Under the pieces are notes generated by a model that saw only the letters and a list, made by a program, of their open reading frames with translations, was not told the origin of the DNA and searched no databases. This document shows, in pieces, positions 1 through 64,000 of a DNA stretch of 64,000 nt. How positions within the stretch are numbered: position 1 is the first letter of the stretch; every line of letters begins with the position of its first letter. The position numbers and the translations under genes are program-made. Where the stretch lies: positions 124,001 to 188,000 of IMG/VR virus record IMGVR_UViG_3300025930_000007; one strand, written 5' to 3'.

Positions 1-288
1 CTGCGCAAGCTCCAGGGATTCCCTCCAACCTGGCTTGGAATCATCGGCCCTGATGGAGATATAGAAACACCTGATGATCTTTGGATTGAGCCGGCTTGGA
101 ATGTGATCGAGGTACAGCGGCTGTGGGATAACCACGACGGCCGTAACTTCGGCACCGCAGTCGTCGCAATCTATATCTGGAGCCTTCAGTCGCGTTCATG
201 GATCCGGGACAAGAAGTGGGGAATCATGGGTCGCGAAGGAAGTACCGGCCCTGCCGACCGGGACGATGAACACGATCGCATCTGCTAG
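1..288 (+). CDS. hypothetical protein, 5'-truncated by the window
   Basis: Frame 1 is open from base 1 to TAG at 286-288; the next gene's SD follows. Confidence 0.55.
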   Translation: MRKLQGFPPTWLGIIGPDGDIETPDDLWIEPAWNVIEVQRLWDNHDGRNFGTAVVAIYIWSLQSRSWIRDKKWGIMGREGSTGPADRDDEHDRIC

Positions 289-296
289 GAGGCGCT

Positions 297-446
297 ATGA
301 AAACACGTAAGAAGCGCAACTGCGGATACTCTCCCTGCAATACTCCCCTGGATCGCGGTCGCAAGTGCATCGTGTGCAAGAAGAGCATCCAATGTCCGAA
401 ATGCGGTCGCTGTGTCTACTGCTCGGGAGACTTCGCGAAGTTCTAA
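297..446 (+). CDS. small Cys-rich (zinc-finger-like) protein, 49 aa, absent from the ORF track
   Basis: GGAGG SD, then MKTRKKRNCGYSPC...CIVC...CPKCGRCVYC...KF-TAA. Confidence 0.65.
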   Translation: MKTRKKRNCGYSPCNTPLDRGRKCIVCKKSIQCPKCGRCVYCSGDFAKF

Positions 447-470
447 CCTAGTTAATCTCCTTCCTTTGGG

Positions 471-501
471 GGCTGGGCGCTTCTCACCGGAGCGCCCAGC
501 C
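471..501 (+). terminator. GC-rich hairpin, probable intrinsic terminator
   Basis: GGCTGGGCGCT-9 nt-AGCGCCCAGCC perfect 11-bp stem just after the 297-446 ORF; T-tract is weak. Confidence 0.5.
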
Positions 502-614
502 ACCTCTTAATCATGCTGGTTTTATTTGATCACGTAGGTTAAACTTTCAGGTGTCTGCTCCCCCAAGCAGATCGGTATCCTTAGAGCTGTCCGCCCGCCT
601 GAAGAGTCCATTGC

Positions 615-983
615 ATGCGCGATCCTGCGGCCTATAAGCTTGACAAGCTGATCGTTACGGCCAAGCAACTTGGATCGTCCAGGCTATTTCTTGTGAAGAT
701 CATCGGCATGGGTGATCAATTCCAGACTTCCGTCGAGGCCAACAGTCCGATTGAAGCGGCAAAAGATGTCGTCGAGGAATTGACATTTGCAGCCCATCAT
801 CCTCATAAGTTTTTCAACCGGCGAAAGCTCGCCGCGCAGCAGTCTGGAGCTATGGGCCATGACTTCGATAAGATGATCGAAGTGGCGAACGAGGCAGTCG
901 GGTATGCCGCTCTCATGAAAGAAAACCTGATCAGGGCGGTATTCGCCCTTGACGATGGCACATTCCGAAAGCTCGGGGGATAA
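615..983 (+). CDS. hypothetical protein
   Basis: 122-aa ORF abutting the next gene (TAAAATG). Confidence 0.6.
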   Translation: MRDPAAYKLDKLIVTAKQLGSSRLFLVKIIGMGDQFQTSVEANSPIEAAKDVVEELTFAAHHPHKFFNRRKLAAQQSGAMGHDFDKMIEVANEAVGYAALMKENLIRAVFALDDGTFRKLGG

Positions 984-984
984 A

Positions 985-2106
985 ATGAGATTCTTTCCAG
1001 TCGTCAACCTGTCCCCGCGATTGGGCCAGGTAAAGGAGTTCCCGATCCTTCCGGATGCTGCGCTCGCGCGGATCTGCGGGGCCGTAGAGGAATACAACGA
1101 ATGGAAGGACTGGGCGGACACTCCCACGGGCGATCGCCATATCCGCGATGCGATCGCCAACGTCCAGAGCATGATCAACACCGTTCGTCCTGATTTCCAG
1201 AAGGGTGCAGCTCAAGAGATCAGCAAGTACTGCCCTGATTCTGATGATCTGATCGGCCATCTCAATGTGTTCCAGGGAACGACACCCCCGGCGATTCCTC
1301 CAAGTCAAACGATGGTCGCAACGGGAGACACGTCTCGGACGTATCCGCCGCCTCCTCCCAATACGAATCCTCCGGTCGCCACTGGAGCTCCGGGCCCGGG
1401 CGCCGGCGCCTTCAAACCACAACCTCCCGTAGCGAGTACGGATTTCCCTTTTCATCGCCCATATGTTCCTCCCGGAGAACCAGGACCCAATGTAACAGGT
1501 GAACCAGTAACCACTGGGTTCACGGGATCCGAACCTGAACCCGAACCCGTTCCCCCTTCTCCAGCACAGCCGCCAATGACGCCGCCGCCGGTAGCGACCG
1601 AGGGCGCCGCTTGCTACTACGTCATCGGACAGGGCTATAGCTGGGGCGCACGGCCATCTGGAGGTGAGACTACCGGGTTGAATAAGAGGGACTGCGAAGC
1701 TATCCAGGCGAACTATAATTCAGTTCGTGGTCTTTCAGTTCAGAATCTGGAAACGCCCCCAGTCCAAGCCACGCAGTTCACGCAGGAGTCCAACCAGGTG
1801 GCTCAAGCGCCTACAGCTCCCAGTATGCAGCCTGCAATCGAAACGCGGCCGGATGTGGCCAGCACGATGTGTCCCCCAGGACAGTTCTGGGATGGTCGTA
1901 AGTGCCGAGGGTCAGTGGATACCAGCGCTGGTGGCATTTTCGGCCAAGCGATGAACCTCGGGCCTTCGGGAGCCAGTTTGCCGGCTGGAAACGTGGCATT
2001 CGGAGGAGAAGGCTTCTCGAGCGGCGGCGCTCCTGGGGAATTCTCCATGGTCGGAAGAGTTCGGCCTAATATGGGGAGACGTTCCTTCCCGGTCGTCAAC
2101 CTGTAA
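985..2106 (+). CDS. Pro-rich protein with LGQ leader and small Cys modules, possibly virion-associated
   Basis: Starts MRFFPVVNLSPRLGQ, ends RRSFPVVNL; Pro-rich linkers; CPPGQFWDGRKC module. Confidence 0.65.
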   Translation: MRFFPVVNLSPRLGQVKEFPILPDAALARICGAVEEYNEWKDWADTPTGDRHIRDAIANVQSMINTVRPDFQKGAAQEISKYCPDSDDLIGHLNVFQGTTPPAIPPSQTMVATGDTSRTYPPPPPNTNPPVATGAPGPGAGAFKPQPPVASTDFPFHRPYVPPGEPGPNVTGEPVTTGFTGSEPEPEPVPPSPAQPPMTPPPVATEGAACYYVIGQGYSWGARPSGGETTGLNKRDCEAIQANYNSVRGLSVQNLETPPVQATQFTQESNQVAQAPTAPSMQPAIETRPDVASTMCPPGQFWDGRKCRGSVDTSAGGIFGQAMNLGPSGASLPAGNVAFGGEGFSSGGAPGEFSMVGRVRPNMGRRSFPVVNL

Positions 2107-2156
2107 GATTGATTTCCTCTCGGTTACCAGTACACTGGTAACCAAGGGAGGAGATC

Positions 2157-2600
2157 ATGGAAGCCAGCCGCGAACTCGACGTTCAGATCGCTCGTGACGT
2201 GATGGGCCTTAGACCCTGCCATTTCATGATCGATGCCATGTTCTCGGCCTGGGCGACCGCCTGGCGCTGCAGATGCGCGACGACTCATCAATGCTATCCC
2301 GAGAACAAAGACGCGATCGAACATGCCCATTCTCCGCTCCGCAAGTATTCATCCCAGCTTGAGGCCGCATGGGAAGTGTTGGTCCAGGAAGGCTCTCGCT
2401 TCCTCTTCGTGCGGCGGCTTTCTTCCCGCGGCGGCGAGGACTTCCGTCTTTGCCGGGATTATCCTGTCTCAGAAACCTACTGGCTGGAGTACATGACGCC
2501 GGGAGGCCTACACCGAGGTCCGGATGCGAAGACGCCGGCGCTCGCGATCTGCCTTGCGGCGATCGATGCGACCAAGAGCGAGAAGCGTGGCGAGAAATAA
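2157..2600 (+). CDS. phage ABA-sandwich domain-like protein
   Basis: ELDVQIARDVMG ... YSSQLEAAWEV ... TPALAICLAAI pattern; GGAGGAG SD. Confidence 0.7.
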   Translation: MEASRELDVQIARDVMGLRPCHFMIDAMFSAWATAWRCRCATTHQCYPENKDAIEHAHSPLRKYSSQLEAAWEVLVQEGSRFLFVRRLSSRGGEDFRLCRDYPVSETYWLEYMTPGGLHRGPDAKTPALAICLAAIDATKSEKRGEK

Positions 2601-2921
2601 ATGAAGGGTCGAAGGATCCAGATCGAGGTCATCGACGGAAAGGCGCAGTTCCCTCTTCTGGAACAACCCGGGGACTATGCCGGGCCGGTAATGGGCTTCA
2701 GCGGTCCAGTTCCAGCCGTGTTCTTTCTGAAGCCGAATGCACGAGATCCCAATGCCCCGAAATGTGCTAGAGCCATTCAGCACGTAGTCTCGCCGCCCCA
2801 CGTTTTCACCGAAGAGCCCGATGGGACTTTAACGATCACGGCATCGATTGGGGACATGCACGGATCCCAGAGCGACGGCTATCATTGCTACCTGACGAAA
2901 GGCGAATGGATCAAGTGCTGA
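2601..2921 (+). CDS. DUF6527-like small protein
   Basis: C-terminal TLTITASI...YHCYLTKGEWIKC pattern. Confidence 0.5.
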   Translation: MKGRRIQIEVIDGKAQFPLLEQPGDYAGPVMGFSGPVPAVFFLKPNARDPNAPKCARAIQHVVSPPHVFTEEPDGTLTITASIGDMHGSQSDGYHCYLTKGEWIKC

Positions 2922-2933
2922 AGTTGCCCGCCC

Positions 2934-2963
2934 TTGATTTCACCCGTAAACGCCGGATATAAT
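2934..2963 (+). promoter_or_regulatory. sigma70-like promoter with GTAAAC box
   Basis: TTGATT-18-TATAAT; GTAAACGCCG in spacer; GTG 6 nt after the -10. Confidence 0.6.
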
Positions 2964-2969
2964 TCACCC

Positions 2970-4031
2970 GTGCCTCAGGACAATGTACTCAATCCTTCCG
3001 AATTCAACGTCGTCTATACCGCACGGAATGAATGGCGGAAGTCGATCGTCCAGAATGGAGGCATCAGCACCCCTCTCGTCACCGAGCTCATCAATCGGAT
3101 GTATGCCGTCTGTAAGATCCCGCCTCCCAAAGTCTATCGATTCGGATCTCCGCTTGCCTGCATCCTCGCCATTCCCTACCTCAGCGGGCTTCATGGCACC
3201 GGCTATTACGAATCCGCGATTCTCAAGATCCTGAAGGGCCCGCAGCTTCACAATCTCGGCGCCCGCTTCAATGGCCGGAATGCCTTTGCTCGACAGGGCG
3301 ATGACCGCTGGGATCGTCTTGCGGACCTGCTCCAGGTGAGCTTGGAACTGCCGATTAAGGCTCAGGTCAACGATTCCTTCATCGAGAACTTCAAGAAGGA
3401 TCTTCTCGAAGCGACGAAGGGGACGTGCAAGGCTGAGAAGATCGACATCCTGACCGATAAGTACCATCGTCTTACTGGCAGAGATGTTGTCCATGAAAAC
3501 TCGCGGATGCAGTGGTGGACGGACATGGCTCGTACGGGACTCTATTGGTGGCCGTATCGCAACTTCGCGGTCGTCTCAGAATATCCTAAGATCTGGCATC
3601 GTGGGCAGCGCGACGTTCCTCATCATGACTCAGAGGCCGCGATCCAGTTCCCAGATGACTACAAGCTCTGGGTCTGGCAGGGTGTTCAGGTGACGGCCCA
3701 GATCATCGCCTTCCCCGAGACGATCACGGTCAGACAGGTCCGCGAGGAGTCCAACTCTGAGGTCCAGCGCATCATGATCTCACGCATGGGCGCCGGGAAG
3801 TACCTCAAGGAAACGAACTGCGAGCTCGTGGACATGGACAGCATGACGCTCCAGGGAAGCGCTCCTCGGGCGCTCATGCGGGACGACCTCGGGAATATGT
3901 GGCTTGTCGGGACGGACGGATCGACGGCCCGCGTATATACTATGGCCGTTCCTTCGGATGTCTCGACCTGCAAGGAAGCCCACGAAAGGATTTGCGGTTT
4001 CGGTGAGAATAGATTGATTGCGGAGGCATAG
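2970..4031 (+). CDS. DUF6745 domain protein
   Basis: WWPY...SEYP...HHDSEAAIQFPDDYKLWVWQGVQV...EESNSEVQRIMISRMG; start moved to GTG 2970 because TTG 2934 is the -35 box. Confidence 0.75.
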   Translation: MPQDNVLNPSEFNVVYTARNEWRKSIVQNGGISTPLVTELINRMYAVCKIPPPKVYRFGSPLACILAIPYLSGLHGTGYYESAILKILKGPQLHNLGARFNGRNAFARQGDDRWDRLADLLQVSLELPIKAQVNDSFIENFKKDLLEATKGTCKAEKIDILTDKYHRLTGRDVVHENSRMQWWTDMARTGLYWWPYRNFAVVSEYPKIWHRGQRDVPHHDSEAAIQFPDDYKLWVWQGVQVTAQIIAFPETITVRQVREESNSEVQRIMISRMGAGKYLKETNCELVDMDSMTLQGSAPRALMRDDLGNMWLVGTDGSTARVYTMAVPSDVSTCKEAHERICGFGENRLIAEA

Positions 4032-4457
4032 ATGAAGCTGAGCCAGGTGACGAACGCGGTCGAAGCCCAGGAAATGATCCAGGAGAAGGCCAAGGAACTG
4101 GCCGTCCAGGACAAGCGCACGGTCCTGAAGATGGAAGTTGGTCAGGTCGTCCGCCAGGGCGACATCTACATCCACCGCGTTCCGAATGATCACGAGCGCG
4201 GACTGGAGCTCAAGACCCGCCAGCTCGCGCTGGGCGAGTCCATGGGCAGCCGGCATATCGCTGAAGCGCCGGCCAAGGTCTGCGAAGGGACCGAAGCCCC
4301 GGGCTGGGCACAGACGGAACTGCTCGGGCCCTGCATCGTCGCCGAGCTTCCGTTCACGGTCTCGCACCCGGAGCACGCGCACATCGACCTTCCGGCCGGA
4401 GTCTATCAGGTGACGCACCAGATGGATGCGCGGACGCGGAAGCGCGTGATCGACTAA
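4032..4457 (+). CDS. conserved phage protein usually paired with DUF6745
   Basis: RQGDI...LALGESMGSRH...HPEHAHIDLPAGVY motifs. Confidence 0.7.
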   Translation: MKLSQVTNAVEAQEMIQEKAKELAVQDKRTVLKMEVGQVVRQGDIYIHRVPNDHERGLELKTRQLALGESMGSRHIAEAPAKVCEGTEAPGWAQTELLGPCIVAELPFTVSHPEHAHIDLPAGVYQVTHQMDARTRKRVID

Positions 4458-5522
4458 CTCCGGAGGAAGGCCTCCACGAATCCACCGAGATCGCCATCCA
4501 GCACCTTGCTGGTGGCCGACGTCTCATACTCCGTCCGATGGTCCTTGATAAGCTGATACGGCTCCAGGACATAGCTTCGGATCTGATGGCCGAAGGAGGC
4601 CTCGAGCTTCGGACGTCGCTCGATCTTGTTCTCCTCAGCCTGCCGCAGCTTGGAAGCCAGGATCTCCAGGGCGTTGACCTTGTTCTGGAGCTGGGAGCGA
4701 TGGTTCTGGCACTTTGCCGTGATCCCGGTGGGCAAGTGCCGGATCCGGACGGCACTCGCCACTTTGTTCACGTTCTGACCGCCTGGACCGCCTGAACAGA
4801 AGGTCTCAATCTCCAGGTCCTTCTCGGCCAGTTCCACGTCCACTTCTGAATAGACTGGCATGACGTCGACGGCCGCGAAGCTCGTCTGCTTCTTGCCGTT
4901 GGCATCAAATCTGGAGACGTGCTGGACCCGGTGGACCCCACGTTCACCCCGGAGTTTCCCATAGGCATAGGGACCGATCACCTCGATCTCCGAATGATGG
5001 ATGCCGGCCGTGGATCCTTCCAGCCGATCTGTGATGGATACCTGGAATCCTTCTCTTTCCAGGTACCGGAAATACATTCGCTCAAGCTGCTCAGCCCAAT
5101 CCATCGCGTCGACGCCGCCGGCGCCCGACTGGATCGTGATGATCGCGTTCCGAAGATCGTCGTTGCCGTTGAAGAGCGCCTGAGTCTCGATCGCTTGAAG
5201 CCTTGCAGCGAGTTTCGGAAGGATCATGGCGATCTCTCCCAGGACCGGGGCGTCCACGACCGGATCCGCCAGTTCAAGCAGCTCGGCCTGGTCTTGAAGA
5301 TCGGTCGTCAGGGTAGTTATGGGGTCGGAGATCTTACGGAGGTGTTTTTGTTCTTCGATCAGAGACCGAGCGGAGTCCGGACGGCTCCAGAAATCTGGAG
5401 CTCCCATCCGCCGCTCAATCTCCAGGATGCGTTCCGAGTGGACATGGATGCTAAAGCGACTCCTCGAGGGCTGCGAGCTTGGTGAGCATGGACCCGAGAT
5501 TCCGCGCGAGTTCGTCCTTCAT
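4454..5522 (-). CDS. prfB: peptide chain release factor 2-like protein made by a programmed +1 frameshift at CTT-TAG-C
   Basis: GGQ (SGGPGGQNVNK, 4775-4783), GAGGVDAMDWA, FGHQIRSYV; 23-codon first ORF from ATG 5522 (SD AAGGAGG) ends in CTT TAG; the +1 frame continues SIHVHSERILEIERRMGAPDFW. Confidence 0.93.
5450..5465 (-). promoter_or_regulatory. prfB-type +1 ribosomal frameshift site with a UAG sensor codon
   Basis: GAGGAG (internal SD)-TCG-CTT-TAG-C; same 3-nt spacing and position as canonical AGGGGG-TAT-CTT-TGA-C. Confidence 0.9.
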
Positions 5523-6148
5523 AAGGACCTCCTTTCGGTTTCAAGTATATCCCTGAGGTTCCAGAGGGCAAGGAACTTCTTGGGATTGGTCTCCTTCCGA
5601 GGCACTTCGATCATGTCAATCGGGTTGCCCAGGTCATAGGGAGTCTGCTGCAGGTCGATCGGCGCGAACTCGCCAGCCGTCATTCCCGTCCGGAAGATGT
5701 TTGGCCAGCCGGGAGCCGTGGTAGAGGCCAGGAAGCGACTGCCGTTCGTGATGAGGGATCTAAGCAGTGGAAGTACTTCGGAATCCGGCAGATGGATCAG
5801 GACGTCCTTGCAGAGCACTAGGTCGGCCTTTTTGGGTTCTATCGAGAGGATGTCGGCATGATGGAATCTGATTGACGGAGTGGCGTATTTCCTCGCAGCT
5901 TCCACCGCGGACCGGACGATATCGTACCCATCATATTCGATGCCGGAGAGATCGACCTCCTTCAGCCAGTGGAAGTCACCGCAACCCAGATCCACGATGG
6001 ACTTGATGTTGAGGCTCCGGATCCAGACCGGAAGCTTCTGGATGATCTCCGCGCATGCTTCGATGGTTGAACCAGGTCCGCAAGGGGTCTCTTTGGATCC
6101 CCAAGCGTTCGACGAGACGATCCGGGAAAAGCGCTCTTCCAGGTTCAT
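5519..6148 (-). CDS. class I SAM-dependent methyltransferase
   Basis: IVDLGCGD motif I, YDGYDIV, ADLVLCKDVLIHL; TGA overlaps the release factor ATG (ATGA); start MNLEERF is 7 nt after TACAAT. Confidence 0.85.
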   Translation of the reverse strand: MNLEERFSRIVSSNAWGSKETPCGPGSTIEACAEIIQKLPVWIRSLNIKSIVDLGCGDFHWLKEVDLSGIEYDGYDIVRSAVEAARKYATPSIRFHHADILSIEPKKADLVLCKDVLIHLPDSEVLPLLRSLITNGSRFLASTTAPGWPNIFRTGMTAGEFAPIDLQQTPYDLGNPIDMIEVPRKETNPKKFLALWNLRDILETERRSL

Positions 6149-6276
6149 CGCCGGGATTGTACACGAAGTCGCTGCATGGGAAAAGCGCTTGAGTCCTAAG
6201 CATTTGAAGGTTAGACTATTGGCGTCGGCCCTCACCCCTCCCGGGGCCTTCCTCTGAAAGGAAGGTCTGTCTCTTC

Positions 6277-6687
6277 ATGGCGAAGATCCCCGTCAAACGG
6301 ATCTGGCTTCGCAGAGCCGAAGGTCCAACCAATGATCTTGGGGAAAGAACCGTCACATCCTTCAATGCCGCAGACAAGCAGCTCAAGACCTGGGCCCGGA
6401 CGGCCCCCAAGGGTGAGAGAAGCGGGTATGACAAGACCGACTTCCAGGTTGAGTGGGAAGACGGCGAGACATATAAGGGCCGCTACGATCTGAAGTACGA
6501 CGATACCCTAAAAAGCAACCTCCTCGGCTCGCAGATCCAGCACTACGCGGCTTTCCATGCTGGCATTTTCTGTCCAGAACACATGAGTCGAGAGCAATAC
6601 CACGAATATCTTGAGCAGAGCGGCTTCGGAGAAGGCAGCGAGAAACGCGCTGAGGCTCTAGCCTTCCTTCAGAACTACGAGATGTGA
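6277..6687 (+). CDS. LPD25-like (large polyvalent protein) domain protein
   Basis: GYDKTDFQVEWEDGETYKGRYDL signature. Confidence 0.6.
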   Translation: MAKIPVKRIWLRRAEGPTNDLGERTVTSFNAADKQLKTWARTAPKGERSGYDKTDFQVEWEDGETYKGRYDLKYDDTLKSNLLGSQIQHYAAFHAGIFCPEHMSREQYHEYLEQSGFGEGSEKRAEALAFLQNYEM

Positions 6688-6688
6688 G

Positions 6689-7015
6689 ATGCCGAAGAAG
6701 AAAGACATTCAAGAACTCGTCGTCGTCTTCGAGAGCATGTACAAGTATTACAAGGGCTGGGTGTTCTCCTACGAGCATCCTGGCGTCTTCGTATATTTCC
6801 AGATGGGCGGTGATCTCGGCGTGTACTTCACCCCCGATTTCGATAAGAACGGTGTCGTCCCGATCCAAGTCACCAACAACGATGGGGAGACACTTAAGGT
6901 TGAGGATGTTTCTTACGAGCACCCCGAACACAACGGCGTTCCATACGAGCAGATCGAGGCCTACAGCCTCTTCAAGATCGTTCGACCACACCTGGAAAGA
7001 TTAGGAGCATGGTGA
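6689..7015 (+). CDS. hypothetical protein
   Basis: 108-aa ORF tightly packed between neighbours. Confidence 0.65.
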   Translation: MPKKKDIQELVVVFESMYKYYKGWVFSYEHPGVFVYFQMGGDLGVYFTPDFDKNGVVPIQVTNNDGETLKVEDVSYEHPEHNGVPYEQIEAYSLFKIVRPHLERLGAW

Positions 7016-7554
7016 TGATCAACCTGAGACTGCAGCGCGCGGGACTGGGTCAAGCGGCTGCCGCGGCATCGAAAGTGGTGGAACTCACCGATGCTCAGTG
7101 GAGCCAGGTGACGGCTGCTCCGAAGGCGGTCGTCAAGTTCTACAGCCCGAACTGCCCGTATTCCCGGGCCTTCGCGCCGATCTATGAGGGTCTGGCCGCG
7201 CAATACCCGGACGTTCTGTTCGCCGCCATCAACGTCGACCAGAGCGTTCAGCAGGCCGGCGTGAACAAGATCCAGATGCTTCCGACCGTGATCTTCTTCG
7301 TGAACGGCGTGGCTAAGGGCAGGATCGACGGGGTACAGGAAGCATCAGACTTCCAGCAAGGGATGGCCACGGCATTCTCTGCCAGCACTCCGGCCGGCGC
7401 ACCGGCTCCGGCGGCCGCCCCTGCAGTGGGGACGCCTCGCGCGGGAACCTTGGTGGAGACTGCGCCTACTTCTCCCCTCGCTTATGTCGCTGGCGGCGCC
7501 GCGGCGGTAGCAGCGCTTGGTACTGCGGCCTATTTCCTGTTCCGTGGAAAGTAA
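7009..7554 (+). CDS. thioredoxin-fold protein (CxxS) with C-terminal membrane anchor
   Basis: VVKFYSPNCPYS, INVD, MLPTVIFFVNG; Ala/Pro linker; hydrophobic tail ending FRGK. Confidence 0.85.
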   Translation: MVMINLRLQRAGLGQAAAAASKVVELTDAQWSQVTAAPKAVVKFYSPNCPYSRAFAPIYEGLAAQYPDVLFAAINVDQSVQQAGVNKIQMLPTVIFFVNGVAKGRIDGVQEASDFQQGMATAFSASTPAGAPAPAAAPAVGTPRAGTLVETAPTSPLAYVAGGAAAVAALGTAAYFLFRGK

Positions 7555-7563
7555 GAGGGCATC

Positions 7564-8100
7564 ATGATCGATCTCAGAGGCGGAACATGGCTCGGCATGG
7601 TGCCGCTCGTCGACCGGCCATCTCTTGGTGCCGGGGCGCAGGATCTCAGCGACGCGGCCTTCAACCAGGTCCTATCGGCGCCGAAGGCGATCGTGGACTT
7701 CTGGAGTCCAGGCTGCCCGCACTGCATGCAGTTCAAGCCGATCTTCGAGGCTGTCGCCTCGCAATATCCGGACATCCTGTTCGCAGCAGTGAACGTGGAC
7801 AACTATCAGCAGAACGCAGCGATCTACCAGATCAGCGGTCTGCCCACGGTCGTCTTCTACCAGAACGGGAAGGAAGTAGACCGGATGGTGGGCGGGGCGG
7901 GGAGCGCCGCAGAGTTCCAGGCTGAGATCGCCAAGGCATTCTCGGGTGGCGGTTCATCGCCTCAAGGCCTGACCCCTGCGGGCGTCTCGATTCCCGCTTC
8001 CAGCGCTCCCAGCACTCTTTCGACGGTCGTGGGCGCTACCGCCCTTGTCGGCGTCCTTGGCGCCGTGTCCTACTTCGGCTACCAACTGCTGAAGAAGTGA
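7564..8100 (+). CDS. thioredoxin (CPHC) with C-terminal membrane anchor
   Basis: IVDFWSPGCPHC, VNVD, GLPTVVFYQNGKEVDRMVG; hydrophobic tail ending LLKK. Confidence 0.88.
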   Translation: MIDLRGGTWLGMVPLVDRPSLGAGAQDLSDAAFNQVLSAPKAIVDFWSPGCPHCMQFKPIFEAVASQYPDILFAAVNVDNYQQNAAIYQISGLPTVVFYQNGKEVDRMVGGAGSAAEFQAEIAKAFSGGGSSPQGLTPAGVSIPASSAPSTLSTVVGATALVGVLGAVSYFGYQLLKK

Positions 8101-8104
8101 GGAG

Positions 8105-8374
8105 ATGAGCATGTTCCAGAGAGGTCCGTGGCTCGGTCAGGTTCCCCTCGTCACCAATCTGTCCATGGGGGCAACGGCCATTGTGCCGCCTTACTATGGA
8201 CAGTGGAGCGTGACGGGCGGAGCAAGCGGTCAGGTCGGTCCATTCGACACTCCCGAGGACGCCTTCCAGGCAGCCGTCAAGGCGGCCCGGGACGCGGGAG
8301 CTGCTCGGCTTCCGGATAACGGCTATGCCCGCGTGGTGGATTCGCAGGGAAACCCTGCAGGTCCGGCGACTTAA
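8105..8374 (+). CDS. small protein with GPWLGQ leader, paralog of 8387-8683
   Basis: PPYYGQWSV..G.VGPF...DAF.AA..AA..AGA..LP..G.A.V.DS.G shared with the next gene. Confidence 0.75.
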   Translation: MSMFQRGPWLGQVPLVTNLSMGATAIVPPYYGQWSVTGGASGQVGPFDTPEDAFQAAVKAARDAGAARLPDNGYARVVDSQGNPAGPAT

Positions 8375-8386
8375 ACGGAGGACGCA

Positions 8387-8683
8387 ATGATTCCAAAAGG
8401 CCCCTGGCTCGGTCAGATCCCGCTGGTGCTCGGCCCTTCTTCCTGGGGCGCCGGCATGGTGGCGAATCCTGCGGCGATTCCAGCGACTCCTGTTCCTCCG
8501 TTCTTCGGACAGTGGGCGGTATTCGGAAAGGGACAAGGAAGGGTAGGACCTTTCGAGAATCAGATGGACGCCTTCTATGCCGCGATCGATGCCGCGACCT
8601 CGGCTGGAGCGAAGGCTCTTCCGACAGACGGCTTCGCACAAGTCTTTGATTCGATGGGCCGTATGGTAGGGCCTGTCACTTAA
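8387..8683 (+). CDS. small protein with GPWLGQ leader, paralog of 8105-8374
   Basis: End-to-end similarity to the preceding ORF; GGAGG SD. Confidence 0.75.
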   Translation: MIPKGPWLGQIPLVLGPSSWGAGMVANPAAIPATPVPPFFGQWAVFGKGQGRVGPFENQMDAFYAAIDAATSAGAKALPTDGFAQVFDSMGRMVGPVT

Positions 8684-8698
8684 CTTTTTGGGGGTTTT

Positions 8699-8998
8699 AT
8701 GATTCCATTCCGACCTGTTCAGATCGCGCGTCGCCTGGGTCAGGCGGCTCCTCCTGTTCTTCCTCCAGCTCCGGCTGGAACTCCCTCCACGGTCCAGACG
8801 GTACCGGAAGCAGCACCGGCGAATCCCTTCCTGACGACGCTGAAGTGGGGCGTCATCGGCTTCGCGGCCGGCGCTGCCACGGGCTACCTGGTCGGCAAGG
8901 GTGCCGGCAGCAAGGCGGGCGGCGTCCTGGACAGCTTGATCGGCGGCGTCGGTGGCGTGGTCGCCACGGTGCTTCCGCGTCTTCTGGGACTCTCCTAA
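8699..8998 (+). CDS. small Gly-rich membrane protein with RLGQ leader
   Basis: ARRLGQ, Pro linker, two Gly/Ala hydrophobic segments. Confidence 0.7.
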   Translation: MIPFRPVQIARRLGQAAPPVLPPAPAGTPSTVQTVPEAAPANPFLTTLKWGVIGFAAGAATGYLVGKGAGSKAGGVLDSLIGGVGGVVATVLPRLLGLS

Positions 8999-9010
8999 GC
9001 TTGCTTCAGC

Positions 9011-9751
9011 GTGAGCACCTTCAGGTTCGGCGAGATCAAGGTTGAAGTCCATCGGATGGGGCCCGACCCCCTTCATCCGCACAGCGACTTCTATTCAGTC
9101 AAGGTCTCGCATGACGACACCTGGATGGAAAGCATGCTGGAGATGCCCAAGGCCAATCGCACGGCAGGCAGCGACTTCGAAATAGCCTCCAATGTCGTAT
9201 CCAACCTTTACGTCATTGCGTCAGAGCCCGAGGCTTGGGCTGGACAGATGCAATCGATCGGCAGGATGTCCCAGGAGGAGATCGATGCAACGATCTCGGT
9301 TGCAAACAATCTCCGACCGTACCTGAACGAAGCGATCCGTTCCACCAGAGGCAAATTCGATCTGTATAGTGAGCATTTCGAAGCCGGTGTTGGTCCGTAC
9401 GATCCGAGCATGGGGATCGCAAGGAAGCTGGAACTCCCGGAGCACATCGGGAACAAAGAAGAGATCGCTCAGTTCTTCGCCTACCTATACCTCGTGGATC
9501 GAAGCAGTTTCCATCCCGACGAGGACTTCAAGACGTTCGTGGATCGGGAGGGGCGTCCAGCCTACACGCCGGAACAGGCTGAGATCCGGAACATCTTGAT
9601 GCTTGAGGCGATCCAGGCGGCGGAAGCAGAAGACCTGGATATCTACGAGCTCGCTCTCTGGGTCGGCGCCGTGACGGGTGCCAACTTCGATCCCGAGAAC
9701 GAGGAATCGGCTCCTAAATGGATCAAGGCCCTCTCCAAAGAATGGGTGTAG
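9011..9751 (+). CDS. hypothetical two-domain protein
   Basis: 246-aa acidic ORF, internal DPSMG linker. Confidence 0.65.
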   Translation: MSTFRFGEIKVEVHRMGPDPLHPHSDFYSVKVSHDDTWMESMLEMPKANRTAGSDFEIASNVVSNLYVIASEPEAWAGQMQSIGRMSQEEIDATISVANNLRPYLNEAIRSTRGKFDLYSEHFEAGVGPYDPSMGIARKLELPEHIGNKEEIAQFFAYLYLVDRSSFHPDEDFKTFVDREGRPAYTPEQAEIRNILMLEAIQAAEAEDLDIYELALWVGAVTGANFDPENEESAPKWIKALSKEWV

Positions 9752-9754
9752 CCT

Positions 9755-10582
9755 ATGGCCTTCCCCGAAGAGGCCGTCTGGAAAACCCATCATGGGATGA
9801 AGCCTTCGAGCGCCGAGGGTAGCCTGGTCCGAGCGGGTCGATTTGTTATCGGTCCCGATGACATCGTGGAATGGGAAGTCCGGCGATGGGGCGATAAATT
9901 CTACGCCGTAACCAACTATTTCACCTGGGCAGAAGCCTGGGATAACGCATGGATGAAACCATTCCGGAAAGAAAAGGAAGCGGTGGACTTCGCGAGAGCC
10001 CAAGCCGAAATAGGACGCCGGCTGATGCAGGAAAGCCATCAGCGTCATGGCGGCCGCGCGGATCCGCATGAAATCGCCGAGGTCGTCAATAAGAACCGCT
10101 ATGAGCCTCCCCCACCGGGGATGAGTGGGCTTGGAGCCTCGCTAGGTAACAAGGACGAGCCGGTCAAACCCTTCAACAAGATCGGTCACATCAGCGACTG
10201 GGACGGAACTCTTCGAAGTTACAAAGCGCTGTACGCGATACAACGCTTCAACCCAAGGAATGCCGGAGACATCGCCAGGATCTGGATCGAGGAACGGAAT
10301 TCTCCGGTTGATATGTATCAGGTGGAGTTCCCGATGTTCCTGGAGGTCCCGGAGCTCGAGGACTTCGTGCAAAGTAACTTCAGCAATGACGACCTCGAGG
10401 ACAGATATTTCAATTACTACATCACGCATTGGGACCTGACGGATTCCGTACACGATATGTGGAAGCTGTCTCCCGTGCTCAAACTGAACTATCCTGGCCA
10501 CACGCAGATGTTCAATGGAGTCAATATCGGCGCCGGCTGGCACGAGATCCTCGCGAGCGTCAGAAAGAGTCTGGATCGGTGA
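9755..10582 (+). CDS. hypothetical two-domain protein
   Basis: 275-aa ORF, internal PPPPGMSGLGASLG linker. Confidence 0.65.
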   Translation: MAFPEEAVWKTHHGMKPSSAEGSLVRAGRFVIGPDDIVEWEVRRWGDKFYAVTNYFTWAEAWDNAWMKPFRKEKEAVDFARAQAEIGRRLMQESHQRHGGRADPHEIAEVVNKNRYEPPPPGMSGLGASLGNKDEPVKPFNKIGHISDWDGTLRSYKALYAIQRFNPRNAGDIARIWIEERNSPVDMYQVEFPMFLEVPELEDFVQSNFSNDDLEDRYFNYYITHWDLTDSVHDMWKLSPVLKLNYPGHTQMFNGVNIGAGWHEILASVRKSLDR

Positions 10583-11937
10583 TGAGAGAGATCGACCAGG
10601 CCCTGGAGCAATACATCTCCGGTTTCATAAAGCTCATGGAGCAGAATGTCCCCAAACGGCATCTGCACTATCAGTCCTACTTCGATCTGCTCCAGAAGGT
10701 GGGGCGCCTGGCTAATCCGGAGCCTTATACCAAGGCTGAGGAAAAAGAGCTTCTTGATATCTTCGGCGGCCTTTCGAAAACTCCTGAGATCAAACAGTGT
10801 TTTTACAACTCCCAGACCATCGCGCTTGACGGTAGTCTTGGATATGAAGAGGGCTACGTTTTGAACGCGAGGCTGCCGGTCCCCATCGAGCATGCCTGGA
10901 ACACGTTGCCTTCAGGGAAGGCCGTCGACGTGACGATGCGGGATTTTGGCGAGAAGAACACCTGCAACCCTAAGAAACTCCTCGAACGAGCCAAGAAGAA
11001 CCAGGATAACGCCTATATGGGAATGCGTTTCCCTGCAGAAGAAATTCGGAAGTCCTGGATGCGAAACGAGCGATCGCTGATGCTGATCGAAGATCGGGTG
11101 ATCGTGAAGCGGATCTTCGAGAAGGGATATCCATCTTCCTGGCGATCGCCATCGCTCTCAGGCCCGCGGCCGGAAGAAGAATGGCTGAACGAACCGGAAC
11201 GCGAGGGCTTTCCGGCAGATGAAACTCGCTCTCCATTCGAAGGAGATATTCCACCATGGGGGCAGCGGGGCTATCAGCCCGTCTTCCCCATGCGTGCAAA
11301 AGTCTTCTATATCACGGCTTATGTGGGATCCGGTCCCCATGACAAGATCTCCCGGACTCCGTCGCCGGCGAAAAGTCCGGTCATGGGAGCCGCGAGACCC
11401 GTCAAAGACGTTGGAGCCATGCCCGCCGGCGTCCAGTTCGGGTCCGAATACATGTACCATCCCTTCGCGGCTATTCCTGTGCGGAAGGAAGATCTTGCGG
11501 AGGCCGGCCCGGTTGTGGATTACCTGGCTTCCTTGATCGAGGAGCTTGGCGCGTTCGGCAAGATCCTGATGGAGCACAGCTTCCCCGATCAGAAGGCCAC
11601 GGAAGTGCGACTTTCGAATGGCCGCTGGTTTCCTGTCGATATGACCGGGGTCCTCTACGGCGGCGTGACCTATCTCAACGCCTACAACGTCAACCGCTTC
11701 TATGGAGGCCCACACGAGGGCGGCTGGTGGTTTGACGCCGGTGATCCGATCGCCTCAGTCCCACTCCGCGATGAGGATCCAGCCGCGGCGATCGAATGGG
11801 GTGCCTACCTTCGAGACAAAGTCGGCTGGATCTCCCAGCATGATCGTTACTCCGTTCTTGGCCATGATGAATTCGAAATCCGGCCCGACGATTACTTCGC
11901 GCGGTCCTTCCCGGAAGAGACTCCGCGCTACGAATAG
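10582..11937 (+). CDS. multidomain protein with N-terminal transglutaminase/papain-like Cys-His-Asp domain and C-terminal YGGPHEGGWW domain
   Basis: KQCFYNS, YEEGY, PIEHAWN, VDVT; start at the TGATG overlap (10582). Confidence 0.6.
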   Translation: MREIDQALEQYISGFIKLMEQNVPKRHLHYQSYFDLLQKVGRLANPEPYTKAEEKELLDIFGGLSKTPEIKQCFYNSQTIALDGSLGYEEGYVLNARLPVPIEHAWNTLPSGKAVDVTMRDFGEKNTCNPKKLLERAKKNQDNAYMGMRFPAEEIRKSWMRNERSLMLIEDRVIVKRIFEKGYPSSWRSPSLSGPRPEEEWLNEPEREGFPADETRSPFEGDIPPWGQRGYQPVFPMRAKVFYITAYVGSGPHDKISRTPSPAKSPVMGAARPVKDVGAMPAGVQFGSEYMYHPFAAIPVRKEDLAEAGPVVDYLASLIEELGAFGKILMEHSFPDQKATEVRLSNGRWFPVDMTGVLYGGVTYLNAYNVNRFYGGPHEGGWWFDAGDPIASVPLRDEDPAAAIEWGAYLRDKVGWISQHDRYSVLGHDEFEIRPDDYFARSFPEETPRYE

Positions 11938-11945
11938 GGCGAAGC

Positions 11946-12710
11946 ATGCAATTGGCTCGGGGTCTGAAGAAAATCGTGCAGATGTACGGCGAGCGCATCC
12001 TTGCCGCTACAGGCGGTTGGGTGGAATGGGATTCACCACTCGGCTGTGGCCACTACGGATGTGTCTGGGCGCTGGCCAATATTGACCCTGAATACAACAG
12101 TCCTGAGAATTCCTTCCGATATACCGGCCGCTTGCTGAAGATTTCCGTCGATCCAACAGAAGGCCCCGTCGTCGCCGCCATCATGAACACGGGTCTTGAT
12201 AAGAAACTCGACGGCTTGGTTCGATGGGAGGGTGTCTGGCGCATTCCATCCTACATTGGCTCTGCTGCTGGACGCAGTACTGGATGGGTCATCATTCGCG
12301 AAGAAGTGCAACCCTTCAATCGCTTCCGATCGGGACATTTTTCCAGCAGCGGGGACATTTATCCATGGCTGCGGTACCTCGATAAGTACAACGCGTCGAT
12401 TCGTAGAGTCCTGGATCTGAAGACTCTAGCTCTCCGGAATGAGGCCAATTCCGAGGCGAAAGAAGCTCTCAAAGCCTTGATGCGCTTCGAGGAAACTTAC
12501 TACGTGTCCCAAGCTATCGATGCGCTGGCTCTCGAGGGAATCACCCTGGCTGACATCCATGAAGCAAACCTCGGCTGGAGAGTCAATCCTACCGAAGAGC
12601 AGCCTATCCTGGAGGCCCGCTGGACGGATAAATCAGAACGGCCGCCACTCTTGATCTATGATCCGGGCCATTCCCAGGCACCTGCAGTAGAGGTGCCTGA
12701 TCTATGGTGA
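11946..12710 (+). CDS. protein kinase-like fold protein
   Basis: LGCGHYGCVW Gly loop, LLKI, DIHEANLG catalytic loop, IYDPG (DFG-like). Confidence 0.7.
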   Translation: MQLARGLKKIVQMYGERILAATGGWVEWDSPLGCGHYGCVWALANIDPEYNSPENSFRYTGRLLKISVDPTEGPVVAAIMNTGLDKKLDGLVRWEGVWRIPSYIGSAAGRSTGWVIIREEVQPFNRFRSGHFSSSGDIYPWLRYLDKYNASIRRVLDLKTLALRNEANSEAKEALKALMRFEETYYVSQAIDALALEGITLADIHEANLGWRVNPTEEQPILEARWTDKSERPPLLIYDPGHSQAPAVEVPDLW

Positions 12711-13207
12711 ATGAAATCTTCTGGCACCTGACATCGGATCCCGGTTGGAAGCTGAAGCGGGATTATCACCCGATCTACGCTTATGGGGCCGGCACTCCCA
12801 CATCCAGGCCTGGTATTTTCGTCACGGACCAGCCGATCTACTGGTGCCCGTGGATGGGTAAAGGCCCGGTCTACGCTGCGCGGATTTCGGTTCCAAAGGA
12901 AATCCTGCCTCGGCCTTCGGAGAGCCATCCGGAATATCTGATTACGGATCTCGATCAGATCAAAGTCCTCGAATTTCTTCCTCTTGCCGAGATCATCAAA
13001 CGAGGAGAAGAGGAAAAAAGCCGTGGTATCCCTTGGTGGAACCAGCAATACGGCGGGTTCGGCAGCGTCGTGGATTGGTGGTTCTATTACGACCGAAACC
13101 AGGATCGGAAGTATCAACGCAAGGGGCTCGATGAGCTCAAGAAGAAATGGCTTAAAGAACATCCTGGCTTCAAGGATCCGGAAGAATACTACCGGAAACG
13201 CTCATGA
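12704..13207 (+). CDS. hypothetical protein, possible ADP-ribosyltransferase-like fold
   Basis: FWHLT ... GIFVTD ... EYLI spacing resembles the ART core. Confidence 0.4.
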   Translation: MVNEIFWHLTSDPGWKLKRDYHPIYAYGAGTPTSRPGIFVTDQPIYWCPWMGKGPVYAARISVPKEILPRPSESHPEYLITDLDQIKVLEFLPLAEIIKRGEEEKSRGIPWWNQQYGGFGSVVDWWFYYDRNQDRKYQRKGLDELKKKWLKEHPGFKDPEEYYRKRS

Positions 13208-13683
13208 GCGAAGAACGATTTGAAATCGACGGCGTCCATATTGTTTTCGACACCCTACGGGACGAACAGCCTTTGGGTGGTTTCGAGGCATGGGTTCCAG
13301 ACACGAAGTCGGGTCTGGATGGGCTTTATGGAAGTGCTTCTACTCTGGCCGGCCACATGATCGAAGCGGGGCGGTTTACTGTTGCCGCCAAGTGCATTCT
13401 GAAGGATGGTCGCACCGCTGCATGGATCGAATGGCTCGAGGTCGATCCCGCCAGACGGAGAGCAGGTTTGGCAAGCCGTATCCTCAAGGGAACACTTGCC
13501 GCGATGCGCCGTAAGAAAATCGGACAGATCTGGCTGGCTGCTTCGCCGGAGAGGGCTGAGGATCGCGAGGCGTTGCTCCAGCTCTACCGCCGGCATGGCT
13601 TCGATCTCGTACCAGAACCGTGCCGTGACCGTCGGTACGATGGGACGATGAAGGACATCATGGCGGCTTCGCTCGAAGAATAA
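13204..13683 (+). CDS. GNAT acetyltransferase
   Basis: LEVDPARRRAGLASRIL motif A; LYRRHGF. Confidence 0.85.
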   Translation: MSEERFEIDGVHIVFDTLRDEQPLGGFEAWVPDTKSGLDGLYGSASTLAGHMIEAGRFTVAAKCILKDGRTAAWIEWLEVDPARRRAGLASRILKGTLAAMRRKKIGQIWLAASPERAEDREALLQLYRRHGFDLVPEPCRDRRYDGTMKDIMAASLEE

Positions 13684-13684
13684 C

Positions 13685-13713
13685 TTGTTCTCTGGAACCC
13701 TCTGGGATACAAT
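13685..13713 (+). promoter_or_regulatory. sigma70-like promoter
   Basis: TTGTTC-17-TACAAT in the intergenic gap. Confidence 0.45.
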
Positions 13714-13785
13714 TCTGGAGTCTTCCCTCCCCCGGGAAGGCGGCAAGGATGTAGGAAAAGTTTCCGCCCATTTCGGGGGCATTCC

Positions 13786-14466
13786 ATGAAGACGCTCTTC
13801 TCCTTCGGCTTCCAGTCGCACGATCCCTTCACGCTCCGGCATCCCAGCCTGAGCGGGTCTGCGACTCTGGGCCGGCCGATTCCTGTAATGGGACAGGAAA
13901 CCACGGAGTTTGAGCATCTCCGTGTTGCGGAAGCCGAGACGAACGCGGCGGTACGCGATCAACTGGCTGCGATCATCGCCCAGGGAACGCCCAAGGCGGC
14001 CCAGTGGAGAGCCTGGATTGCTGCGCAGTTCGCAAAGGATCCGACTCTGCTCTCGATCTTCAAGGAGCAGTACATCGTCGACAACATCCGCGGCTATCAG
14101 GACATCCTGAACACAGACCAGGCTTCCGTGGATATGGCGTCTCAGAAGATCGCGTCTCAGGATCCTCAGAACTGGTATTTCTCCGAAGACATGCAGATCC
14201 GCGTCGATGAATGGAACCGGGTCCTGGACATCCTCGTCGGTGCCATGAAGGAATACGGCGGCGTCAGGCCCGTCTCCACGGGGACTCCCGTGAAGATGGG
14301 TCCGATGTACAACCCGAAGACCGGCGCCGCGGTTCCGACCAGCATCGCTCCGGGAGCGACATTCAAGACGCCTCCTCCGACTTCGGGCATTCCCACGAAC
14401 ACGCTTCTGGTCGGCGGCGGGATCGCCGCGGCCGCGCTCGCGCTGATTCTGGCGTTGAAGGCCTAA
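13786..14466 (+). CDS. tail-anchored protein with LG/MGQ leader
   Basis: PSLSGSATLGRPIPVMGQ; C-terminal LLVGGGIAAAALALILALKA. Confidence 0.7.
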   Translation: MKTLFSFGFQSHDPFTLRHPSLSGSATLGRPIPVMGQETTEFEHLRVAEAETNAAVRDQLAAIIAQGTPKAAQWRAWIAAQFAKDPTLLSIFKEQYIVDNIRGYQDILNTDQASVDMASQKIASQDPQNWYFSEDMQIRVDEWNRVLDILVGAMKEYGGVRPVSTGTPVKMGPMYNPKTGAAVPTSIAPGATFKTPPPTSGIPTNTLLVGGGIAAAALALILALKA

Positions 14467-14493
14467 TCTTTATATTCAAGACGGAGATCTGAT

Positions 14494-15330
14494 ATGGTGA
14501 TGGGACCTTGCGGACCGTGTGCTCCAGGAGCAACGCCATTCGGCGGCCCGGCCAGCGGCCTTTGGCCATCCGGCTCGGGCATAGGACCTGCGGCTGGGCC
14601 TGTGGGCCCGATCATCTCGCCAACACCTACTCCTACTCCTATTCCGATTCCGACTCCTATCGGTCCTGCCCCTGTAGAGCTCGGCCTGGCGGCCTTCTTC
14701 AAGATCCTCGCAGAAACGGCGATCACGAACGTTCCGACGTCCAACATCATCGGCAACGTCGGCCTCAGCCCGGCCGCTGCCTCGAACATTACCGGGTTCG
14801 CGCTCGTGCTGGACGGCTCCGGCCAGTTCGCGACATCCTCTCAGGTCGCGTCTCCCGGCAAGGTCTACGCGGCCGACTACGCGCCTCCGACGCCGGCCAT
14901 GCTCACAGCCGCGGTCCTGGCGATGCAGACGGCATATACCGATGCTTCCCTCAGGCCCGCAGACTTCACGAACGTGAACGGCGGCAGTCTCGGAGGTCTT
15001 ACGCTTTCGCCGGGCACCTACAAGTTCACGTCGAACGTCAATATCGCATCGGATCTCACTCTCGCCGGTGGTCCGAATGATACCTGGATCTTCCAGGTCG
15101 ATGGGACCTTCGACATGACGGGTGGTGCGGACATCATCCTGACCGGCGGCGCTCAGAAGCAGAATGTCGTCTGGCAGGTCGCCGGCGCGACGACCATCGG
15201 ACCGGGCTCGATCTTCCAGGGGACGCTGCTCGATCAGACGAGCATCGCGCTGCAGACGGGCGCCGAGGCTCACGGCAAGCTGTATGCCCAGAGCGCGGTG
15301 ACGCTGGACAACAACTTCGTCGACGGCTAA
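14494..15330 (+). CDS. ice-binding-like protein (DUF3494/IBP-1) on a Pro/Thr stalk
   Basis: VELG..F.ILA.T.IT.VP.S.I.GNVGLSPAAA, GKVYAADYAPPTP, AYTDA, LGGLTLSPGTYKF, WIFQV, NVVWQVAG, AQSAVTLD. Confidence 0.92.
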   Translation: MVMGPCGPCAPGATPFGGPASGLWPSGSGIGPAAGPVGPIISPTPTPTPIPIPTPIGPAPVELGLAAFFKILAETAITNVPTSNIIGNVGLSPAAASNITGFALVLDGSGQFATSSQVASPGKVYAADYAPPTPAMLTAAVLAMQTAYTDASLRPADFTNVNGGSLGGLTLSPGTYKFTSNVNIASDLTLAGGPNDTWIFQVDGTFDMTGGADIILTGGAQKQNVVWQVAGATTIGPGSIFQGTLLDQTSIALQTGAEAHGKLYAQSAVTLDNNFVDG

Positions 15331-15332
15331 CG

Positions 15333-15671
15333 ATGGCAAAAAGAAGCCTTGAATTCGGGATGCAGCCGCCCAAGGGCACCAAGGTGGCCTGGGGCGCGCG
15401 GGCTATCTTCAAGCCCATCTCCAAGAATCCCATGATCGACATCCTGTGGGATCGGCAGGATGCCTTCGGTGACAAGGAAGAGCGTGAAGATCTGGTGGAA
15501 TGGGTCAGGAAATCCGGAATGCCCTGGCTGAATCAGGAAATGGAAGACAAAGCCAGCTACTCTATCAGCAGATCCCATGAAGTCTTCCGGCACGAGGATG
15601 GGGATTATGTCCTCGAGGCCAGTCCGAAGGGAAGTGCTGGGTATCTCTATATCGGAGCTTGGAAGGAGTAG
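15333..15671 (+). CDS. hypothetical phage protein
   Basis: 112-aa ORF in operon. Confidence 0.65.
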   Translation: MAKRSLEFGMQPPKGTKVAWGARAIFKPISKNPMIDILWDRQDAFGDKEEREDLVEWVRKSGMPWLNQEMEDKASYSISRSHEVFRHEDGDYVLEASPKGSAGYLYIGAWKE

Positions 15672-15674
15672 ATC

Positions 15675-15935
15675 ATGTTTGGAATCTTCTCCGCGCCTCA
15701 CATATCGATTGGCTGGTCCGGCGGCGGCGCCGGCGGCGGCCCTGATACCGGCGCCGGGATTCCTCCTGGCGGCTTCCCCGGCATCTACCCAGGTGCAGGC
15801 GTCTCCAACTCCGGCTGGGCCGGCCTCACGGAGTTCCAGCAAGAGCAGCTCAAGAAAGACTGCGTCAAGAAGGGCACGTGCGTCCTCGGGCCTCCCGCAA
15901 GCTTCCTGGGATCCAAGCCTAAGGGCTGGCGCTAA
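15675..15935 (+). CDS. Gly-rich small protein
   Basis: AAGGAG SD; 86 aa. Confidence 0.55.
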   Translation: MFGIFSAPHISIGWSGGGAGGGPDTGAGIPPGGFPGIYPGAGVSNSGWAGLTEFQQEQLKKDCVKKGTCVLGPPASFLGSKPKGWR

Positions 15936-15947
15936 GGCCGCCGAGAT

Positions 15948-16331
15948 GTGTTCACGATCGCCAAGCTCATAGACACAGATCCCGACCGCGCAACCTTCCT
16001 GACGACGAATCTGTTCGTATTCGACGAGGAGTCCAAGCGCCTTACGGTCATCATGGTTTTCGTTGATCGTAGAGAGATCCTTTGGGCGAAATTGCTTGGC
16101 TGTGGACCAGGGCCTAAAACCTTCCGGGAAGTATTCCAAGAGCTTCAAAGGGGAATGGAAGAAGCTCCGGATAATACACGGTTGATCTACAAAGAACATA
16201 TCCGCGACATCAACGATGTCGAAGACTTCGCAATCGAGCATTTCAAAGAGTACGTCGAAGGGATTTCCATCATGGGGACCCATGAGGACATCGCGGAGAT
16301 CCTGCACCGCTGCTTCAAGATCCCTGTCTGA
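15948..16331 (+). CDS. hypothetical protein, possibly related to 23297 and 23683
   Basis: GTG-TTC start, similar length and N-terminal pattern. Confidence 0.6.
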   Translation: MFTIAKLIDTDPDRATFLTTNLFVFDEESKRLTVIMVFVDRREILWAKLLGCGPGPKTFREVFQELQRGMEEAPDNTRLIYKEHIRDINDVEDFAIEHFKEYVEGISIMGTHEDIAEILHRCFKIPV

Positions 16332-16337
16332 GACAAC

Positions 16338-16367
16338 TTGACTTTAGCGGTAGCCACGGTTTACCAT
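16338..16367 (+). promoter_or_regulatory. sigma70-like promoter with inverted GTAAAC box
   Basis: TTGACT-18-TACCAT; CACGGTTTAC overlaps the -10. Confidence 0.6.
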
Positions 16368-16375
16368 AGCAGGGA

Positions 16376-19300
16376 ATGGCCCCCGAGAACACCTGCTATG
16401 TTGTCATCCGCGGCGCAAAGCCCGGGCTGACCAAAGAGATGCCCATCCTGGTCGACGGTGGGCCCCTCTGCATCGCTGGCCTCTGGAACTGGCGGGATTG
16501 CGTTACGGTCGCCGGCCTCTACTTCATCTACCACAAGGTCAGCGGCTTTCCGTTCGGTCCGTATTATGCTTCCATTCCCTTGGCCGAGAAGGCCATGAAG
16601 AAAGCTCTCAAGGATATTCCGAAGGACATCTGGAGCCATGATGCCCAGTGGTATGGAGATCAGCAATGGCTCGGGAAGTATATCGAGGAACATCTCGGCA
16701 AGCCTATGGATCTCGTCGGCGGCGAATGGGAGAAGGAGGGGAAATAGGCCATGTGCCAAGCCTATGAATCTCTAAGCCGCGTCTATTCCTGGTTCGAGGC
16801 GAGAACCTGCAAGTGCGGCCATTATCACAGCCAGCATGGGCCGAAACGAACCCAGGAAACCGCGTCCCAACCAGCGTTCATCGGAGCGAATTGTCCGAAC
16901 TGGATCCCATATTCCGACTTCAAAGTGTGTCCGTGTCGGAAATGTGAGTGCCCAAACTGTGAGCTCAAGAAGTACGGTCTGAAGTCTATTCACGATTCTT
17001 AGGAAAGATCACATGAAGCATCTGAAACGGTTCTGGGCGAAGGCGATCATCCTGGCGGTCGTCGAAATCGACGCGCAGACGATGGATGCAGACGATCGCC
17101 TGTACTGGCATGAAGTCTTCAAAGGCGCGACGAGTTGAGCACAGCAAAATGCACGTTTTGCGGAGGTACTGGCGAACGCCTTCACTGGATCAAGAAGGAT
17201 GAATCGATCAAGCGCCCATGTCCCTATTGCAAATGCTTCAGCGAGGGTGCTCCGTGCCCGTATGCAGAATCTCATGGACCAGAAGAGCCTGTCGTCATCG
17301 GGACGACGGTCCGCGGTCAAGAGAAGGGTCCTGATGGGAAGCTGCGGACGATGGATAAGAGCAGCGATCGGATCATCCGATACGCGGATTGGGAGTTTCG
17401 CTGCGTGATCTGTTTTCCGAGATGAGTTATGACGCGCGAGGAATTGAACGCGCCTTGCGGGGAATGTGGGCATACCCGGGAGAGCCACGACTATAGCGGA
17501 TGCTTATGCTGGATCGAAGCCGATGCCAGTCGGAAGTGTCCTTGCATGGTATGGAGACCGGAATCATGACCGAAGAACGACCGGAATACGTGAAGTGCGC
17601 GAAGAAGGAGCGTTGGGAAACGCTTTGCGGTCGTCGTCCGGATGCCTTTGAATGGCTCTTCGAGAACATGGAACACGCCTTGGCGAACGAGGCCAATGGT
17701 GGCTACCTGATGCTGTGCAACGATTGCCGGAAAGCCAGCGAAGGCCAGAAGAAGATCGAAGTGCAGTGTTTCAATTGCAACCGTGCCATGACGGTCTCAA
17801 AAGCAGACGGGCAAGAATATGGTGACAAGAAGTGGCTTTGCGCCGGCTGCGCCCTTGGGGACGAAGGGGACAATGGATGAGCTATATGACGAGAGCGGAA
17901 AGAATCAGGCAAGACATCTTCAGGCTTCGAACGCTGGCAGATGCCGCCATGGAACTGGCCCACGCCAACGACTTCCACGCGGCTGATAGGTTGCTGCGCG
18001 AATCGAAGGAGCATCTTGTTGAGGCGATCCAGTTGTGGGCCGACGTGGTAGACGAAAAGGGGACCCTCGAAGAGAGAGTCTAGAACATGACATCTGAGCT
18101 AGACAGCCTCCAGCGAATCATGAACTACCTAAAGGGCGGGGGCATCGTGCACTTCGCAGCTACCAAGGAAGATCCGATTGCCTGCAGTCTTCCGGCTGCC
18201 GAGTGGGCCTCGGACGACTGGATCTACGTGAATTGTCCCGAGTGCCAAGAGGCCGCAAAAAGCGAAAGCAATTCCAGCGAAAGGAAAGCATGACTCCAGA
18301 ACAGATCAAGGAACTCGAAGAGTACATGAGGCAGAAGGCTGAGGCCAGGCGCATAAAGTATCCGGTGGAGGTCACGGGCATCGACTTCGACGTGAAGATC
18401 GGCGTCTCGAACAAGTCCTTTTTCGGGTCTCTGGGATCTGAAAAGGGTCCAGGCACCTTCGTCTCGATTCGCTCCTGCAAGAAGGAGCATGGCGACAAGA
18501 CCCGCCTGGGCCTTCTGATCGGCTACGTGCCGATCCACACGAGCGTCGAGTACTCGAAAGAGAAGCGCCTGAAGTTCATCGTCAGCGGAGACAATCCTGC
18601 GATCTTCGTCTTCGATCTCAACGAGGTCGTCCTGGGATGCGAGAGCTTCTGGGGCGCGATCGAGAGCGAGAAGCAGCTCCGGGAGATCACGAACGACGAC
18701 ATCCAGAACGTCTGGTACATCAAGGCCCTCAAGCAGCTCAGCGAGAAGAAGAAAGAATATCCTGATCCTCTGGGGATGACCTTGGGGAACATGGAGACCC
18801 AGGAGGAGTTCTGGATCTGCCAGCACTGCCACAACGGTCACCACGAGGAATGCACGGGCATGGCCTATGACGTCGACGTGGAGGAGTCGTCGGCCTGCGA
18901 GTGTGAAGTGAAGAAGGGACACCCGAAGAGGAAGTGAGCATGGCTACCAAGGCTGATCTGGAAGAAAAGATCGCGATCATCGACCAGGCGCCGGCCTGTC
19001 CCAAGCATGGCCGGGACGCGCTCAAGATCTGCATGGAGCCTGGTTGCAATGATGTCCACTGCGGAGGATGCCACGGCGGCTCCTGCCAGTGCTGGAACGA
19101 CGAATAGACGAGGCTTTTATGATGGGGATGGCTCCGGACGACAAAGGCAATGCGGAACGCGCGAGACGCGCCGCCAATGAATGGCAGCACGTCGCTGAGG
19201 TCTGGGAGGCCCGTTTCAACACAGCCGTCGAGCGTATCCAGACGCTGGAACAGATCATCCTGAAGCTCAAGGCCTGCTACAACTGGGATCGCGACGAATA

Positions 19301-20802
19301 CCATTCGAACATGGAATTGGTCCAGGAAGTTGAAAAGGCGATGATGGGAGTCCGAAAGCGCGAAGCATAGACGTGAAGTAGTAACGGGGAAGGAGATAGG
19401 GAATGGAAGTCCTTAGATGGATGGGCGAGAACTGGTTCATTACCCTGGTACTTGCCGGTATCGCCAGTGAGACGGTCATTCGAGTCTTCAATGCCGGCAA
19501 AGTGAAGGCCATGAAATGTCCAAAGTGCGGGTATCGGAAGGTCGAAGTCGACATTGAGGACGAGGACTGATATGGCCGATCGCTTCTTCGAGATCGCGAA
19601 GACTTTTGCGGATGCTCTCCGCGGCATTCGGCATTTCCAGGTGTCCGATACTGCCAGCGTTACCTACAGCCTCGGCATCACCGGCGACAAGCTCGCCCTG
19701 GCGAAGAAGGCTCTCGCGGAGTTCGAAGACATCGTTTGCATGTGCGGACACCAGGGCCCTGATCGCCAGGGCGAACATATCGGCTCTGAGATCCCGGCGC
19801 CCAGTAAGCGCCTCGCCTGCACCCATCCAGGCTGCAACTGCAAGGGCTTCGGCAATCTGAAGGCCTCAGTCGACTTCATCATGGATACGCGATTAGGTGG
19901 TCCATGAAGTGCAATATCTGTGGGCATCAGGAAGGCCTGCTGGGATTCTACTTCACCTGGTATCCCGGCTGTCCGGGCCCGGAACCTGCGGAGCATCCCG
20001 TGTTCAAGTGCCCTGAGTGCGGATCGAAGGATCTAGAGGAGATCCATGGCTAAACGCTTTAAGAAGAAGTGCAAGTGCCATGGCAAAGTGGCTTTGGTCG
20101 ATAAAGTCCCCTGGAAGCAACTTCAGAAGAATGAGGGCGAGATGTATTGCCTGAGCGCGATACTCGAGTCAAAACAGATCTATTCCCCTTATATTCCTCT
20201 TCTTGAAGTCGAAACGATCAAAGCGAGGTCAAGATGACGAAGAAATTCCTGAAGCTGATCCCGACCGCCATGGGATTCCCAAGCGAAGGCATCTGCGAAG
20301 GGTGCGGCAAGAAGAAAGATCGCTGCAGCTATTTCTTCAACCGCGAGGCCTGCTGCAAGAAGGCGAAGGGCGACGACTTCCACGACATCTGCCAGGATTG
20401 TGCGGTAGCAGCCGGCAAGGGCACGACATGGTTTTATGTGGGCGGCGGCAGCATTGCGGTGGCACAATCATGAACTGTCCAACCTGCGGGATCCTGTACG
20501 ACGATGCGATTCCCCATCCGCCTTCTGCCTGCCTTGCGCATGCCGGCGCCGAGCTCGCCAAGGCCAAGCAAGCGCTCGACGGCGCCCTCGAACAGATCGC
20601 CATCATGCTTCGGGAACGCGAGGTCATCTTCACGCCACGGGAACTCAATTGGGTGATCGATTCCTTGGGAAGAAACTTCTCGAGGCTATCGGCGCTGAAG
20701 GAGCAAAAGCTTTCGGCGGCCGACAAGGAAAAGCTCTCCAGGGAGATGGAGGAGCTTCGAGTACTTCACCTTCGACTTGTGAAATGGAAGAGGACGGTAT
20801 AA
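16376..20802 (+). other. run of about 15-20 short, overlapping hypothetical ORFs, many Cys-rich
   Basis: e.g. 16376-16747, 16751-17002, 17135-17425, 17500-17880, 18087-18293, 18290-18937, 20234-20473, 20470-20802; CxxC pairs; ATGA overlaps. Confidence 0.65.
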
Positions 20803-20966
20803 GGCTACCCGCGGCGTATTAAGGCTGACGTAAGAGATCAGAACCTCTTGAAGTCTGAGGGATAGACGGTATGATTAATCCGTTGGCCCACCATCCACTC
20901 CCCCTGGATGGCCACGAAGTTCGAAGGACCAGTTTCCGCCCATCGCGATCTAAGGGGGTTATTCTC

Positions 20967-21905
20967 GTGGAACTGATCCTCCTCGGTCTGGCCGGCCTCG
21001 GTGGCCTGGCCCTTCTCCTGCAATCCAAGCCATTGCCATCTCAGGAAGATGCCGAGAAGGCGTTCAAGGTCCTGGACAAGGATCCCATGGATCCTGACGC
21101 GAATACGACCTTCGGCAAGTGGAAGGCTTTCGTCCAGGGCGACTACGAAGGGGCGATGCCCTACCTCGTCCACTCCAAGGACGTGACTCTCAAGACGCTT
21201 GCGGAACATGAACTGGATGACGCTGCTCTCGCGCTATCTTCGGCGAAAGTAGCGATGGGCGACGAATGGGTTGCTGCCGCCAAGAAACTCCCGGCTCTGT
21301 CGCGGATCTTCTACGATCGGGCCGCTCAGTGGTATATCAAGGCGTGGCCAGGCCTTGAGGGTCAGAACAAGGAGAAGCTTCGACTCCAGGGTCGCAAACT
21401 CGCTCTGTCTCGGCCGGTTGGTCCTGCCCGGAAGGGAGTGCCGGCGGACTGGCAGCAGGATGTAGGTGTCGCTGGTCGGCCTCCGGTTCTCGACGGCAAC
21501 GTCTCGCGCACGGGATCCTATTCGATCAAGATCCCGCCCGCGGATGAGAAGGTTCAGAACTCGGTCAGTGCCCTCGTCAGCAATCTGATCCCCATCAGCG
21601 GCAAGGAATACGAACTGGCCGCTTATATCCTGGCAGACGGCACGGAAAACGCCGGAGACAGGATGGCATTGAGATTCTTCGATGCGACGGGTGCGATGAT
21701 AGGAACTCCCGCATCGACCTTCTATCCTCTCGACCTTCCTTTCTGGAATCGCGTGGCCCTCAAGGGGAAGGTTCCGGAGACTGCCGTGCGAGCTCAGGTG
21801 GTCATCGTGCTCGCATCCAAGAAGGGCACGATGTGGGTGGACGACGTGTCCCTCAAGATCGACGGCAAGGATGTTCTCAAGAACGGGTCGTTCGAAGATA
21901 AATAG
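20967..21905 (+). CDS. exported protein with planctomycete-type helical domain and C-terminal CBM4/9-like beta-sandwich
   Basis: GTG after GGGGG SD gives hydrophobic MELILLGLAGLGGLALLLQ; DPDAN..GKW.AF.QGD..GAMPYL, GDEW, RAAQWY; GTMWVDDVSL, LKNGSFE. Confidence 0.65.
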   Translation: MELILLGLAGLGGLALLLQSKPLPSQEDAEKAFKVLDKDPMDPDANTTFGKWKAFVQGDYEGAMPYLVHSKDVTLKTLAEHELDDAALALSSAKVAMGDEWVAAAKKLPALSRIFYDRAAQWYIKAWPGLEGQNKEKLRLQGRKLALSRPVGPARKGVPADWQQDVGVAGRPPVLDGNVSRTGSYSIKIPPADEKVQNSVSALVSNLIPISGKEYELAAYILADGTENAGDRMALRFFDATGAMIGTPASTFYPLDLPFWNRVALKGKVPETAVRAQVVIVLASKKGTMWVDDVSLKIDGKDVLKNGSFEDK

Positions 21906-21922
21906 AAAACTCGAGGACTAAA

Positions 21923-22255
21923 ATGATCAAGTTCAAGCCTCCCGCCTTGAAGCCTCAGCAGCTCGGAGCGACTCTCGCTCCTGCTCCTGTTCTTCCTCCG
22001 GGCCCGGATCCTCTTTACACGGGATACACGGGTATTCCCGGGGTCCTGGAAACCCTGGCCGTCGTTGCTGCGACAGGTTCCGCAGCGTGGCTGGGCATTA
22101 CCACGGCTCTCGACAAGAGCGAGAGTCAGACGAAGAAGATCGCGGGCTGGGTCGGCGGCGTAGGTGCAGCTCTCGCGGGCCTGCTCTACCTCGGCGGCAA
22201 GACCGGCCTCAACCAGATGGCCTATCTTCCGGCCGTTCGCGTGACGCCCGACTAA
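21923..22255 (+). CDS. small two-TM membrane protein with LGA leader
   Basis: KPQQLGA; two Gly/Ala hydrophobic helices. Confidence 0.7.
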   Translation: MIKFKPPALKPQQLGATLAPAPVLPPGPDPLYTGYTGIPGVLETLAVVAATGSAAWLGITTALDKSESQTKKIAGWVGGVGAALAGLLYLGGKTGLNQMAYLPAVRVTPD

Positions 22256-22268
22256 CGGAGAACGAGGA

Positions 22269-22565
22269 ATGGGTCCTTATCCGATCATTCGTCTCGGTCA
22301 GACGGTTCAGCCGATCTCTCAACCGCTGCAGACTTCTGGGCCATCTTCCTTCCTGACCAACCCCAAGGGCGCGATCGACGCGCAGATCGCATCGATTGAA
22401 AACACCTTCGCCGAGAAGATGAAGGATCAGAATTTCAAGTCGATGCTGATCGGCGGCGGCATCGGCTTCCTGGTCGGGCTCATCGCCTTCCCGATCGGGC
22501 AGAGCCTGATGGGATACACCGCAGTCAAGACGTCGAACATGCCTCCTCAGGATTACGCCTACTAA
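22269..22565 (+). CDS. small membrane protein with RLGQ leader
   Basis: IIRLGQ; MLIGGGIGFLVGLIAFPIG. Confidence 0.7.
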   Translation: MGPYPIIRLGQTVQPISQPLQTSGPSSFLTNPKGAIDAQIASIENTFAEKMKDQNFKSMLIGGGIGFLVGLIAFPIGQSLMGYTAVKTSNMPPQDYAY

Positions 22566-22575
22566 CGGAGATCCT

Positions 22576-23289
22576 ATGCGTGTCGTGAACGTCGATTACA
22601 GCCGGAACGGCCATCAGCCCAAGAGGATGGGCCAGTACGGGCCGTATCAGACGACCTTTACGGTCCCTCGAGAGGCCGCCTTCCGGATCATCGATGAGAA
22701 CGGCTTTTATAACGTGAATGCCGGGAAGAAGTTCCCCTACACGATCACCAATATCGTCACGGCAGACGGCATTCCTCTGGGCCTCGCTCCAATCCAGAGC
22801 ACGGCGCTTTCCGGAGAGGACTCCGTCGTCCGGGTGCAGATCCCGATCACGCAGGGCCAAGGGCAACTGAGCATCGGCGATCAGCCGGTGGACGCCGTTC
22901 TCAGCCTGTACGGGATTAACGGCAATATCCAGTATCCGATCTTCGAGAATCGGAAGATCCGCTTCACCGTGACGCCGGCAAGCGCTTTCCCTCTCAACCT
23001 GCAGGCCATCTACGAAAAATACGACGCGGACAAGTACGCGGCCGAAACCGCCGCCCAGGACGAGATCATGGCGCAGAAGTACTCCCAGATGATCGCAAGT
23101 GAGGCCCAGGCCAAGGCGGCCGCGGACAAGGCCAAGGCTGCTGCCGATGCCGCAGCCGCGAAGAAGCAGGCGGCTGATGATGCGATCGCGGCCGCGACCA
23201 ATGAACAGGCCTCCAGGAACAAGATGATCTGGACGGTTGGAGGAATTGCGGCCCTGGGCTTGCTGAGCTATCTCGCCTTCGTAGACTAG
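22576..23289 (+). CDS. tail-anchored protein with MGQ leader and Ala-rich coiled coil
   Basis: KRMGQ; AKAAADKAKAAADAAAAKK; IWTVGGIAALGLLSYLAF. Confidence 0.7.
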   Translation: MRVVNVDYSRNGHQPKRMGQYGPYQTTFTVPREAAFRIIDENGFYNVNAGKKFPYTITNIVTADGIPLGLAPIQSTALSGEDSVVRVQIPITQGQGQLSIGDQPVDAVLSLYGINGNIQYPIFENRKIRFTVTPASAFPLNLQAIYEKYDADKYAAETAAQDEIMAQKYSQMIASEAQAKAAADKAKAAADAAAAKKQAADDAIAAATNEQASRNKMIWTVGGIAALGLLSYLAFVD

Positions 23290-23296
23290 GGGCGCC

Positions 23297-23671
23297 GTGT
23301 TCGAGTACTGCAGTTCCCGGCATACCGATCCGAATTATCTCTACTCCGGAACCACCGATTGCGGGATTCTGGATCTGAAGACCAGGGTCCTGCTGCTTTA
23401 CTCCCTCGTGAACATGGGCGGCCAATGGAAGCAGCTCCATGTCGTCGCTCCCCTTAATTTTGAGGACTTTGTCAGGGCTAATATTTTCAAGGGAGAGACC
23501 CTAAAGGAGATCTTCCAGACCGCTAAAAAAGAGAAGGACTTGAAGCTTAAAGTGAAATGTGTGAGGTCAGAAAGCGAAGAACTTCTCAAGCTGATCAGAC
23601 ATGATGCGGCGGAACTCACGCCGGCTGATCTGGCGGCGCTGGAGACGATCATCGCCGAGGTCTTCGCCTAA
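23297..23671 (+). CDS. hypothetical protein, probable paralog of 23683-24057
   Basis: MFEYC...H.DP...LLYSL; 124 aa. Confidence 0.65.
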   Translation: MFEYCSSRHTDPNYLYSGTTDCGILDLKTRVLLLYSLVNMGGQWKQLHVVAPLNFEDFVRANIFKGETLKEIFQTAKKEKDLKLKVKCVRSESEELLKLIRHDAAELTPADLAALETIIAEVFA

Positions 23672-23682
23672 GGGAGGTCGGC

Positions 23683-24057
23683 GTGTTCTCGTATTGCAAG
23701 GTTGTCCATCGCGAGCCTAAGTCTCCCTGGTATGGGTCGGAGGACGTCAGCGTCCTGAACGCCGGCGGAGACAAGATTCTCTTCTATTCGATGCTCTGGC
23801 GGGATGGTCAGCCTCAAGGTCTTCGGTTCGTCGGCCCCCAACCGGCAGCCAGGCTATTCTCGGATCTGCCACTCAACACGGATGGCTTGAAGGCAATGAT
23901 CAAGCGCCTGGACATCGTGGTTGGAATCCCCGAGTGCATGGACGAGCTCGACCAGGACGACATCCGCACCATCGTTCTCCGCGACGTCGCGAATGCTCCC
24001 ATCCCCCAGAAACGTGACTTCCTGGAGCGGGGCTTTGAGCCCTTTCTCTTTCCATGA
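23683..24057 (+). CDS. hypothetical protein, probable paralog of 23297-23671
   Basis: MFSYC...H.EP...LFYSM; 124 aa; GGAGG SD. Confidence 0.65.
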   Translation: MFSYCKVVHREPKSPWYGSEDVSVLNAGGDKILFYSMLWRDGQPQGLRFVGPQPAARLFSDLPLNTDGLKAMIKRLDIVVGIPECMDELDQDDIRTIVLRDVANAPIPQKRDFLERGFEPFLFP

Positions 24058-24563
24058 AGATCGCCGGCTGGCATGGCGGCCCAAGAAATCTGGTCGGGCC
24101 TCTTAGAGGTACCTGTTCCTCCGAAGGATGCGGCGTCTATCTTGCCGACACAAAAGCCTTCGCCGCCCACTTCGGATATCCCCATCGCGTGATAGCGTCG
24201 ATCAGGAATCCACTGGTCGTTGACGGAGAGAACATGCCGGCGCTCGAGGGGAACCTGCATCTTGGATTCTTCAGGGATAGTGCGCCGGATACCACCTGGA
24301 TGCGAGCGAACTACTATGCCTCTGAGAAGGCCGAGCTCCTGGATGTGGATCCGGACCGCGATCGCCAGCTTTATTTCGAACGTCTCTTTAGCCGGTTCGG
24401 GCCCGCACTCAATGCTTATCTACGCAAACGCGGCTATGATTCCATCTTGTTCAAGCTGCAGGTCGATCGCCTGCCGGAGCGCTTCAGCCAGGATCCCAAA
24501 CTCGCCGGGAAAGAAGTCCAGTGGTGGGTTGTGTTCGATTCGGCAAAAGTGCAGCTTGACTAG
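24054..24563 (+). CDS. ADP-ribosyltransferase-like protein (ART-PolyVal-like)
   Basis: WHGG, GVYLA, AAHFG, IRNPLVVD, GYDSI, VVFDS pattern. Confidence 0.6.
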   Translation: MKIAGWHGGPRNLVGPLRGTCSSEGCGVYLADTKAFAAHFGYPHRVIASIRNPLVVDGENMPALEGNLHLGFFRDSAPDTTWMRANYYASEKAELLDVDPDRDRQLYFERLFSRFGPALNAYLRKRGYDSILFKLQVDRLPERFSQDPKLAGKEVQWWVVFDSAKVQLD

Positions 24564-25276
24564 CGCGACGCGATGATGCTCACGGTCGTCGGGACGTGGT
24601 AGTCCGCCGGCATGTCTGGGCCCGGTTTCAGAACCTCAATGGACTTGAAACCTCCGTCCTGCAGGAGCAAGATCAGCGCGGTGGCGGTGGGAACAGTCCT
24701 CAGATCGGAAGATAGATTCGACCGGATCGTGGTAGGCTCACCCTTCGTCCGGGCCCGGAGATGGAAACAGGGTTTGTCATCGACGGCCACTTCCCCATCG
24801 ATGACGAGGATCTCCTTGGTGATCTTCATCGCCTTGCGAAGGACGTGAATCGGATCTGTCAGATGGTAGTGCACTCCCAGCATGAGCGTGACATCGGGAT
24901 CCGCGCCAGTCCACCCATCCTCGTCCTCGAGGTGCGCTTTCATAAAGACGCAGTTATTGATCCCCAAGGTGTAGGCGGCCGCCTCCGCTTCCTGGATGAA
25001 GGCCTCTGAGGAATCCAGGCCCAGGACATGCGCTGCTCCGGATCTCGCAGCTTCCATGCTCCAATAACCTTGGCAGCAGCCGAGATCAAGAACCTTCTTT
25101 CCGGCGAGAGATCCTCCGAAATGGTTGAGGAGCGGCTGGAAGAAGTGAGCCTTGCGCTTCTCGACACGATCCGCCCAGCCAGGCCGCGTGGGGACCGTTT
25201 CTCCCCACGGGAATTCGAAGCGGTAGTGCCAGTAGAGAGCCTTCTCGAGGATCTTGCGGGCTTCGTCCGGGCTCAT
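24560..25276 (-). CDS. class I SAM-dependent methyltransferase (CmoB/DUF1698-like)
   Basis: WHYRFEF, GKKVLDLGCCQGYWS, VLGLD, GVHYHLTDP. Confidence 0.85.
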   Translation of the reverse strand: MSPDEARKILEKALYWHYRFEFPWGETVPTRPGWADRVEKRKAHFFQPLLNHFGGSLAGKKVLDLGCCQGYWSMEAARSGAAHVLGLDSSEAFIQEAEAAAYTLGINNCVFMKAHLEDEDGWTGADPDVTLMLGVHYHLTDPIHVLRKAMKITKEILVIDGEVAVDDKPCFHLRARTKGEPTTIRSNLSSDLRTVPTATALILLLQDGGFKSIEVLKPGPDMPADYHVPTTVSIIASR

Positions 25277-25974
25277 ATCCTTGTCGGAGTGACCTTCACC
25301 GTAAACTTGGGTTTCTCCGGCTCGGGCTTGGGAGGGCTTTCTGGTACCAGTTTGGCGGTTGAATCAGCGTACCAGATGCTCGACCGGTGATTGACGGCAT
25401 AGGATTCCGCGGGCGGATTCGTAATCAGCATGGGCTTCTTGGGGAAGGCCTTATATTCCTCGTGGGTATAAGGGATGAAGGTCTTCCGGTCGAAGACGCG
25501 CACGCCGGGTTCTCCCATGACATGCTTCGTGAAAAAGGGAGGTCCCATCGCGTTCCAGGGTTCCGGCTTGAAATTCTTTCGGCAATCCCAGACGATCTTC
25601 TGCAGGAGTTTATGGCCTTTGGTGACTCCGATGACCGCATTGCTGTAGACCTTCAGGTCCTCGCGCTGCCAGCAGACGAAGAAATCGACGCCGTTCACCA
25701 ACATGTCGATGTTCTTAAGGCATTCCATGTCGGTATCGAGATAGACGCCGCCTTCCCGGTAGAGGATCTCGTAGCGGGCGATGTCCGAGCGCTGGGCCAA
25801 GCTCGTGCATTTCGGGAAGATATCCCGGTTGTTCAGCTTGCTGCATTCCTTTTCCGTCCAGAGCTTCATCGTCCAGGTCGGATGCAGCTTCATCCAGGAC
25901 TCGCCCCATTTCGAGAAGTGGAAGGGCATGGGCTTACCGCCCAGCCAGATTCGATGGAAGATTTTCGGGATCAT
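25273..25974 (-). CDS. glycosyltransferase, GT32/Och1-like (DXD)
   Basis: MIPKIFHRIWLG, SDIARYEILYREGGVYLDTDMECLK, GPPFFT. Confidence 0.9.
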   Translation of the reverse strand: MIPKIFHRIWLGGKPMPFHFSKWGESWMKLHPTWTMKLWTEKECSKLNNRDIFPKCTSLAQRSDIARYEILYREGGVYLDTDMECLKNIDMLVNGVDFFVCWQREDLKVYSNAVIGVTKGHKLLQKIVWDCRKNFKPEPWNAMGPPFFTKHVMGEPGVRVFDRKTFIPYTHEEYKAFPKKPMLITNPPAESYAVNHRSSIWYADSTAKLVPESPPKPEPEKPKFTVKVTPTRI

Positions 25975-26744
25975 CTATGCGAGGCCTCCAGAAGCTGGGC
26001 GACGACGGGCAGGAAATGAAAGGAATGGGTGATCTCGGATTCAACCTTCCCCTCGGCCTTGAGAGCGGCCGCGCGGCGTTCGTAGCGGAGCAGCCGGCCC
26101 GGATCCGGCCAGCGCAGGGGTGAAGAGGCGGGAAAGATCGTTTCGGTTTTCAGTGCTGCAGGAGATGACAGCAACAATGGTCCGAGGGTTTCCCTCAGGA
26201 TGCTGTAGGTCTCGCGCAGCGCGGATGTTTTTAGCTCGGTCTCCTCGGCCGAGAGGGCGAATTCCTGCCGGGGCTGGCCATCCGGAACGGTCTGGACGCC
26301 ATAGCTCTCCTTCCCTTGGGGCTTCTGGTAGAGAAGCGGTACCTCGTAAGTCCCCGCCCAGGGCGCGTCGTCCGCGCTGCCGACGATCGCCAAGGTAAGA
26401 TCGTGGACGGGGTTATAGAACTCGACGGCGTCGCAGAGGATCTGCTCGGGCTTCGTATTCTTGAGCAGATTCCGAACCTGATGGGCGATGTGGTGGAAGT
26501 AGTCGCTGTTCACATGGAGAAGCCCGTCGTAGAAGGCCTGCTCCGGATGCGAAAGGAAGATCGCGTTGTCCAGGAGGCCGATCGACCGGAGGCCCTTTCT
26601 GGTTTCGTCTTCCCTGGCCTTGCCGCCGCCGTCGGTCAGGAAGATGATGAAGGGCCGCACTTTTTTGAGGAGCGCGAGGATTGCGATCTCGTGATTGGGA
26701 TGGCTGAAGACCACCACGGTCTTCTGTTTAAGGTCGAAGGACAT
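25971..26744 (-). CDS. PIG-L/LmbE-like deacetylase-fold protein
   Basis: VVFSHPNHE (HPDDE variant), FLTDGG...R..E, NPVHD. Confidence 0.6.
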   Translation of the reverse strand: MSFDLKQKTVVVFSHPNHEIAILALLKKVRPFIIFLTDGGGKAREDETRKGLRSIGLLDNAIFLSHPEQAFYDGLLHVNSDYFHHIAHQVRNLLKNTKPEQILCDAVEFYNPVHDLTLAIVGSADDAPWAGTYEVPLLYQKPQGKESYGVQTVPDGQPRQEFALSAEETELKTSALRETYSILRETLGPLLLSSPAALKTETIFPASSPLRWPDPGRLLRYERRAAALKAEGKVESEITHSFHFLPVVAQLLEASHR

Positions 26745-26772
26745 TTTAGGTTCCGCCCGTATCTCCTGAATG

Positions 26773-26801
26773 AAGATACGCGGTTTACCTGAAAAAGTCC
26801 A
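26773..26801 (-). promoter_or_regulatory. sigma70-like promoter with GTAAACCGCG box
   Basis: TGGACT-17-TATCTT upstream of the glycosylation cluster. Confidence 0.55.
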
Positions 26802-26802
26802 G

Positions 26803-27723
26803 CTATGAGCAGCAGAACTCCGTCGTCGGAGGGAGCACGCCGGACGTCACGAAGACGCTGGTGACGCTGGCGGAATCCGGGAAGACGTTCCCCGAACCCA
26901 TGAAGATAGCTGCCACATCCCCCGGCATGGTGCCGAAGTTGATGCCGCCGATGAGCAGGAACGTCAAGGGAACGACCACACCATCCAGGTAAAGCGTCGG
27001 AACTCCCCCGGCGCTGACCGTCAGATGGACCTCGTGCGTTCCATTGTTGGGAGTCCAGGAGCCGCTGTAGACGGAGGCCCCGACGCTCGGCCCGATCGAC
27101 AGGAACAGCGTTCCGTTGTCGACCATGCGAAGGTCGAATCCATAGGTGGCGCCGGTGCCCACCAGGAAGAACTGATAGAACGAGAAGCCTCCGCCGGTCG
27201 GTGCAGGATATTCCGTGAAGGTCGCCTGATACGTGATGTTGTTGACGCTGGGGAAACTGATCGGCTTGGTGGCGGCCGGGACGTCGTTGTTCGCCGCGGA
27301 ATCCATGTGCATGACGCCCGGAGTAAAAGAGACGGAGCCTCCCTTGCCGCCGAAAGCATTGCTGAAGGTCCACCCGCAGACGGGACCTGGAGTCACCGCG
27401 TTGATGGGCCCTCCGGTGCAAGGGAAACAGTCGGCCAGGATCGAGGCCGTTACGCAGGAAGGGGTCGGAGGAGGCGTTGGAGTGGGAGTCGGCGCCGGCG
27501 GAGTGGGGTTATTGGAAGCCCACAGGCCGCTCGCGGGGCCCGACGTCGGAGACGAGAGGGGAGTTCCCATCCTGGCGATCGGTGCGACGAAGGCGACGAC
27601 CTGTTTGGGGATCGGGCCCTTGAAGCATTGAAGGGAAGGCATGCCGCGCGGAGTGGTCGGCTTTGTGACGATGCAGTTGGGCCGACGAGGCGGCGGCGGT
27701 GGCGGGTTCCCCGGCTTGTTCAT
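26803..27723 (-). CDS. GPASGLW/Pro-Thr stalk protein with lectin/LamG-like beta-rich head, paralog of 62441-63304
   Basis: GPASGLW, PTPTPTPPPTPSC, ADCF, WTP..GTH.V, LYLDGVVVPLT, FCC terminus; start MNKPG after GGAGG. Confidence 0.7.
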   Translation of the reverse strand: MNKPGNPPPPPPRRPNCIVTKPTTPRGMPSLQCFKGPIPKQVVAFVAPIARMGTPLSSPTSGPASGLWASNNPTPPAPTPTPTPPPTPSCVTASILADCFPCTGGPINAVTPGPVCGWTFSNAFGGKGGSVSFTPGVMHMDSAANNDVPAATKPISFPSVNNITYQATFTEYPAPTGGGFSFYQFFLVGTGATYGFDLRMVDNGTLFLSIGPSVGASVYSGSWTPNNGTHEVHLTVSAGGVPTLYLDGVVVPLTFLLIGGINFGTMPGDVAAIFMGSGNVFPDSASVTSVFVTSGVLPPTTEFCCS

Positions 27724-27773
27724 AAATTCCTCCGACCTTCTGAGTATAACCGTTGGGCGGGAGGAAGAAAACG

Positions 27774-28133
27774 TTACTTTCTTTTGTCGACGAAGCCGAG
27801 CAGCCTGGTCGGGATTGAATGGAAACCGCACTGTTCGACACCATTCGAGCGCCAGGTATGGAGGACGCTGGGTGAGATATTGCCGTCTGGGTCGATCTTG
27901 TGACCTTGAGGCTCGGTCTCTCCACGTTTGCGGTAGAGCGTCATAAGCTGCGTGCAGTCAGGGCAGCGTGCGTAGAGCATGAGGCAATAGCTGTCGTCGA
28001 GATCGGCGAATTCCCCGCTGCGGTCGATCCAGGCCCATTCGCCGGGTTTCATCTGCTCGATCTGGGCATCAGGAAGGAAGCCATCCCTGGCGGCCGCGGA
28101 TAGCTTGAACTCGTAATATCCTTGGGTCGGCAT
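27774..28133 (-). CDS. DUF6527-like protein
   Basis: CPDC ... HKIDPDGNISPSVL ... CGFH. Confidence 0.5.
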   Translation of the reverse strand: MPTQGYYEFKLSAAARDGFLPDAQIEQMKPGEWAWIDRSGEFADLDDSYCLMLYARCPDCTQLMTLYRKRGETEPQGHKIDPDGNISPSVLHTWRSNGVEQCGFHSIPTRLLGFVDKRK

Positions 28134-28407
28134 TTCAGGCCTTCAGCTTGATCGGGACCAGCAATCTGACAATGTGGTAGTCGTGCATCAAGGCCAGATG
28201 CAGGATCGCCTTCTTCCACTCTGCGTCCTTTTCATGCTTCGATGCGTCCGGAGCGGCATCGTAGATCACTTCCTTGCAGAGAATGCAGGTGATGCGCCGG
28301 CAGAATTGGCCGATACGTTCCGTCTGGAGATCGTGGTCGGCGTTGAAGGGGCGGTGAAGAGGCATCACCTTTACGATATCTCGTTTATCCGGAAAGTCCA
28401 GAGCCGC

Positions 28408-28914
28408 CTACTCTTGGATTTTCAACATCTTCCGGAGCTCGGGCGTGAGCGGGAGGATGTTCCGGTAGATGATCTCGCCGCTGGGGATGATCAGGAACTC
28501 ACGGAGATGGCGCTTGGTGATGATCATGAGCACCCAGACGCCGGTGCGGCGATATTCCTTCTGGAAGGCCTCATCCTCTTCGGGCAGCGGCGTATACTGG
28601 GCCCAGAAGTTCGGCGCCGTGTGGGCGGCCTTCTCGTCGCCGGAAAAGATCAGGGTCGTATTGCGCTCATCGACCGAGAGCGTGTAGGTCCCGTTCTTGA
28701 CGTCCAGATTGATCTTCTTCAAAGGATCGAAGGTCTGAGCGATGATCGTTTCCATGTCCTGCGGAGAGGGGTGATAGTCCACGAGGAACACGGGAAGGGT
28801 TTCCGTGCGGGCGCTGTTGGGTCCCCTCATCCGGGTGGTCAAGGTGCCCACCAGAATGTGAGTATCCTCTCCCTCGGTCATGTTCTTGTAGAAGGGATCG
28901 TCGGTCAGGCCCAT
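28408..28914 (-). CDS. hypothetical protein
   Basis: 168-aa ORF abutting the upstream gene. Confidence 0.6.
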   Translation of the reverse strand: MGLTDDPFYKNMTEGEDTHILVGTLTTRMRGPNSARTETLPVFLVDYHPSPQDMETIIAQTFDPLKKINLDVKNGTYTLSVDERNTTLIFSGDEKAAHTAPNFWAQYTPLPEEDEAFQKEYRRTGVWVLMIITKRHLREFLIIPSGEIIYRNILPLTPELRKMLKIQE

Positions 28915-29523
28915 TCAGTTCCCCTTAGCACACCCGACATTGGAAAGCTTCTCACTGACGTTGTCCAGACTCTTCTTGGTGGTTTGGATCATCGCTTTGA
29001 GTTGATGGACATTCTCCTTCACCTTGGTGCGCTCAGAAATGCGCTTGGAGACCCAAGAGCTGAAGGCAAGTTGTTTCCGCTCGAGCGTGATTCCCTCGAA
29101 CTGGCACCAGACTTCGCCGCTGTCCCCCAAGCTGATCGTCGGGAACTTGGTTCCGTCCTTGAGGGTCATCTCGCCGATGGTAAAGTCCGGCTGCTGCAGC
29201 GCCCCGACTTCCACGATCACGCGCTCCAGCTCCTGAAGGCGTTTTTCATAGGTGGAGAGCTCGGCAGCGAGGCGCTTACGCCGGCTGGCCTGCCGTTCGG
29301 CTCCCTGGATGAGCCTGAAGTCGAGGGAGTAGGACTTCGCGCAGCTTCCGCCGACCACGGCTTCCTGTCCGTCTTCGAGCAGCACGGTCCAGTGGATCTC
29401 ATGATCCCGGCCGCACCGGCTGCAGGTGTTCGGATTCCCGGATCCGGGGATGGGGACGAAGGAATCGCCCTGCTCCTCGTACTCGCGGGTGTCCACGACG
29501 GAGATGATCTTGACGATCTTCAT
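28915..29523 (-). CDS. hypothetical Zn-ribbon plus coiled-coil protein
   Basis: CSRCGR...VGGSC. Confidence 0.6.
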   Translation of the reverse strand: MKIVKIISVVDTREYEEQGDSFVPIPGSGNPNTCSRCGRDHEIHWTVLLEDGQEAVVGGSCAKSYSLDFRLIQGAERQASRRKRLAAELSTYEKRLQELERVIVEVGALQQPDFTIGEMTLKDGTKFPTISLGDSGEVWCQFEGITLERKQLAFSSWVSKRISERTKVKENVHQLKAMIQTTKKSLDNVSEKLSNVGCAKGN

Positions 29524-29527
29524 CGGC

Positions 29528-29854
29528 CTACCCGACCTGACAGATCTTCTTGCAGAATCCGCAGTGGTAGTGGTGCTTGCGGCAGTCTCCGCACTCCCCG
29601 TCATCATGGAAGATGACGTCGTCGGAGGACTTCCCGCAACGGCACCAGAGATCGGCCTCGCGCTGGAGGGCTTTCTGGGTTGCCGGGCTGATGACGGCCG
29701 CGCCCTTGCAGATCACGCAGGTGATCTTCAGGGACATCCTCTCGACCGGTTTCCCGGGCGAGATCGTCGACGTCTCGATGGTCTGGATGCCGGAGCCCTT
29801 GCACGTCGGGCACTGGAGCATCTTCGGGGGCTTGGGACCCGTGTGAATCTTCAT
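29528..29854 (-). CDS. Cys-rich protein with DnaJ-type CxxCxGxG zinc motifs
   Basis: CPTCKGSG, CVICKG, CGDC..HHYHCGFC; AAGGAG SD. Confidence 0.65.
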   Translation of the reverse strand: MKIHTGPKPPKMLQCPTCKGSGIQTIETSTISPGKPVERMSLKITCVICKGAAVISPATQKALQREADLWCRCGKSSDDVIFHDDGECGDCRKHHYHCGFCKKICQVG

Positions 29855-29883
29855 ACCGCCTCTCCTTCCTATCGAATGGTCTA

Positions 29884-29913
29884 AGTATATGCTTGAGTAT
29901 ATACTGATGTCAA
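29884..29913 (-). promoter_or_regulatory. near-consensus sigma70 promoter
   Basis: TTGACA-18-TATACT with palindrome AGTATATACT in the spacer. Confidence 0.65.
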
Positions 29914-29940
29914 TAGGAAAGTGGAGTGAAGAAATGCGAT

Positions 29941-30363
29941 TTAAGCTTCGAAGTGCCAGAGGTCCTGGAGCTTCATCGCCACGAAGGCCACCAGGCGGTC
30001 GCGGTTCTGGTACTCGTTCATCCGGGCGCCGTCGGGGATCTTCCCGGTCCAGTCCTTGCCGAAGATGCGCTCCACCAGAGCCTCGGTTACTTTCCCCGTC
30101 GCGCCCAGGTTCCCGGCGATCGCCCGGACCTCCTTCTCGCTGATCGGAAGGCGGGACTTGGGCTTTCCGGCGACCAGGTGTTCGATGTGCTGCTCGATCC
30201 CGTCGAGGAGGACGTCGCGATCCAGGTTCCGGATCTCCTTCATGCACGCCTCGCAATACGGGATCGAGGCGGTCTCGGAGCTCGGGCCGATCTTGAGCGT
30301 GACATTGACCGACGAGATGTCGATTCGAGGCATCGGCTTTTTGCAGGCGAAGCATTCGGACAT
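29941..30363 (-). CDS. hypothetical Zn-binding protein
   Basis: CFAC...YCEAC; AAGGAG SD. Confidence 0.6.
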   Translation of the reverse strand: MSECFACKKPMPRIDISSVNVTLKIGPSSETASIPYCEACMKEIRNLDRDVLLDGIEQHIEHLVAGKPKSRLPISEKEVRAIAGNLGATGKVTEALVERIFGKDWTGKIPDGARMNEYQNRDRLVAFVAMKLQDLWHFEA

Positions 30364-30409
30364 GAGGGCTCTCCTTCCTTTCGTTCCCGAGAAGTATTAC
30401 AATTCCAGC

Positions 30410-30808
30410 GTGAAGACGTCCATGGGTGTCGCCGAGATGCCGGTCGGCCTGACTGAGAAGGCGATCCGCCTGGATCTGGCGATGCGCGCGGGGTTCCGGG
30501 AGTTCATCACGGAGGGGAACCTCGAGGAAATCATGGTCGAAAAGGGGGCTCTCGAGGCGGTCAAGAGGCATTTCGACGGCCTCTGGGAGCGGGCCGGGGT
30601 CAAGCGATCGCCGGTATACGACGGGATCATCGGGGCGCTTACCGAAGGGCCCAAGACCCTGGAGGAGATCTTCGAGTTCCTGAAGGGGGATCCGGACTTC
30701 GACGACTTCCGGGACCTGGACCGGAAGACCTTCGCCAAGGCAGCCAAGGCCATGTTCGAGGCCGGCCTCCTGACGGTCGACGAGCGCAAGATGTGGGTCC
30801 TGGAGTAA
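30410..30808 (+). CDS. hypothetical protein, possible winged-helix C-terminus
   Basis: Lone + strand gene; GTG 6 nt after TACAAT; LTEGPKTLEEI...MFEAGLL. Confidence 0.55.
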   Translation: MKTSMGVAEMPVGLTEKAIRLDLAMRAGFREFITEGNLEEIMVEKGALEAVKRHFDGLWERAGVKRSPVYDGIIGALTEGPKTLEEIFEFLKGDPDFDDFRDLDRKTFAKAAKAMFEAGLLTVDERKMWVLE

Positions 30809-30850
30809 CCGTTCTTCATCAAAACACCCCTTTTCCCGGTGTTTTGTGCT

Positions 30851-31306
30851 TCACTGCTTCTTCTCTTCTTCTTTGGCCTGGACTTCATCCAGGGTCTTGA
30901 GGAAGGCCCTCCACGCCTCGGGCTCGACTTTCTTGCCCTTCTGATCCCTGAGGAACTGGGCGGCCTTCACGATCTTCTCGAACTTCACCTTGATACCGTC
31001 GCGCGGCTCGACGCTCATGCCGGCGGGAGTCAGCTTCCAGGCGAAGGTGGGGCGGGGGGCCCCGGTCTCGAGCTTCTGGATCACCTCGCAGTACCCCCAT
31101 TTCCGGAACTTCCCGAGCCAGGCGGCCGCCACGGTCGCCGCGGTCGATCCCTTCCCCATTTCCCCCATGCGCGGGCCGGACTTGATCTCGGAAGGGAAGG
31201 TATCCTTGATCTCGGCGGCCTTGGCGAGGTCGGCGGCGCTGAAGGGAGCCTTCAGCGTGCGGGCGGCCTCCAGGATCTCGAACCACTTCTTCGATTCGGT
31301 CTTCAT
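30851..31306 (-). CDS. putative winged-helix DNA-binding protein
   Basis: FSAADLAKAA...AAWLGKFRKWGY...WKLTPAG. Confidence 0.5.
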   Translation of the reverse strand: MKTESKKWFEILEAARTLKAPFSAADLAKAAEIKDTFPSEIKSGPRMGEMGKGSTAATVAAAWLGKFRKWGYCEVIQKLETGAPRPTFAWKLTPAGMSVEPRDGIKVKFEKIVKAAQFLRDQKGKKVEPEAWRAFLKTLDEVQAKEEEKKQ

Positions 31307-31371
31307 GGCTGGGGTCCTTTGGTCATGGCAAATAGCCTCCAAATTCCAGATAAGAGCAGGGTCACGGTCAG

Positions 31372-31423
31372 AGTCAAGCTAACATATATGTTAGTTTAAG
31401 ATAACATCTATGTTAGATTGACT
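31372..31423. repeat. 52-bp imperfect palindrome (22-bp arms, 8-bp centre)
   Basis: AGTCAAGCTAACATATATGTTA-GTTTAAGA-TAACATCTATGTTAGATTGACT; arms match at 20/22. Confidence 0.9.
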
Positions 31424-31521
31424 ATGAGAAGAAGAGGCGCTCGAGGAGGGAGGAGGGTCAAATTTATCTCCCTATGTGACACGCCTAAATGGGGATTTAA
31501 GTCACTGAAGGCCATATCGCT

Positions 31522-33610
31522 TCACCGCTTGCCTTTTGGCGCGTTTTCCCGGGAAGTGGGGGCCGGGAAGCCACCCTGCCTGATCTGGCCCGCCTGCTTC
31601 AATCTGGCTGCGCTGGCTTTATCCTCGCGCCTCAGGTTGGCCTGCGCGACCAGCGCTTTCGCCCTCAACCTTGCATCCGCGTTGTCCTGCGGGAGATGCA
31701 GGCCGAGCATCCCGGCCATGAGCCAGAGGATCTCGTCGCGTCGGCGGATGGCGAGCTCGCGGGCCTGGATCTCGGCTCTACTCACGGTTCCAGCCACCCC
31801 AACCCGGCTCTGGCGCCGCATCCGAGCCGCGGTCTCCTGGTCGATCGCCTGGCTCATGAGCCAGTGGGCCTCGCTCAAGGCCGTCCGGAAGTCCCGGTCG
31901 CTGATCTCGGGCTTCCGGTCCTCCGCGCTGGCCCTCTCCCTCTTCTCCCTCTCCAGGAACTCGAGGAGCTCCTGAAGATCCCCGGCCATGAGGGCGCTGT
32001 TCGCGTACAGGATATTGCCGTCCCGGAGCCTGATCGACCCATCCATCTGTCTCTCGGCCATACTATCCCTTCCTCCCGCCCTTCTTCGCACACCGGCTGC
32101 AGGTCCCGACCCTCTTCGTCCGGTCGACCTCGGCCCAAGAGCAGCCGCCCGGGCACGCGCGGTCATCCCGGCAGCCGCAGCTCCGGCAGGTCGCCACCGG
32201 GATCCCGACCAGCCCGTCTCCGGACATCCCGAAGGCGATGTAGGTCACCTTCCTCGAGGGCCTGAAGCTCTCCATCGCTTCCTCCTTAAGCGTTGACATC
32301 TATCCCCTCCCCCATCCTTCTCCAATGGGCGTCTGTCCGTACTGGCGCAGGAATGTGTCTATCGTGAAGGTCGTTAGGAACCCCGATCTCCACTCTTTGT
32401 CGGAGTCCCTCTCGGCTGGCATCAGGCTGAAGGCGATCGCATGGACTTCGCGCGTCCATTCAGGCCCCTTCAGCGGAGAAATCGGATTGGGATGGTTAGC
32501 GAACCATCTGATCGCCGCGAGGCCGCCCGCAGCGCACCCCTCTTCCTCTCTGGGGGTATATTTATGGCTCTCCCGGACCAGCGTTGCGAAGTCTTTTTCT
32601 AGAATCTGGTTGAGATACTTGACTACCTGGTGCTTCGGATAATCAGAAAGCTCAATCATCGTCGCCGTCTCAGCCGCCATCAGGCGCTTACGAGGTTTTA
32701 GAGGGCCCAGTTGCCTATAGCGCAGCAGGAAGACTGCAAATACTTTCCCTATAGTCAGGTCCATCTACTTTCCTCCGCCCCGGACCAGCAGGTATCGCTG
32801 GTCGTCGGTGTTCCACCTATAGATCCGTGCGAAATGGCCGTGCTTGATCCTCCACACCTCGGCGATCTCCATGGCCTCGGTCAAGGTCCTCGCCGGCGTC
32901 ACCCGCGTGATCTTGGCCATCTCGATCAGCACCCGGTAGGGATCCCTCTTCATGGTCTCATTCCCCCGGATCCTCAAGTAGCCGAATCGCATTGGAAAGC
33001 CAGCCATTGGCGTCGACGTCGCGCTCTTCGTCTTCATGCCCCTTGTTGCGGCGAGTAGCTCCGAAATCGCCCTGTCGCCTCTCGGAGATTTCGGCACGGT
33101 GCTTTCCGCAAAGCCTGGTCAGCTTTCCGGCCCGGGTCAGCCCTAAGGCGACCTCGCAGACGCGATATTCCTGATCGCACCACGAACACTCAAGCGAGCA
33201 ATTCGTGGGGAACGGCATCCCCGTCACCGAGCTGATGAAGTCGCATCGAGCACACATGATATTTACTTCGAGAACATGACCCTCTTTCCATCGCGCACGA
33301 TCTGGAGGTTGTACTTGACCTTCCCCATCTTGCTGATGTCGTCTTCGGACAGCCCCAGGGCCATCGTGAGCCAGCGCTCAGCCCCTTCCCGGCCCAACTG
33401 GTTCAGGACGGTCAGGTAGCCGAATCCGACGAACTTGGAGATGATCTGAGCCAGCACGATGTAGTCGTAGTTCTCGATCGGCCTTTTCTTGCCTTCCCAA
33501 GACCCCACGATCTTGGAAAAGACCAGCATCGCATCATCACTGGCCTTCTCGGTTGCCTTGAGCAGCGCTTCTTCATTCATGGTTCTTTCCTTTCTATTCC
33601 TTTTCACCAC
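31522..33610 (-). other. cluster of short hypothetical ORFs
   Basis: 31522-32061, 32063-32299, 32300-32764, 33263-33610 and others, head to tail. Confidence 0.55.
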
Positions 33611-34226
33611 GCGGTTTGTAAGGAGTCTCGAACGCTTTCTCGACCGACCATTTCAACCGGTTCAGGCGGTCATAGAGGACATGGTAAGGGATCTTCACAA
33701 TCTTGCTCCAGGCACTCAGCTTGTGATCGACACCCTTGTAGGTATAGAACTTGAGCCCATGCTCCAGTGGCAGATTGACCGCGTCGTCGATGGACATCTT
33801 CTGGTTGACCACCCGGTGCTGCAGCCGCCGATGGTCGACCCCGGTCATCTCGCTGACCTCGGCCAGCGAGCGCATCTGACCGCGGAAGAAGACCATGTGA
33901 TTGACGCGCCTCTTCCGGTTCTGCAGTTTGGGAGGCTCCCACTGGACATTGTCCGGCCAGTAGCCCTTGTCGTTGTCGATCCGGCCCAAGGTGTGCTTCT
34001 TGGTGGGCCGATCCCCGGCCTTCGCCTGGAGTTCCGACTCGAAGACCGCATAGGATTCGCGCCACCGCGGATCCATGCGTATCCCTCGGCTCCCGTAGTT
34101 CTTGAACTTGGGGTGGTTCTTGTTGAAGCAGCGCTGCTTGATCTGCGACCAGATCTGGTAGAGCCGCTTCTGCTTGCCGCCGGCGGTGGCGCCGTGGTAC
34201 TCCAGTTCCTTGGTCTCTTTCTTCAT
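33594..34226 (-). CDS. HNH-type homing endonuclease-like protein
   Basis: YQIWSQIKQRC, YGSRGI, RPTKKHTLGRIDNDKGYWPDNVQW; repeated C-terminal DNA-binding modules. Confidence 0.8.
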   Translation of the reverse strand: MKKETKELEYHGATAGGKQKRLYQIWSQIKQRCFNKNHPKFKNYGSRGIRMDPRWRESYAVFESELQAKAGDRPTKKHTLGRIDNDKGYWPDNVQWEPPKLQNRKRRVNHMVFFRGQMRSLAEVSEMTGVDHRRLQHRVVNQKMSIDDAVNLPLEHGLKFYTYKGVDHKLSAWSKIVKIPYHVLYDRLNRLKWSVEKAFETPYKPRGEKE

Positions 34227-34249
34227 AGCTTTCTCCTCATTCGGCGTGG

Positions 34250-34279
34250 AGGTTACGCGGTTTATGTGTCATTAAGCAA
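34250..34279 (-). promoter_or_regulatory. sigma70-like promoter with ATAAACCGCG box
   Basis: TTGCTT-18-TAACCT upstream of the HNH gene. Confidence 0.45.
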
Positions 34280-34723
34280 GTTTAAAGCGACAAAAAATCC
34301 GGTAGAGTGCATGGAAGCGTTTCTAGTGCTTTTTCGACCCCTTTTTCCTGCGAATTACCCCTGGTTGCCGAGGAGAAATAGACCCCTCCGGTTGCCACTT
34401 TCGGGCCCCATATCTCCGAAGATCGCGGGTTGCGCGAAGACAGCCCCAAAGCCAGTCGCTTGCCGGGTCTTCTTCCGAAATCCGGAAGAGAGTTCGGGCT
34501 TTGGAGTAGGCCGTGAGCAGATGGACTTGGTCGTCGATCGTTGCACCGTGGATTTGAAGCTCGCGGAAGTCGGAAAGGCCCACGTGCGCGGCCTCCCGGA
34601 TATAGGCGAAGGTCCATTTCCGGTGCCGGTCGTCGACGAAGAGGCTCCGGATCTTCGCTTCCGGGTCGACTTCCGGATCCCGTTCGAGCCACGCAGCGTC
34701 TTCCTGTTTCATCCTTAGCCTTT

Positions 34724-35080
34724 TCAGAATGCCTTTTTGATGTTGTTCAGTTCCCTGCTGGCCTGATCCCGCATGTTTTCCGGGAATTCCTGGTCGATCA
34801 TCCTTTCGAGGTGCTTTACTCCCGCGATAGGATTCCCTTTCTGCCCTTGCTGATAAACAAGGGTCACATCTTTCAGCTTCTGTTCGACAGGCACACCGAG
34901 CTTGGCGAGGACTTTCGGCATGATCTGTAGGGCACTTTGCAAACTCACCTTTTGATTGAACAGAACCCCGGCAGAGATCAGACATATCTGATGTCGATAT
35001 CCGTGGGTCCAGATCTTCGCGAAGGAATCGCAGGCGGAATCGATCTGCTCTGCGGTAAGTTCTTTGAAGTCTGGGCTCAT
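34724..35080 (-). CDS. hypothetical helical protein with weak resemblance to primase C-terminal (PriCT) domains
   Basis: W..GYRH....SAGVL pattern; AAGGAG SD. Confidence 0.4.
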   Translation of the reverse strand: MSPDFKELTAEQIDSACDSFAKIWTHGYRHQICLISAGVLFNQKVSLQSALQIMPKVLAKLGVPVEQKLKDVTLVYQQGQKGNPIAGVKHLERMIDQEFPENMRDQASRELNNIKKAF

Positions 35081-35270
35081 GTCTTTCTCCTTTATGCGGA
35101 TTTCTCCTCGTTTTTCTTCTCGATCAGATTGTTGACGATGAAGATCAGCTTTGCGATCTCGATCTTGTAGCAGATCCGGCATTTCTCCAGGGTGCAATGC
35201 ATGTAGACCGGCTTCTCGCTGCCTTCAGGGACCAGCTTATGGGCCCAGGGGATGATGCGCTCGGTCGTGA

Positions 35271-35846
35271 TCATGAGATCCCCACGGCGTAGGAGAAGGG
35301 CTTCGGCTTGGTCGCTCTCTTGATGTAGAGCGGATGCTTCGGATGACCGCCCTTCACGGTCGTGAAGCAGGTCAGCTTCGCCTCCCGGAGGAGCTTGGTG
35401 GCCACTTCGACGCCGCGGCCCAGGTGATCCCCATGAGCGCCCCAGGCTGCCACGATCAGGGACGCAGAGGCGGCCGCCTCCTTGATGAAGGCATTGTTCA
35501 GCGGGCCGATGGGATCTTCGGCCTTCTTCATGACCTTCGGATCGGTCGCGCGGTAGGCGAAGATGTTCACGACCTCGAGCTCGCCGAACTCCCACATCTG
35601 GGCCCAGACCATGCAGGCTGCAACGGTCGGATCTGCCTGGAAGGCATCGGCGGTGGACGGATTCAGCATCAGGAAGACGAGCTTCTTGTCCGGAGCGCCG
35701 CTCCACTTATGGATCAGGCTGTAGCGGTAGAGGAATTCGCCCTTCTTGTTCTGGAACCGGGCATCGAAGACGGCCTTCGACGAGATCCCCAGATCCGAGA
35801 AGGTCTGGAAGGACAGGTTGCTGATGTTCTTCTGGATCACGCTCAT
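35271..35846 (-). CDS. DUF1643 family protein
   Basis: YRYSL, FLMLNPSTAD, DPT, NIFAYRATDP, AAWGAHG, PKHPLY. Confidence 0.9.
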   Translation of the reverse strand: MSVIQKNISNLSFQTFSDLGISSKAVFDARFQNKKGEFLYRYSLIHKWSGAPDKKLVFLMLNPSTADAFQADPTVAACMVWAQMWEFGELEVVNIFAYRATDPKVMKKAEDPIGPLNNAFIKEAAASASLIVAAWGAHGDHLGRGVEVATKLLREAKLTCFTTVKGGHPKHPLYIKRATKPKPFSYAVGIS

Positions 35847-36110
35847 GCGAGGGGATCCTCGCCGGGCCACTTGCCGTAGACGATGAAGTGATCCGCGTGT
35901 TTCCCTTCCACCCTTCGATCGATCCATTCATCCAGCATGGCGTGAAGGAACTTGCGGTTCTTCTCGATCTTGGGGTCGGTGGTCGAGATCAAGGTTTCCA
36001 CGGACATGCCGTTCGGATTGGTGTATTCGATCTGGGCGTGAACGGGATCCTGGCAACAGCGATCAGACGTATTCTGATCCACCACAATCTCCTTCCTTCC
36101 TAGTTCCCGA

Positions 36111-36431
36111 CTACTTGACCAGCTTGAATTTATTGAGTGGATCGAGCGGCTTCATCATCCTCATGAGGCTGGCCATCGGATCCTTGCACGGCACCCATTC
36201 CGCGGGAGCTTCCGAGAGAAACTTGAAGTCGGCATCCACAACTCGGGCTGACTCGATGAAGGCCTTGCGAACCTTCTTCCAGCTTCTGGGCCCCTTCTCG
36301 ATCACCTGGGCGAGGTAGCACGGGCCCGGCGCACTCCAGGAGCTCTCGAGGACATCCAGGATCCGCCAGATCGCACGGCCATAGGTGCCGTCGAAGTAGA
36401 TCTTGTCGCCCTTCTTGAATCTAGGCTTCAT
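36111..36431 (-). CDS. hypothetical protein
   Basis: MKPRFKKGD start overlaps the recombinase stop (ATGA). Confidence 0.55.
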   Translation of the reverse strand: MKPRFKKGDKIYFDGTYGRAIWRILDVLESSWSAPGPCYLAQVIEKGPRSWKKVRKAFIESARVVDADFKFLSEAPAEWVPCKDPMASLMRMMKPLDPLNKFKLVK

Positions 36432-37525
36432 GTTCCCATCACGATCTTGGAGAAGTCGGCCAGGCCCTCCGATCCGATGCGCTCCATGCTTCCGAGATAG
36501 ATATCGGTGGTCTTGAGATCGGCATGGCCGAGGCGTTCCTTGATCTCCTTCACGTCCTTCCCAAGTTTCTTCATCACCCTGGCTCCCAGGTGGCGGAGGC
36601 CGTGCATGTGGATGTTCACGATGTCCGGATCTAGGCCTGCCTGGGCGCCGTGGCTCTTGATGAGGGCGTCGAGGGAGGAAGCGGAAAGCGGCTGCTCTCC
36701 TACCTTCATCTTGATGTTCCGGGCCCGGTTGAGGTACTTCCCGGCGTCGGTGGTGGCGATCCACGCGGGCGAGCTCCCCTTCAGGATGCGTCCGGCCGAA
36801 TTCCAGTAGTCCTGGATGGCCTTGATGATCTCGTCGGTAAGGTCGATCAGGATGGGGTGGCCGCCCTTCTGGATGAAGCGGATGTAGGTCTTGCCCGAGT
36901 CCTCCTTGAAGTCGGAGAAGCGGATGCGGGCGATCTCCTGCCGCCGGCGGGTGGTCCAGAGGGTGGTGGTCATGATCGCGTAATCGCGCTTCCCGATGAC
37001 CGTCCGGCGATCGCAGGTCGCGAGGAGTTTGTGGTATTCCTCGACCGTGAACTCGCGTAGGTCATTGGATTTCTCGTAAGCCTGGATCTTGGGGAGGATC
37101 TCCTTGATGGACTTCCACGGATTCGACTGGATGATGGCGGTTCCCATGGTGTCCATGGGGCGCGCGAGGAAGTCGAAGAAGGAGGAGGCGGCCGCACAGT
37201 AGTTCCGGATCGTGCGGTCGGCCAGGCCCTTCTTCCGGAGATGGTCGACGTAGCTGGTGAGGTGGGTGCGTGTCACGGCAACGGGGCTCTGGAGGCCGGT
37301 GGCGGCCAAGAACCCGAAGAATTCGCGGAGCGCGACCTCGTAGGTGGTCCAGCTCGAGGGCTTCTTCATGGCCTTGAAGTCGTAGAGGGCCATGGCCATC
37401 TGCTGGGGCCAATGGGCGAGATTCCCTTTCACGGTGCTCTGCAGGTGGACCAGCTTGTGAGGGACCGGCGAAAGGGGTTGCGGGATAGGGGTCAGCGGGA
37501 AATTCTGTTTCGGCGTCTCGTCCAC
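36428..37525 (-). CDS. tyrosine recombinase/integrase (XerC/D-like)
   Basis: Core-binding domain; RDYAI..TTRRRQEI, QKGG, HGLRH, LGHADLKTTDIY catalytic motifs. Confidence 0.92.
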   Translation of the reverse strand: MDETPKQNFPLTPIPQPLSPVPHKLVHLQSTVKGNLAHWPQQMAMALYDFKAMKKPSSWTTYEVALREFFGFLAATGLQSPVAVTRTHLTSYVDHLRKKGLADRTIRNYCAAASSFFDFLARPMDTMGTAIIQSNPWKSIKEILPKIQAYEKSNDLREFTVEEYHKLLATCDRRTVIGKRDYAIMTTTLWTTRRRQEIARIRFSDFKEDSGKTYIRFIQKGGHPILIDLTDEIIKAIQDYWNSAGRILKGSSPAWIATTDAGKYLNRARNIKMKVGEQPLSASSLDALIKSHGAQAGLDPDIVNIHMHGLRHLGARVMKKLGKDVKEIKERLGHADLKTTDIYLGSMERIGSEGLADFSKIVMGT

Positions 37526-37531
37526 GGCTGA

Positions 37532-37560
37532 AGTGTAGTCTCGGTTTACCTGAAAGTCCA
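37532..37560 (-). promoter_or_regulatory. recombinase promoter with GTAAACCGAG box, probably leaderless
   Basis: TGGACT-17-TACACT, GTG 6 nt downstream. Confidence 0.6.
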
Positions 37561-37575
37561 GAGATCCTTGAAAAT

Positions 37576-37612
37576 GCTCGGGAGGCCCCTTGCGAGCCGG
37601 GGCCCCCCGAGC
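37576..37612 (-). terminator. GC-rich hairpin, probable terminator
   Basis: GCTCGGGGGGCCCC...GGGGCCTCCCGAGC followed by ATTTT on the - strand. Confidence 0.55.
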
Positions 37613-38197
37613 TAGGGCAGAGGTTCAGGTTGTATTTTGGCACCTGAAGCTGATGCATCCAAATTCCCAGCACACGATTTCAGGGCTTGGTGTGGCGATA
37701 AGCGCAGATCGGCGGCAGCCGCCATCGACGATTTTCTGACAGGCTCTTGCCTGGAAGTGCCAGACGGCGGAGCCGCACGCTAGGATTTTCAAGATCGCTT
37801 TAGCTGCAAGACGGCAGCGCCGCTCGACGCGAATTTTCCAAGCCGGAAGGCTTGGCCGGGAAAAGAATGCCACACTGCCCGGGAGGGCCAACGCGAAAAT
37901 TTTCAGGTGGCACCCATCAATTCCTGTTCTTCCTGTTCCAGAGGGCATCCTGGATCTCGCCAAGCTGCTCATTGTTCAGGGGAAGGATGTCCTTGAAAGG
38001 CAGCGATCGCATGGGTTGGCAGACATCACACATGACCTTGGCCTTCATCTTCACCTTCATCTTGAGGGAGGAAGGGGCGATCCAGACCTCGAGCTGGCAC
38101 TTCTCGCACTTGTCCTTCTGCATCCCATCCACGATCAGGACTTTGGGATTCCCAACCCGGTAGCAGAGAATGATTACCCCCTCATCATCAGCCATGC

Positions 38198-38584
38198 TTA
38201 TCTCTTCCTGGCTTCTTCCGCTTTCTGGACTGCCTCCCGGGCCACTGGCACGCAATTCTTGCACTTCAAGACCGCGCGATCCACTCCCTCCCAGAATTCG
38301 GAGGCATGAACGGCATAGGTCTCGAAGAACTTGTCGAACATTTCCATGAAGGCGATCTTGGCATTGATGGGAGCCCCGGTCAGCGGTATTTCATCGCCCC
38401 CCTTGGTGGAATAAAGGAGGGTCTTTCCGGTCTTGAGGCGGCCGACCCGGACGAAAGTCTGATCCATCCTATCGAGGCAGACAGCGGGGCTGTCGATCAC
38501 ATATTGATCCGCCAGATCAGTGGCGAACTTGGAAAGAGCATCGATGGCCGCCGAGATGGTGTCGAGGACGGCATTGTTCGGCAT
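38198..38584 (-). CDS. hypothetical protein
   Basis: 128-aa ORF with GAGG SD. Confidence 0.55.
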   Translation of the reverse strand: MPNNAVLDTISAAIDALSKFATDLADQYVIDSPAVCLDRMDQTFVRVGRLKTGKTLLYSTKGGDEIPLTGAPINAKIAFMEMFDKFFETYAVHASEFWEGVDRAVLKCKNCVPVAREAVQKAEEARKR

Positions 38585-38586
38585 CT

Positions 38587-39033
38587 TTACCCTCCTCTCG
38601 CCCATTTCATCATGGATTCGAACACGATCCCCGAAGGCGGCGGATCCGCGAGTTCGATGGCTTTCTCGAGCGGGACTCCGAGCGCCTGGGACGCGATCGC
38701 CGCGGCGAAGACGCGGGAACGATTCGCTCCCGCCATGCAGTGGACGAGGAGAGGGTAGGTCCCCAGGCGGCAGGCGAGATTGAAGTACTTGGGATCGGTG
38801 GGATTCACTTCATCGACGGGAAGATGGAGGTGGATGATGTTCGCCGGCACTTTGACACGGATGTCATGGGCGACGGTGAGCACGGCCTTGAGCCCCAACT
38901 TCTGGAGCATCTCCCCACTGGAACAGATGTCGATGGCCTCCGCGGCGCCGCTCTGGTAGAGGAATCCGGTGACGATCTGGCGGGGACCTCTCACGGTCGC
39001 CTTGCCGATGATGAAGAGGGGATCGCTCATCAT
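38587..39033 (-). CDS. dual-specificity/tyrosine phosphatase-like protein
   Basis: LLVHCMAGANRS (HCxxGxxR) P-loop; HLPVDE. Confidence 0.85.
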   Translation of the reverse strand: MMSDPLFIIGKATVRGPRQIVTGFLYQSGAAEAIDICSSGEMLQKLGLKAVLTVAHDIRVKVPANIIHLHLPVDEVNPTDPKYFNLACRLGTYPLLVHCMAGANRSRVFAAAIASQALGVPLEKAIELADPPPSGIVFESMMKWARGG

Positions 39034-39190
39034 TTCACCTGTTTTTCCATCGGAATCACGCTCCAGACATCGCACTTCTTGCAGTAAGTCATCCAGTGGC
39101 GGTCCAGTCCAGAAGTCCCCCCATCCCTTCCGGTATTGGGATGTTCCAGTTGGGCTTCTACTGGATTCTTGCAGTACAGGCACTTCACAT

Positions 39191-39415
39191 TCATTTGGGC
39201 TTCACGAACTCCAGGCTGCAGCCGAGAGCCGCCTCCATCATTTTCCTCGCCTTGTGGGGAGGATAAAGCCTTCCATCCATGAACTTCATCACCATCTCGA
39301 GAGGGAGTCCGGAGATTCCAGCCAGGTCCTCGAGGGATATCTCCATGGCCCTCATCCTGTAGTGGATGAACTGGGAAATGGAATTGCACCAGTCTTGGTA
39401 GGTGTGCTCTTTCAC
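39191..39415 (-). CDS. XRE-family helix-turn-helix protein
   Basis: RMRAMEISLEDLAGISGLPLEMVMKFMDGRLYP; GTG start inferred. Confidence 0.65.
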   Translation of the reverse strand: MKEHTYQDWCNSISQFIHYRMRAMEISLEDLAGISGLPLEMVMKFMDGRLYPPHKARKMMEAALGCSLEFVKPK

Positions 39416-40360
39416 TTCAGGAAACTCCGAAGGATGGCGTCCACCTCTTTCAGGCTCACCTTGAAGAGGATGGCGACTTGGCTCCTGGAGAATCCGCTTC
39501 GGAAGGCCGTCGCGATGCGAGCAGCCTTGGAGCCTTTCACCGTCCGTGCGCTGCCGCGCGTCATGGGTTTGTTCCCTTGGTTGAATTGTAGTGAACCTCG
39601 CAGGGCAGTTTCTTGACCGGGTTGTTGCTCTTCTCGCAGCTACAAAGCGTCCCGTGGGTGAAGAGCAGTTCCTTGATGAGCGGCTTGATCCCAAGCCCGT
39701 CGTAGCAGGGTTCGCAAACCTGGGCTTCATGATACTGGCCGTCCTTGTCGATCGAGCCGTATCCCCACAGCCCTTCCATCTGCATGTACTCGAAGTTCAT
39801 GTTGCAGTCGTCCCGGGTGGACTTCCCGCACTTGTCGCAGAGAATGTCCTCCCAGTTGTCGGTCGAGTCGTTCCCCTTGAGAACCGTCGTGCCGTCCTTC
39901 TTCGGGATCTTCAAGAAACTCTCCCCTGGTAGGGTTTCAGGCTCTCCCCATCCGGATCATGGCGCTTGCGCTCCGCGCGTGTGGGCTCTTGATAGAGCTC
40001 CGCTCCGCAGGCCGTGCACCTCCGGTGCGCTTTGCCATGATGGACCCCGCCGAGCGAGATCCCCGCGAAGAGCCATTTGTGCTTGTGTCTCATTCCAGAT
40101 CCTTTCCACCGATCCGGGGCGGCATCTTCTTCATGTCGTGCGTGTCGGAGAGGTCCACCGCCTTCTCCACCCGGCCGTAGATCATCCCGTCCAGGACCTT
40201 CTGGGCATCCTCGCGCTTCTTGAAGTACTCGGATTCCCGCGAGTAGGGCCCGCAGTCGCACTCCGTCCCGATGTAGTAGGCGCAGGTATAGAGCACCTTG
40301 GGGACCAGCTTGACCCCACAGTCCTCGCAAGTCTTGGGCGCCCCGTTGCCGAGCGTTTCG

Positions 40361-40654
40361 TTAGGGAGCATTCTCTCTCCTGAAATCCTTTTCGCCGTGC
40401 GTCCAGTCCAGCAGTCGGGCCCATTCGTGAAACTCGCAGCGCGTGCAGACCACCGAAGGATCAAGCTCCCCGCCGGCGGCCACCTTGTGATCCAGATGAT
40501 GGAGCGCCTGGCACTTCGGGCAGGACAAGGTCGGACTCGCCTCTCCCACCGTCCACCACCAGGTCGCCGGCGCGCAATCCGGATGCTTCTTGAACAGGAC
40601 ATAAACCCGTTGGTTCATTCCCGGGTCACTCCAGCGCCATTGCACTTCGTGCAT
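40361..40654 (-). CDS. DUF6527-like small Zn protein
   Basis: SCPKC...HKVAAGGELDPSVVC..CEFH....LLDW. Confidence 0.5.
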   Translation of the reverse strand: MHEVQWRWSDPGMNQRVYVLFKKHPDCAPATWWWTVGEASPTLSCPKCQALHHLDHKVAAGGELDPSVVCTRCEFHEWARLLDWTHGEKDFRRENAP

Positions 40655-41321
40655 ATTTGTGGAGGATTGGGGTCGGGGATGTAGCGTCCGGAGATTGACC
40701 CCGAACAGGTGCAGCCCGCATAGCTTACCCCGGGATTCTTTTCGTGGAAGGGGCAGGTATGGTGCGTGACTTCCGACACCATCTTCAGACCTCGCAGATC
40801 GATCATCATGGCCATCTCCTTTTCGAAAAGCACTCGGCCTTCGGCGCCATCCTCATGGAGCAGCTTTGACTTCTTCCAGGCGTTCTATCGCCAGGCGGAA
40901 GAGTTCACCGATCTGGTCGTTCGTGATCTGCTTCCTTATCCTCAGGGCCACAAACTCCGGATCGTAGCGGAGCTCGTGCTCCATATGGATCAGCATTCGA
41001 AGGCTGATCTTGCTCCGCTGGGTCCGCCAGTCGCCCGTCACCACCGTCTTCCAGCGCTCGATGTCGGCCTCCAGGATCCTGGGATGCCGGGCGTCCAGGG
41101 CCTCCGTCTCGTCCCGAGGTGCCTCCTCGATCGCCTTCAGCATCTCCTTCACCGCAAGCTCCGCCTTCTCCGCGCGGCAGGAAAGGCAGGGCTCTCCCCT
41201 CTGGATGCTGTACCAGATCACCCAATGGGCGTTGTGCCCGCAGGACAGGAACTCGGGAACTTCTTCCGGCCGCGTCAGGTGGTCGATCGGCCGCCCGCTG
41301 TGCGTTTTTTCAACCATTCAT

Positions 41322-41777
41322 TCACCAATACCGATGATGATCCTTACTGTAGTTCAGACTGTTCCCGTAGAAGGTCTCCAGGTCCGGGATGTCGTCGTCC
41401 GGAGCCACCAGGTCGATCACCGGCTGCTTATCCTTGTCTTGGAAGCGGCAGAGCGTCGACAAATACTTCAGCATCTCGAAGTAGCGGCCGCCGTCGGTGA
41501 TGAACCTCGAATGGTGATCATCCCCTTCCCTTCCCGCGTTGCGGATGATCATCACCGGCTGGCCGTCGAAATAGACTCCTCCCAGGAGCCAGAAGCGCCG
41601 GCCGTCGTAGTCCACGTAGCGGTAGACCTTGATCTGGACCTTCTCGTTCTTCTCAAGATCCAGGCGGTCCCAGACCTGCTCCAGCTCCGGAAGATGCTTG
41701 TAATAGCAGCCCATGAGCACCGAAAGATCCTTCCAGGTGTCTTCGGCGTCCCGGGCGTAGAGATCCGAGGGTTTCAT
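41322..41777 (-). CDS. hypothetical protein
   Basis: 151-aa ORF with globular composition. Confidence 0.6.
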   Translation of the reverse strand: MKPSDLYARDAEDTWKDLSVLMGCYYKHLPELEQVWDRLDLEKNEKVQIKVYRYVDYDGRRFWLLGGVYFDGQPVMIIRNAGREGDDHHSRFITDGGRYFEMLKYLSTLCRFQDKDKQPVIDLVAPDDDIPDLETFYGNSLNYSKDHHRYW

Positions 41778-44700
41778 TGCGAAACCCCAGCTTTCGGCGT
41801 AACTCCAGAGCCCGAAGTTGATCTATGCTTGGAGAGGCTCGAGAGGTCGGGTAATCTTGGTCTCCTCCTTGCGAGCCTTGATGGCCTTCTCGAGGCACTC
41901 GTTGCAGAGAAGGACAATGAAGACCACTTTGAGGAGCTTGCCGCACTCGGCGCAATGGACCGGAGGCTCGAACATCTTCTCTCTCCAGGGCACAGGATGC
42001 GAGGTTTAAAGTCCAATCCCGCCCCAAAGTTCCGATCATCCAGAGCCATGAAATCCTCAGGCGTTACGCGACTTCTCATTCTTTTCCACTTTCCGCACTT
42101 CCGAGCAGCAACTTGCCAGACATTCGCAGTCCGGAATGGTGCAAAACCGCACCTCCAGCTTGTCGGGAGCATCGATGTGCGGCGACCAGGTCTCGGGCTT
42201 GTGGTTGACATGCCCGCCCAGCTTCCTTTCGCACCACTCGCGGATGTCCCGGATGCCGATGTAGCTCACCCCGCCCACCACAAACTCCGGCAGATGCCCG
42301 CCGGATGCCGGCGCGCAGGGGATGTCCCCATAGGCCTTCTTCACGACCTCGAGGGCTTCGCGGCTGTCCCGGGTGTCATCCAGGTATAGGATCATGGATC
42401 AAACCTCCAGGACCTCGACCCAGTCCGGCTTCTGCTTCTTCCCGGTCTCGGGACAGAAGTAGGTCGCTTCCTCGATCAGCTTCTCGGAGCCCGCGTGGAT
42501 CAGGTAGGGAAGCATCCCGACCAGCAGCTTCTCGCAATGCGGACACTTGGGCAGCTTCATTTGTCCTCCAGCCTGCGAACACTGCCGAGATCCCGGGCAT
42601 CCCAGGAACTCCCATCCTTGTCGACCTTGATCCAGGGCACCGAAGGATCATCCTTGGCGAAACCGGTGATGGTTCCCTCACAGGACCAGGTCTTTCCGCT
42701 CACCCAGACCCGGTCGCCGATCTTCGGAATCCATTCCACTTTGGGCTTCGGCTTGGGAGGCTCCGCGGGCACCAGCTTGAATCCGATCTTCTCGAGGACC
42801 TGCCAGTCCTCCTCGCTCAAGGGCGGAATGGCCTCCACCGGAAGCCCCATGGCCTTGCGGCAATCCCGCATCGCGATCGGAATCCAGGCCTTCATCGCCT
42901 TCTGCGGATCCGCGGCATGAAGCACCGCATCGAGGGTGCCGTGGACCTCATGAATCACCTTCTTGAGCTCCGCGATCTCCTCCTGGAAGGCTTTCCGCTC
43001 GGCCTCGACCTTGGAGGCGATCCATTCGCGGCCCTGAAGGGTCGGCTTCGCGGCCGATACCTTCACCTCGCGGTCCTTCGCCGCGACGATGGCATGGTTG
43101 TCCACCGCGCATTCATCGGCACCCTGGGCGCCCTTGTAGCAGCCGCAGGTATTGCACCAGTAGTTCATTTGGATTTCTCGGCGGGAAGCACGTAGATGCC
43201 GCCCAGTTCGGTCCCGATCAGAACATAGATCATGGCGCCGGTGTCGGGATCAGTCCGCCGCATGACCAGCCCCGAGCGGATGCCGTTCGACACGGTCCCC
43301 AGATTGGTCCAGGGCCCGGGGTTCACCACGGCATCTTCCCGGGTATGGGGCTTCGCCCTGCTCAGGACGATGGCCGGCACGACGATCAGACTCGTGATGA
43401 TGATGGTGATCACCACGAGCAGGATGGTGCTTCCTGAGATCTTCATTTCGAATCCTTCCTTCTGCGAAGCTCGGTGAGCAGGCGATCGACTCCGGAATAC
43501 CACTGCCGCCGCTTCGCCGGAGACTGGAGATCAGGGTCGGTGCAAAGCTCTTTCGAAGCCTTCTTGATCAGCCGCTCGCGCTTCTTGTCATCACCGGCCT
43601 TGCTCATATCTTCCCCTCCCGTTTCCAGCGGGCCTCGGTCTCGGCGGCGAGCTTTTCATCGGCCGCCTTCCGCTCAGGACTGCGGTTATCGATGTCGATC
43701 CACATCTGGTGGGGGATGTTCCAGATCATGCCGGGACGCGGAGGACACTTCGGGTTGCGACGGTCGACCGGAGCATCCTTCACCTTCAGGAAGTTCTCAG
43801 CCGAAATTTTTCCGGTGGCATCGCAAGCCACACAGGGAAGCGGACCGCCCCACTGGGCCCAAGGCCAGCTCCCGGAGCCGAAACAACGGGGGCAGATCTT
43901 GTCCGCGCAGCACTCCTGGTCGCACTTCTGCCAAGCCCTGCAGACGGACTCCAGGCAATACCATCCATGAGTCCGATAGTCCTGATTGAGGTATTTCATC
44001 GGACGGCCGCATTTGGGACAGTTCATGGACGCCGATCTCCTCCCTGGTAAACCAGTTCTACCTGTTCCTTTGCGCCTGTTCCAGAGTTTTCTACGGCCGC
44101 CGAAGGAACCAGATCGAAGCGATCAGGCCTCCGACCACTATCAGGGCCACGACGAACATCGCGACCAGTCCAGTCAAGACTCCGAGACAGCCGGACTTTG
44201 TCGCAAGAAATTGTTGGGCTTCTGGATTCCTCACTCCACTCTCTCCCATTTGTTCGAAGCATGAAGTATCCGGAAGGTAAGCCGGATGTCTCTCTGAGGA
44301 TACACCTGATTTCCAACGCGCTCCTCGATCCAGACCCCGGTCGCATCCTTCTCGGTCTTCACGATCTGGTCGCGCTGGATCTCGGCCAGGGCCTTGGATT
44401 TTGTGATCGAACGGAGATCGACATTCTCGAGGCCCCCTTCGGGGTTCGTTTTCCTCACCCAGACCAGCCAGACCGCGAATTCCTTCCAGTCGCGCAGGGG
44501 CCAGGGCTTGTTTGGATCGAAGGGCATCTTTACTTCCCGAATCCAATGGCCATCAAAAGATCACGTCCTATCTCCGATACCCCGCCCATGAGCGTCGCAT
44601 CATGCCTCTGGGGTTTCGTCCATTGGGACCGCTCCATGATGAGCGCCCACCAGAAGATTTCGTAGCAGAAGTAGTAGATCCCCAGGAGCAGGACCAGAGG

Positions 44701-47700
44701 GAAGATCAGGACTTTGATCGTATTCTTCATCTCAAATGTCCTTTTCGTAGCCGTCCAGGACCTTCTGCATCTCCGTGACCCGGTCGAGAGCCATGATGGC
44801 GCTCTTCACGTCGTCCGACTTACCCTTGATCGTGAAGACCAGGGCTGTTGAATGCAATACCACCTTCATCTCGTCGATCAGGCTCGAGAGGTCGGAAAGC
44901 CGGTTCCGGATCACCCGTCGCTGGCCCCGAAGCAGGTCCTCGAGGTCGAAGGTATGCCCTAGCCGACAGGCGATGATCTTCCCGGGTTTCGGGTTCTCCT
45001 TGAGCGGAGCGTTCCCGCAGATCGGGCAGCTCAGGATTCCCAGCTTCTCGATGGTCATGGTTGAGTTTTCGGAGTCCCATGCGAAGGCATCGGAGTCGGA
45101 ATCGGCTTCTTGGGAGCCCGAATCCTGAGCATCGCCTCGGCCATCTCGTCGGCCAGTTCGGCAACCTTATCAATCTGGAGTCGGCCATCCTTCCAGATCA
45201 TGTAGGGGTCTCCCGCCAGAAGCCCCTGCATCGCCGCCTTGGCCAGTTCGTCTCTGTCGCTCATCACCATCCACCTCGGAAAAATCTCGCGCGGCGCTCC
45301 GCGCAATGTTTAAGAGGTCACCTGCCTCATCGACTCCAAGACCTCGATCTTCCAGACCAGCAGCATCCGCCGGCAGCCGTCGCAGGCCGTGATCTTCTCG
45401 GGCTCGTCGCGCATGATCCGGAAGCAGTCCTGGGCGAGCGGACAGGTCAGCGCGTGCGTGAGCGCTTCGCGCAGCAGCTCGTTCCGAGATTCGCTCATTC
45501 ACTCAGTCCTTAAACAGCGGCAGCAGGCATCTTCATGACCTTCCCAGTGGAAGCCGCACTGCTCATGGCCCCAAATGGCGCAAGCCAGATGCCTCCACCA
45601 GCGGACCTTCTTGGGCTGGATGCACTTGCGGATCGGATGGGGATATTGCGGAGGCCCGAGCTTCTCGGTCTTCATGCTTTCCCTTCACCTCCGCGGATCC
45701 GTTTGGCGATGTTCCTCTTGGCGAGCCTGACCGTGGCCCGAAGCGCCTCCTCCATCCCCACCCGGTTGACGGCCTCGATATTCTCCGGAGGCATCGGGCC
45801 TTCCAGTTCCGGCTCGCTCTCCGCGACCTGGGCCGCCCATTCCCGAGCCAGGTCCCCGTTCGCGTTCGCCAGCGCCATCGCCCGGTTCAGGATCTTCATG
45901 GGATCGGGCCTCGACTCGTAGGAGAGGCCGATGATCTCCAGGCACAGGTCCTTGATCGTGGTCTTGATCTCTTCGGTCTTCATCACTTTCCCTTCCTGTT
46001 CTGGATCACCCCGCAGCGCTTGCAGCGGCGCCGCTGGTAGCTGTCGTAGCCGCTCGAGAGCCATCTCCAGGCCCACCACGAGTGACGGCGATGCTCATTG
46101 GTGCAGGGCATCTACTCCCCCTCTTTCTTCAGGAATTCCCCGCGCTGCCAGCGCCGGAGGAGCTGCTGAGCGTCGTAGCGGATGGCCGCCGGATACTCCT
46201 CGGAATCCACGACCTTCATCAGGATTTCCATCGCCTCGTCGAGCGCGGAACTCAGCTTGTCTTCGCGATTCATGTTTCACCCATCTCCTTCCGGGCCTTT
46301 CTCCTGGCCCACCTGTTGTGCCGGCGCTTCCAGTCCCGGGGGAAGCTGTTGCAGCAGAGGCACCATGGATACAGCTTCCGATGCAACGTCGCGCGGGTCG
46401 GTCGCTTCATGGACACCTGGAACAGATCCAGCCCTTGTCGGTCATGCGGAACGAGCGGCTCATGCTGGCATATTCCTTCAGTTCCGCGTTGCCGTCGAAC
46501 TTGCAGGCCGCGCAGACCCTGTCGGCATGCTGCGGATTATCGCACCAGTCCGGACAGTTTTTCCCAGTCAGGACCTCGTGCGCGAGCTTCCCCGAAGCCG
46601 AGAGCGCGTCGACGGCCAGCTTCTCAATGGCGTCGAAGGCGAAGCGCGTTTCCTTCCGGTAGCGATCGTCATCGTAAGGGTATGGACCGCGGCCCTCTGA
46701 GATCCAGCGACGACCCTTGACTTCCTGACAGATCGCCGCGAGGGCTGATCCAAGACCGGTCTTGTCCCGATCCAGGGCAGCCTCGAGCTTCTTGATGCGC
46801 TCGTCCGCCAGCTTGCCGGCCTCGTTCACCAGGCGGAAGGTTTCCTTCCACTGATCCTTCTGGAGATCGAAGCCGACCCGGTTCACCAGGTCGCCGAACT
46901 CTTCTTCATTCATTTCCCACTCGAACCTTCTTTTTCCCAGCCTCGATGGCCTTCGCTCGAGACTTGCTGACCCGCTGCTCCTCCTCATAAACCGATTCGA
47001 GGAAGATGTCCTTCATGACGACGCTGCCGATATTGTGGCGATGAACCAGCTCGAGAACCTCCCCAGCCACGCCCTTTTCACGGAGCATCTCGGCGATGAC
47101 CTCGTTGGCATCCTTAGCCATCTTGCGCTCGGCCGCCTCCTTCTCGTCGCATGTACGGCCCCTCTGATGAGGACCTTCGCAGATCTCTCCGTCGAAGGTC
47201 TCCCGTTCGTGGGCTTCCAGGCAGTCGTCATGCATCCGCCAGTTCTGGAATTCGCCCTCCCATTCGCCCACGTACTTGAAGTGGCGCTCGCCGATCGCAA
47301 TGTCATCGTTACAGTAAATGCAGCGATGCACCTTCTTGGCGACCGGATGCTCTCCCACGCCGAAGCTCATGATGCACCTCGATCAGACGCTCATCCACTT
47401 CACGCCGGCGCCCAGGTGCTCGACGTCGCCGCGGCGGTGCAGATGGGCTTCATCCTTCTCGCAAGCCAGCTTCCCGAGGGTGGAATGCGTGTAGGTGGAG
47501 GGACACTTCCGCTTCATCCCATCAGCCAGAGCCCAGGCCTTTTCGATGATGTCCTTCCGCTTTTCGACGTGCGGAGGAAGGAGCAGGGCGGCGATCTTGG
47601 CGAGGCGATCCTTCAACTCCACGTTCTCAGCCTCGGCGGTCTTGATGTAGTGCATGGCGTAGTGCCGCATCGGGCCGGAAACCTCGTCTTCGCTTGTGAC

Positions 47701-50700
47701 CAGCCAGTCCATGACGACTTCACGGATGCGTCGGTCGTTGTCTGCCTCATTCATTTGCAAACCCCGTCCTTGACCTTCCGGCCGGAAAGCGTCTGGTGGA
47801 AAGTCCAGGCGATCTGATAGCAGATCTCGTCGACGATGGACTTCTTCCGGCGAAGAGTTCCGTTCTCGATCCGCTGGGCAACCTCCTCCCGGACCCTCTC
47901 CATCTGCTTCTTGGTGAAGGTCAGGTCCAGCTTGTACTTCTTCCGTTTCGGCTTCTTCATGGCTTCACTTTCCGCACGCGAAAACGATGTCCCTCAAAAG
48001 CCCCTTGCCGGTTGTCGTGATCGGTCTCCCGGTTCATCTTCTGGGCGATCGCGACCGCCTGGGCCTTGTACTGGCAGCGCGTATCCGCCCATTCGTTCCA
48101 GGCGCCGAAATCCCAGAACTCGACGCACCAGGTCTTCTCGACAGGCCCTTTATTGAGCAGTTTAGGCATCGGGTACCGCCTTCTGCCTGGCTTCTTCAGC
48201 CAATTTCGCCGCGGCCTGCTTCGCAGCTTCTTCGGCCAGGATGATCACCATCGCCATCTGATAGACCGCCAGATTGTCGAGCATCGGGGTAGCCTTCGAC
48301 TCCCGGAAGGACACGACAATGCCGATCACGGCCGAGATCGGCCAGATGATCGCGCCGATCAGCAATTCGAAGGGATGCCAGGAGGGACACATGTAGGTCA
48401 TGAGCAGGAGTCCGAAGACCAGATAGGCAAGGCCCCAGATCATCATCCAGTTCATCGTCATTCTCCGGTCTTTTCGCTGCTGACACGATCACGGATGCTC
48501 ATGCGAGTCTCGGCCCGCTCCTTGATCTGGGCCGCCAGCTTCAGCGCCTCCTCGCAGGACAGGGCAAAGCTGACGTGGAGGTCCGGCTTCTCCGTGAACG
48601 CCGCGATCCTGATGCCGCGCCCCTGTTCATCGAAGCTGGCATACCCCATCTCCAGCTCCTCAAACTTGGCGTTCGCCGTGATATGCTCGCGCTTCTCAGA
48701 AGTCATGAATGATATCTCCGAAGCGGCTCGATCCAGCCGGCACACGCCAGCCTTCCGCAGCCCTTTTCGTACCAACCGTACTTCATGCCCCACATTGGAC
48801 TTCCGTAATGGTGATGGACCTCCACGAGAGGATGATAACACCGCCAGCAAAGGCCCTTGAGCCAGCAGACCAATCGGCGCAGCAGCATCTTCATGGGTTG
48901 GCTCATTCAGGTTCAGGTGGATCTTCAGGACCGCCAAAGGGGCACCTTGGCTCATGACCCGGGAACGCCCCACGGCAAGCCGCGCAGACAGGCACAGGTA
49001 CATCCCGCTTTTCGGTAGGCCGCTCTTGCGAATCCAGCGCCGAAAGCGCCGTCTGTAGATCCATGAACCTAACGGACCCCGCTTCCACCCGACCGCTCTT
49101 GATGATCCCGTCGCGTACTTCCTTGGCTACCTCGACGACATTCCTCATAGCCCCTACCTGAAGAAGGAGCTTTGCATTTTCCTGTTCCAGCCCCTCGATG
49201 CTCCTTGGCGTCATGACTATCCCAGGCTCTTTGACGGAGAAGGTCGGGTGCTTCGGACAGACGTGGTAGGGGTTCTGGCTTCCACAATCCGCACACTGAA
49301 ACATGACCGATCTCCCTAAGCTTCGTGCTGAGCACAAAGGGTTCTCTTGGATCCATCCGAATAGGAGTAATTGATGTAGACGTCGCACTTCAGGCACTTG
49401 ATCTGGCCGCACCGATCGACGATCCGGCCCCACTGATCCTTGACGACTTCCAGGCTCAGTACCATGAAGCGGCCATCACGACGGAAATTAAGACGCGTAT
49501 TCTGATCCTCCAAGGTTTTCATGGGCACCTTTATCTCGCCACCCCGCTTCGACTTGCAGAGGGAGATAAGGAACTTCCGCATCAATTCGTCAGTCGCGAA
49601 GATCATGAATCACGCCTGCACTTTATGCAGACCAAGTCCAATAGAGCCTGGAGCGCTGCCGTATCATCGGTGACACCATCCTCAACAGGAGGAGCGATTT
49701 CCTCTCCGCACTTCCTGCATTTTGCCATGATCAGACCTTCACGCTTTCCCGACGCTCGATCCGGTCCACCTCGGCGATCGCGTCCTTCAATTTCATGATA
49801 GCGACCAGCTTCGCATGATCCGTAGGGGCATCGAGCAGGATCCGGGCCCGCTCGACGACATGCTCCAGAGCCACGCGTTTCGAGATCAGGATGTCCGTGA
49901 AGCACTTGTTCCCATGGCCGGCGACGAGACCGCAACGTTCGCACTTCTCCATTACCGGCTCCTCCTGAATTCTTCGTCGCTCATCACCGTCATGTTCCGC
50001 TCCGGATCCGAGTTCCACCGAATGAAGAGATGGCCGAACTTATGGTTCATTTCGGCCATGAAGCGGACCCAGGCCATATTGCTTCCGCCAAGGTAGATCA
50101 GTTGGATCGGCTCTGCGAGTTGCATCATGAATAGCAGGAAGCGACCGATGGGCTTGGTCTTCGCCCCGGTCGTCTTGATATCGTGTTCCTGCAGGACGAT
50201 CACGGCTTCACCGCCTTCATGGCATTCTCAGCGATCTGAGCCAGCTTATAGGCCGGACAGTGGTTCGTGTCGGCGAGGTATGCCGCCAGGATCTCTTCCA
50301 GCGCCTTTTGGAAGACGTTGCGCTGATAACGTACGCAGTCGTGCTTGACCATCCGAGACATCGGCTTCCCGCAGTCCTTACAGAGTTCATCTTGCATCAT
50401 GGTCAGCCTGCTTCTTCTCCTCAGCCTCACGCCGGGCAACGATCGGCTTCAGGACGTCGTTGCGCCGCTTGCATTCCTTCACAAGCAGTTTGATGGCGCC
50501 CTCCGGAGTCTTGGCATCGCCCCCGAAGCTGTCCATTCGCAACCAGGCATACCACCCGTCCGGGCCCTTCTCATAATTGACCGGGACCTCGAGGGTGATG
50601 AACTTCGTATGGGTCATGGTCGATTACTCCCAGAGGTTCGCCATGTCCGCGAACTTCACCGATTCTTCCAGCCTCTTGACCATCTCCTGCATCCTGCACT

Positions 50701-52400
50701 GAGCTTCGTCCGACATCTTCGGATCGACGAGAAGCTGGTCCATGTAGGCCTTGCGCGCCTGCAGCATGGCCTTGGCATCCCGGGCGATGCGGGCGAAGGA
50801 GGTGCACCGGTTGCAGATGCCGTACTCTTCCTCGGTCTTGTGTTCGCACTGGCTCATGAGTTTCCCTTCCTATGCGGTCCCGACGTAGGCCGTCCGCCAC
50901 GGCGGGCTGTTGACGAGCGCCTGCAGAAATCTGAAGGCCTCGGAGTGATTTTCCCACTTCCTGGCGAGACGAAGGCTCAAAGTTCCGACCGGGCGTCCGT
51001 CCCGGGTGCGCCTCTGGTAGTAAGTCTCCAGGTATCCTGGGGACTTCACGATCACGAACCTTTCCGTCTTCATGAAGCCGACTTCGCCTCCTGCTTGACC
51101 TTGTCCTTCGCGACCTGCTCGATAAGACCGCTCAGGAATCCACCCACGAATCCTCCGTTCCGCCTCATCTCTCCGAGATTTGAGGGGACCTCACGCATCA
51201 GGATCTCGAGCGTTTCCTCGGTCACACTGACGATATAATTGCGTGCCTGAAGCTTTTCGGCCTGTTCAGGAGTCATGATCTTTCTAAGCCTCCACACTTG
51301 GACCGGGTTGGTGCTTCAGGTGGGTCTTTAGGAAGTTCTTCCGATACACCAACGACAGGGGCAGTGAACACCACTTGCAGCACCGATGCCGACCATCGCA
51401 CCAGCACTCCCAGAACGCCGAGAACAGGTGCTTGCACCGAGCCAGCTTTCGTTTCGTCATCAGGCATTTCGAGGTCGTGAGAGGATCGTAGACCGGCATG
51501 GGCGCCGGCGCCGCCTTCGACGTCTTCATTTGACGAGAGCCTTCCCGCTCGAATCGACAAGTCCGCTCCAGCGGAAGAACCAGTAGGTGAAGCTGTGGAT
51601 GGAACGGCGATTGATGCTCCTCTGGAACTTCGGGTTCGGATGGTTCGTCAGGCGGATCTTCTTCCGATGCTCCTCGAAGACCTCGGTCGCGATCTCCTGG
51701 ATGTCGTCGACCAGGCCGCTCTCCTTGAAGAGCCAATGGAGAAGCCCAGGAACGCTCTGACGGACTCCATGAGCTTTCGCATGGGCGGCATAGCCTTCTT
51801 CCGCCTTCAGCATCAGATCTTTCGCGTCCGGATCCATGCACATGAGCGAGACGGGGCCGATGTCCCGGCGCAGGTGGTTTCCTGGAAGAGCGTCTTCGGC
51901 CATGATTCAGTCCCTCTTGATCAGGCCGGTATCGCGAAGCACCCAGCGCAGCTCCTCGAAGGCCTTGTCCTTCTGATTGTCGGCGCTCTCCGCTGCAGCC
52001 CGGCTCGTATAGGTCTGGTAGTTCATGAAGTAGCGATACTCGAATTCGACGGCGGCCGCGGCCACCCGTTCGGCCTTGAGAGCCCGCGCCTTCCAGGACT
52101 CGAGCGTCGACTTCCCGGGCTTCTTCGCGGTCTTCATTCCCTTCGCTCCTCGATTGAGACGGCTCACGGAGTCCCCCATTCCTTGCAATCAGAGGCCTTC
52201 GCGCCGTCGATCACCAGAGGCACGAGGCAGGAGTGCAAGGCCATCTTCCGATAGATCACTCGATGGCCTTCGCAGTATCCGAGGTCTCCTTCCAGGATCA
52301 GATGCCGCTCCTGCGGGGATAGATCCGCCGGCAGGATTTTTCCTGAATAGGTCCGATCATCCGGCAGGTTCTTCGTGTATAGCGGGCTCATCGACCGTTA

Positions 52401-52428
52401 AGTATAAACGCGGTTTACGGTCTGTCAA
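52401..52428 (-). promoter_or_regulatory. near-consensus sigma70 promoter with GTAAACCGCG box
   Basis: TTGACA-16-TATACT. Confidence 0.65.
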
Positions 52429-52979
52429 GGCTAAGAAGTTGCTTCCATGAATTCAAACTTATGCTTTTCGCTCTGGCCGATCGATGCCTCGGCCTCTGCC
52501 TTGGAATTGAAGGAGAAGGATGTTACGACCTCCCCATCTTCCAGGGTGATTACTTTGTTCCCGTTCACGGGGAGACGCAGAATTACTCCTTGAGTTACGG
52601 GTGATAGCTCTTTACCACGGCTCTCTTTGGTGGAGCACCGCAGGATAAACCACTGGTCAGCATTCGTGCTGTTATAGAGGGCGAATAAACTTGCCACGAT
52701 TCCTCCTTAGCAACGCCTCATCTCATATCGTTCAATTACCATCTTGCAGGAGTTGCAATACACCGGCGATGCGAGGTGCTTGTATTCTTCTGTCGAAACG
52801 ATGCCGGCGTGTTCGCCGCAGATTTCGCAGTACAGGCCCACTGGACTGGGGCCCCTTTCCCGGCGGGATTCTTGGGGAATGACGTTCGGGCGGCGGCGTA
52901 AGACCGTCGCATAGATTAGGAATGCTAGGAACCCGAAGAACAAAAGCGCAGAGATCATATCGGACATATTCTTCTTCTC

Positions 52980-53213
52980 CTACTTCTCGCAGAGTCCGCA
53001 ACTCGTCTTCTTCCCTTTGACCAGGTTGTAGCCCCAGACTCGGGCCTTCTTGCCGCAGTCGCACTTCACTTCCCATTGGACTTGGGAAGACTCATTCTTC
53101 AGGACCGGCTTGCCGACCACGAGCTTGCCCCAGCGAGTGCCGGTTGCGACCGGAGTCTTGTGATGACCGCCCATGATCAAGACCATCCCAGCTTGAGATG
53201 CCGGCACACCCAT
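52980..53213 (-). CDS. stand-alone Cys module typical of HNH/AP2 endonuclease N-termini
   Basis: GTRWGKLVV...WEVKCDCG...NLVKGKKTSCG. Confidence 0.6.
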   Translation of the reverse strand: MGVPASQAGMVLIMGGHHKTPVATGTRWGKLVVGKPVLKNESSQVQWEVKCDCGKKARVWGYNLVKGKKTSCGLCEK

Positions 53214-55023
53214 ACGATCAGAACCCCAAGGGCGATGAGCGCAAAGGGAGCCAGTCTACGAGCCCAGACAACCACCATGATCATCCTCATCAAGGCCTTC
53301 TCGCTCATCGCTTATCTCCTAGGCGGAATTTTCTTTGCCTTCTTGCCCGCTCGGTCGGCATCGGTGGCCACTTTGAAATAATCCTGCTCGGTCATCAGAT
53401 CACGCTGGATGCAGTAGCACTTTACGCACTTGAAATACCTAGAGATCCGATCGATTGCCGGCCCATGCCAGTCGTGTTCTTTGCAATCGAGCTGCTTGAG
53501 GACAGTTTCCTTGGTACCGCCGTAAAGGATGATCGCCATGGTCAGATCTCTCTCGAAATGATGGCCAGATGATTCGCCCAGCGCTTCTCGTCGGGAACCA
53601 GCTTCCCGAACTCCACGCGATAAATTCCCGCACCTTGAGCGATGAAGGTCTCGCCCATCATTCCACACTCGCAGACCCAGCGGGCGATCTGGACGCTCTT
53701 CCCGCAGACGCGGCAGTGTTTCAGCCAGGCATGATCATGAATGCAGGGTCTTTTGAGGCTGCCTGAATCATCGGCCCAGACAATATCCTCGACGCCCACG
53801 TACTTCTTCTTGTGGCCGGTCAACCAGCAAAACATGGTCCCCTCACTTCAATACTTCAGCCCAAAGTCGAACTCGCACCCAAGCACCGAGATTGCTGATC
53901 TTCAGCTTTTTTGAGTTTCCTTTCTTATCGGAGAGCGAGACCCGAAAATAGCCTGGCTTACTATTATCGATCTTCCCGAACCAGATGAAGCCGGTGCCGA
54001 GCCGTTTCATGACGTTCTTGGTCTTCACCGGAGTTGGGCCTCGGCCTTCTGGACGGCGTCCTCCAGGATCTTCCGCTTGCTGGGAGGCTTGATGCCGCAG
54101 ATGCCCATGATCTCTTTCACGATCCGCTTCGGGCTCATGGGCTTCTCGCCGACTTCCTTCTCGAAATGATGGACGAGCCGGACGACGAGGTTCATCATCG
54201 CCCATCTGGTGCAGTCGGCCGACGGCCAACTCGATCCGCCCATTTCCCGCGCCATCGTGAAGGCATCGTCGACGATATTCGGCTTCTTCTTTCCGCTGCA
54301 GTTGGAGTGGCAGCAGTCTTGGCAATGACCGGAAAGCATTCCAGCGCATTGATAGGTCTTCCGCTGGCGCTGGCAGTAGGCGCAGGTTTCGATCTTCTTC
54401 TTCACTTGGGATCCTCCCGAAGCCATCCTGTCACATTGCTTCCGTCCGCGCATGCACCGTTACATCCCATATCCTCGATCAGCTTGCAGCCAGACCAGTG
54501 GCCTTTATGGACCGGACAGGGCGTCGTCCTGGGCTTCTCTCCGCCGTAGATCGTCCGGGAAAGGAGGTTCGACTTCATGATCTGGAGGAAGACGAACTGG
54601 ATCTTATCGCCTCTTTCCTTTCGCCACGCGATGCCAGCCGTACCATCGCTGGGAAGAGGCTCTGCCGCCAACCGCTGCCATTCCTTCAGGAAGTCGCAGA
54701 AGAAGCTGACTGGCATGACCGGAACACCATCTTGAAAGCGCTCGAGGAACTTGTCGATCTCCTCCTCGCTCGTCTTGCGGCCGCCGTTGGTCAGGCATTC
54801 CCGGGCGATTTCTCTATTCATCGTCCTCGTCTCACGATCCTGATGGCCTCTTCCATCTCAGCCTTGACGCCGGCGTTCCAGATCACGGCAAAGATCAGCC
54901 CGGCGCAGCGATCGCACTCCTGGGCGAATTGGACGGCCGGCGAGAGCTTGTTTTCCTCATGATGATGTCCGCAGTTCTTGACGCCGCGCATCATCGCGAT
55001 CTGATCGGGTCCGACATCCTGGC

Positions 55024-55578
55024 TCATGAGAGGATCCCCCTGGCTGCCGTCCACTTCAGGAAGGTCCAGATATTCGGGCCGAGCTCCTTTTCCGTGTAGC
55101 CAGCCAGAACGGCCTTGGCCTGGCACTTTCCCTTATGAAGATCATCGCGTTCGCAGCGGAAATTTCGATTGTTGATCTGGATCTTTTCTTTGCAGCGGAT
55201 GGTAGCGGGAGATTGATCTTCGTCTCGTTCCAACCGCGAAACGTTAACCGCGAATTTCCACAGCCAGGAGGAATGATCGATATCGAGACGCTGGTAGTCA
55301 TAGGCATTCTGGCCATCTAGCCCCAGGTAGCGGACCTGCTCGAGCGGTAGCCCGGGCATATCTACCCGGATCCGACGCTCGAGGCCGCCCCTTTCGGCAT
55401 CCAGGGCGAAGGCGAAGTACCCGCGATCGTCGTCATCCTCCAACCGGAAGATGTCCTTGACGAACAGGCCGTGCGCCTGAGCGATGTCTTTAACGAAGAC
55501 CTTGATGTTCTCGTAAGCATGCTCCAGGGAAGCATTCTGCACAGGTCCACTTCCGGGATTGATCACGAAGAGGCTCAT
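55024..55578 (-). CDS. hypothetical protein
   Basis: 184-aa ORF. Confidence 0.55.
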   Translation of the reverse strand: MSLFVINPGSGPVQNASLEHAYENIKVFVKDIAQAHGLFVKDIFRLEDDDDRGYFAFALDAERGGLERRIRVDMPGLPLEQVRYLGLDGQNAYDYQRLDIDHSSWLWKFAVNVSRLERDEDQSPATIRCKEKIQINNRNFRCERDDLHKGKCQAKAVLAGYTEKELGPNIWTFLKWTAARGILS

Positions 55579-58389
55579 GGCTTAGACCTTCACTCCGGCC
55601 TTGTCGAGCGCATCGTTCATGAGACCCCAAGGCGCCATCTCGGACGTCGGGTAGGCGTCCGGATCCTCGTGATACTTTTTCCATGCGAGGAGAGCCTTCT
55701 TCATGTCCTGTGCGGCCGCCAGGACCTTGGCGTTAGCACTCGTCTCCTTCGGATCATCCTGGTTGAAGACCCTGGCGACCACATTCGGCGCCGGGTCATG
55801 CCCGGGATGGACGAACTCCGTCGGAGGACAGGGCTTCTCGTCGATGATGAAAAGAGCGTCGTTCATGACCCCGACGTACCAGGTCTCGCTGTGTTTCTTT
55901 TCGCTCATCGTATTCCCTTCTTTTTAGGCAGATTCTCTTCCGGAACGATGATCTGCACGGTCGTCAGGCCCTTGCCGGGAATGATCACGGGAACCCGGTT
56001 GACGAAGGCCAGATTCTCGAAGATGTCCAGCATGACTTCCTTCACGTCTTTCTTCTTCATGCCGCAATCAAGCATCTGGCCGATGCTGGCCTCGAGATTG
56101 ACCTGAGTTCGATACGTCAGGTCGAAGTCGCGCCTGAGATGGTAAGCCAGGTCTTCAGCGAAATTCCTTTTCACTTCTTCGGTTCCTTGATGAACTTCTT
56201 GCAGCGTTCCGTGGGATGGACGGAGGGATAGCAGCCGCATTCATCGCACCAGAGGCTGCAGTCGAGCTTCTCGGGCTCGAAGATCTCGCTGTAGCCGCAC
56301 ATGGTGTAGCCAATCAGCCGGTAGAACTCGAGCATCTCCTCTTTGCAGTAGTTCCCGCTGCCGGCGCGCATCCAGATATCGTTCAGATCGTACTTCTTGC
56401 CTGCCGACACAGCATCGAGGAGATCCCGGACCACCCGATTCATCCGGAAGGCCGGCCGCGGGTGGCCATCTTCGTTCGGCTTGAGAATCAGTGGAAAGAC
56501 CTCACCGTTCACGGTGGCGGTCTCCTTGCTCAGCGGCGGCCGATTGTCCGGGTACCAGTCGATGTCCATGATCATTTCTCCTCAGGCCAGTCGACCTCGA
56601 AAACGAGTGCCGTCTGGACATGTCGAGGGAGCTCCTCGATGGATCGACGGATGAAGGTATGCTCCTGTTCGACATAGGCCTTGGGATCGACCTTCGGCGC
56701 CACGGAGATCGCGATCCGGACGGGCTCCCCGGGCTCCCATTTGACGGGTTCCATGCCCTGGAATACCCCTTTGCCGAAGGCCTCCAGGAGCAGCTTTTCG
56801 ATTTGCGGGCCGTATTCCTTCAGGATGACCTCCGGGTCGTCCTCCATCGTTCTGGCGATTTCTAGGGCCCTTTCTGCCGCTTTTTCGAGGGTTTCGCCGC
56901 CCCCCTCTCCGTGGGATAGGCCGGCGCCCACGACCAGGCACGTCCAGCCGTCCTTATCGCCCCAGAACTGGAAGTACCAGCCCTTGGCGCGGAGCTTCTC
57001 GACCTCATCCATCTGGTTCATCAGGCCTTCTTTTTGGCGACTTTGAGCTGTTTGGCGGCTTCCTCGAGGACTGCCTGGATGGTCGCCCCGACGGCTTTCT
57101 TGAAGGACGTTCCGGGCGGATATGACCAGCAGCGCGAAGGATTCGGACAATCCCTTCCGACCAGGAAGACCCCCACTCCGGGGATGTCGATCGCGATGAA
57201 GGCGAGCTTCTCTTCGAACTCGAATTGCATGGCCGACGTGCCCGAGAGCGCCGCTCCCTTGTAGTCGAGACGGAGGGCCTTGGTCTTCGGTTTCACTTGG
57301 ACGCCTCCGGTTTTCCGAGATAAAGGCAGCGGCCTATGGCTGCGAACTGTGCCGCCAGGAGAAAAACGGCGATCGCCAAGACCCCGGGTGTCGCCGGCGT
57401 ATCTGTCGCGCGAACGAGAATCGTGTAGAAGAGAACGACCGGGATCCTCCCGACTAGGTCCAAGCTCTTGTAGTTCATTTTAGTTCCCCGAGCATTTCGC
57501 TGAAGGCAGAGAGCCAGACGCTCGAGTTTGCGCTGAAGCCATCCTTCTTCGCGAGCGCCTGGGCCGATGCCATCGACTTTGCCACCCGGATGTACTCCTT
57601 GCACTTCTCCTTCAGATCCCGATTCTTCTCGCCGCGCTTCACTTGTCCTCCGATGCAGGGCAGATCTTTACGGAACGACCCATGGCGAGGCCTTCCTTGT
57701 CCTTCCGTGCGTCGATCACATGGAGCGGAGCCTCGACGCTGCAGGAAGAATGCGAGCCTCCACACTTCCGGCACGGATAGATCTTCGCGTCCTTCTGCGG
57801 CTTCTTGCAGTAATCGCACATCGGATAGACCGGCTTGGGCGGGGGAGGTGGCGGACTGCAAGCCGACAAACAGAGGATCGCCGCCATCGCGAGCAGTTTC
57901 TTCATGCTACCCTTCCAATCCTTTCAAGGATTCATCGGCTTCGCGTTGCAAAAGCTCGATTTTGATATTCTGCAGGGCCTCTTCATCGGTCTTCGCTTCA
58001 CCCTGGACGAAACGGCCGGTCCTCATGTTCGTGAAGAGCCAGAAAGTGAAGGATTCTCCGTCCAGCCGGTAGTCGTTGTGGCAAGCGACCGTCCAGCCGT
58101 CATCGCGGAGCTTCTTCAACATCTCAGAGAGATTCATGATGACCTCACGAGTTCAGATCGATCTGGCCCAGGACCTCCATCACGGCCGAGAGCTGCTTGG
58201 CGTCGTGGGCCGCGAGCGAATAGCTCTTCGCGGCGAAGTTCTTCGCCAACGACGCGTCGAGCTCCTCCGCGCGGGCCTTCAGATAGGCCACGGCGCCCTT
58301 CTTGTCTTCCTTCTGCTTTTCCGCCGACTGGATCTTCGATTCCATGCGCGTTCTTCTCCAATAGAGACACGAAGCAGACATTTCCGCTC

Positions 58390-58812
58390 CTATGTCGCTT
58401 CCACGGTCTTGACTTTCATCATCTCGATGCGGTCCCAGGCCATCATGCAGAAGTTCGCGATGTCCACGAACTCCTTCTGGACATCCTCGGGCAGAGCGCG
58501 GCACTTCTGGTAATTGGAGAAGGCGACTTCCATTTCCCGGATCTCATCCCAGATCCGATCGACCAGGGCGGAAGGAAGGTCCTCCTTCCATCCATGCTTC
58601 CAGTCGTTCTGACGAAGGATCACTTCCATGGCCAGAGCGAACGCCATCACTTCCTTCCGAGGCACGATCTTCTTCTCCTTGGTTTCCGGAAGGTCTTTGG
58701 ACTGCATGTTCGAACAGTCCGCCGGCGTATGGCAGACTTCGCAGGCCCCATGAGACCGATGAAGGGTGATGGGCCATTCGTTTTTATTGGCGCAGAAGTC
58801 GCAGTAGAACAT
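58390..58812 (-). CDS. MazG-like all-alpha NTP pyrophosphohydrolase-fold protein with N-terminal Cys motif
   Basis: FALAME..L..N..K.GW ... DEIRE ... EFVDIANFCMM. Confidence 0.55.
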   Translation of the reverse strand: MFYCDFCANKNEWPITLHRSHGACEVCHTPADCSNMQSKDLPETKEKKIVPRKEVMAFALAMEVILRQNDWKHGWKEDLPSALVDRIWDEIREMEVAFSNYQKCRALPEDVQKEFVDIANFCMMAWDRIEMMKVKTVEAT

Positions 58813-59535
58813 CAGCTCTTCCTCAGCACGGTTTCATCCATCATGCAATGACCCGATTCACGGCAGCGTTCCAGGTCATACATCTGAGTCTTCACGTTCT
58901 GGCGGATGTTGCCGATCTTGGCGTAGTTCTGATTGAGGCCGCTGACGATCACGCTGATCTCGGCTTGAGCCTTCTCCATGAACTCAGCCGCGCGATACAG
59001 CAGAGTCTCGGCCTTCAGAACCCGCTTAGCTGCGGCTTTCTTTCTGCTCTCGTTGAGTTCATTCGCCATCATTTCTTTCATGGCCGGTTCTCCCTCTATC
59101 CGAAGATAATCTTTCCGAAAAGGCATCATGTCCTCTTCATGGCCCTGGCCGGTTCCTCCCCGGCGAGAACTGCTATCTAACCCACGTCATTCTGCGGTAG
59201 TGGTCGGCCCTCAGCCGCAAGCGCGACTCGGCTTTCGACGAGCTTGCCATCTATCACCTGATCTCCGCGCCACAGGGCCATGAAGAGAACACCTATTTCT
59301 TTTCTGATGGACCGATATCCTCCTTCGTGCACCACCAGGTCTGTTCCAGGCCCGTCATCGGGACCGGCCGAAGGTCCTTTTTCATTTCCGACTGATCGGC
59401 CTTTGGATCCATGGCCAGTTGGACGACGACCAGGGCAAGCTTCTGCCCCTTTGAATCGGTGCCCTTCCAGACCCGACAGTAGCGGCCGTCGACCATCTGG
59501 AAATCGTCCGTGCTTTCTACGGTGACCTTCACGCT

Positions 59536-60033
59536 CTACTCCTCCACGTGCCGGACGCAGCCGTCCTTGTCGGGCAGCCCCCACTTCCGCTTCTTGCAGA
59601 TCTCGAACTTTTCCCGGATTGCATCGCGGGAAGACACCTTCTTCCTATGGGCGAGGTGAAGAAGGAGCATGATGCAGTCCGCAATTTCGTGGGCGATCTG
59701 CTGATCGTTCGCATCATTGAGTTCCCGGAGCTCCTTCTCCAGATGAAGGAGCATCGTCTTGGGCGTCGACGTCGGGAACGTGATGTCGCTCCAGGAACCG
59801 ATCTCCGTCTGAAGGCCATCGAGGGCCTCCTTCTCGATGATCGGCATCGTCACCAGGACTCCGTCGTCCTTCATGTACCGGGCGACGTCCTGGGCCAGTT
59901 GAGCCTCGGCATCCGAGGTCGTGTTCACGATCGGATTCCGAAGATGGGCGACCTCATCATATTCCGAGGGCCGCTTGCTCAGCCACCAGGCATAGGCGGA
60001 ATCGATCAGATTGCTTTCACGCTGCGTCGTCAT
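59536..60033 (-). CDS. dATP/dGTP pyrophosphohydrolase-like (DUF550, MazG superfamily)
   Basis: WSDITFP, HLEKELREL, EIADC, KFEICKKRKW..PD..G...H. Confidence 0.75.
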   Translation of the reverse strand: MTTQRESNLIDSAYAWWLSKRPSEYDEVAHLRNPIVNTTSDAEAQLAQDVARYMKDDGVLVTMPIIEKEALDGLQTEIGSWSDITFPTSTPKTMLLHLEKELRELNDANDQQIAHEIADCIMLLLHLAHRKKVSSRDAIREKFEICKKRKWGLPDKDGCVRHVEE

Positions 60034-60298
60034 CAGTCCTTCCTTCCGACTTCCGTCCAGGTGCCGCCTGTCACGAGCCCTTCCGGCACGGTGGAGATCG
60101 GCGGCGCCGCCTTCTTCCTCTTGGCCGGCTTCTTCCGGACGAGCGGCTTGTTCGCGATCACGCAGAGGGAAGATCCCATGGAACGGTAGTACTCCCGGTT
60201 CTTCTTGGCCCAGCGCTCGCCTTCCGCCCGGGTCTCCGTCTTGTGGACCGTCCGGAGTGGACAATTCGCCAGTACCAGGAATTTTGCTTCAGGCTTTT

Positions 60299-60724
60299 TC
60301 ATTTCGCTTTCGCTTTCTTCACCTTGAGAATGCCCTTGCCTTTGCAGGTCTTGCAGGTCGTCTGGAGGGCTGCGCCTCCTTCGTGCCAACCGCAGCCGTC
60401 GCAGTCGTCACAATACGCGTGCGTCGGTTCGGTCCGGCTGAGCAGCTCTCCCGTCTCCGCGAAGTGCTGGAGTTGGGGAAGAAGTTCGAGAACCAGCTTT
60501 CGGTCCAGATGCATCCGGGCGCTCTTGGTCGTGCCCTCCGGCACCACAACCGGAGTCCAGCCTTGGCCAGGGATTAGGATCTGCAGCTTCACCTCGTCGA
60601 TCCCCAGCCAGATGGCATCGGCCGTCGCGAGGCTGGACTTCTGGATGCTGCACTTGGCCCCGTACAGATCCGTGAACTCGCCGAGCAGGAATCCGCGGCG
60701 AGTCGGCTTCAGTTTCAGGCTCAT
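60299..60724 (-). CDS. conserved phage hypothetical protein
   Basis: TRRGF..EFTDLYG..CSIQKSSLAT...IWLG...RMHL...LLPQLQHFAETGEL. Confidence 0.7.
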   Translation of the reverse strand: MSLKLKPTRRGFLLGEFTDLYGAKCSIQKSSLATADAIWLGIDEVKLQILIPGQGWTPVVVPEGTTKSARMHLDRKLVLELLPQLQHFAETGELLSRTEPTHAYCDDCDGCGWHEGGAALQTTCKTCKGKGILKVKKAKAK

Positions 60725-61362
60725 GCCGTCTCCTTCACCAGCCGAAGAGGCTGCACCACAAGCTTGCGCTGATTGGCCGGGGTTCCCGCACCGGCCCAGA
60801 AGTACTCGCCGCCTTCGTTGAAGGCGTGGATGAAGCCGTTGTTGTCGCTGTATTCGGACTTGAAGCCGACGACGTCTCCGAATAGGAACGGTCCTGTTGG
60901 GCATTCCGCCAAGGTCGTCGGGTCGCCATCAGGAACGAGCTCGACTTTCATTTGGCCTCCACGCAGTTCGATTGATACCGCTGGTCACAGGCTTCCTTGT
61001 CCTTGCATTCCCAATGGCTGATCAGTAAATCTTTCACGAAGCAGATCCTTTCTTCCCAGCAACCGTCAGGCCTTCCGTGGCGATCTGCTTCTGGATCGCA
61101 AGGCCCAGCGCAATGTCTTTCCGACGCTGCATCTTGTCGCGCCCCTCGAAGTAGTAGGCCCGTGCGGCCGCGTAGATCGCTTCCAGGCGCAGGATGTACG
61201 GGCAGGTAACCGAATGCATCGCGAGCAATCCGCACTCGCCGCAAGGGCGCCGGTCCCGGACGACGGCATGGCAGGCCTCGCAGAGGCCGGACCAGACCGC
61301 GGGCTGTGGGCAGAGATTGCACCGCTCGCCACCATAGGCCCACTGCACCGTCTTGGGATCCT

Positions 61363-61992
61363 TCATGAATCCACGATCTTCTTTCCTTCGATCGGACCGT
61401 ATTGGGCCAGCACCTTGTCGATCCAAGTCTGCGTCTTGGCCTTAGCCATGACGAGCTTGTGGCCGCTGCCGCTCTTCCCCACCACGCCCTCGAACGTCAC
61501 CTTGGGCGAGAGATCGTCCTTCCCCTCCCGGATCCGGTCGACGAAGCCGCGGGTCCAGTTGAAGCAGCCGAGGAAAGGTGCGATCCGAAGATGCTTGAAG
61601 TTGTCGAGGAACTCTTTGGGACCCAGGATGCCCTTCTTGTTGGGGCAGGCATCGAACAGAGTCAAGGTCTTTGGATCCTGGGGATCATGCTTTCCGGCAA
61701 AGGAATTCTTTCCCCAGAACTCCATGAACACGATCAGATGATCCCAGCGGTTCTTCTTGATGACCTCGTTCAGCTTCTCCTGCCAGAACTCGAGGAACAG
61801 CGGAATAGCCAAGCCGAAATCAGGATCGGTGTGATCGAACAGGCGATTGCGAGTGCCGAACTTGTGCCAGCCCTGCTTCCGGCTGTATTCGAAGCGCAGA
61901 TTGGAACCGTCGAGCTTGTCGAAGACGTAGGCAGCATCCATTTCGCGGAACTTCTGCCCGTTGCTGGATTGAATTGAAGGGTAAGGCTTCAC
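61363..61992 (-). CDS. ATP-dependent RNA ligase-like nucleotidyltransferase
   Basis: YPSI, KLDGSN (motif I), GTRN, MEFWG, LFD, EGVV, KAK. Confidence 0.8.
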   Translation of the reverse strand: MKPYPSIQSSNGQKFREMDAAYVFDKLDGSNLRFEYSRKQGWHKFGTRNRLFDHTDPDFGLAIPLFLEFWQEKLNEVIKKNRWDHLIVFMEFWGKNSFAGKHDPQDPKTLTLFDACPNKKGILGPKEFLDNFKHLRIAPFLGCFNWTRGFVDRIREGKDDLSPKVTFEGVVGKSGSGHKLVMAKAKTQTWIDKVLAQYGPIEGKKIVDS

Positions 61993-61999
61993 GGGCCTA

Positions 62000-62028
62000 A
62001 TGGTAGACCGCGTTTACCTCTGGGTCAA
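62000..62028 (-). promoter_or_regulatory. promoter with GTAAACGCGG box, probably leaderless
   Basis: TTGACC-17-TACCAT, GTG 7 nt downstream. Confidence 0.6.
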
Positions 62029-62045
62029 GATAAAAATGACGCGAG

Positions 62046-62432
62046 CTACCAACCCATTTTCTCGCGCTGACGCTTGTTCAAGATGTCCTGCCAGGCGCTC
62101 GGAGGCATCCAGAAGACGATATGTACGCCGGCGTTGATGGACTCGAAGTTCACTTGATCCCATCCGTTGTGCTTTAGGACTCTCATCACCTTTTCCCAGT
62201 TCTTGTGTTCGTTTCTTACCGTGCTCCAAGGATCTTGAATCCAGCCGTATTCCGTCCCGACGATGACGACTCCAGGATCTGGATCATGCCAGCCTTGAGC
62301 GACACCATCATCCGACCAGGAGGGACGGACTGACTCCAGATATTCCTTGCGAGCGGGAGGTCCATAAACTTGAACAAACGCCTCGCGGACGGCATCCGCG
62401 AATTGATTGGCGATCTGGTCGATTTTGCTCAT
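62046..62432 (-). CDS. hypothetical protein
   Basis: 128-aa ORF. Confidence 0.6.
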   Translation of the reverse strand: MSKIDQIANQFADAVREAFVQVYGPPARKEYLESVRPSWSDDGVAQGWHDPDPGVVIVGTEYGWIQDPWSTVRNEHKNWEKVMRVLKHNGWDQVNFESINAGVHIVFWMPPSAWQDILNKRQREKMGW

Positions 62433-62440
62433 TGTGTCCC

Positions 62441-63304
62441 TCAGGGACAGCAGAAGGCCGTGTTGTCGGGGATGTTCCCGTTCGCGAAGAAGATGCTATC
62501 GAAGGAGCCCTTCCCGTCGGCCTCATCGTTGTCCGTAATGATGATATCCATAACGGAAGGAGCTCCGGTGACAGGTCCAGGGACCAAAGGCGTGAGCGGG
62601 ACATTCACGCCGTCCAACGTCAGAGTAAGGTTGCCCAGGCCATCACCCTTTAAGATGACCGAGTGCGTCGCCCCTTGCGCCGGAGTCCATGTGAACGTAT
62701 CGAGAGTCGCCAGGTCTCCGGCAAAGCCAGTTCCATCACCCGTAAACTGGACGAGAGCCACCGCGTTACCGGCGCCGTTGAAAGCTCCGATGATATAGAC
62801 CTTGTTGAAGGTCGGGGTAAAGTTGACCTCGGTGAACTCAAACCTCAACGTCCACGTCCCCGCCGGAGTCAGGACGGATTTTCTGATCTCGCCCTGAGGG
62901 AGTCCGCTGAAGAGTGGACCGCTCCCGAGGTAGACCTTCTGGTCCGCGAAGACAACGGTGCCTGGTGGAGTTTCCACGCTCCAGCCGACGTTTCCCGTGG
63001 TAAAGCAATCGGCGAAGAGGTCGGCATTCACGCAGACAGGAGTAGGAGGCGGTGTCGGCGTAGGCGCAGGCGAAGGAGTAGGCGCAGGAGTCCCATTGTT
63101 TGCCCAAAGGCCAGAGGCCGGACCTCCGGTGGGCGAGAGACTCGGACGAGCCGTGGGCGTGGGTGCTGCCACGTTGAAGCAAACCATCTGAGGAGGCCGA
63201 TTAGGTTGCACGGGCGGCTTCACCGTGCATATGGCCTTCGGTGGTCGAACAACAGAGGGCGGCGCGGTCGGACGGGCAGGGCCCGGACGAGGCTTCCCCA
63301 TCAT
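62441..63304 (-). CDS. GPASGLW/Pro-Thr stalk protein with lectin/LamG-like head, paralog of 26803-27723
   Basis: GGPASGLW, PTPPPTPVC, ADCF, WTP..GATHSV, LTLDGVNVPLT, FCC terminus. Confidence 0.7.
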   Translation of the reverse strand: MMGKPRPGPARPTAPPSVVRPPKAICTVKPPVQPNRPPQMVCFNVAAPTPTARPSLSPTGGPASGLWANNGTPAPTPSPAPTPTPPPTPVCVNADLFADCFTTGNVGWSVETPPGTVVFADQKVYLGSGPLFSGLPQGEIRKSVLTPAGTWTLRFEFTEVNFTPTFNKVYIIGAFNGAGNAVALVQFTGDGTGFAGDLATLDTFTWTPAQGATHSVILKGDGLGNLTLTLDGVNVPLTPLVPGPVTGAPSVMDIIITDNDEADGKGSFDSIFFANGNIPDNTAFCCP

Positions 63305-63606
63305 CAGGTCACCAGATCGATCATAACAACTTCGATATCGTCATCCAGCGGTCCCATGTCCGAACGCCAATCATCCCACTCGGAGATCGCATCCGTCCAC
63401 CGCTCTTCCTTGACTGCCTTGATGATGGAGCGAAGCTTGTCCGCATCATCCTCATCGAATCCGATCGAATCAAGGTCGGTTTGAGCCAGATATTCGATGC
63501 TCTTGGCCGCGGCTTGGTTCGCGACATGCTCGTTCAGGAACACGGTATAGTCCGTTTCCCTCGAGATGTCCTTGGAGATCAACAGCCATGCCTTATCAGC
63601 AGCCAT
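63304..63606 (-). CDS. acidic hypothetical protein
   Basis: 100-aa ORF with TGATG overlap. Confidence 0.6.
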   Translation of the reverse strand: MAADKAWLLISKDISRETDYTVFLNEHVANQAAAKSIEYLAQTDLDSIGFDEDDADKLRSIIKAVKEERWTDAISEWDDWRSDMGPLDDDIEVVMIDLVT

Positions 63607-63609
63607 TTT

Positions 63610-63915
63610 TTATCCCTTGAAGTCGATCCGTGGATGTCTCTGCTCATCGATGACGAATCCAAAAGGACTACGTTCATCGTACTCGTCTGCCGGTACGACG
63701 AAATAAGCCGTGTCCTTGGGAAGCTTGTAGTCGGCCGTGCGGCCGCCGCGGCCAGCGAAGACCACGACTTGACCCGGAGGGACCTGGCTGTGCCAGTCGC
63801 CCCAAGCCGCCAAGCCGAGATAATCGTTCTTATGTAGAATCTTGAATGCGGTCTCGTCTTTAGCGCGAGATTCTCCCGGAGGAATAACTTCCTTGTAGTA
63901 AAGCTCGTATGCCAT
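63610..63915 (-). CDS. hypothetical protein
   Basis: 101-aa ORF. Confidence 0.6.
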   Translation of the reverse strand: MAYELYYKEVIPPGESRAKDETAFKILHKNDYLGLAAWGDWHSQVPPGQVVVFAGRGGRTADYKLPKDTAYFVVPADEYDERSPFGFVIDEQRHPRIDFKG

Positions 63916-64000
63916 CGGAACGTAATTCTTCAGGATTTCCTTGGCCCGGGCTCTCTCTTCCTTGGTGAAGGCATTAGGGAAGACGGTCGCTACGATCGAC

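Follow-up and report, generated by a model that had tools for sequence, protein, structure and literature searches.

The release-factor gene described here, which belongs to a huge soil phage, carries, at the point where its reading frame changes, the complete +1 frameshift cassette of bacterial prfB with TAG as the sensor codon in place of TGA, and its product, which is phylogenetically an RF2, belongs to a clade distinguished by substitutions at residues that read or discriminate the third base of the stop codon. The gene lies in a 64,000-nucleotide stretch of DNA (hereafter the window; positions 124,001 to 188,000 of the IMG/VR virus record IMGVR_UViG_3300025930_000007). What is demonstrated below is the anatomy of the cassette and its conservation, the existence of the clade with its signature substitutions, and the use of the standard genetic code; the shift itself, the codon specificity and the feedback are inferred. 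We lean, with a probability of about 0.55, towards a factor that reads UAG and a cassette that still operates as negative feedback.

The frameshift cassette

The elements of the locus, all on the minus strand, are as follows (positions are those of the window).

6235-5519, minus strand: class-I SAM methyltransferase gene upstream of ORF0; its TGA stop overlaps the ORF0 ATG (ATGA)
5571-5544, minus strand: promoter-like TTGCCC-N16-TATACT, from a consensus scan, 22 nt upstream of the ORF0 start
5534-5528, minus strand: Shine-Dalgarno sequence AAGGAGG, read directly; a 5-nt spacer follows, then ATG 5522-5520
5522-5451, minus strand: ORF0, 23 codons (5522-5454) plus TAG (5453-5451)
5465-5460, minus strand: internal Shine-Dalgarno-like GAGGAG (frameshift stimulator), 3 nt upstream of the shift codon
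5459-5457, minus strand: spacer TCG, read directly
5456-5450, minus strand: shift site CTT-TAG-C (CTT 5456-5454, sensor TAG 5453-5451, C 5450)
5452-4454, minus strand: release-factor body, 332 codons plus terminal TAG, in the +1 frame, without internal stop
4933-4877, minus strand: codon-reading loop HRVQHVSRFDANGKKQTSF, body residues 174-192; canonical form HRLVRxSPFDxxxRR(H/Q)TSF
4783-4775, minus strand: GGQ catalytic motif, G224-G225-Q226 of the body, intact and invariant across 28 clade members

The first-pass annotation, made from the sequence alone, had described a strong Shine-Dalgarno sequence AAGGAGG and an ATG at 5522 opening a 23-codon ORF that ends GAGGAG-TCG-CTT-TAG-C, a +1 frame open into a release-factor body, and a cassette kept whole except for its sensor codon. 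These claims held at all coordinates: the +1 frame stays open for 332 codons and the site is a complete prfB-type +1 frameshift site. Its observation that the list of open reading frames starts the gene at 5407 is also correct, but that ATG is 15 codons inside the RF2-homologous region. The locus passes a test for the prfB-type layout, namely an ORF0 with its own start codon and Shine-Dalgarno sequence and a body open in the +1 frame, as do its counterparts, for a total of 16 lineages; the RF2-specific UGA as in-frame stop is absent, the window carrying UAG instead. In this arrangement CUU is the P-site codon, UAG the sensor stop codon and the 3' C a weak context.

Among 18 aligned loci GGAG and CTTT are invariant and the base after the sensor stop is C or T; AAAGGAG(G/A) is kept in most of the relatives, and in most lineages the ORF0 ATG is placed 23 codons ahead of the shift site. 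ORF0 encodes the N-terminal helix of the release factor. Its peptide is similar to that of ORF0 in a bacterial sister gene (L029, see below), and its dN/dS is 0.15-0.58; searched alone, it matched no NCBIfam model.

By itself, the 13-nt motif GGAGNNNCTTTRR is common enough, with 2 matches in the window against 0.7 expected, and the second GGAGNNNCTTTGA match (40857-40869), antisense to better-scoring genes, was set aside as probably due to chance. The significance of the motif at the release-factor gene rests on its position, which is the exact point where RF2 homology switches frame, and on its conservation in 16 independent lineages. Because the cassette recurs in these lineages, in separate assemblies that range in GC content from 0.33 to 0.67, a sequencing error is ruled out.

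The promoter-like site falls within the 3' end of the upstream methyltransferase gene. In relatives compared down to ~69% protein identity, L007 and L018 retain both hexamers, and L008, L009 and L014 retain TATACT. The ATGA overlap between the methyltransferase gene and ORF0 suggests, as an inference from sequence, that the two are translationally coupled, and L018 and L019 share this gene order. The methyltransferase was considered as a PrmC-like GGQ methylase; this was rejected, as it is not PrmC-like by NCBIfam.

Placement in the RF2 family

ORF0 and the +1-frame body were searched as separate pieces. The body matches the PCRF and RF-1 domains from residue 7 onwards (PF03462, 6e-45; PF00472, 2e-34) and, without the aid of ORF0, scores 378.1 bits against the prfB model TIGR00020, for which the cut-off is 370, while the cut-offs of the RF1 family are missed (222 vs 423 for TIGR00019, prfA; 229 vs 400 for NF001859). 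Solved RF2 chains align with the body over its full length (E=2e-72), the four-domain RF2 architecture is present, and a dN/dS of 0.10-0.22 is indicative of purifying selection. With E. coli RF1 as the root, a phylogeny places the gene inside RF2 and not RF1. The protein is thus phylogenetically an RF2, though one that has none of the SPF, V202 and R213 features, and it is not an RF1, yet it carries the glutamine with which RF1 reads the third base.

The codon-reading loop

The loop aligns without gaps to those of Thermus RF2, E. coli RF2 and E. coli RF1. Relative to E. coli RF2, Q177 of the body is equivalent to V202, H178 to R203, R181 to P206, K187 to R212 and K188 to R213; Q177 also aligns with Q185 of RF1, V176-Q177 standing opposite V184-Q185. 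The change in the loop is real, the tripeptide SRF replacing SPF. RF1 Gln185 and Thr198 form hydrogen bonds with the third base of the stop codon (PMC3974865); the Gln185 position allows either A or G there, and HRVQR was present in all 28 RF1 loci that we fetched.

Columns were taken as clade-defining if the canonical consensus reached at least 85% and was essentially missing from the clade, in a comparison of 57 canonical with 45 clade sequences. Just seven columns in ~330 meet this definition, and six of them lie within residues 201-213 of E. coli RF2.

L201 (E. coli RF2): canonical L; clade I or V
V202 (E. coli RF2): canonical V or I; clade C (25) or Q (20)
R203 (E. coli RF2): canonical R; clade H
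P206 (E. coli RF2): canonical P; clade E, R, A, K or D
R212 (E. coli RF2): canonical R; clade K
R213 (E. coli RF2): canonical R; clade K, 45/45

The SPF tripeptide, whose proline is present in 56 of the 57 canonical sequences, is absent: the clade has S-(E/R/A/K/D/T)-F, and L017 alone keeps SPF, so that E, R, A, K, D, T and P are all found at the highly variable middle position. The V202/R213 pair of discriminators is likewise absent, with Q177 and K188 in the window as compared to V or I together with R in 57/57 canonical proteins. Invariant in the clade are S205, F207 and T215 (S180, F182 and T190 in the window) and GGQ, and also H178, K187 and K188. A role in excluding G from the third position has been ascribed to R213 of RF2, and the substitution R213I raises termination at UAG (as cited in PMC7530605). 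Most members of the clade are also altered at E172 (to S or G) and K177 (to H), in E. coli RF2 numbering, which are hotspots for the gain of UAG in experimentally evolved Salmonella RF2 (PMC7530605); we give this evidence less weight because the alignment is gappier in that region.

In the tree, the form with Cys at V202 is basal and the Gln form is nested inside it. Every Gln-type lineage for which there are data has a TAG sensor, and all three lineages with a TGA sensor are of the Cys type. The pattern may hint at a stepwise origin, though with so few lineages no more can be said.

Relatives of the gene

A search of 5.8 billion proteins was performed and the best 120 matches were sorted by loop. 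About 62 clusters have the loop HR(I/V)(Q/C)H-x-S-x-F-D...KKQTS, and the rest have the canonical HRL(V/I)R-x-SPF...(R/K)R(H/Q)TS. The variant-loop clusters (~60, metagenomic) form one clade with a support of 100/100. Its sister group has SPF, RRQ and CTT-TGA, and the nearest reference genomes are two soil MAGs labelled Planctomycetota; the sister gene L029, already mentioned for its ORF0, has a cellular context, being located among genes for an ABC transporter, OmpA and a PDZ protease at a GC content of 0.70. The phage-borne factor probably descends from a bacterial RF2, the closest being that of the soil Planctomycetota MAGs.

Clade-specific patterns found no member of the variant clade in 185,579 reference genomes, the clade is absent from GenBank phages, where nothing exceeds 42% identity, and scans of IMG/VR with the protein and with the clade alignment retrieved only the window's own two contigs. 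Contigs of the clade reach 352 kb, the length for L015, encode integrase, HNH, NUDIX, sigma-factor and RNA-ligase genes, and span GC contents of 0.33-0.67. On the basis of this gene content, the GC range and the absence from reference genomes, the clade appears to be widespread among mobile, phage-like elements of diverse hosts.

Sensor codons within and outside the clade

DNA was available for 16 distinct lineages of the clade, of which 13 have CTT-TAG and three (L011, L015/L016, L020) have CTT-TGA. Five more proteins are inferred to have TAG, because they were called from upstream in the +1 frame and F-S across the site implies TTT-AG. By comparison, 39 cellular RF2 genes fetched with the sister-clade alignment comprise 34 with TGA, two with TAA, three without a site and none with TAG, and one further gene, with an SPY loop, has TGA. 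Of 8,164 motif-bearing bacterial genomes in a published survey, 98.6% have TGA and about 1.4% TAA, with no TAG (PMC12421855). In the literature that we searched, we found neither a TAG sensor nor this loop described.

The sensor codon has changed at least four times on a careful tree, and well-supported branches alone force three changes. Each replacement of TGA by TAG requires two substitutions, presumably via TAA. The repeated changes suggest that both TAG and TGA are acceptable in the clade, unlike in bacteria.

The first-pass annotation had proposed examining homologues for co-occurrence of CTT-TAG with the altered loop, and had named TGA in close homologues as grounds for refuting its reading. 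The two features do co-occur at the level of the clade, having arisen on the same branch, and TGA is found in 3/16 lineages against TAG in 13/16. Inside the clade, no residue of the decoding region was found to co-vary with TAG as opposed to TGA, and the three CTT-TGA lineages share identical reading loops with TAG lineages, so that the link between loop and sensor holds at the clade level only.

The window and its genetic code

Two IMG/VR contigs, of 266,490 and 236,090 bp, match the region of the gene with 100% identity. The window has a GC content of 0.58 and consists mostly of small genes without known families, along with genes for a tyrosine integrase, an HNH endonuclease, an RNA ligase, a MazG-like protein, methyltransferases and thioredoxin-domain proteins, a content consistent with the accessory region of a huge phage. 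As there is no structural gene in the window, the viral label rests on IMG/VR. No tRNA gene, including any suppressor tRNA, and no Rfam match was found in the window. There is also no second release-factor gene within it, but it covers only 64 kb of a 236-266 kb element; a scan of IMG/VR with RF1 patterns did not match the window's contigs, which is weak evidence since the patterns need an exact match.

A codon-usage gene caller run with the standard code produced ~121 genes covering ~80% of the window, of which 55% end in TGA, 24% (29/121) in TAG and 21% in TAA. The TAG gene ends have GGAG-rich ribosome-binding sites before them and start codons directly after, and a DUF6745 gene that ends with TAG in the window ends with TGA at the same place in the relative L018. 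The window therefore uses the standard code, and TAG is a true stop. Recoding of TGA was also considered, as a crude ORF-length test seemed favourable, but this proved to be a GC artefact; tryptophan codons are not avoided, TGG making up 2.0% of codons in the window.

A proposed UAG-reading factor under retuned feedback

According to the explanation that we favour, ribosomes would start at ATG 5522, read 23 codons and pause when CUU occupies the P site and UAG the A site, while GAGGAG, 3 nt upstream, would pair with 16S rRNA and promote re-pairing on UUU. Where UAG is read slowly or not at all, the +1 shift would give the full factor, which would be made only by way of +1 ribosomal frameshifting; where UAG is read fast, the 23-residue peptide alone would result. 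The rebuilt third-base readers (an RF1-type Gln or a Cys at V202, and Lys at R213) would permit termination at UAG, and the factor is predicted to terminate at UAG and UAA and probably still at UGA. The sensor would be set to the UAG-termination capacity of the infected cell, that is, host RF1 plus the phage factor. The preference for TAG may, by inference, have two grounds: a TGA sensor would let the plentiful host RF2 turn the gene off as well, and TAG reports the scarcer UAG-termination capacity, which is needed for about one quarter of the phage genes.

The first-pass annotation left a choice between a factor that terminates at UAG and regulates itself and one that is made only when host RF1 activity falls. 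The first is favoured because it is the residues for reading or discriminating the third base that carry the clade-defining substitutions; the gain of UAG, with the sensor following, is proposed because the remodelling of these residues and the TAG sensor arose on the same branch. We would refine it, in that specificity was probably broadened and not switched, given the retention of CTT-TGA in three lineages with identical loops, the repeated changes of the sensor and the lack of co-variation between the two. Frameshifting and specificity remain inferences.

Several observations weigh against this explanation. The clade never departs from the Ser and Phe of the SPF tripeptide, and under the tripeptide-anticodon rule (Ito et al. 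2000) S-x-F predicts RF2-type specificity. The replacement of R213 by lysine is conservative, and the connection between loop and sensor, as CTT-TGA persists with identical loops in three lineages, exists for the clade as a whole and no further. Laboratory variants of RF2 that gain UAG also terminate at UGG (PMC7530605), yet tryptophan codons are used normally in the window (2.0% TGG). Finally, the evidence includes no expression, proteomic or biochemical data.

A bolder reading, which we consider less likely than not, is that this is a natural class-I factor for all three stop codons, or for UAG and UGA, that spares UGG, and that it evolved in large phages with its frameshift sensor retuned to UAG.

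Alternative explanations

The strongest competitor, which remains possible, is that the factor has ordinary RF2 specificity (UGA, UAA) and that the UAG sensor ties its synthesis to host RF1 alone, with one of two outcomes: self-repression would be uncoupled, leading to overproduction of RF2, or the factor would be synthesized only when RF1 is limiting. In favour of this scenario, S and F of the tripeptide are kept, the 55% of phage genes that end in TGA would make extra RF2 activity useful, and the E. coli cassette does shift with UAG in the place of UGA (PMC5009743). Moreover, overproduction of RF2 is toxic to bacteria (PMC12421855), an effect that a phage might exploit. Against it, six of the seven clade-defining substitutions, located in the reading loop at third-base determinants, would be left unexplained, and the two frames could simply have been fused, as in the RF2 of Lak phage, whereas the cassette is strictly conserved.

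Apart from the UAG-reading and the RF1-gated hypotheses, the remaining explanations are unlikely even when taken together. In one of them, the protein would no longer be mainly a reader of stop codons but would act in partnered ribosome rescue or as a decoy, with a relaxed loop and a drifting sensor. The highly variable middle residue of the tripeptide and the four or more sensor changes are compatible with this, but we regard it as improbable: H178, K187, K188, S180, F182 and T190 are fixed and not relaxed, GGQ and all domains are kept at a dN/dS of 0.1-0.2, and drift should have yielded some TAA sensors, none of which were seen.

It is still less probable that no frameshift takes place and that translation starts at the internal ATG 5407, the upstream ORF being incidental. 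Automatic public gene calls do start at internal Met codons, but such a start is not conserved, called lengths varying between 216 and 347 aa, and the first 15 codons of the RF2-homologous region precede ATG 5407. Relatives with as little as 48% identity keep ORF0, its Shine-Dalgarno sequence and the cassette, as does the bacterial sister gene. That TAG is recoded (code 15-type), as in some large phages that also carry RF2 (bioRxiv 10.1101/2021.08.26.457843), or is an assembly error can be all but dismissed, since TAG ends 29/121 called genes with ribosome-binding sites and starts adjoining, one of these gene ends has TGA in a relative, the window has no suppressor tRNA, frame-0 read-through meets TGA after 2-11 codons, and the identical TAG is present in independent assemblies.

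Implications

The prfB frameshift is a textbook case of autoregulation by recoding, and its sensor codon is so constant that the lack of TAG among the 8,164 genomes has been cited as proof of what the frameshift is for. The natural clade described here departs from the rule of the TGA sensor, and does so along with changes at the residues that govern acceptance of G at the third position; specialists in recoding or termination would find such a TAG-sensor clade surprising. Should the factor read UAG, the sensor codon would be seen to track specificity, a strong natural test of the autoregulation model; the clade would supply sequences for the study and engineering of broadened RF2, of relevance to recoded organisms and the expansion of the genetic code; and large phages would have a new route to control translation termination in their hosts. 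Should it not read UAG, this would be the first natural RF2 gene gated by the activity of RF1. If the bolder reading were true, it would provide a natural omnipotent single release factor, which laboratory evolution of RF2 has failed to deliver without UGG toxicity. The clade also offers natural sequences with which to ask directly whether UAG and UGA can both be read by a factor of bacterial type that does not read UGG.

Comparison with known systems

The phage cassette has the same components as that of E. coli-type prfB, namely an ORF0 of 23-25 codons, a Shine-Dalgarno-like hexamer, a 3-nt spacer, CUU, a stop codon followed by C, and a body in the +1 frame, and the spacing is identical: AGGGGG-TAT-CTT-TGA-C in E. 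coli prfB and GAGGAG-TCG-CTT-TAG-C in the phage. It differs from bacterial prfB in the sensor, which is UAG instead of UGA, and in its location on a phage-like element. With canonical RF2 (TIGR00020) the protein shares full-length homology, an intact GGQ and placement inside the RF2 radiation, but the canonical loop HRL(V/I)R-SPF...(R/K)R(H/Q)TS contrasts with HR(I/V)(Q/C)H-S-x-F...KKQTS in the clade. The likeness to bacterial RF1 lies in HRVQ at the start of the loop, Q177 being equivalent to the third-base Gln185; the PxT tripeptide of RF1 is not found in the phage factor, and RF1 genes do not have the cassette.

Among the laboratory RF2 variants that gained UAG are E167K, E170K, E172K, K177R, D329A/G and R213I (PMC7530605), and the clade is likewise altered at R213 and, for the most part, at E172 and K177. 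The substitutions themselves are different, R213I as against R213K in the clade, where E172 is replaced by S or G and K177 by H, and the changes of V202 to Q or C and of R203 to H have not been reported for the laboratory variants (PMC7530605), the cost of which is termination at UGG.

Both RF1 and RF2 are known from huge phages (PMC7162821; bioRxiv 10.1101/2021.08.26.457843; PMC13037316), and the TAG-recoded Lak and Agate phages resemble the element described here in having an RF2-family factor on a very large phage. The RF2 of Lak-A2, however, is only 36% identical, with a near-canonical loop (SPY, KR) and no frameshift, and the Lak phage recodes TAG, whereas the phage of the window uses TAG as a stop.

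Termination codon, reading loop and relatives of the release-factor gene

The release-factor gene ends in TAG (window 4454-4456, minus strand), as do its counterparts at the metagenomic loci L007, L008 and L015, while the terminal stop in other relatives is TAA in ten and TGA in two. One locus of the clade, L017 (2805-2823), has either retained or regained the canonical tripeptide SPF in a loop that reads HRICHISPF...AKKQTS, and yet its sensor is CTT-TAG; a TAG sensor therefore does not require loss of the proline of the tripeptide. The nearest cellular RF2 genes (L029, L031 and L032), which come from high-GC soil MAGs, are approximately 50% identical to the window protein, and the MAGs of L031 and L032 carry a Planctomycetota label. 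These genes hint at the donor lineage, or at a lineage that some clade members have as host.

Promoter-like sites and a second motif match

A promoter-like site lies just 5' of the release-factor ORF0, within the end of the methyltransferase gene, and two similar sites occur elsewhere in the window:

5544-5571, minus strand: TTGCCC-N16-TATACT
29884-29913, minus strand: TTGACA...TATACT
52401-52428, minus strand: TTGACA...TATACT

Both hexamers of the ORF0 site are kept in the clade loci L007 and L018, and TATACT is also kept in L008, L009 and L014.

The cassette motif is matched once more at 40857-40869 (plus strand) by GGAG-CAG-CTT-TGA, with the +1 frame open. This match runs antisense to minus-strand genes of better score and is probably a chance occurrence.

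Gene content and orientation

The orientation of genes flips at about 24560: as far as 24563 almost every called gene is encoded on the plus strand, and beyond that point on the minus strand, the exceptions being the release-factor/methyltransferase pair and one plus-strand gene at 30056-30808. This 64 kb contains no virion genes. Other genes include:

14494-15330, plus strand: ice-binding-like domain protein (strong match to PF11999, E=4.7e-68)
24560-25974, minus strand: methyltransferase with a CmoB-like (PF08003) match, adjoining a DXD-motif glycosyltransferase
33594-34226, minus strand: HNH endonuclease
36428-37525, minus strand: tyrosine integrase
59536-60264, minus strand: MazG-like pyrophosphohydrolase
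61363-61992, minus strand: RNA ligase

The CmoB-like methyltransferase could be a tRNA-modifying enzyme. The ice-binding-like protein is carried here by a soil phage-like element.

Genes around the release-factor gene

2934-4457, plus strand, convergent with the release-factor gene: DUF6745 protein (365 aa), directly followed by a 141-aa ORF
5519-6235, minus strand: class-I SAM methyltransferase, its 3' end overlapping the release-factor start as ATGA
7009-8100, plus strand: tandem pair of thioredoxin-domain proteins (181 and 178 aa)

The DUF6745 gene and the 141-aa ORF, which belongs to no known family, also adjoin the release-factor gene in L015 and L018, and this recurrence indicates a conserved module of unknown role. 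The thioredoxin-domain proteins, with Ala/Gly-rich linkers and hydrophobic C-terminal tails, are likewise found as a pair in L018 and L019, two loci that also share the methyltransferase to release-factor gene order. As a gene pair, the upstream methyltransferase and the release factor resemble the prfA-prmC pairing of E. coli, but the methyltransferase protein gave no match to PrmC, its top matches being weak ones to BchM- and UbiG-type models.

Follow-up and report, generated by a model that had tools for sequence, protein, structure and literature searches.

A remodelled recognition loop and a UAG frameshift site suggest that a phage-borne RF2 derivative evolved to terminate translation at UAG

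Which stop codons are read by a phage release factor that resembles bacterial RF2, has a rebuilt codon-recognition loop, and is encoded by a gene whose frameshift site holds the stop codon UAG? The question is posed by a locus in a 64,000-nucleotide stretch of viral DNA (positions 124,001 to 188,000 of the IMG/VR record IMGVR_UViG_3300025930_000007; hereafter the window), where an RF2-type gene on the minus strand yields its product via a +1 frameshift at CTT TAG C (5456-5450). The initial annotation of this DNA had singled out the loop segment HRVQHVSRF and an intact GGQ motif, and had predicted from the loop a factor that reads UAG or even all stop codons. Both motifs are confirmed by translation of the minus strand, with the loop segment encoded at 4933-4907.

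By sequence comparison, the product is a class I peptide release factor that is carried by a phage and descends from bacterial RF2. Both Pfam domains expected of such a factor are recovered, namely PCRF (PF03462, E = 1.5e-42) and RF-1 (PF00472, E = 1.8e-34). The listed minus-strand ORF (5407-4454) translates to a 317-aa piece holding the loop sequence GVHRVQHVSRFDANGKKQTSF and SGGPGGQNVNK, and among release factor models this piece is matched by far best by the NCBIfam prfB model TIGR00020, with 369.5 bits against a cutoff of 370; the piece lacks the first 38 residues of the factor. For the two prfA HMMs the scores are 215.9 bits (cutoff 423) and 221.6 bits (cutoff 400), and the PrfH HMM gives 81.5 bits against a cutoff of 166.65. 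In the PDB, the RF2 structures of E. coli and Thermus are matched with E-values of about 1e-70 (4e-70 for the PDB RF2 match) over 314 residues; the E. coli RF2 loop, as quoted in the initial annotation, agrees with this alignment. As the decoding region aligns without gaps to that of E. coli RF2, E. coli numbering equals the ORF numbering used here plus 40.

The arrangement of the gene is the autoregulatory frameshift architecture of bacterial RF2 genes, with the exception of the stop codon UAG (Table 1). A good ribosome-binding site precedes the ATG of a short leader, which has a homolog of 23-24 codons in all related loci, and the leader contains an internal Shine-Dalgarno-like element whose spacing to the CTT shift codon is that of bacterial RF2 cassettes. 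From 5452 onward the +1 frame stays open; it codes for SIHVHSERILEIERR, an RF2-like N-terminal sequence, before it continues into the listed ORF, which begins at Met 5407; the full factor thus comprises 23 + 332 = 355 aa. The GAGGAG element is unchanged among loci with synonymous divergence above 1, and the 15-nt cassette string GAGGAGTCGCTTTAG is identical among loci that are saturated at synonymous sites (dS > 1).

Table 1. Features of the release factor locus and its neighbors in the window (residues in ORF numbering)
Feature	Position	Strand	Remarks
DUF6745 protein	2934..4031	+	convergent with the release factor gene
141-aa protein	4032..4457	+	convergent with the release factor gene
+1-frame release factor body	4454..5452	-	332 codons plus stop TAG at 4456-4454
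GGQ peptidyl-tRNA hydrolysis motif	4775..4783	-	residues 209-211; intact; invariant in the clade
Remodelled codon-recognition loop	4877..4939	-	G157-F177, 21 residues; GVHRVQHVSRFDANGKKQTSF
Tip of helix alpha-5	5096..5125	-	GAGGVDAMDW, residues 95-104; U1-reading element of the ordinary RF2 type
+1 frameshift site CTT TAG C	5450..5456	-	shift codon 5456-5454, stop TAG 5453-5451, weak-context C at 5450
Leader ORF, frame 0	5454..5522	-	ATG 5522-5520; 23 codons, MKDELARNLGSMLTKLAALEESL; last codon CTT 5456-5454
Internal Shine-Dalgarno-like GAGGAG	5460..5465	-	3 nt upstream of the CTT shift codon
Class I SAM-dependent methyltransferase	5519..6235	-	stop TGA overlaps the leader ATG (ATGA, 5522-5519)

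Among the best 120 database matches to the factor, 64 carry the loop pattern HR[IV][QC]H.S.FD..KKQTSF, and the rest show the ordinary HRL[VI]R.SPFD..RR[HQ]TSF. These 64 sequences form a monophyletic clade (support 100/100) on a long stem, which is nested inside RF2 when the tree is rooted with RF1. The sister of the clade (SH-aLRT 98) is a group of ordinary SPF-type factors with cellular gene context and a CTT TGA shift site, and in the same RF1-rooted tree the clade and this sister group together adjoin the RF2s of Planctomycetota. The clade is set apart in larger searches as well: a profile search of a library of 1.84 billion proteins recovered two clade representatives with 565 and 525 bits, followed by a gap down to 388 bits, and the combination of His163 with Lys-Lys was found in 0 of the next 148 representatives. 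Clade-specific patterns returned no member in 185,579 bacterial and archaeal species (one genome each). A search of viral contigs met the clade only in the window's own phage, a giant soil phage represented by two IMG/VR contigs of 266,490 and 236,090 bp, and a scan of metagenomes yielded 10 loci. The contigs of other members reach 352,816 bp and code for integrases, sigma factors, HNH endonucleases, and numerous small proteins without assigned function; the clade is restricted to such phage-like contigs, and the GC content of the member loci ranges from 33% to 66%. Values of dN/dS between members lie at 0.10-0.36 with synonymous divergence often above 1, which indicates that the gene is both functional and old. 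The recurrence of the loop type and the cassette in a conserved clade under purifying selection places this feature far beyond chance.

Relative to E. coli RF2, the loop of the window's factor displays V161 (L201), Q162 (V202), H163 (R203), R166 (P206), K172 (R212), K173 (R213), and Q174 (H214), and it keeps S165 (S205), F167 (F207), and T175 (T215). Comparison of the 64 clade members with 57 ordinary RF2s revealed ten alignment columns with nearly disjoint residue sets, of which six lie in the recognition loop, one in helix alpha-5, and three (187, 232, and 268) outside the decoding elements. Those in the loop are 161 (I or V in the clade), 162 (Q or C), 163 (invariant H), 166 (any residue), 172 (K), and 173 (invariant K), and that in helix alpha-5 is 107, with Q, R, or K at the position of E. 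coli M147. The separation is complete at E. coli positions 203 and 213, with Arg in 57/57 ordinary RF2s as opposed to His163 and Lys173 in 64/64 clade members. This concentration of the clade's substitutions in decoding elements, including the change of R213 to Lys, upholds the earlier view of altered codon reading on an RF2 scaffold; nor was such a loop found in ordinary RF2s, whereas its being common in those with UGA frameshifts would have spoken against that view. The invariant signature of the clade is H163, K172, and K173 combined with loss of the Pro.

The characteristic tripeptide is likewise modified. SPF or SPY is absent from the window's factor, which has SRF, and the PxT of RF1 is absent too, so that its loop is of an S-x-F type; across the clade the middle residue is E, A, K, D, R, or T, with Pro in 1/64. 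The Arg of SRF, which the initial annotation had read as a meaningful change, is hence one state of a freely varying position. The replacement of RHTS by KQTS, also emphasized there, survives in part: Lys173 is invariant in the clade, but the His-to-Gln change is seen in the ordinary sister group as well. Retained in the clade are the Ser and Phe of the tripeptide, the tip of helix alpha-5, Thr215, and GGQ. Under the classical "tripeptide anticodon" rule, reportedly that of Ito et al. 2000, a loop with this Ser and Phe is predicted to read UAA and UGA, which counts against the reading of UAG. The SPF motif is nearly universal in RF2 (PMC3472500). As for the other substituted positions, R213 has been proposed to exclude G at the third codon position, and the substitution R213I raises the reading of UAG by RF2 (PMC7530605), while RF1 Gln181, which aligns with V202, is critical for recognition of G at that position (PMC6821328).

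The equivalent of Thermus RF1 Gln181 is Q162 in the window's factor, and the clade is divided at this position between Gln (31/64) and Cys (33/64). Two loop types can be distinguished, [IV]-Q-H-V-S-[A/K/R/T]-F in 31 sequences, the window's among them, and [IV]-C-H-[I/F]-S-[E/D, rarely K/A/P]-F in 33, with significant covariation of residues 162, 164, and 166 (Fisher p = 1e-12). An RF1-type VQ, to which the gain of UAG reading had been ascribed, thus fails as a general determinant, since half of the clade has Cys there and still displays TAG at the shift site. In the clade tree, which is midpoint-rooted and serves for drawing only, the Cys type is basal and paraphyletic; this polarity suggests that Cys is the older state and that Gln is a later convergence on RF1, rather than a mark of a recombinant RF1 segment.

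We next consider the shift-site stop codon, for which a census was taken from the DNA of 17 distinct clade lineages, all with the leader, the Shine-Dalgarno-like element, the CTT, and the stop in register. The stop is TAG in 14/17 lineages (window/L005/L009, L006/L012, L007, L010, L011, L015, L016, L017, L018, L020, L021, L022, L104, and L105) and TGA in 3/17 (L008, L013, and L106). Three more members, assessed at the protein level, show Phe-Ser across the site in upstream-extended gene calls, as expected for TTT AGC/T. By comparison, 80 control RF2 loci from diverse bacterial phyla comprise 56 with TGA, four with TAA, none with TAG, and 20 without a frameshift; the ordinary sister locus L019 has TGA, and its inclusion brings the controls (81 loci) to TGA 57, TAA 4, and TAG 0/61 shift sites. 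An in-frame UGA is reported for about 87% of bacterial RF2 genes (PMC5009743). The proposed link between the altered loop and the UAG shift codon therefore holds at the level of the clade, with a ratio of TAG to other stops of 14/3 as against 0/61 in ordinary RF2s (Fisher p = 7e-13), a test that overstates independence because TAG was largely inherited from one ancestor. For the same reason, the stronger argument is the retention of TAG across dS-saturated loci. The TGA lineages all have Cys-type loops and are scattered on the tree, and parsimony requires four state changes. A search for a residue that sets the TGA type apart from the TAG type found none exclusive to the three TGA members in the recognition-loop sequences relative to the rest of the clade, and a residue determinant was rejected, as the differences are only conservative or peripheral. 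Hence, the shift codon is no strict readout of the loop.

The genetic code of the phage bears on what such a factor could accomplish. By a simple coding-potential gene call the window holds about 124 ORFs, of which 69 end in TGA, 30 in TAG, and 25 in TAA, and TAG terminates well-supported genes such as the release factor gene itself and one for an HNH endonuclease whose match to its PHROG profile is full-length. TAG is thus an ordinary stop in the window, which follows the standard code. Crude ORF calls at the other clade loci have TAG as the stop in 53/149 cases. At a GC content of 58%, comparing ORF lengths among alternative codes gives no information. Recoding of TAG in the window was rejected, with same-frame coding across two TAG versus five TGA and five TAA stops and hence no excess of TAG, and no in-frame TAG excess was found in about 18 kb beyond the window ends either. 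Three same-frame ORFs at 32063-33097 are separate genes with TAG-ATG junctions. We found no tRNA genes in about 102 kb of the contig (266 kb in total), and neither structural genes nor tRNAs in about 19 kb outward from each window end; these flanks code for glycosyltransferases, an RlaP-family protein, and proteins of no recognized family. Trp makes up 2.1% of residues in the window's ORFs, which shows that UGG is not avoided, and nothing was found in support of the suggestion that the factor might read UGG and poison host translation.

In the immediate neighborhood, the overlap of the methyltransferase stop with the leader ATG suggests that the two genes probably form one translationally coupled operon. 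A PrmC-like signature was not found in the methyltransferase, which has only generic matches to class I SAM-dependent methyltransferases. Conservation extends ahead of the leader ATG in L005, L007, and L022, and L022 is the only relative for which a methyltransferase gene is listed directly before that of the release factor. The pair coding for the DUF6745 and 141-aa proteins adjoins the release factor gene also in L013/L014 and L022.

Considering these observations together, we think it rather probable that the RF2-derived factor reads UAG, possibly along with both other stop codons, and that its synthesis is autoregulated at UAG; we infer this specificity from covariation and from the mutational literature on E. 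coli RF2. The mode of synthesis can be read from the sequence itself: ribosomes translate the 23-codon leader and pause once CUU occupies the P site and UAG the A site, a stall aided by the internal Shine-Dalgarno-like GAGGAG 3 nt upstream of the CUU, and the paused ribosome either terminates or slips by +1 (CUU to UUU) to produce the 355-aa factor. Under our proposal, the stop-codon pocket has been rebuilt by the change of Val202 to Gln or Cys, of Arg203 to His, and of Arg212/Arg213 to Lys/Lys, along with loss of the SPF Pro, and would accept G at the third codon position, so that the factor would end translation at UAG as well as at UAA, and perhaps still at UGA. If UAG is indeed read, the shift site remains autoregulatory: its UAG would restore the feedback known from RF2, such that enough UAG-reading activity leads to termination at the leader, and too little to frameshifting and more factor. 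Since TAG is a frequent stop in this phage, whose code is the standard one, the factor would supply the phage's own, self-limiting capacity for termination at UAG (or at all stops), independent of host RF1. The proposal would explain both the change of otherwise invariant decoding residues, including the discriminator of G at the third position and the Gln181 equivalent, and the conservation of a shift codon never seen in cellular RF2 shift sites.

A further-reaching version, which we entertain only tentatively, is that the clade represents a natural omnipotent release factor of the bacterial type, one that would read UAA, UAG, and UGA and spare UGG by means of Gln/Cys202, His203, the loss of Pro206, and Lys212/Lys213. 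Reading of all three stops, as the initial annotation had envisaged, is possible in so far as it is compatible with the three TGA members that lack an exclusive loop residue. It would also account for the repeated flips between UAG and UGA at the shift codon within the clade, which are never seen in cellular RF2; as these flips occur in the Cys-type background, those members at least may read both codons and hence be omnipotent.

Several other explanations have to be weighed against a UAG-reading factor. As the main rival, the factor might have kept ordinary RF2 specificity for UAA and UGA, in which case the UAG at the shift site would uncouple its synthesis from the factor itself, with expression either set by host RF1 (more being made when RF1 is scarce or inhibited) or held down by a constitutive attenuator, and the loop changes would serve other ends, for instance escape from an inhibitor or adaptation to modified ribosomes. 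In line with this, the tripeptide keeps its Ser and Phe, the three TGA members lack an exclusive recognition-loop residue, and +1 shifting at CUU-UAG is efficient in E. coli experiments (PMC5009743). A further point against UAG reading is that the replacement of Arg by Lys is chemically conservative, unlike the studied R213I. We nevertheless regard ordinary specificity as doubtful, because it leaves unexplained why the decoding pocket changed at R203, P206, and R213, which are invariant in 57 + 80 + 148 ordinary RF2s, and why TAG, found in 0/61 ordinary sites, was kept across dS-saturated divergence; moreover, when RF1 is short, extra reading of UAA and UGA brings no gain to a phage in which about 24% of stops are TAG. 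The factor could also be part of a stop-codon recoding program, like the RF2 genes of the TAG-recoded Lak and Agate phages. In that case TAG would encode an amino acid in late genes outside the window, selection on the remodelled RF2 would favor stricter avoidance of UAG, and the UAG shift site would report on the status of a suppressor or of RF1. To date, phage RF1 and RF2 genes have been associated with recoded phages (bioRxiv 10.1101/2021.08.26.457843), and the examined part is about 102 kb of the 266-kb contig. Yet those roughly 102 kb hold neither an in-frame TAG excess nor a tRNA, TAG ends 30 of about 124 ORFs, among them the release factor gene and the full-length HNH endonuclease, the same-frame ORF runs split by TAG are TAG-ATG gene junctions, and the RF2 of Lak phages is an ordinary SPY-type factor without a frameshift, all of which makes recoding improbable.

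A decoding loop unlike those of both RF1 and RF2, and the presence in relatives of RNA-repair genes near the release factor gene (an RNA ligase in L013 and RlaP in L125), could instead point to a factor for rescue or host shutoff that acts on non-stop signals, such as sense codons like UGG or damaged ribosomes, in the manner of PrfH. We deem this highly improbable, as the factor is full-length with domain 1, unlike PrfH, whose model it matches far below the cutoff; as a stop codon is conserved in the shift site; and as UGG is not avoided in the window's ORFs. From the in-frame stop, and from gene callers annotating only the 317-aa piece, one might suspect pseudogene decay or an assembly artefact, the stop being accidental. 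This reading is effectively refuted by the occurrence of the same cassette in 17 lineages from independent samples across the range of GC content given above, by the low dN/dS, and by the leader and +1 junction, which encode RF2-homologous sequence.

Returning to the UAG-reading proposal, the clade can be placed among known release factors. With bacterial RF2 (prfB) it shares the domain architecture, the GGQ, the tip of helix alpha-5, and a cassette of 23-codon leader, internal Shine-Dalgarno element with 3-nt spacer, CUU_U shift codon, and weak +4 base (C/T). It differs from bacterial RF2 in a shift stop that is mostly UAG rather than UGA or UAA, in S-x-F for SPF, in H for R203, K for R213, and Q or C for V202, and in its occurrence on phage-like contigs only. 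The HRVQ of the window's factor is identical to the RF1 (prfA) loop, as seen in the RF1-type protein P0268, and the middle residue of the clade's tripeptide is variable as in PxT; unlike RF1, however, the clade lacks PxT, is RF2-like in the rest of the protein, and has Cys in place of Gln in half of its members. Laboratory RF2 variants (E167K, E170K, E172K, D329A/G, and R213I) had UAG reading as their goal, and R213 is altered both in this set (PMC7530605) and in the clade; the clade, in contrast, keeps the equivalents of E167 and D329 (D127 and D289) and is changed at six loop positions. The laboratory variants of relaxed specificity also read UGG (PMC7530605) and are toxic.

Like the RF2 of the Lak and Agate phages and the RF1 of the Jade phages, the present factor is a class I release factor encoded by a phage with a very large genome (bioRxiv 10.1101/2021.08.26.457843; PMC7162821). 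The Lak RF2, the best-known phage RF2, is nevertheless distinct, with an LVR..SPY loop, no frameshift, and 35-37% identity, and unlike the recoded phages, the present phage displays no signs of recoding in the approximately 102 kb examined. PrfH (RF-H) offers another example of a divergent release factor of bacterial type with a non-canonical recognition loop, but it lacks domain 1 and is paired with RtcB, whereas the window's factor has a full-length PCRF domain and is neighbored by the methyltransferase, the 141-aa protein, and the DUF6745 protein, with no adjacent RtcB.

In the literature searched, which covered RF2 evolution, reviews of recoding, huge phages, recoded phages, and release factor evolution, neither a UAG shift site in RF2 genes nor the present loop is reported, and phage release factors are described there only as ordinary RF1 or RF2. 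Within the limits of that literature, the combination of a UAG shift site with a remodelled loop is new for RF2, and it suggests that a phage copy of RF2 evolved to end translation at UAG. Bacteria keep two release factors of overlapping specificity, and RF2 made to read UAG in the laboratory pays for it with termination at Trp codons (PMC7530605). If our proposal is true, this natural RF2 derivative shows that the scaffold can be re-aimed without the PxT motif, and residues 202, 203, 206, 212, and 213 become targets for structural and engineering work, including that on single-release-factor or recoded strains. As a natural experiment, the clade also gives a clean test of whether the codon at the RF2 shift site tracks the specificity of the factor. 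For large phages, the proposal would imply a new route to taking over translation termination, one that is independent of stop-codon recoding.

The gene for the phage release factor (RF), an RF2-type protein, faces a convergent pair coding for a DUF6745 protein and a small protein of ~141-147 aa, and this arrangement recurs at two loci of its clade relatives, one on a 352-kb contig (L013) and the other on a MAG contig (L022). With the RF gene on which it converges in all three places, this pair makes up a conserved three-gene neighborhood. On the other side, the stop of a class I SAM-dependent methyltransferase gene and the start of the RF leader are combined in an ATGA at 5522-5519 of the window. 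A methyltransferase gene also lies directly upstream of the RF gene in L022, and the sequence surrounding the leader ATG is common to L022 and two further loci of clade relatives, L005 and L007. A search of the window methyltransferase for a PrmC-like signature found none.

Certain other genes recur in the vicinity of the RF gene across these loci. Tandem thioredoxin genes, as in the window, are also close to it in L022, a single thioredoxin gene is found near it in L018, and an integrase gene is likewise close to it in L013 and L021. Two RNA-repair-type genes were also observed: one for an RNA ligase, close to the RF gene of L013, and one for an RlaP-family protein, in the same phage as the window (L125). 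The only tRNA detected in any related locus is the tRNA-Pro(UGG) of L016, a locus that also has a ribosomal protein S21 gene downstream.

Features of the RF-encoding phage and of the loci of its relatives
Feature	Locus	Coordinates	Strand	Remarks
DUF6745 protein and ~141-147 aa protein	window	2934-4457	+	convergent to RF gene
DUF6745 protein and ~141-147 aa protein	L013	6960-8436		convergent to RF gene; 352-kb relative
DUF6745 protein and ~141-147 aa protein	L022	4649-6135		convergent to RF gene; MAG contig
Class I SAM methyltransferase	window	5519-6235	-	TGA stop overlaps RF leader ATG
Two tandem thioredoxin-fold genes	window	7009-7554, 7564-8100	+	
Ice-binding-like domain protein	window	14494-15330	+	PF11999, E = 4.7e-68, strong match
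HNH endonuclease	window	33594-34226	-	phrog_3377, E = 5.7e-47
Tyrosine integrase	window	36428-37525	-	phrog_1, E = 2.7e-39
RNA ligase (PF09414)	L013	8517-9539		two genes from RF; 352-kb relative
RlaP-family nucleotidyltransferase	L125	1095-1820		same phage, ~18 kb past window end
tRNA-Pro(UGG)	L016	304-381		~2.6 kb upstream of RF gene; 45%-GC relative

Elsewhere, this soil phage encodes a protein with an ice-binding-like domain (PF11999), and upstream of the window (L112 1405-5104) a 699-aa glycosyltransferase that carries a fused CmcI-type methyltransferase, along with a glycosyltransferase-TPR protein. On the minus strand at 32063-33097 of the window, three successive ORFs share a frame, with TAG followed immediately by ATG at each break. 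Family searches with the three recovered no informative match; we interpret the arrangement as three genes packed closely together, not as TAG read-through.

The recognition loop itself varies within the clade. The member encoded by L020 (P0061) has the proline, in an ICHISPF loop, and retains His163, the Lys-Lys pair, and the TAG shift site. Whether this proline was regained or kept, either being admissible, its co-occurrence with the TAG shift site indicates that loss of the proline is not needed for the use of TAG as the shift-site stop. Outside the clade, rare RF2-like representatives (P0184, P0229, P0154, P0262, and P0227) display other non-canonical loops, namely SPT with RRQTTF, SKY, IKRISEF..KRETSF, and ICRISPY. 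For the SPT-type loop, the tripeptide rule would predict relaxed reading of the third base.

What the first reader, a model, noticed from the sequence alone, without database searches (positions are those of the whole stretch)
14494..63304. GPASGLW motif plus Pro/Thr stalk plus variable head: a modular display family
Seen: three dispersed genes (14494 +, 26803 -, 62441 -) share an N-terminal Cys pair, the exact heptapeptide GPASGLW and a PTPTP stalk. One head is DUF3494; the other two are related beta-rich heads ending in FCC. None has a signal peptide or TM. Inference: GPASGLW attaches interchangeable adhesin heads to the particle, as decoration proteins or fibres.
Basis: partly seen in the sequence, partly recalled or inferred. 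Interest (0 to 1): 0.7.

Follow-up and report, generated by a model that had tools for sequence, protein, structure and literature searches.

The report
Tethered lectin family with shared N-terminal tag
A huge soil virus carries five small genes built the same way (a short conserved N-terminal tag, a flexible stalk and one of two kinds of sugar-binding-type head), which look like tethered adhesins, but what the tag attaches to is still unknown.

Summary
The exact heptapeptide GPASGLW occurs in three window ORFs (14494-15330 +, 26803-27723 -, 62441-63304 -) and in a fourth outside the window; 0.004 are expected by chance. A fifth paralogue reads GPASGIS and lies in 83 kb missing from this contig, which a near-identical record supplies. 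The genome is about 349 kb.

One head is Ice_binding/DUF3494. The others are ConA/LamG-like jelly rolls closed by conserved cysteines (...ADCF...FCC).

The conserved core is wider than reported: [ST]P[FT]GGPASG[LI][WFS], usually after a Cys pair (CGPC in the short form). Trp, the Cys pair and the Pro/Thr stalk are each dispensable in some members.

The tag is kept by protein-level selection: half of the identical residues use different codons. It is more alike between paralogues of one genome than between orthologues. It is swapped between head types. An exhaustive profile search of 1.84 billion proteins finds it only in this phage lineage, and only with these two heads.

So "modular display family" is supported. 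"Attached to the particle" is untested, because no capsid, portal, terminase or tail gene could be recognised, so no co-fold was possible. "Fibres" is unlikely.

My best reading is a docking peptide that tethers lectin heads to a phage-encoded structure.

The parts
14494..15330 (+). Member A (278 aa): N-tag aa 1-27 (MVMGPCGPCAPGATPFGGPASGLWPSG), Gly/Pro then Pro/Thr/Ile stalk aa 28-61, Ice_binding (DUF3494) head aa 62-278. No Cys outside the tag.
14545..14565 (+). GPASGLW heptapeptide of A
26803..27723 (-). Member B (306 aa from the ATG at 27723; the ORF extends to a GTG at 27831): basic Pro-rich N-terminus, Cys17 and Cys33, SPTSGPASGLWASN (motif nt 27540-27520), PT stalk aa 73-88, ConA-like head aa 89-306 with 6 Cys, ends FCCS.
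62441..63304 (-). Member C (287 aa): basic Pro-rich N-terminus, Cys26 and Cys42 in a predicted beta-hairpin, SPTGGPASGLWANN (motif nt 63124-63104), PT stalk aa 72-89, ConA/LamG-like jelly-roll head aa 90-287 (pLDDT above 90) with 4 Cys, ends FCCP.
13786..14466 (+). Tail-anchored protein (226 aa) directly upstream of A: conserved N-peptide, three-helix bundle, Pro/Thr-rich linker, C-terminal TM helix. It stays adjacent to the Ice_binding member in relatives even where the gene order flips. Candidate partner, untested.
13708..13745 (+). Promoter-like TACAAT followed by the hairpin GTCTTCCC[TCCCCC]GGGAAGGC upstream of the 13786-A operon. One copy of a recurrent element also found before the collagen-like fibre genes, the tail-anchored-protein clusters and the operon that holds C.
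24560..26744 (-). Genes directly downstream of B on the same strand: unknown 257-aa protein (25971-26744), GT32-type glycosyltransferase with DXD motif (25273-25974) and SAM methyltransferase (24560-25276). Possible modifiers of the stalk; inference only.
7009..8100 (+). Two tail-anchored thioredoxin-fold proteins with active sites CPYS (7009-7554) and CPHC, the DsbA-type motif (7564-8100). They are conserved 4-6 kb upstream of the Ice_binding member in relatives. Possible oxidoreductases for the Cys pairs; inference only.
63304..63606 (-). Acidic 100-aa ORF whose stop overlaps the start of C (ATGA), so the two are probably translationally coupled. Function unknown.

Best explanation
These are five paralogous tethered-lectin proteins of a huge (about 349 kb) uncultured rhizosphere or soil phage.

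Each has an extracellular-type binding head. Four are ConA/LamG-like jelly rolls stapled by two or three disulfides. One is an Ice_binding/DUF3494 domain. The head hangs on a flexible linker (Pro/Thr-rich, or Ser/Ala/Gly-rich) from a 25-70 residue N-terminal module. The core of that module, [ST]P[FT]GGPASG[LI][WFS], acts as a short linear docking peptide, usually braced by a Cys pair.

The peptide fixes all paralogues of one genome to the same phage-encoded receptor site. The most likely site is on the virion surface, or on one of the phage's many tail-anchored membrane proteins. The heads are thereby displayed to bind polysaccharide (host capsule, EPS or biofilm matrix).

Shown: the family, its module boundaries, the head folds, purifying selection on the tag, its within-genome coherence, its exchange between head types, and its restriction to this lineage.

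Inferred: that the tag docks to something, what it docks to, virion location, disulfide state, glycosylation of the stalk, and the ligands.
For: 1. Four exact copies against 0.004 expected, plus a fifth variant.
2. The tag is held by selection on the protein, not by DNA copying. The Ser codon is AGC in two copies and TCT in two. In A versus D, 10 of 19 identical residues use different codons. In the tandem pair of relative L062, 23 of 45 do.
3. The tag follows the genome and the head follows orthology. The L062 tandem paralogues are 73% identical in the tag and 44% in the rest. A versus D is 84% in the tag. B against its L062 orthologue is 40% in the tag and 49% in the head. This is what a shared, co-evolving partner predicts.
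4. Tag swapping: P0027, P0028, P0031 and D carry the CGPC-type tag of the Ice_binding proteins on ConA-like heads.
5. The head of C is modelled at pLDDT above 90. It matches ConA-like lectins, CBMs and LamG domains in PDB, BFVD and AFDB at probability 1.0, including phage minor tail proteins and the CBM2 of the phage J-1 Dit protein.
6. Cys counts are even in all but two of the 37 members that keep the tag region (the exceptions are L056 and P0029). The tag holds 2 in 32 of the 37; the heads hold 0, 4 or 6, placed at both ends of the head. This fits an oxidised, extracellular working state, yet there is no signal peptide. For a phage protein that points to release at lysis, that is, on or with the particle.
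7. The tag region is predicted disordered (pLDDT below 50) with F, L and W as its only bulky residues, as in docking motifs.
8. The operons holding A and C carry the same promoter-plus-hairpin element as the collagen-like fibre genes.
9. Weak: two small metatranscriptome contigs lie on the 5' part of A and on a nearby small ORF, while 6 kb around C is silent.
Against: - No partner has been identified.
- No capsid, portal, terminase, sheath or baseplate gene was recognised among about 135 ORFs scanned, including the recovered 83 kb. The existence and type of the 'particle' are therefore not established from sequence.
- The five genes are dispersed among accessory genes and tRNAs, not in a structural block.
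- None hits any PHROG family.
- The promoter and hairpin class also precedes genes on the DNA-metabolism side, so it does not mark structural genes only.
- Trp, the Cys pair and the stalk are each dispensable in some members.
- The trimer prediction gave no answer and counts neither way.
Confidence: 0.4

Rival explanations
1. The tag is a recognition element for phage-encoded modifying enzymes (a 'leader'), not an anchor. It recruits glycosyltransferases to O-glycosylate the adjacent Ser/Thr/Pro stalk, or thiol oxidoreductases to form the disulfides. The finished lectins are then released as soluble proteins at lysis.
For: - The genome carries an unusually large glycosylation set: a 1169-aa multi-GT protein and a 97-110 kb cluster with GT2, GT4, GT11, a GDP-sugar dehydratase-like enzyme and a rhamnosyl O-methyltransferase.
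- B sits directly upstream of a GT32 glycosyltransferase and a methyltransferase.
- Two thioredoxins, one with a CPHC site, are conserved near A.
- The only composition-level look-alikes of the N-terminal 90 residues are mucin-like or PT-repeat proteins, and their scores are below significance.
Against: - D and E keep the tag but have no Pro/Thr stalk.
- A has no Cys outside the tag, so it has no disulfides to make in its head.
- Enzyme recognition does not by itself explain why tags are more alike within a genome than between orthologues, unless the enzyme co-evolves.
- No Erv1, VKOR or DsbB oxidant is present to drive the thioredoxins.
Confidence: 0.2
2. The tag is a targeting or export signal that takes the lectins to the envelope of the infected cell, possibly through the phage's tail-anchored membrane proteins. 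They would act there, for example in superinfection exclusion or in remodelling of surface polysaccharide, rather than on virions.
For: - About 25 phage proteins have a single C-terminal TM helix.
- One of them is the conserved neighbour of A, and the pair stays together in a closely syntenic relative and in one where the order flips.
- The family genes lie among moron-like accessory genes.
Against: - There is no hydrophobic or twin-arginine signal, and no similarity to a known secretion signal.
- B, C, D and E have no tail-anchored neighbour.
- No bacterial genome among 185,579 species carries the motif in a real gene, so no host system is known to read it.
Confidence: 0.15
3. The tag is a self-association module. 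Cys-linked N-termini bundle several heads, possibly different paralogues, into multivalent bouquets or short fibres.
For: - Within-genome similarity of the tags would also follow from co-assembly of paralogues.
- The Cys pair is placed where interchain disulfides could form.
- The same genome uses a shared N-terminal anchor plus collagen repeats for a separate fibre family.
Against: - There is no coiled coil, collagen repeat or beta-helix shaft.
- Cys-less members exist.
- The trimer prediction gave a score of 0.00, which the tool says must not be read either way.
- ConA-like and Ice_binding domains are usually monomeric (general knowledge).
Confidence: 0.1

Closest known systems
Phage capsid and tail decoration proteins that display Ig-like or carbohydrate-binding domains (T4 Hoc, T5 pb10, CBM insertions in 'evolved' Dit proteins of Lactobacillus and lactococcal phages)
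   Same: A small accessory protein or module that exposes a lectin-type or adhesin-type beta-sandwich on a linker. The ConA-like head matches the CBM2 of the phage J-1 Dit protein and phage minor tail proteins at fold level.
   Different: There is no sequence or profile similarity to any of them, with no PHROG hit. The anchor here is a peptide of about 25 residues rather than a folded capsid-binding domain. Virion location is not shown.
Adenovirus fibre tail motif (FNPVYPY) docking into the penton base, and the conserved N-terminal anchors of phage tail fibres and tailspikes with exchangeable C-terminal receptor-binding parts (recalled from the literature, not tested here)
   Same: A short, conserved N-terminal segment is shared by proteins with different distal heads. 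The anchor tracks the virus and the head varies.
   Different: Those proteins are trimeric with shafts. These have no shaft or trimerisation element, and the receptor site is unknown.
Bacterial glycoside hydrolase and CBM architecture with Pro/Thr linkers, and cellulosome dockerin-cohesin display (general knowledge)
   Same: Pro/Thr-rich linkers, which are commonly O-glycosylated, join a binding module to the rest of the protein. The beta-sandwich has cysteines at both of its ends. The logic is modular plug-in display.
   Different: There is no catalytic partner domain, no signal peptide and no dockerin fold. The tag is unrelated in sequence to any solved chain.
Ice-binding-like proteins, DUF3494 (Pfam PF11999)
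   Same: The head of A is a full-length, high-scoring member: 229 bits, profile positions 1-207 of 208.
   Different: Bacterial members normally carry a signal peptide (general knowledge). A carries the Cys-pair and GPASGLW tag and a stalk instead, and is phage-encoded. Ice binding itself is not implied.

Membership tests
Ice_binding / DUF3494 (PF11999), head of A | Match to the family HMM above the gathering score over the whole domain | tested here: met
   E = 4.7e-68, 229.4 bits against a cut-off of 28.7; aa 71-276 match profile positions 1-207 of 208. Fifteen orthologues carry the same Pfam label.
Ice_binding / DUF3494 (PF11999), head of A | Secreted through an N-terminal signal peptide, as in typical bacterial members | tested here: not met
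   No hydrophobic stretch in the first 40 residues. Hydropathy scan only; no dedicated predictor was available.
Ice_binding / DUF3494 (PF11999), head of A | Ice-binding or adhesin activity | not testable with these tools
   Needs a biochemical assay.
Concanavalin A-like lectin/glucanase (LamG-like jelly roll) superfamily, heads of B, C, D and E | Jelly-roll beta-sandwich fold | tested here: met
   AF2 model of C: residues 90-287 at pLDDT above 90, all beta. Foldseek probability 1.0 against sialidase CBM, GH16 glucanases, legume lectins, LamG and DUF1080 domains, E = 1e-7 to 4e-9. TM-score by query is 0.4-0.5 with a third of the query disordered.
Concanavalin A-like lectin/glucanase (LamG-like jelly roll) superfamily, heads of B, C, D and E | Sequence membership in a curated family (for example Laminin_G_3, DUF1080) | tested here: not met
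   No Pfam hit at E up to 0.1. The PDB profile search gave only E = 0.3 hits to CBMs.
Concanavalin A-like lectin/glucanase (LamG-like jelly roll) superfamily, heads of B, C, D and E | Carbohydrate or metal binding site | not tested
Known phage decoration, fibre or tail protein families | Profile match to a PHROG or Pfam structural family | tested here: not met
   None of A-E or five neighbouring genes hits any PHROG family. No Pfam structural family was found.
Known phage decoration, fibre or tail protein families | Gene located in a head or tail morphogenesis module | tested here: not met
   The neighbours are GNAT, glycosyltransferase, methyltransferases, RNA ligase, tRNAs and unknown small ORFs. 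No morphogenesis module could be recognised anywhere in the genome.
Known phage decoration, fibre or tail protein families | Physical presence in the virion, or binding to the capsid protein | not testable with these tools
   The capsid protein is not identified and there are no proteomic data.
Trimeric fibre | Trimerisation element (coiled coil, collagen repeat, beta-helix shaft) or predicted homotrimer | tested here: inconclusive
   No such element is visible in the sequence or model. The complex prediction of three copies of C returned 'no answer'.
Classical secretion substrates (Sec, Tat, lipoprotein) | N-terminal hydrophobic h-region, twin arginine or lipobox | tested here: not met
   Sequence inspection and hydropathy scan.

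The most novel reading that the evidence does not exclude
The family may be one visible part of an unusual virion or infection architecture in a roughly 349 kb bacterial virus. The features that point this way are:
- no recognisable HK97-type capsid, portal, terminase or tail genes;
- about 25 tail-anchored membrane proteins, including DsbA-motif (CPHC) thioredoxins;
- a glycosylation arsenal on the scale of giant viruses;
- collagen-like fibres;
- disulfide-stapled lectins that lack signal peptides.

On this reading the virus folds, oxidises and glycosylates extracellular-type proteins in the cytoplasm and plugs them, through the GGPASG tag, onto a membrane-associated or glycan-coated outer layer. 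That organisation is known from giant viruses of eukaryotes, not from phages.
Probability: 0.1. Interest if true: 0.85.

Novelty: new variant of a known kind. Interest (0 to 1): 0.5.

Why it matters
If the tag is a plug-in anchor, it is a very small (about 25 residue), portable address label by which a huge phage mounts different sugar-binding heads on one site. That would help explain how soil phages adhere to biofilm or host polysaccharide. It could also serve as a display handle.

The tag, the FCC-ended ConA-like head family and the neighbouring tail-anchored protein all lack database families and literature, so they mark a lineage whose structural biology is unexplored. The surrounding genome is itself worth a dedicated look: 349 kb, no recognisable virion genes, many tail-anchored proteins and a heavy glycosylation load.

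The case stays moderate because the heads are common folds, modular anchor-linker-head design is familiar in phages, and the key claim (attachment to the particle) remains untested.

Tried and rejected
- **Chance or DNA repeat.** Rejected. Expectation is 0.004 copies, and synonymous sites are scrambled, including AGC against TCT for Ser.
- **Motif widespread in viruses or hosts.** Rejected. Degenerate DNA scans of IMG/VR, the JGI metagenomes and 185,579 species genomes gave real hits only in this lineage; all others were out of frame or chance. An exhaustive profile search of 1.84 billion proteins gave 5 hits, all family members.
- **Other head types.** None found.
- **Capsid co-fold.** Could not be done. 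Pfam searches of the genome for HK97 and NCLDV capsids, three terminase families, sheath and A32 ATPase were negative or sub-threshold. PHROG or Pfam scans of about 135 ORFs found only replication, repair, RNA-ligase, methylase, glycosylation and similar functions. Two guesses turned out to be PolX-like and ADP-ribosyltransferase-like. I then recovered the 83 kb missing from the contig out of the sister record, and it holds replication genes, not head genes.
- **Stop-codon recoding as the reason for missing structural genes.** An ORF-length comparison was uninformative in this GC-rich genome.
- **Cytoplasmic disulfide pathway.** No Erv1, VKOR or DsbB was found.
- **Homotrimer prediction.** No answer.
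- **Look-alikes of the tag.** Protein-language-model search, fold search and PDB profile search all found nothing.
- **Literature.** Nothing on the motif and nothing useful on DUF3494 in phages.
- **Closest isolated phage.** None; the helicase is only 27-32% identical to anything cultured.
- **Eukaryote-style N-myristoylation, double-glycine leader, WXG or GLW-amide-like readings of the tag.** Considered from the sequence and dropped, because the consensus positions do not fit or are not conserved among orthologues.

Full report
**1. The observation**

- A (14494-15330 +, 278 aa) begins MVMGPCGPCAPGATPFGGPASGLWPSG. A Gly/Pro and Pro/Thr/Ile stalk follows, then a full-length Ice_binding/DUF3494 domain (PF11999, E = 4.7e-68).
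- B is best read from the ATG at 27723, which has a GGAGGA ribosome site (26803-27723 -, 306 aa).
- C is 62441-63304 (-), 287 aa.
- B and C each have a basic, proline-rich N-terminus with two cysteines, then SPT[SG]GPASGLWA[SN]N, a PTPTP-type stalk, and a beta-rich head ending FCCS or FCCP.
- The two heads are about 32% identical.

A six-frame scan of the whole contig (266,490 bp; the window is 124,001-188,000) finds the exact heptapeptide four times, always in these ORFs plus a fourth, D (genome 81124-81852 +). The expectation is 0.0036.

D joins the short tag of A (MLPGKCGCPGNPATPFGGPASGLWPSG) to a B/C-type head ending FCCPDGTPSR, and has no Pro/Thr stalk.

**2. The genome is larger than the contig**

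The record is an IMG/VR virus contig called linear and 92% complete. A near-identical 236 kb record (G001) overlaps it and continues for 82.9 kb of sequence absent from this contig. It then re-enters at base 1, so the genome is circular or circularly permuted and about 349.4 kb long.

The extra piece encodes a fifth member, E (273 aa). Its tag is ...KCPPPFIRPIPQGPCILPGFVTPFGGPASGISPLGG, its linker is Ser/Gly-rich, and its ConA-type head ends NFCCP. The tryptophan is therefore not invariant.

**3. What the heads are**

An AlphaFold2 model of C, built with 13 family sequences, gives an all-beta head (residues 90-287, pLDDT above 90). The Cys pair sits in a weakly predicted beta-hairpin (pLDDT 65-70), and the GPASGLW region and stalk are disordered.

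Foldseek places the head in the concanavalin A-like lectin/glucanase (LamG-like) jelly rolls. Matches include:
- a sialidase carbohydrate-binding module;
- GH16 glucanases and legume lectins;
- the lectin-like subdomain of clostridial neurotoxin binding domains (fold level only);
- the CBM2 of the phage J-1 Dit protein and phage minor tail proteins;
- LamG and DUF1080 domains.

Sequence identities are 10-20%, and no Pfam, PHROG or PDB sequence family is hit.

The heads carry conserved cysteines at both ends (C-x8-C-F ... F-C-C). Cys counts are 0, 4 or 6 in the heads and 2 in the tag in nearly all members. This fits disulfide stapling of proteins that work outside the cell.

**4. What the tag is**

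Homologues are few and all metagenomic.
- A search with C found 11 clusters.
- A search restricted to residues 1-40 of A found 15 Ice_binding orthologues that keep GPCGPC[AS]P-x(2-4)-PFGGPASGLWPSG almost unchanged. It also found two proteins (P0027, P0028) with the same tag on ConA-like heads.
- A 36-position profile of the tag, run with HMMER against 1.84 billion representative proteins, returned five hits, all ConA-like family members.
- Degenerate DNA scans of IMG/VR, the JGI metagenomes and one genome for each of 185,579 prokaryote species gave true hits only in this phage lineage.

The conserved core is [ST]P[FT]GGPASG[LI][WFS]. Variants seen are GLF, GPF, SPW, GLS and GIS. Two independent sequences start MRPG[FI][IV]TPFGG and lack the Cys pair. 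Only two head folds were ever found with the tag.

**5. Evidence that the tag is functional and partner-constrained**

The four copies use different synonymous codons, including AGC and TCT for the serine. Half of the identical residues differ in codon between A and D, and between the tandem paralogues of relative L062. The similarity is therefore maintained on the protein, not by recent copying.

In L062 a B-like and a C-like gene lie in tandem. Their tags are 73% identical and the rest is 44% identical. Across genomes the orthologous heads are more alike (49-58%) than their tags (40-47%).

The tag thus tracks the genome and the head tracks orthology. This is expected if all paralogues of one phage must fit one co-evolving site, or must fit each other.

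**6. Context**

The family genes are dispersed.
- A follows, by 27 nt, a tail-anchored protein (13786-14466).
- That pair is kept in a closely syntenic relative and, with the order flipped, in NCBI contig JBAIGQ010000139.1. In a third, more distant relative the partner's neighbour is an unidentified 248-aa protein.
- A model of the tail-anchored protein shows a conserved disordered N-peptide, a confident three-helix bundle, a Pro/Thr-rich linker and a TM helix. It has no fold match.
- Two tail-anchored thioredoxins (CPYS and CPHC) lie 6 kb upstream of A and are conserved in relatives.
- B heads an operon with an unknown protein, a GT32 glycosyltransferase and a methyltransferase.
- C is translationally coupled to an acidic 100-aa ORF and lies near an RNA ligase.
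- D lies among about 43 tRNA genes.
- E follows a GNAT gene.

The genome carries a very large glycosylation set, about 25 tail-anchored proteins, and a second modular family of collagen-like fibres with a shared N-terminal anchor.

A recurrent element is a -10-like hexamer followed by a 5-9 bp hairpin with a [CT]CCCCC loop. It precedes the fibre genes, the tail-anchored clusters, the 13786-A operon and the operon holding C. There are 12 instances against a mean of 2.6 in shuffles. It also precedes some genes on the DNA-metabolism side.

The phage is present in at least 19 rhizosphere or soil DNA runs. One metatranscriptome holds two tiny contigs, one on the 5' part of A, while 6 kb around C is silent. 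This is weak evidence of transcription.

**7. The test that could not be done**

I could not find one.
- Pfam models searched against the genome for capsids, terminases, sheath and A32 ATPase were negative.
- Scans of about 135 ORFs, including all large ones and the recovered 83 kb, gave helicases, primase, PolX, ligases, methylases, integrase, HNH nucleases, an RF1-like factor, glycosylation enzymes and others, but no morphogenesis protein.
- No cultured phage is close.

I used the single complex-prediction job on a homotrimer of C. It returned 'no answer', which the tool says must not be counted either way.

**8. Interpretation**

The most economical reading is a family of tethered lectins. 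A short docking peptide, often braced by a Cys pair, fixes heads of two folds through a flexible linker to one phage-encoded site. The linker is possibly O-glycosylated. The cysteine pattern and the lack of export signals argue that the proteins act after lysis, that is, on or with the particle.

I give this 0.4. Three alternatives remain open and are not mutually exclusive:
- the tag is a recognition element for the phage's modifying enzymes (0.2);
- the tag is a targeting signal to the envelope of the infected cell through tail-anchored proteins (0.15);
- the tag is a self-association module (0.1).

'Fibre' in the strict sense is unlikely, because there is no shaft.

**9. Novelty and score**

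Anchor-linker-head design and ConA-like or Ig-like display domains are familiar in phages, so this is a new variant of a known kind. The tag, the FCC-ended head family and the neighbouring tail-anchored protein are undescribed and lineage-restricted. The host genome is odd enough that a more radical architecture cannot be excluded (probability about 0.1). Interest is 0.5.

Noticed in passing
whole contig; G001 (IMGVR_UViG_3300005544_000020) 153,091-236,008 = loci L094-L098: The contig is not 92% complete. A near-identical 236 kb record bridges its two ends and adds 82.9 kb of sequence absent here, giving a circular or permuted genome of about 349.4 kb. The extra part holds helicases, a primase, a PP2C phosphatase, a fatty-acid desaturase and the fifth family member.
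   Followed up: yes
genome 4109-22383 and 86487-87257 (outside the window; loci L002, L003, L007): A second modular family of collagen-like fibre proteins. They share the N-terminal anchor MAIRLPDGSIQM...PPPAWPFVSGGGGGG, then long G-X-Y repeats, then different heads (beta-helix-like and others). Repeat-bearing paralogues follow them.
   Followed up: partly
window 7009-7554 and 7564-8100: Two paralogous thioredoxin-fold proteins, each with a Pro/Ala/Ser-rich linker and a C-terminal TM helix. Their active sites are CPYS and CPHC (the DsbA motif). No Erv1, VKOR or DsbB is present in the genome. The pair is conserved in relatives.
   Followed up: partly
genome-wide; densest at genome 32-53 kb; in the window also 13786-14466, 22576-23289 and 42305-43195: About 25 predicted proteins have a single C-terminal transmembrane helix (tail-anchored topology), many of them in runs of small paralogues. 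That is unusual for a phage.
   Followed up: partly
window 540-585 and 13708-13745; genome 4026, 8032, 17806, 32351, 48137, 188216, 223302, 231301, 237655, 244922: A recurrent intergenic element: a -10-like hexamer (TAGAAT, TACAAT, TATAAT or TAAACT) 8-16 nt before a 5-9 bp hairpin with a [CT]CCCCC loop. There are 12 instances against a mean of 2.6 in shuffles. It is probably a phage promoter with a 5'-UTR stem-loop, and it is also present upstream of the Ice_binding gene in a relative (L099).
   Followed up: partly
window 4454-5407 (-): A class-I peptide chain release factor gene (PCRF and RF-1 domains), conserved in relatives. No suppressor tRNA was called among about 43 tRNA genes, and an ORF-length test for stop-codon recoding was uninformative.
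   Followed up: partly
genome 51.6-84 kb (loci L005-L007): An array of about 43 tRNA genes covering most amino acids, plus one odd call with a four-base anticodon. Family member D sits 82 nt after a tRNA-Pro gene.
   Followed up: no
genome 97-110 kb (locus L008) and 26596-30105 (locus L003): A large glycan-synthesis cluster: GT2, a GDP-mannose-dehydratase-like enzyme, GT4, a GT11 fucosyltransferase-like enzyme, GT2 fused to a rhamnosyl O-methyltransferase, and GT2 with TPR repeats. There is also a 1169-aa protein with several glycosyltransferase domains.
   Followed up: partly
locus L062 (Ga0247746_1001380), 2052-3810: In one relative a B-like and a C-like gene lie in tandem with nearly the same N-terminal module. 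This suggests the dispersed copies in this genome arose by tandem duplication followed by relocation.
   Followed up: yes
window 3099-4031, 6277-6687; genome 122010-123155 and 241691-242773: Other annotations met on the way: a DUF6745 protein, an LPD25 (polyvalent-protein) domain, an ADP-ribosyltransferase-like protein and a PolX-family polymerase-like protein.
   Followed up: no

What the first reader, a model, noticed from the sequence alone, without database searches (positions are those of the whole stretch)
14670..15330. Complete ice-binding (DUF3494) domain in a phage-like element
Seen: a full-length IBP-1 beta-solenoid pattern. Known: the family is mostly secreted by cold-adapted bacteria, fungi and algae and spreads horizontally. 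Here the signal peptide is replaced by the GPASGLW stalk. Inference: freeze protection or adhesion to ice or surfaces, hinting at a cold or freeze-thaw habitat.
Basis: partly seen in the sequence, partly recalled or inferred. Interest (0 to 1): 0.6.

Follow-up and report, generated by a model that had tools for sequence, protein, structure and literature searches.

The report
Ice-binding-fold head on jumbo phage protein
A 266-kb soil phage encodes a complete ice-binding-type beta-solenoid domain that has no secretion signal and instead carries a short phage-specific N-terminal tag and a flexible stalk, which the phage also uses on lectin-like proteins; it looks like an interchangeable binding head, and whether it binds ice has not been tested.

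Summary
Window 14494-15330 (+) encodes a 278-aa protein. Residues 71-276 match Pfam PF11999 (Ice_binding/DUF3494) end to end (E 4.7e-68). The AlphaFold model superposes on solved antifreeze proteins (TM 0.97, rmsd 0.8 Å).

The "phage-like element" is a 266,490-bp IMG/VR jumbo phage. It is found in rhizosphere and soil metagenomes, not in an overtly cold habitat.

Cellular homologues (47-58% identical, from many phyla) carry signal or lipoprotein peptides. The phage protein instead has a conserved N-terminal tag (CxPC...FGGPASGLW) followed by a Gly/Pro/Thr stalk. At least 57 sequence clusters share this architecture and form one clade.

The same tag and stalk also sit on ConA/LamG-like paralogues, three in this genome and others in relatives. 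This indicates module swapping.

In other viral contigs the domain is the C-terminal end of signal-less proteins. One of these lies between the major head and tail-fibre genes.

The face equivalent to the ice-binding site keeps small residues and is preferentially conserved in the phage clade.

Best reading: a tethered binding head, probably displayed on the virion. Ice as the ligand is plausible but unproven. I rate it a new variant of a known kind, of moderate interest.

The parts
14494..15330 (+). Gene for the 278-aa phage ice-binding-like protein (P0001), stop codon included
   Evidence: ORF list and translation; PF11999 E 4.7e-68; identical gene in a second IMG/VR record (L002)
14483..14486 (+). 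GGAG ribosome-binding site 7 nt upstream of the ATG at 14494
   Evidence: Upstream sequence printed. An in-frame stop 9 codons upstream limits the N-terminus.
14503..14574 (+). N-terminal tag, residues 4-27: G-P-C-G-P-C ... P-F-G-G-P-A-S-G-L-W-P-S-G. It is specific to the phage clade and replaces the signal peptide.
   Evidence: Conserved in 57 clusters. Absent from all cellular homologues. Present on non-IBP proteins P0122 and P0123. pLDDT below 50.
14575..14661 (+). Gly/Pro/Thr-rich flexible stalk, residues 28-56, including a PTPTPTPIPIPTP stretch. Length and sequence vary among relatives.
   Evidence: Alignment A1; low pLDDT
14662..15327 (+). IBP-1 / DUF3494 beta-solenoid domain, residues 57-278 (Pfam envelope 71-276 = window 14704-15321). 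The b-face segments equivalent to the TisAFP ice-binding site are residues 74-80, 93-100, 179-185, 203-209, 230-236, 248-254 and 266-272.
   Evidence: ice-binding-site segments from PMC7966756; conservation analysis
13786..14466 (+). Upstream 226-aa protein with a C-terminal hydrophobic tail anchor, 27 nt from the IBP gene. It is co-linear with the IBP gene in close relatives only.
   Evidence: sequence; no Pfam or PHROG hit; a 225-aa gene sits in the same position in the P0004 contig
26803..27723 (-). Paralogue carrying the same GPASGLW tag and PT stalk, but with a ConA/LamG-like C-terminal domain ending in FCCS. It is the first gene of a run that continues with an unknown 257-aa protein, a glycosyltransferase and a methyltransferase.
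62441..63304 (-). Second in-window paralogue: GGPASGLW tag, PT stalk and a ConA/LamG-like domain ending in FCCP
   Evidence: ESM Atlas structural matches to Sialidase-like CBM, Laminin_G and 3-keto-disaccharide hydrolase folds, TM 0.66-0.74.
24560..25974 (-). SAM methyltransferase (24560-25276) and DXD glycosyltransferase (25273-25974), downstream of the paralogue on the same strand. They are candidate modifiers of the PT stalks (inference only).
   Evidence: Pfam hits PF13847 and PF04488; the same gene pair is present in the P0004 contig

Best explanation
The gene encodes a three-part phage protein. Part one is a roughly 25-residue N-terminal tag (CxPC ... FGGPASGLW). Part two is a flexible Gly/Pro/Thr stalk. 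Part three is a complete IBP-1 (DUF3494) beta-solenoid head. SHOWN: the head is a true family member with an intact, flat, small-residue b-face. The gene entered this jumbo-phage lineage once and has been kept with its tag through divergence down to about 55% identity. The same tag and stalk carry a different, lectin-like (ConA/LamG) head in paralogues, so the heads are interchangeable cargo on a common tether. There is no Sec, Tat or lipoprotein signal, so the protein is made and stays in the infected cell's cytoplasm until assembly or lysis. INFERRED: the tag docks the protein, possibly through its cysteines, onto a phage structure. The most likely site is the virion surface, as a decoration or side fibre, with the stalk holding the head out so that its b-face can bind an extended, regularly spaced surface. 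The ligand is either ice or a polysaccharide or similar surface on the host or soil matrix. Ice would give adsorption to ice fronts, local inhibition of recrystallisation and freeze-thaw protection of virions in seasonally frozen soil. My estimates: about 0.5-0.6 that the isolated domain binds ice in vitro, about 0.45 that it is virion-displayed, and about 0.35 that ice is the biologically relevant ligand.
For: Family and fold.
b-face: the TisAFP ice-binding-site segments map onto small and polar residues (T20 to T75, A214 to T270), with no bulky residue on the sheet. Positions constrained specifically in the phage clade are enriched in those segments (9 of 19 against 17 of 79, Fisher p = 0.026). 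Strands b4-b6 are nearly invariant.
Single origin: 62 phage-clade sequences form one clade, SH-aLRT 92. Cellular homologues align only from residue 50-60 onward and have signal or lipobox peptides.
Module swapping: four tag-bearing ORFs in this genome. P0122 and P0123 carry the identical tag with the other head. A distant clade member has both types 2.2 kb apart. The other head has a ConA/LamG/CBM-like fold.
Independent phages: a 641-650-aa signal-less protein with a C-terminal PF11999 domain lies between the major head protein (phrog_752, 6.7e-42) and a tail-fibre gene (phrog_772) in L003/L004; homologous proteins occur in L110-L113, whose flanking genes were not scanned. Further signal-less N-terminal-extension architectures occur in L114 and P0097.
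Glycosyltransferase genes adjoin tag-bearing genes.
Against: No PHROG or Pfam virion-protein homology for this protein or its immediate neighbours. In this phage clade the gene sits among accessory genes (release factor, thioredoxins, GNAT, methyltransferases, glycosyltransferases), not in a recognisable structural module. No capsid, terminase or sheath gene could be located to define such a module. The tag is only about 25 residues and is predicted to be disordered; no partner is known. The habitat labels are soil and rhizosphere, not ice. The b-face enrichment is modest, and the Mann-Whitney test on outward-facing residues gave p = 0.08. The RNA evidence is two short contigs in one library that may contain DNA.
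Confidence: 0.45

Rival explanations
1. Auxiliary gene for cryoprotection. The protein is not part of the virion. It accumulates in the infected cell and is released at lysis (or acts inside the cell), limiting ice damage to host or progeny during freeze-thaw. This is how PF11999 hits on Arctic viral contigs have been interpreted.
For: Literature precedent for 'ice-binding-like' viral auxiliary metabolic genes (PMC11515562). The gene lies in an accessory-gene neighbourhood. The phage also encodes a fatty-acid desaturase. The domain is 46-57% identical to experimentally active ice-binding proteins.
Against: There is no export signal, whereas every cellular homologue inspected has one. A free soluble protein released at lysis would be diluted. 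This reading does not explain why the same conserved tag and stalk are kept on lectin-like paralogues. The habitat is not labelled cold.
Confidence: 0.22
2. Non-ice adhesin. The beta-solenoid head binds a host-surface or matrix polysaccharide, as a receptor-binding or biofilm-binding module, and has nothing to do with ice. DUF3494 here serves as a generic substrate-binding scaffold.
For: [quoted passage not shown] Sister modules on the same tether are carbohydrate-binding-module-like. Homologues are common in non-cold MAGs. The phage-clade b-face is unusually invariant, as expected for one specific ligand. The samples are soil and rhizosphere.
Against: The domain falls among experimentally verified ice binders by sequence and structure. 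No glycan-binding DUF3494 of the PF11999 type was found among the solved structures. Temperate soils freeze seasonally, so ice cannot be excluded.
Confidence: 0.3
3. The N-terminal Cys/Trp tag is an unconventional sorting or modification signal. It might be a substrate site for phage glycosyltransferases or thioredoxins, or for host envelope targeting. It would send these proteins to the infected cell's surface, for example for superinfection exclusion or surface remodelling, rather than to the virion.
For: CxPC resembles a redox-active motif, and two thioredoxin genes lie 6-7 kb upstream. Glycosyltransferase and methyltransferase genes follow a tag-bearing paralogue. A tail-anchored membrane protein gene lies immediately upstream.
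Against: No known export pathway recognises such a tag, and it has no hydrophobic segment. The upstream membrane protein is not conserved next to the gene in distant clade members. This reading is entirely inferential.
Confidence: 0.1

Closest known systems
Microbial DUF3494 / IBP-1 ice-binding proteins: Candidatus Cryosericum odellii IBPs (9li0, 9lhn, 9lhs), Typhula ishikariensis TisAFP6/7/8 (3vn3, 7dc5, 5b5h), and the capping-head-swapped FfIBP mutant mFfIBP (4nu3)
   Same: Full-length PF11999 domain. In the Foldseek alignments the model is 44-50% identical to the Cryosericum IBPs and 46-47% to the TisAFPs, with TM up to 0.97 and rmsd 0.8-1.0 Å. It has the same discontinuous beta-solenoid with a flanking long helix, and small residues at the positions of T20 and A214.
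   Different: It has no signal peptide. It carries a phage-specific CxPC...GGPASGLW tag and a Gly/Pro/Thr stalk. It is encoded by a jumbo phage from soil and rhizosphere. Position 43 is Asn or Ala rather than the Phe of the hyperactive isoforms. Its activity is untested.
'Ice-binding-like' PF11999 auxiliary metabolic genes reported on Arctic surface-microlayer viral contigs (PMC11515562)
   Same: A PF11999 domain on metagenomic viral contigs, with cryoprotection proposed as the function.
   Different: Those contigs are marine and polar, and the genes were interpreted as host-benefit auxiliary genes. No architecture, tether or paralogue analysis was reported. The present family is from soil, forms a large monophyletic phage clade, and shows module swapping.
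DUF3494 proteins of the soil giant virus Hyperionvirus (BFVD A0A3G5A745, A0A3G5AEI1, A0A3G5ACG7)
   Same: These are the only viral proteins in BFVD with this fold (E 1e-12 to 1e-7). As far as I recall, Hyperionvirus also comes from a soil metagenome; the BFVD output gives no source.
   Different: They are from a eukaryote-infecting giant virus, are only 19-28% identical with TM 0.54-0.63, and lack the tag.
Modular phage receptor-binding and decoration proteins with a conserved N-terminal virion anchor and exchangeable C-terminal heads (general principle of tailspikes, fibres and Hoc-like decorations)
   Same: The conserved N-terminus, flexible linker and swapped C-terminal binding domains among paralogues and relatives follow this logic. 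In L003/L004 the domain ends a protein encoded inside the head-tail structural module.
   Different: There is no sequence or profile similarity to any known anchor domain (PHROGs gave no hit). The tag is far shorter than typical anchors. Virion association has not been shown.

Membership tests
DUF3494 / PF11999 ice-binding-like (IBP-1 fold) | Full-length match to the family profile above the curated threshold | tested here: met
   229.4 bits against a cut-off of 28.7, profile positions 1-207 of 208; 230.2 bits
DUF3494 / PF11999 ice-binding-like (IBP-1 fold) | Discontinuous triangular beta-solenoid braced by one long alpha-helix | tested here: met
   AF2 pLDDT above 90 with helix 133-152 and strands as listed; TM 0.92-0.97 to 5b5h, 3vn3, 9lhn and 3uyu
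DUF3494 / PF11999 ice-binding-like (IBP-1 fold) | Flat b-face lined by small or polar residues, with no bulky side chains at the mutationally sensitive positions (TisAFP7 T20 and A214) | tested here: met
   T75 and T270 occupy those positions. Outward b-face residues are E/A/T/V, T/N/N/A, D/T/D/T, A/A/T/G, Q/S/A/Q and Q/A/T/D. The mapping was made by alignment, not from coordinates.
DUF3494 / PF11999 ice-binding-like (IBP-1 fold) | Measured ice binding (thermal hysteresis, recrystallisation inhibition, ice shaping) | not testable with these tools
   Needs recombinant protein. The literature states that no ice-binding-site sequence motif predicts activity (PMC7966756).
Secreted or surface-anchored cellular ice-binding proteins | N-terminal Sec or lipoprotein signal peptide | tested here: not met
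   The N-terminus is Gly/Pro-rich with no hydrophobic core. Cellular homologues show signal or lipobox peptides.
Phage virion fibre or decoration protein | Conserved N-terminal module shared by proteins with different C-terminal binding heads | tested here: met
   Four tag-bearing ORFs with two head types in this genome; P0122 and P0123; L022-L024
Phage virion fibre or decoration protein | Homology to known virion proteins, or location in a structural gene module | tested here: not met
   No PHROG hit. Neighbours are accessory genes. This feature is met only for the unrelated L003/L004 IBP-domain protein.
Phage virion fibre or decoration protein | Physical presence in purified particles | not testable with these tools
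   No isolate or virion proteome is available.
Viral auxiliary metabolic gene for host cryoprotection | The product reaches the compartment where ice forms (extracellular or periplasmic) while the host is alive | tested here: not met
   No recognisable export signal

The most novel reading that the evidence does not exclude
The CxPC...GGPASGLW peptide is a previously undescribed docking tag. A widespread lineage of soil jumbo phages would use it to hang interchangeable binding heads (lectin-like and ice-binding-fold) on stalks, possibly glycosylated by the phage's own glycosyltransferases, from the virion surface. The ice-binding head would give the particles true ice affinity and freeze-thaw protection. 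That would make this the first structural, rather than auxiliary, use of an antifreeze-type domain by a virus.
Probability: 0.2. Interest if true: 0.8.

Novelty: new variant of a known kind. Interest (0 to 1): 0.55.

Why it matters
If the head binds ice, this would be a virus that carries its own antifreeze or ice-adhesion device. That bears on how phages persist and find hosts in seasonally frozen soils, and on phage cryostability. Independently of the ligand, the tag-stalk-head system is a compact natural display scaffold shared by at least two head types across a large, uncultured jumbo-phage clade. The tag's partner, once found, would define a new virion or envelope attachment mechanism. 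The finding also cautions against automatically annotating PF11999 on viral contigs as a host-benefit auxiliary metabolic gene.

Tried and rejected
- PHROGs scan of the protein and nine neighbours: nothing informative.
- tblastn of the whole protein, of the domain alone and of the L003 domain against 50,697 GenBank phage records, down to E <= 1: no match. The reported S-SKS1 homology could therefore not be reproduced here.
- Pfam terminase (PF03237) and sheath (PF04984) searches of the genome: no match. PHROG scans of the 20 largest ORFs found collagen-like tail fibres, glycosyltransferases, ribonucleotide reductase, helicase, ligase and methyltransferase, but no capsid, portal or terminase. 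The structural module could not be located.
- AF2 model of a ConA-like paralogue: pLDDT 53, too poor for a fold search. The ESM Atlas structural neighbours were used as a lead instead.
- Word search restricted to residues 1-40: only 44 candidates, of which 2 were non-IBP tag bearers.
- IMG/VR scan with the paralogue alignment: only the near-identical genome was found.
The IBP tree gives no supported donor, so the host remains unknown.
- Literature search for 'DUF3494' with 'phage': one irrelevant paper. 'Cryosericum' with 'ice-binding protein': none.
- A Tat signal was considered for the RR-containing extensions in some relatives and rejected, because no hydrophobic region follows.
- A collagen-like triple helix was considered for the tag and rejected, because the G-x-y register breaks after two triplets.
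- Complex prediction was not used, because no candidate partner is justified.
- The large representative protein search was not used, because family assignment is unambiguous.

Full report
**1. The observation**

The window is bases 124001-188000 of a single-contig IMG/VR virus record of 266,490 bp, rated 92% complete by CheckV.
- The ORF at window 14494-15330 (+) encodes 278 residues. It has a GGAG site 7 nt upstream and an in-frame stop 9 codons upstream.
- Residues 71-276 match Pfam PF11999 (Ice_binding, formerly DUF3494) over profile positions 1-207 of 208, with E 4.7e-68 and 229 bits against a cut-off of 28.7.
- An AlphaFold2 model built on 25 homologues has pLDDT above 90 for about residues 55-278. 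It shows the long helix (133-152) and the strand pattern of the IBP-1 fold. Residues 1-38 are disordered.
- The first 30 Foldseek PDB hits are all solved DUF3494 ice-binding proteins. TisAFP8 (5b5h) gives a target-normalised TM of 0.97 and rmsd 0.8 Å.
- By sequence, the nearest solved proteins are the Candidatus Cryosericum odellii IBPs (E 7.5e-62; 48-50% identity for these three entries in the Foldseek alignments), the head-swapped FfIBP mutant 4nu3, and TisAFP6.

**2. What the element is**

The record is a jumbo phage, not an island in a bacterial chromosome.
- It has several collagen-like tail-fibre genes, a 1,211-aa multi-glycosyltransferase, ribonucleotide reductase, helicase, ligase and DNA methyltransferase.
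- It has 32 tRNA genes, a class-I release factor, two thioredoxins and a tyrosine integrase.
- I could not find the capsid, portal, terminase or sheath genes by profile search.

The stretch around the gene occurs nearly identically in 19 DNA runs from 15 studies. All are labelled rhizosphere or soil metagenomes. From memory only, the IMG sample series of the twin record (3300005544) is a temperate agricultural rhizosphere study. I could not verify this here.

**3. Architecture and relatives**

The word-indexed protein search returned more than 3,000 PF11999 proteins.
- The best-scoring set, roughly the first 60, are 270-310 aa and align over the whole query, including the N-terminus.
- 57 of these 90%-identity clusters carry C-x-P-C followed by (F/L)-G-G-P-(A/G/T)-(S/A)-x-x-(W/F/Y), then a variable Gly/Pro/Thr stretch, then the domain.
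- Lower-scoring hits have classic signal or lipoprotein peptides. So do most of the ORFs I read out of the 79 genome loci from very diverse bacteria and archaea, which are 47-58% identical. These cellular sequences align only from about residue 50-60 onward.
- In a tree of 200 domains, the 62 phage-type sequences (57 tagged plus 5 N-terminally truncated) form one clade with SH-aLRT 92. The sister group is unsupported. The next neighbours are other signal-less proteins.

So the domain was captured once by this phage lineage. It lost the secretion signal, gained the tag, and has been maintained while diverging to about 55% identity.

**4. The tag is a shared module**

- A six-frame motif scan of the genome finds GGPASGLW/GPASGLW in four ORFs. 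These are the IBP gene, window 26803-27723 (-), window 62441-63304 (-), and genome 81124-81852 (+).
- The other three share a different C-terminal domain ending in F-C-C-(P/S).
- For one of them, the ESM Atlas's own model has structural neighbours in the ConA-like superfamily (Sialidase-like CBM, Laminin_G, 3-keto-disaccharide hydrolase) with TM 0.66-0.74. My own AF2 model was too poor to use.
- Two database proteins (P0122, P0123) combine an N-terminal tag almost letter-for-letter identical to that of IBP relatives with this lectin-like head.
- A distant clade member (IBP 62% identical) has both kinds of gene 2.2 kb apart.

This is module swapping: one tether carrying at least two kinds of binding head.

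**5. Other phages**

- In IMG/VR contigs L003/L004, a 641-650-aa signal-less protein ends in a full PF11999 domain. It contains a chitobiase/hexosaminidase C-terminal-type domain and Ig-like stretches. Homologous proteins occur in L110-L113.
- In L003 its gene lies between the major head protein (phrog_752, E 6.7e-42) and a tail-fibre gene (phrog_772).
- L114 (406 aa) and P0097 (470 aa, on a 93-kb phage-like contig) are further signal-less architectures with N-terminal extensions.
- No GenBank phage record matches even at E <= 1, and no PHROG family matches.
- In BFVD, the only viral proteins with this fold are three DUF3494 proteins of Hyperionvirus, a giant virus.
- The literature has only annotation-level reports of 'ice-binding-like' auxiliary metabolic genes on polar marine viral contigs (PMC11515562).

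**6. The putative ice-binding face**

- PMC7966756 lists the TisAFP ice-binding-site segments and the sensitive positions T20 and A214. It also states that the family has no conserved ice-binding-site motif.
- Through the phmmer alignment, these segments map to residues 74-80, 93-100, 179-185, 203-209, 230-236, 248-254 and 266-272.
- T20 corresponds to T75 and A214 to T270. Position 43, which is Phe in the hyperactive isoforms and Ser in TisAFP6, is Asn here and mostly Ala in the clade.
- The outward-facing sheet residues are small or polar.
- Within the phage clade, strands b4-b6 (A230, A232, T234, G236; Q248, N/S250, A252, Q254; Q266, A268, T270, D272) are nearly invariant. The same columns are among the most variable in cellular homologues.
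- Positions that vary in cells but are fixed in the phage clade are enriched in the ice-binding-site segments: 9 of 19 against 17 of 79, Fisher p = 0.026. A rank test on the outward residues alone gives p = 0.08.

The face is therefore not degenerate and looks functionally constrained. This does not identify the ligand.

**7. Context**

- Close relatives keep the local gene order: release factor, methyltransferase, two thioredoxins, several unknown genes, GNAT, a 225-aa tail-anchored protein, then the IBP gene.
- More distant relatives place the gene after a glycosyltransferase, or among ParB, HNH and thioredoxin genes.
- The in-window paralogue at 26803-27723 (-) is followed on the same strand by an unknown gene, a DXD glycosyltransferase and a SAM methyltransferase.
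- One rhizosphere RNA library contains two short identical contigs, at 14501-14662 and 15667-15849. This does not prove transcription.

**8. Interpretation**

The firm conclusion is that this is a true IBP-1 domain on a phage-specific tether that is shared with lectin-like heads.

The most economical mechanism is a tethered binding head assembled in the cytoplasm onto a phage structure, most likely the virion surface. Its b-face would bind an extended surface. I give this 0.45.

The ligand may be ice. The domain is 44-50% identical (Foldseek alignments) to proven ice binders, the face is intact, and temperate soils freeze. It may equally be a polysaccharide or another surface. The sister heads are CBM-like, the family is widespread in non-cold settings, and the literature recognises substrate-binding DUF3494 proteins.

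The auxiliary-gene reading is weakened by the missing export signal and by the shared tag. The cold-habitat inference is not supported by the metadata.

**9. Novelty**

The domain family is well known, and viral PF11999 hits have been noted before. What is new is:
- the large monophyletic soil jumbo-phage clade;
- the replacement of the signal peptide by a conserved CxPC...GGPASGLW tag plus stalk;
- the sharing of that tether with a second head type;
- the recurrent position of the domain at the C-terminus of signal-less phage proteins, once inside a head-tail module.

I rate it a new variant of a known kind, with interest 0.55.

Noticed in passing
window 4454-5407 (-): The phage encodes a class-I peptide chain release factor (PCRF E 1.5e-42 and RF-1 E 1.8e-34). 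It is conserved in a related contig. ORFs read normally under table 11, and none of the 32 tRNAs found in the loci scanned is a suppressor, so there is no sign of recoding.
   Followed up: partly
window 7009-7554 (+) and 7564-8100 (+): Two tandem thioredoxin-fold genes lie 6-7 kb upstream of the IBP gene; the first was confirmed by Pfam, the second is inferred from the syntenic contig. The IBP tag contains C-G-P-C, the same tetrapeptide as the thioredoxin active site. A redox link is speculative.
   Followed up: partly
window 26803-27723 (-), window 62441-63304 (-), and genome 81124-81852 (+) = L012:11124-11852: Three paralogues carry the GGPASGLW tag and a PT stalk, with a ConA/LamG-like head ending in F-C-C-P/S. 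The two longer ones have an extra Pro/Arg-rich N-terminal extension with two spaced cysteines.
   Followed up: yes
window 24560-25974 (-): A SAM methyltransferase and a DXD (Gly_transf_sug) glycosyltransferase lie downstream of a tag-bearing paralogue. The genome has several more glycosyltransferases, including a 1,211-aa multi-glycosyltransferase protein at genome 26470-30105. Glycosylation of the stalk or the virion is possible.
   Followed up: partly
window 36428-37525 (-): A tyrosine recombinase/integrase (Phage_integrase E 6.8e-19) in a 266-kb phage. It suggests a temperate or plasmid-like lifestyle, or a role in dimer resolution.
   Followed up: no
genome 57.4-71.6 kb (L011:1399-15556), outside the window: A block of 32 tRNA genes covering most amino acids.
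   Followed up: no
genome 84602-85459 (L012:14602-15459) and genome 188265-188798 (L016:6265-6798): A phage-encoded fatty-acid desaturase (E 9e-18) and an APS kinase (E 3.9e-41). A desaturase could fit a low-temperature membrane-fluidity theme, but this was not examined.
   Followed up: no
window 13786-14466 (+): A 226-aa protein with a C-terminal hydrophobic tail anchor lies immediately upstream of the IBP gene. It has no family hit and is conserved there only in close relatives.
   Followed up: partly
window 13204-13683 (+) and window 61363-61992 (-): A GNAT acetyltransferase and an RNA-ligase-family gene.
   Followed up: no
genome 1102-20918 (L007, L008): At least four large paralogous collagen-like tail-fibre genes (PHROG tail-fibre families, E values down to 1e-66).
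   Followed up: partly
L003:4519-10591, and the homologous proteins in L110-L113: An independent phage lineage has a 641-650-aa protein (N-terminal unknown domain, CHB_HEX_C, Ig-like region, C-terminal PF11999). In L003 it is encoded between the major head protein and a tail-fibre gene.
   Followed up: partly
window 14501-14662 and 15667-15849: Two short contigs identical to the window occur in a rhizosphere metatranscriptome library (run X20). This may indicate transcription or DNA carry-over.
   Followed up: partly
window 15327-16307 (-): A 326-aa antisense ORF scores well on codon usage. Related contigs instead call small plus-strand genes here (79, 107 and 123 aa), so it is probably spurious.
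   Followed up: partly
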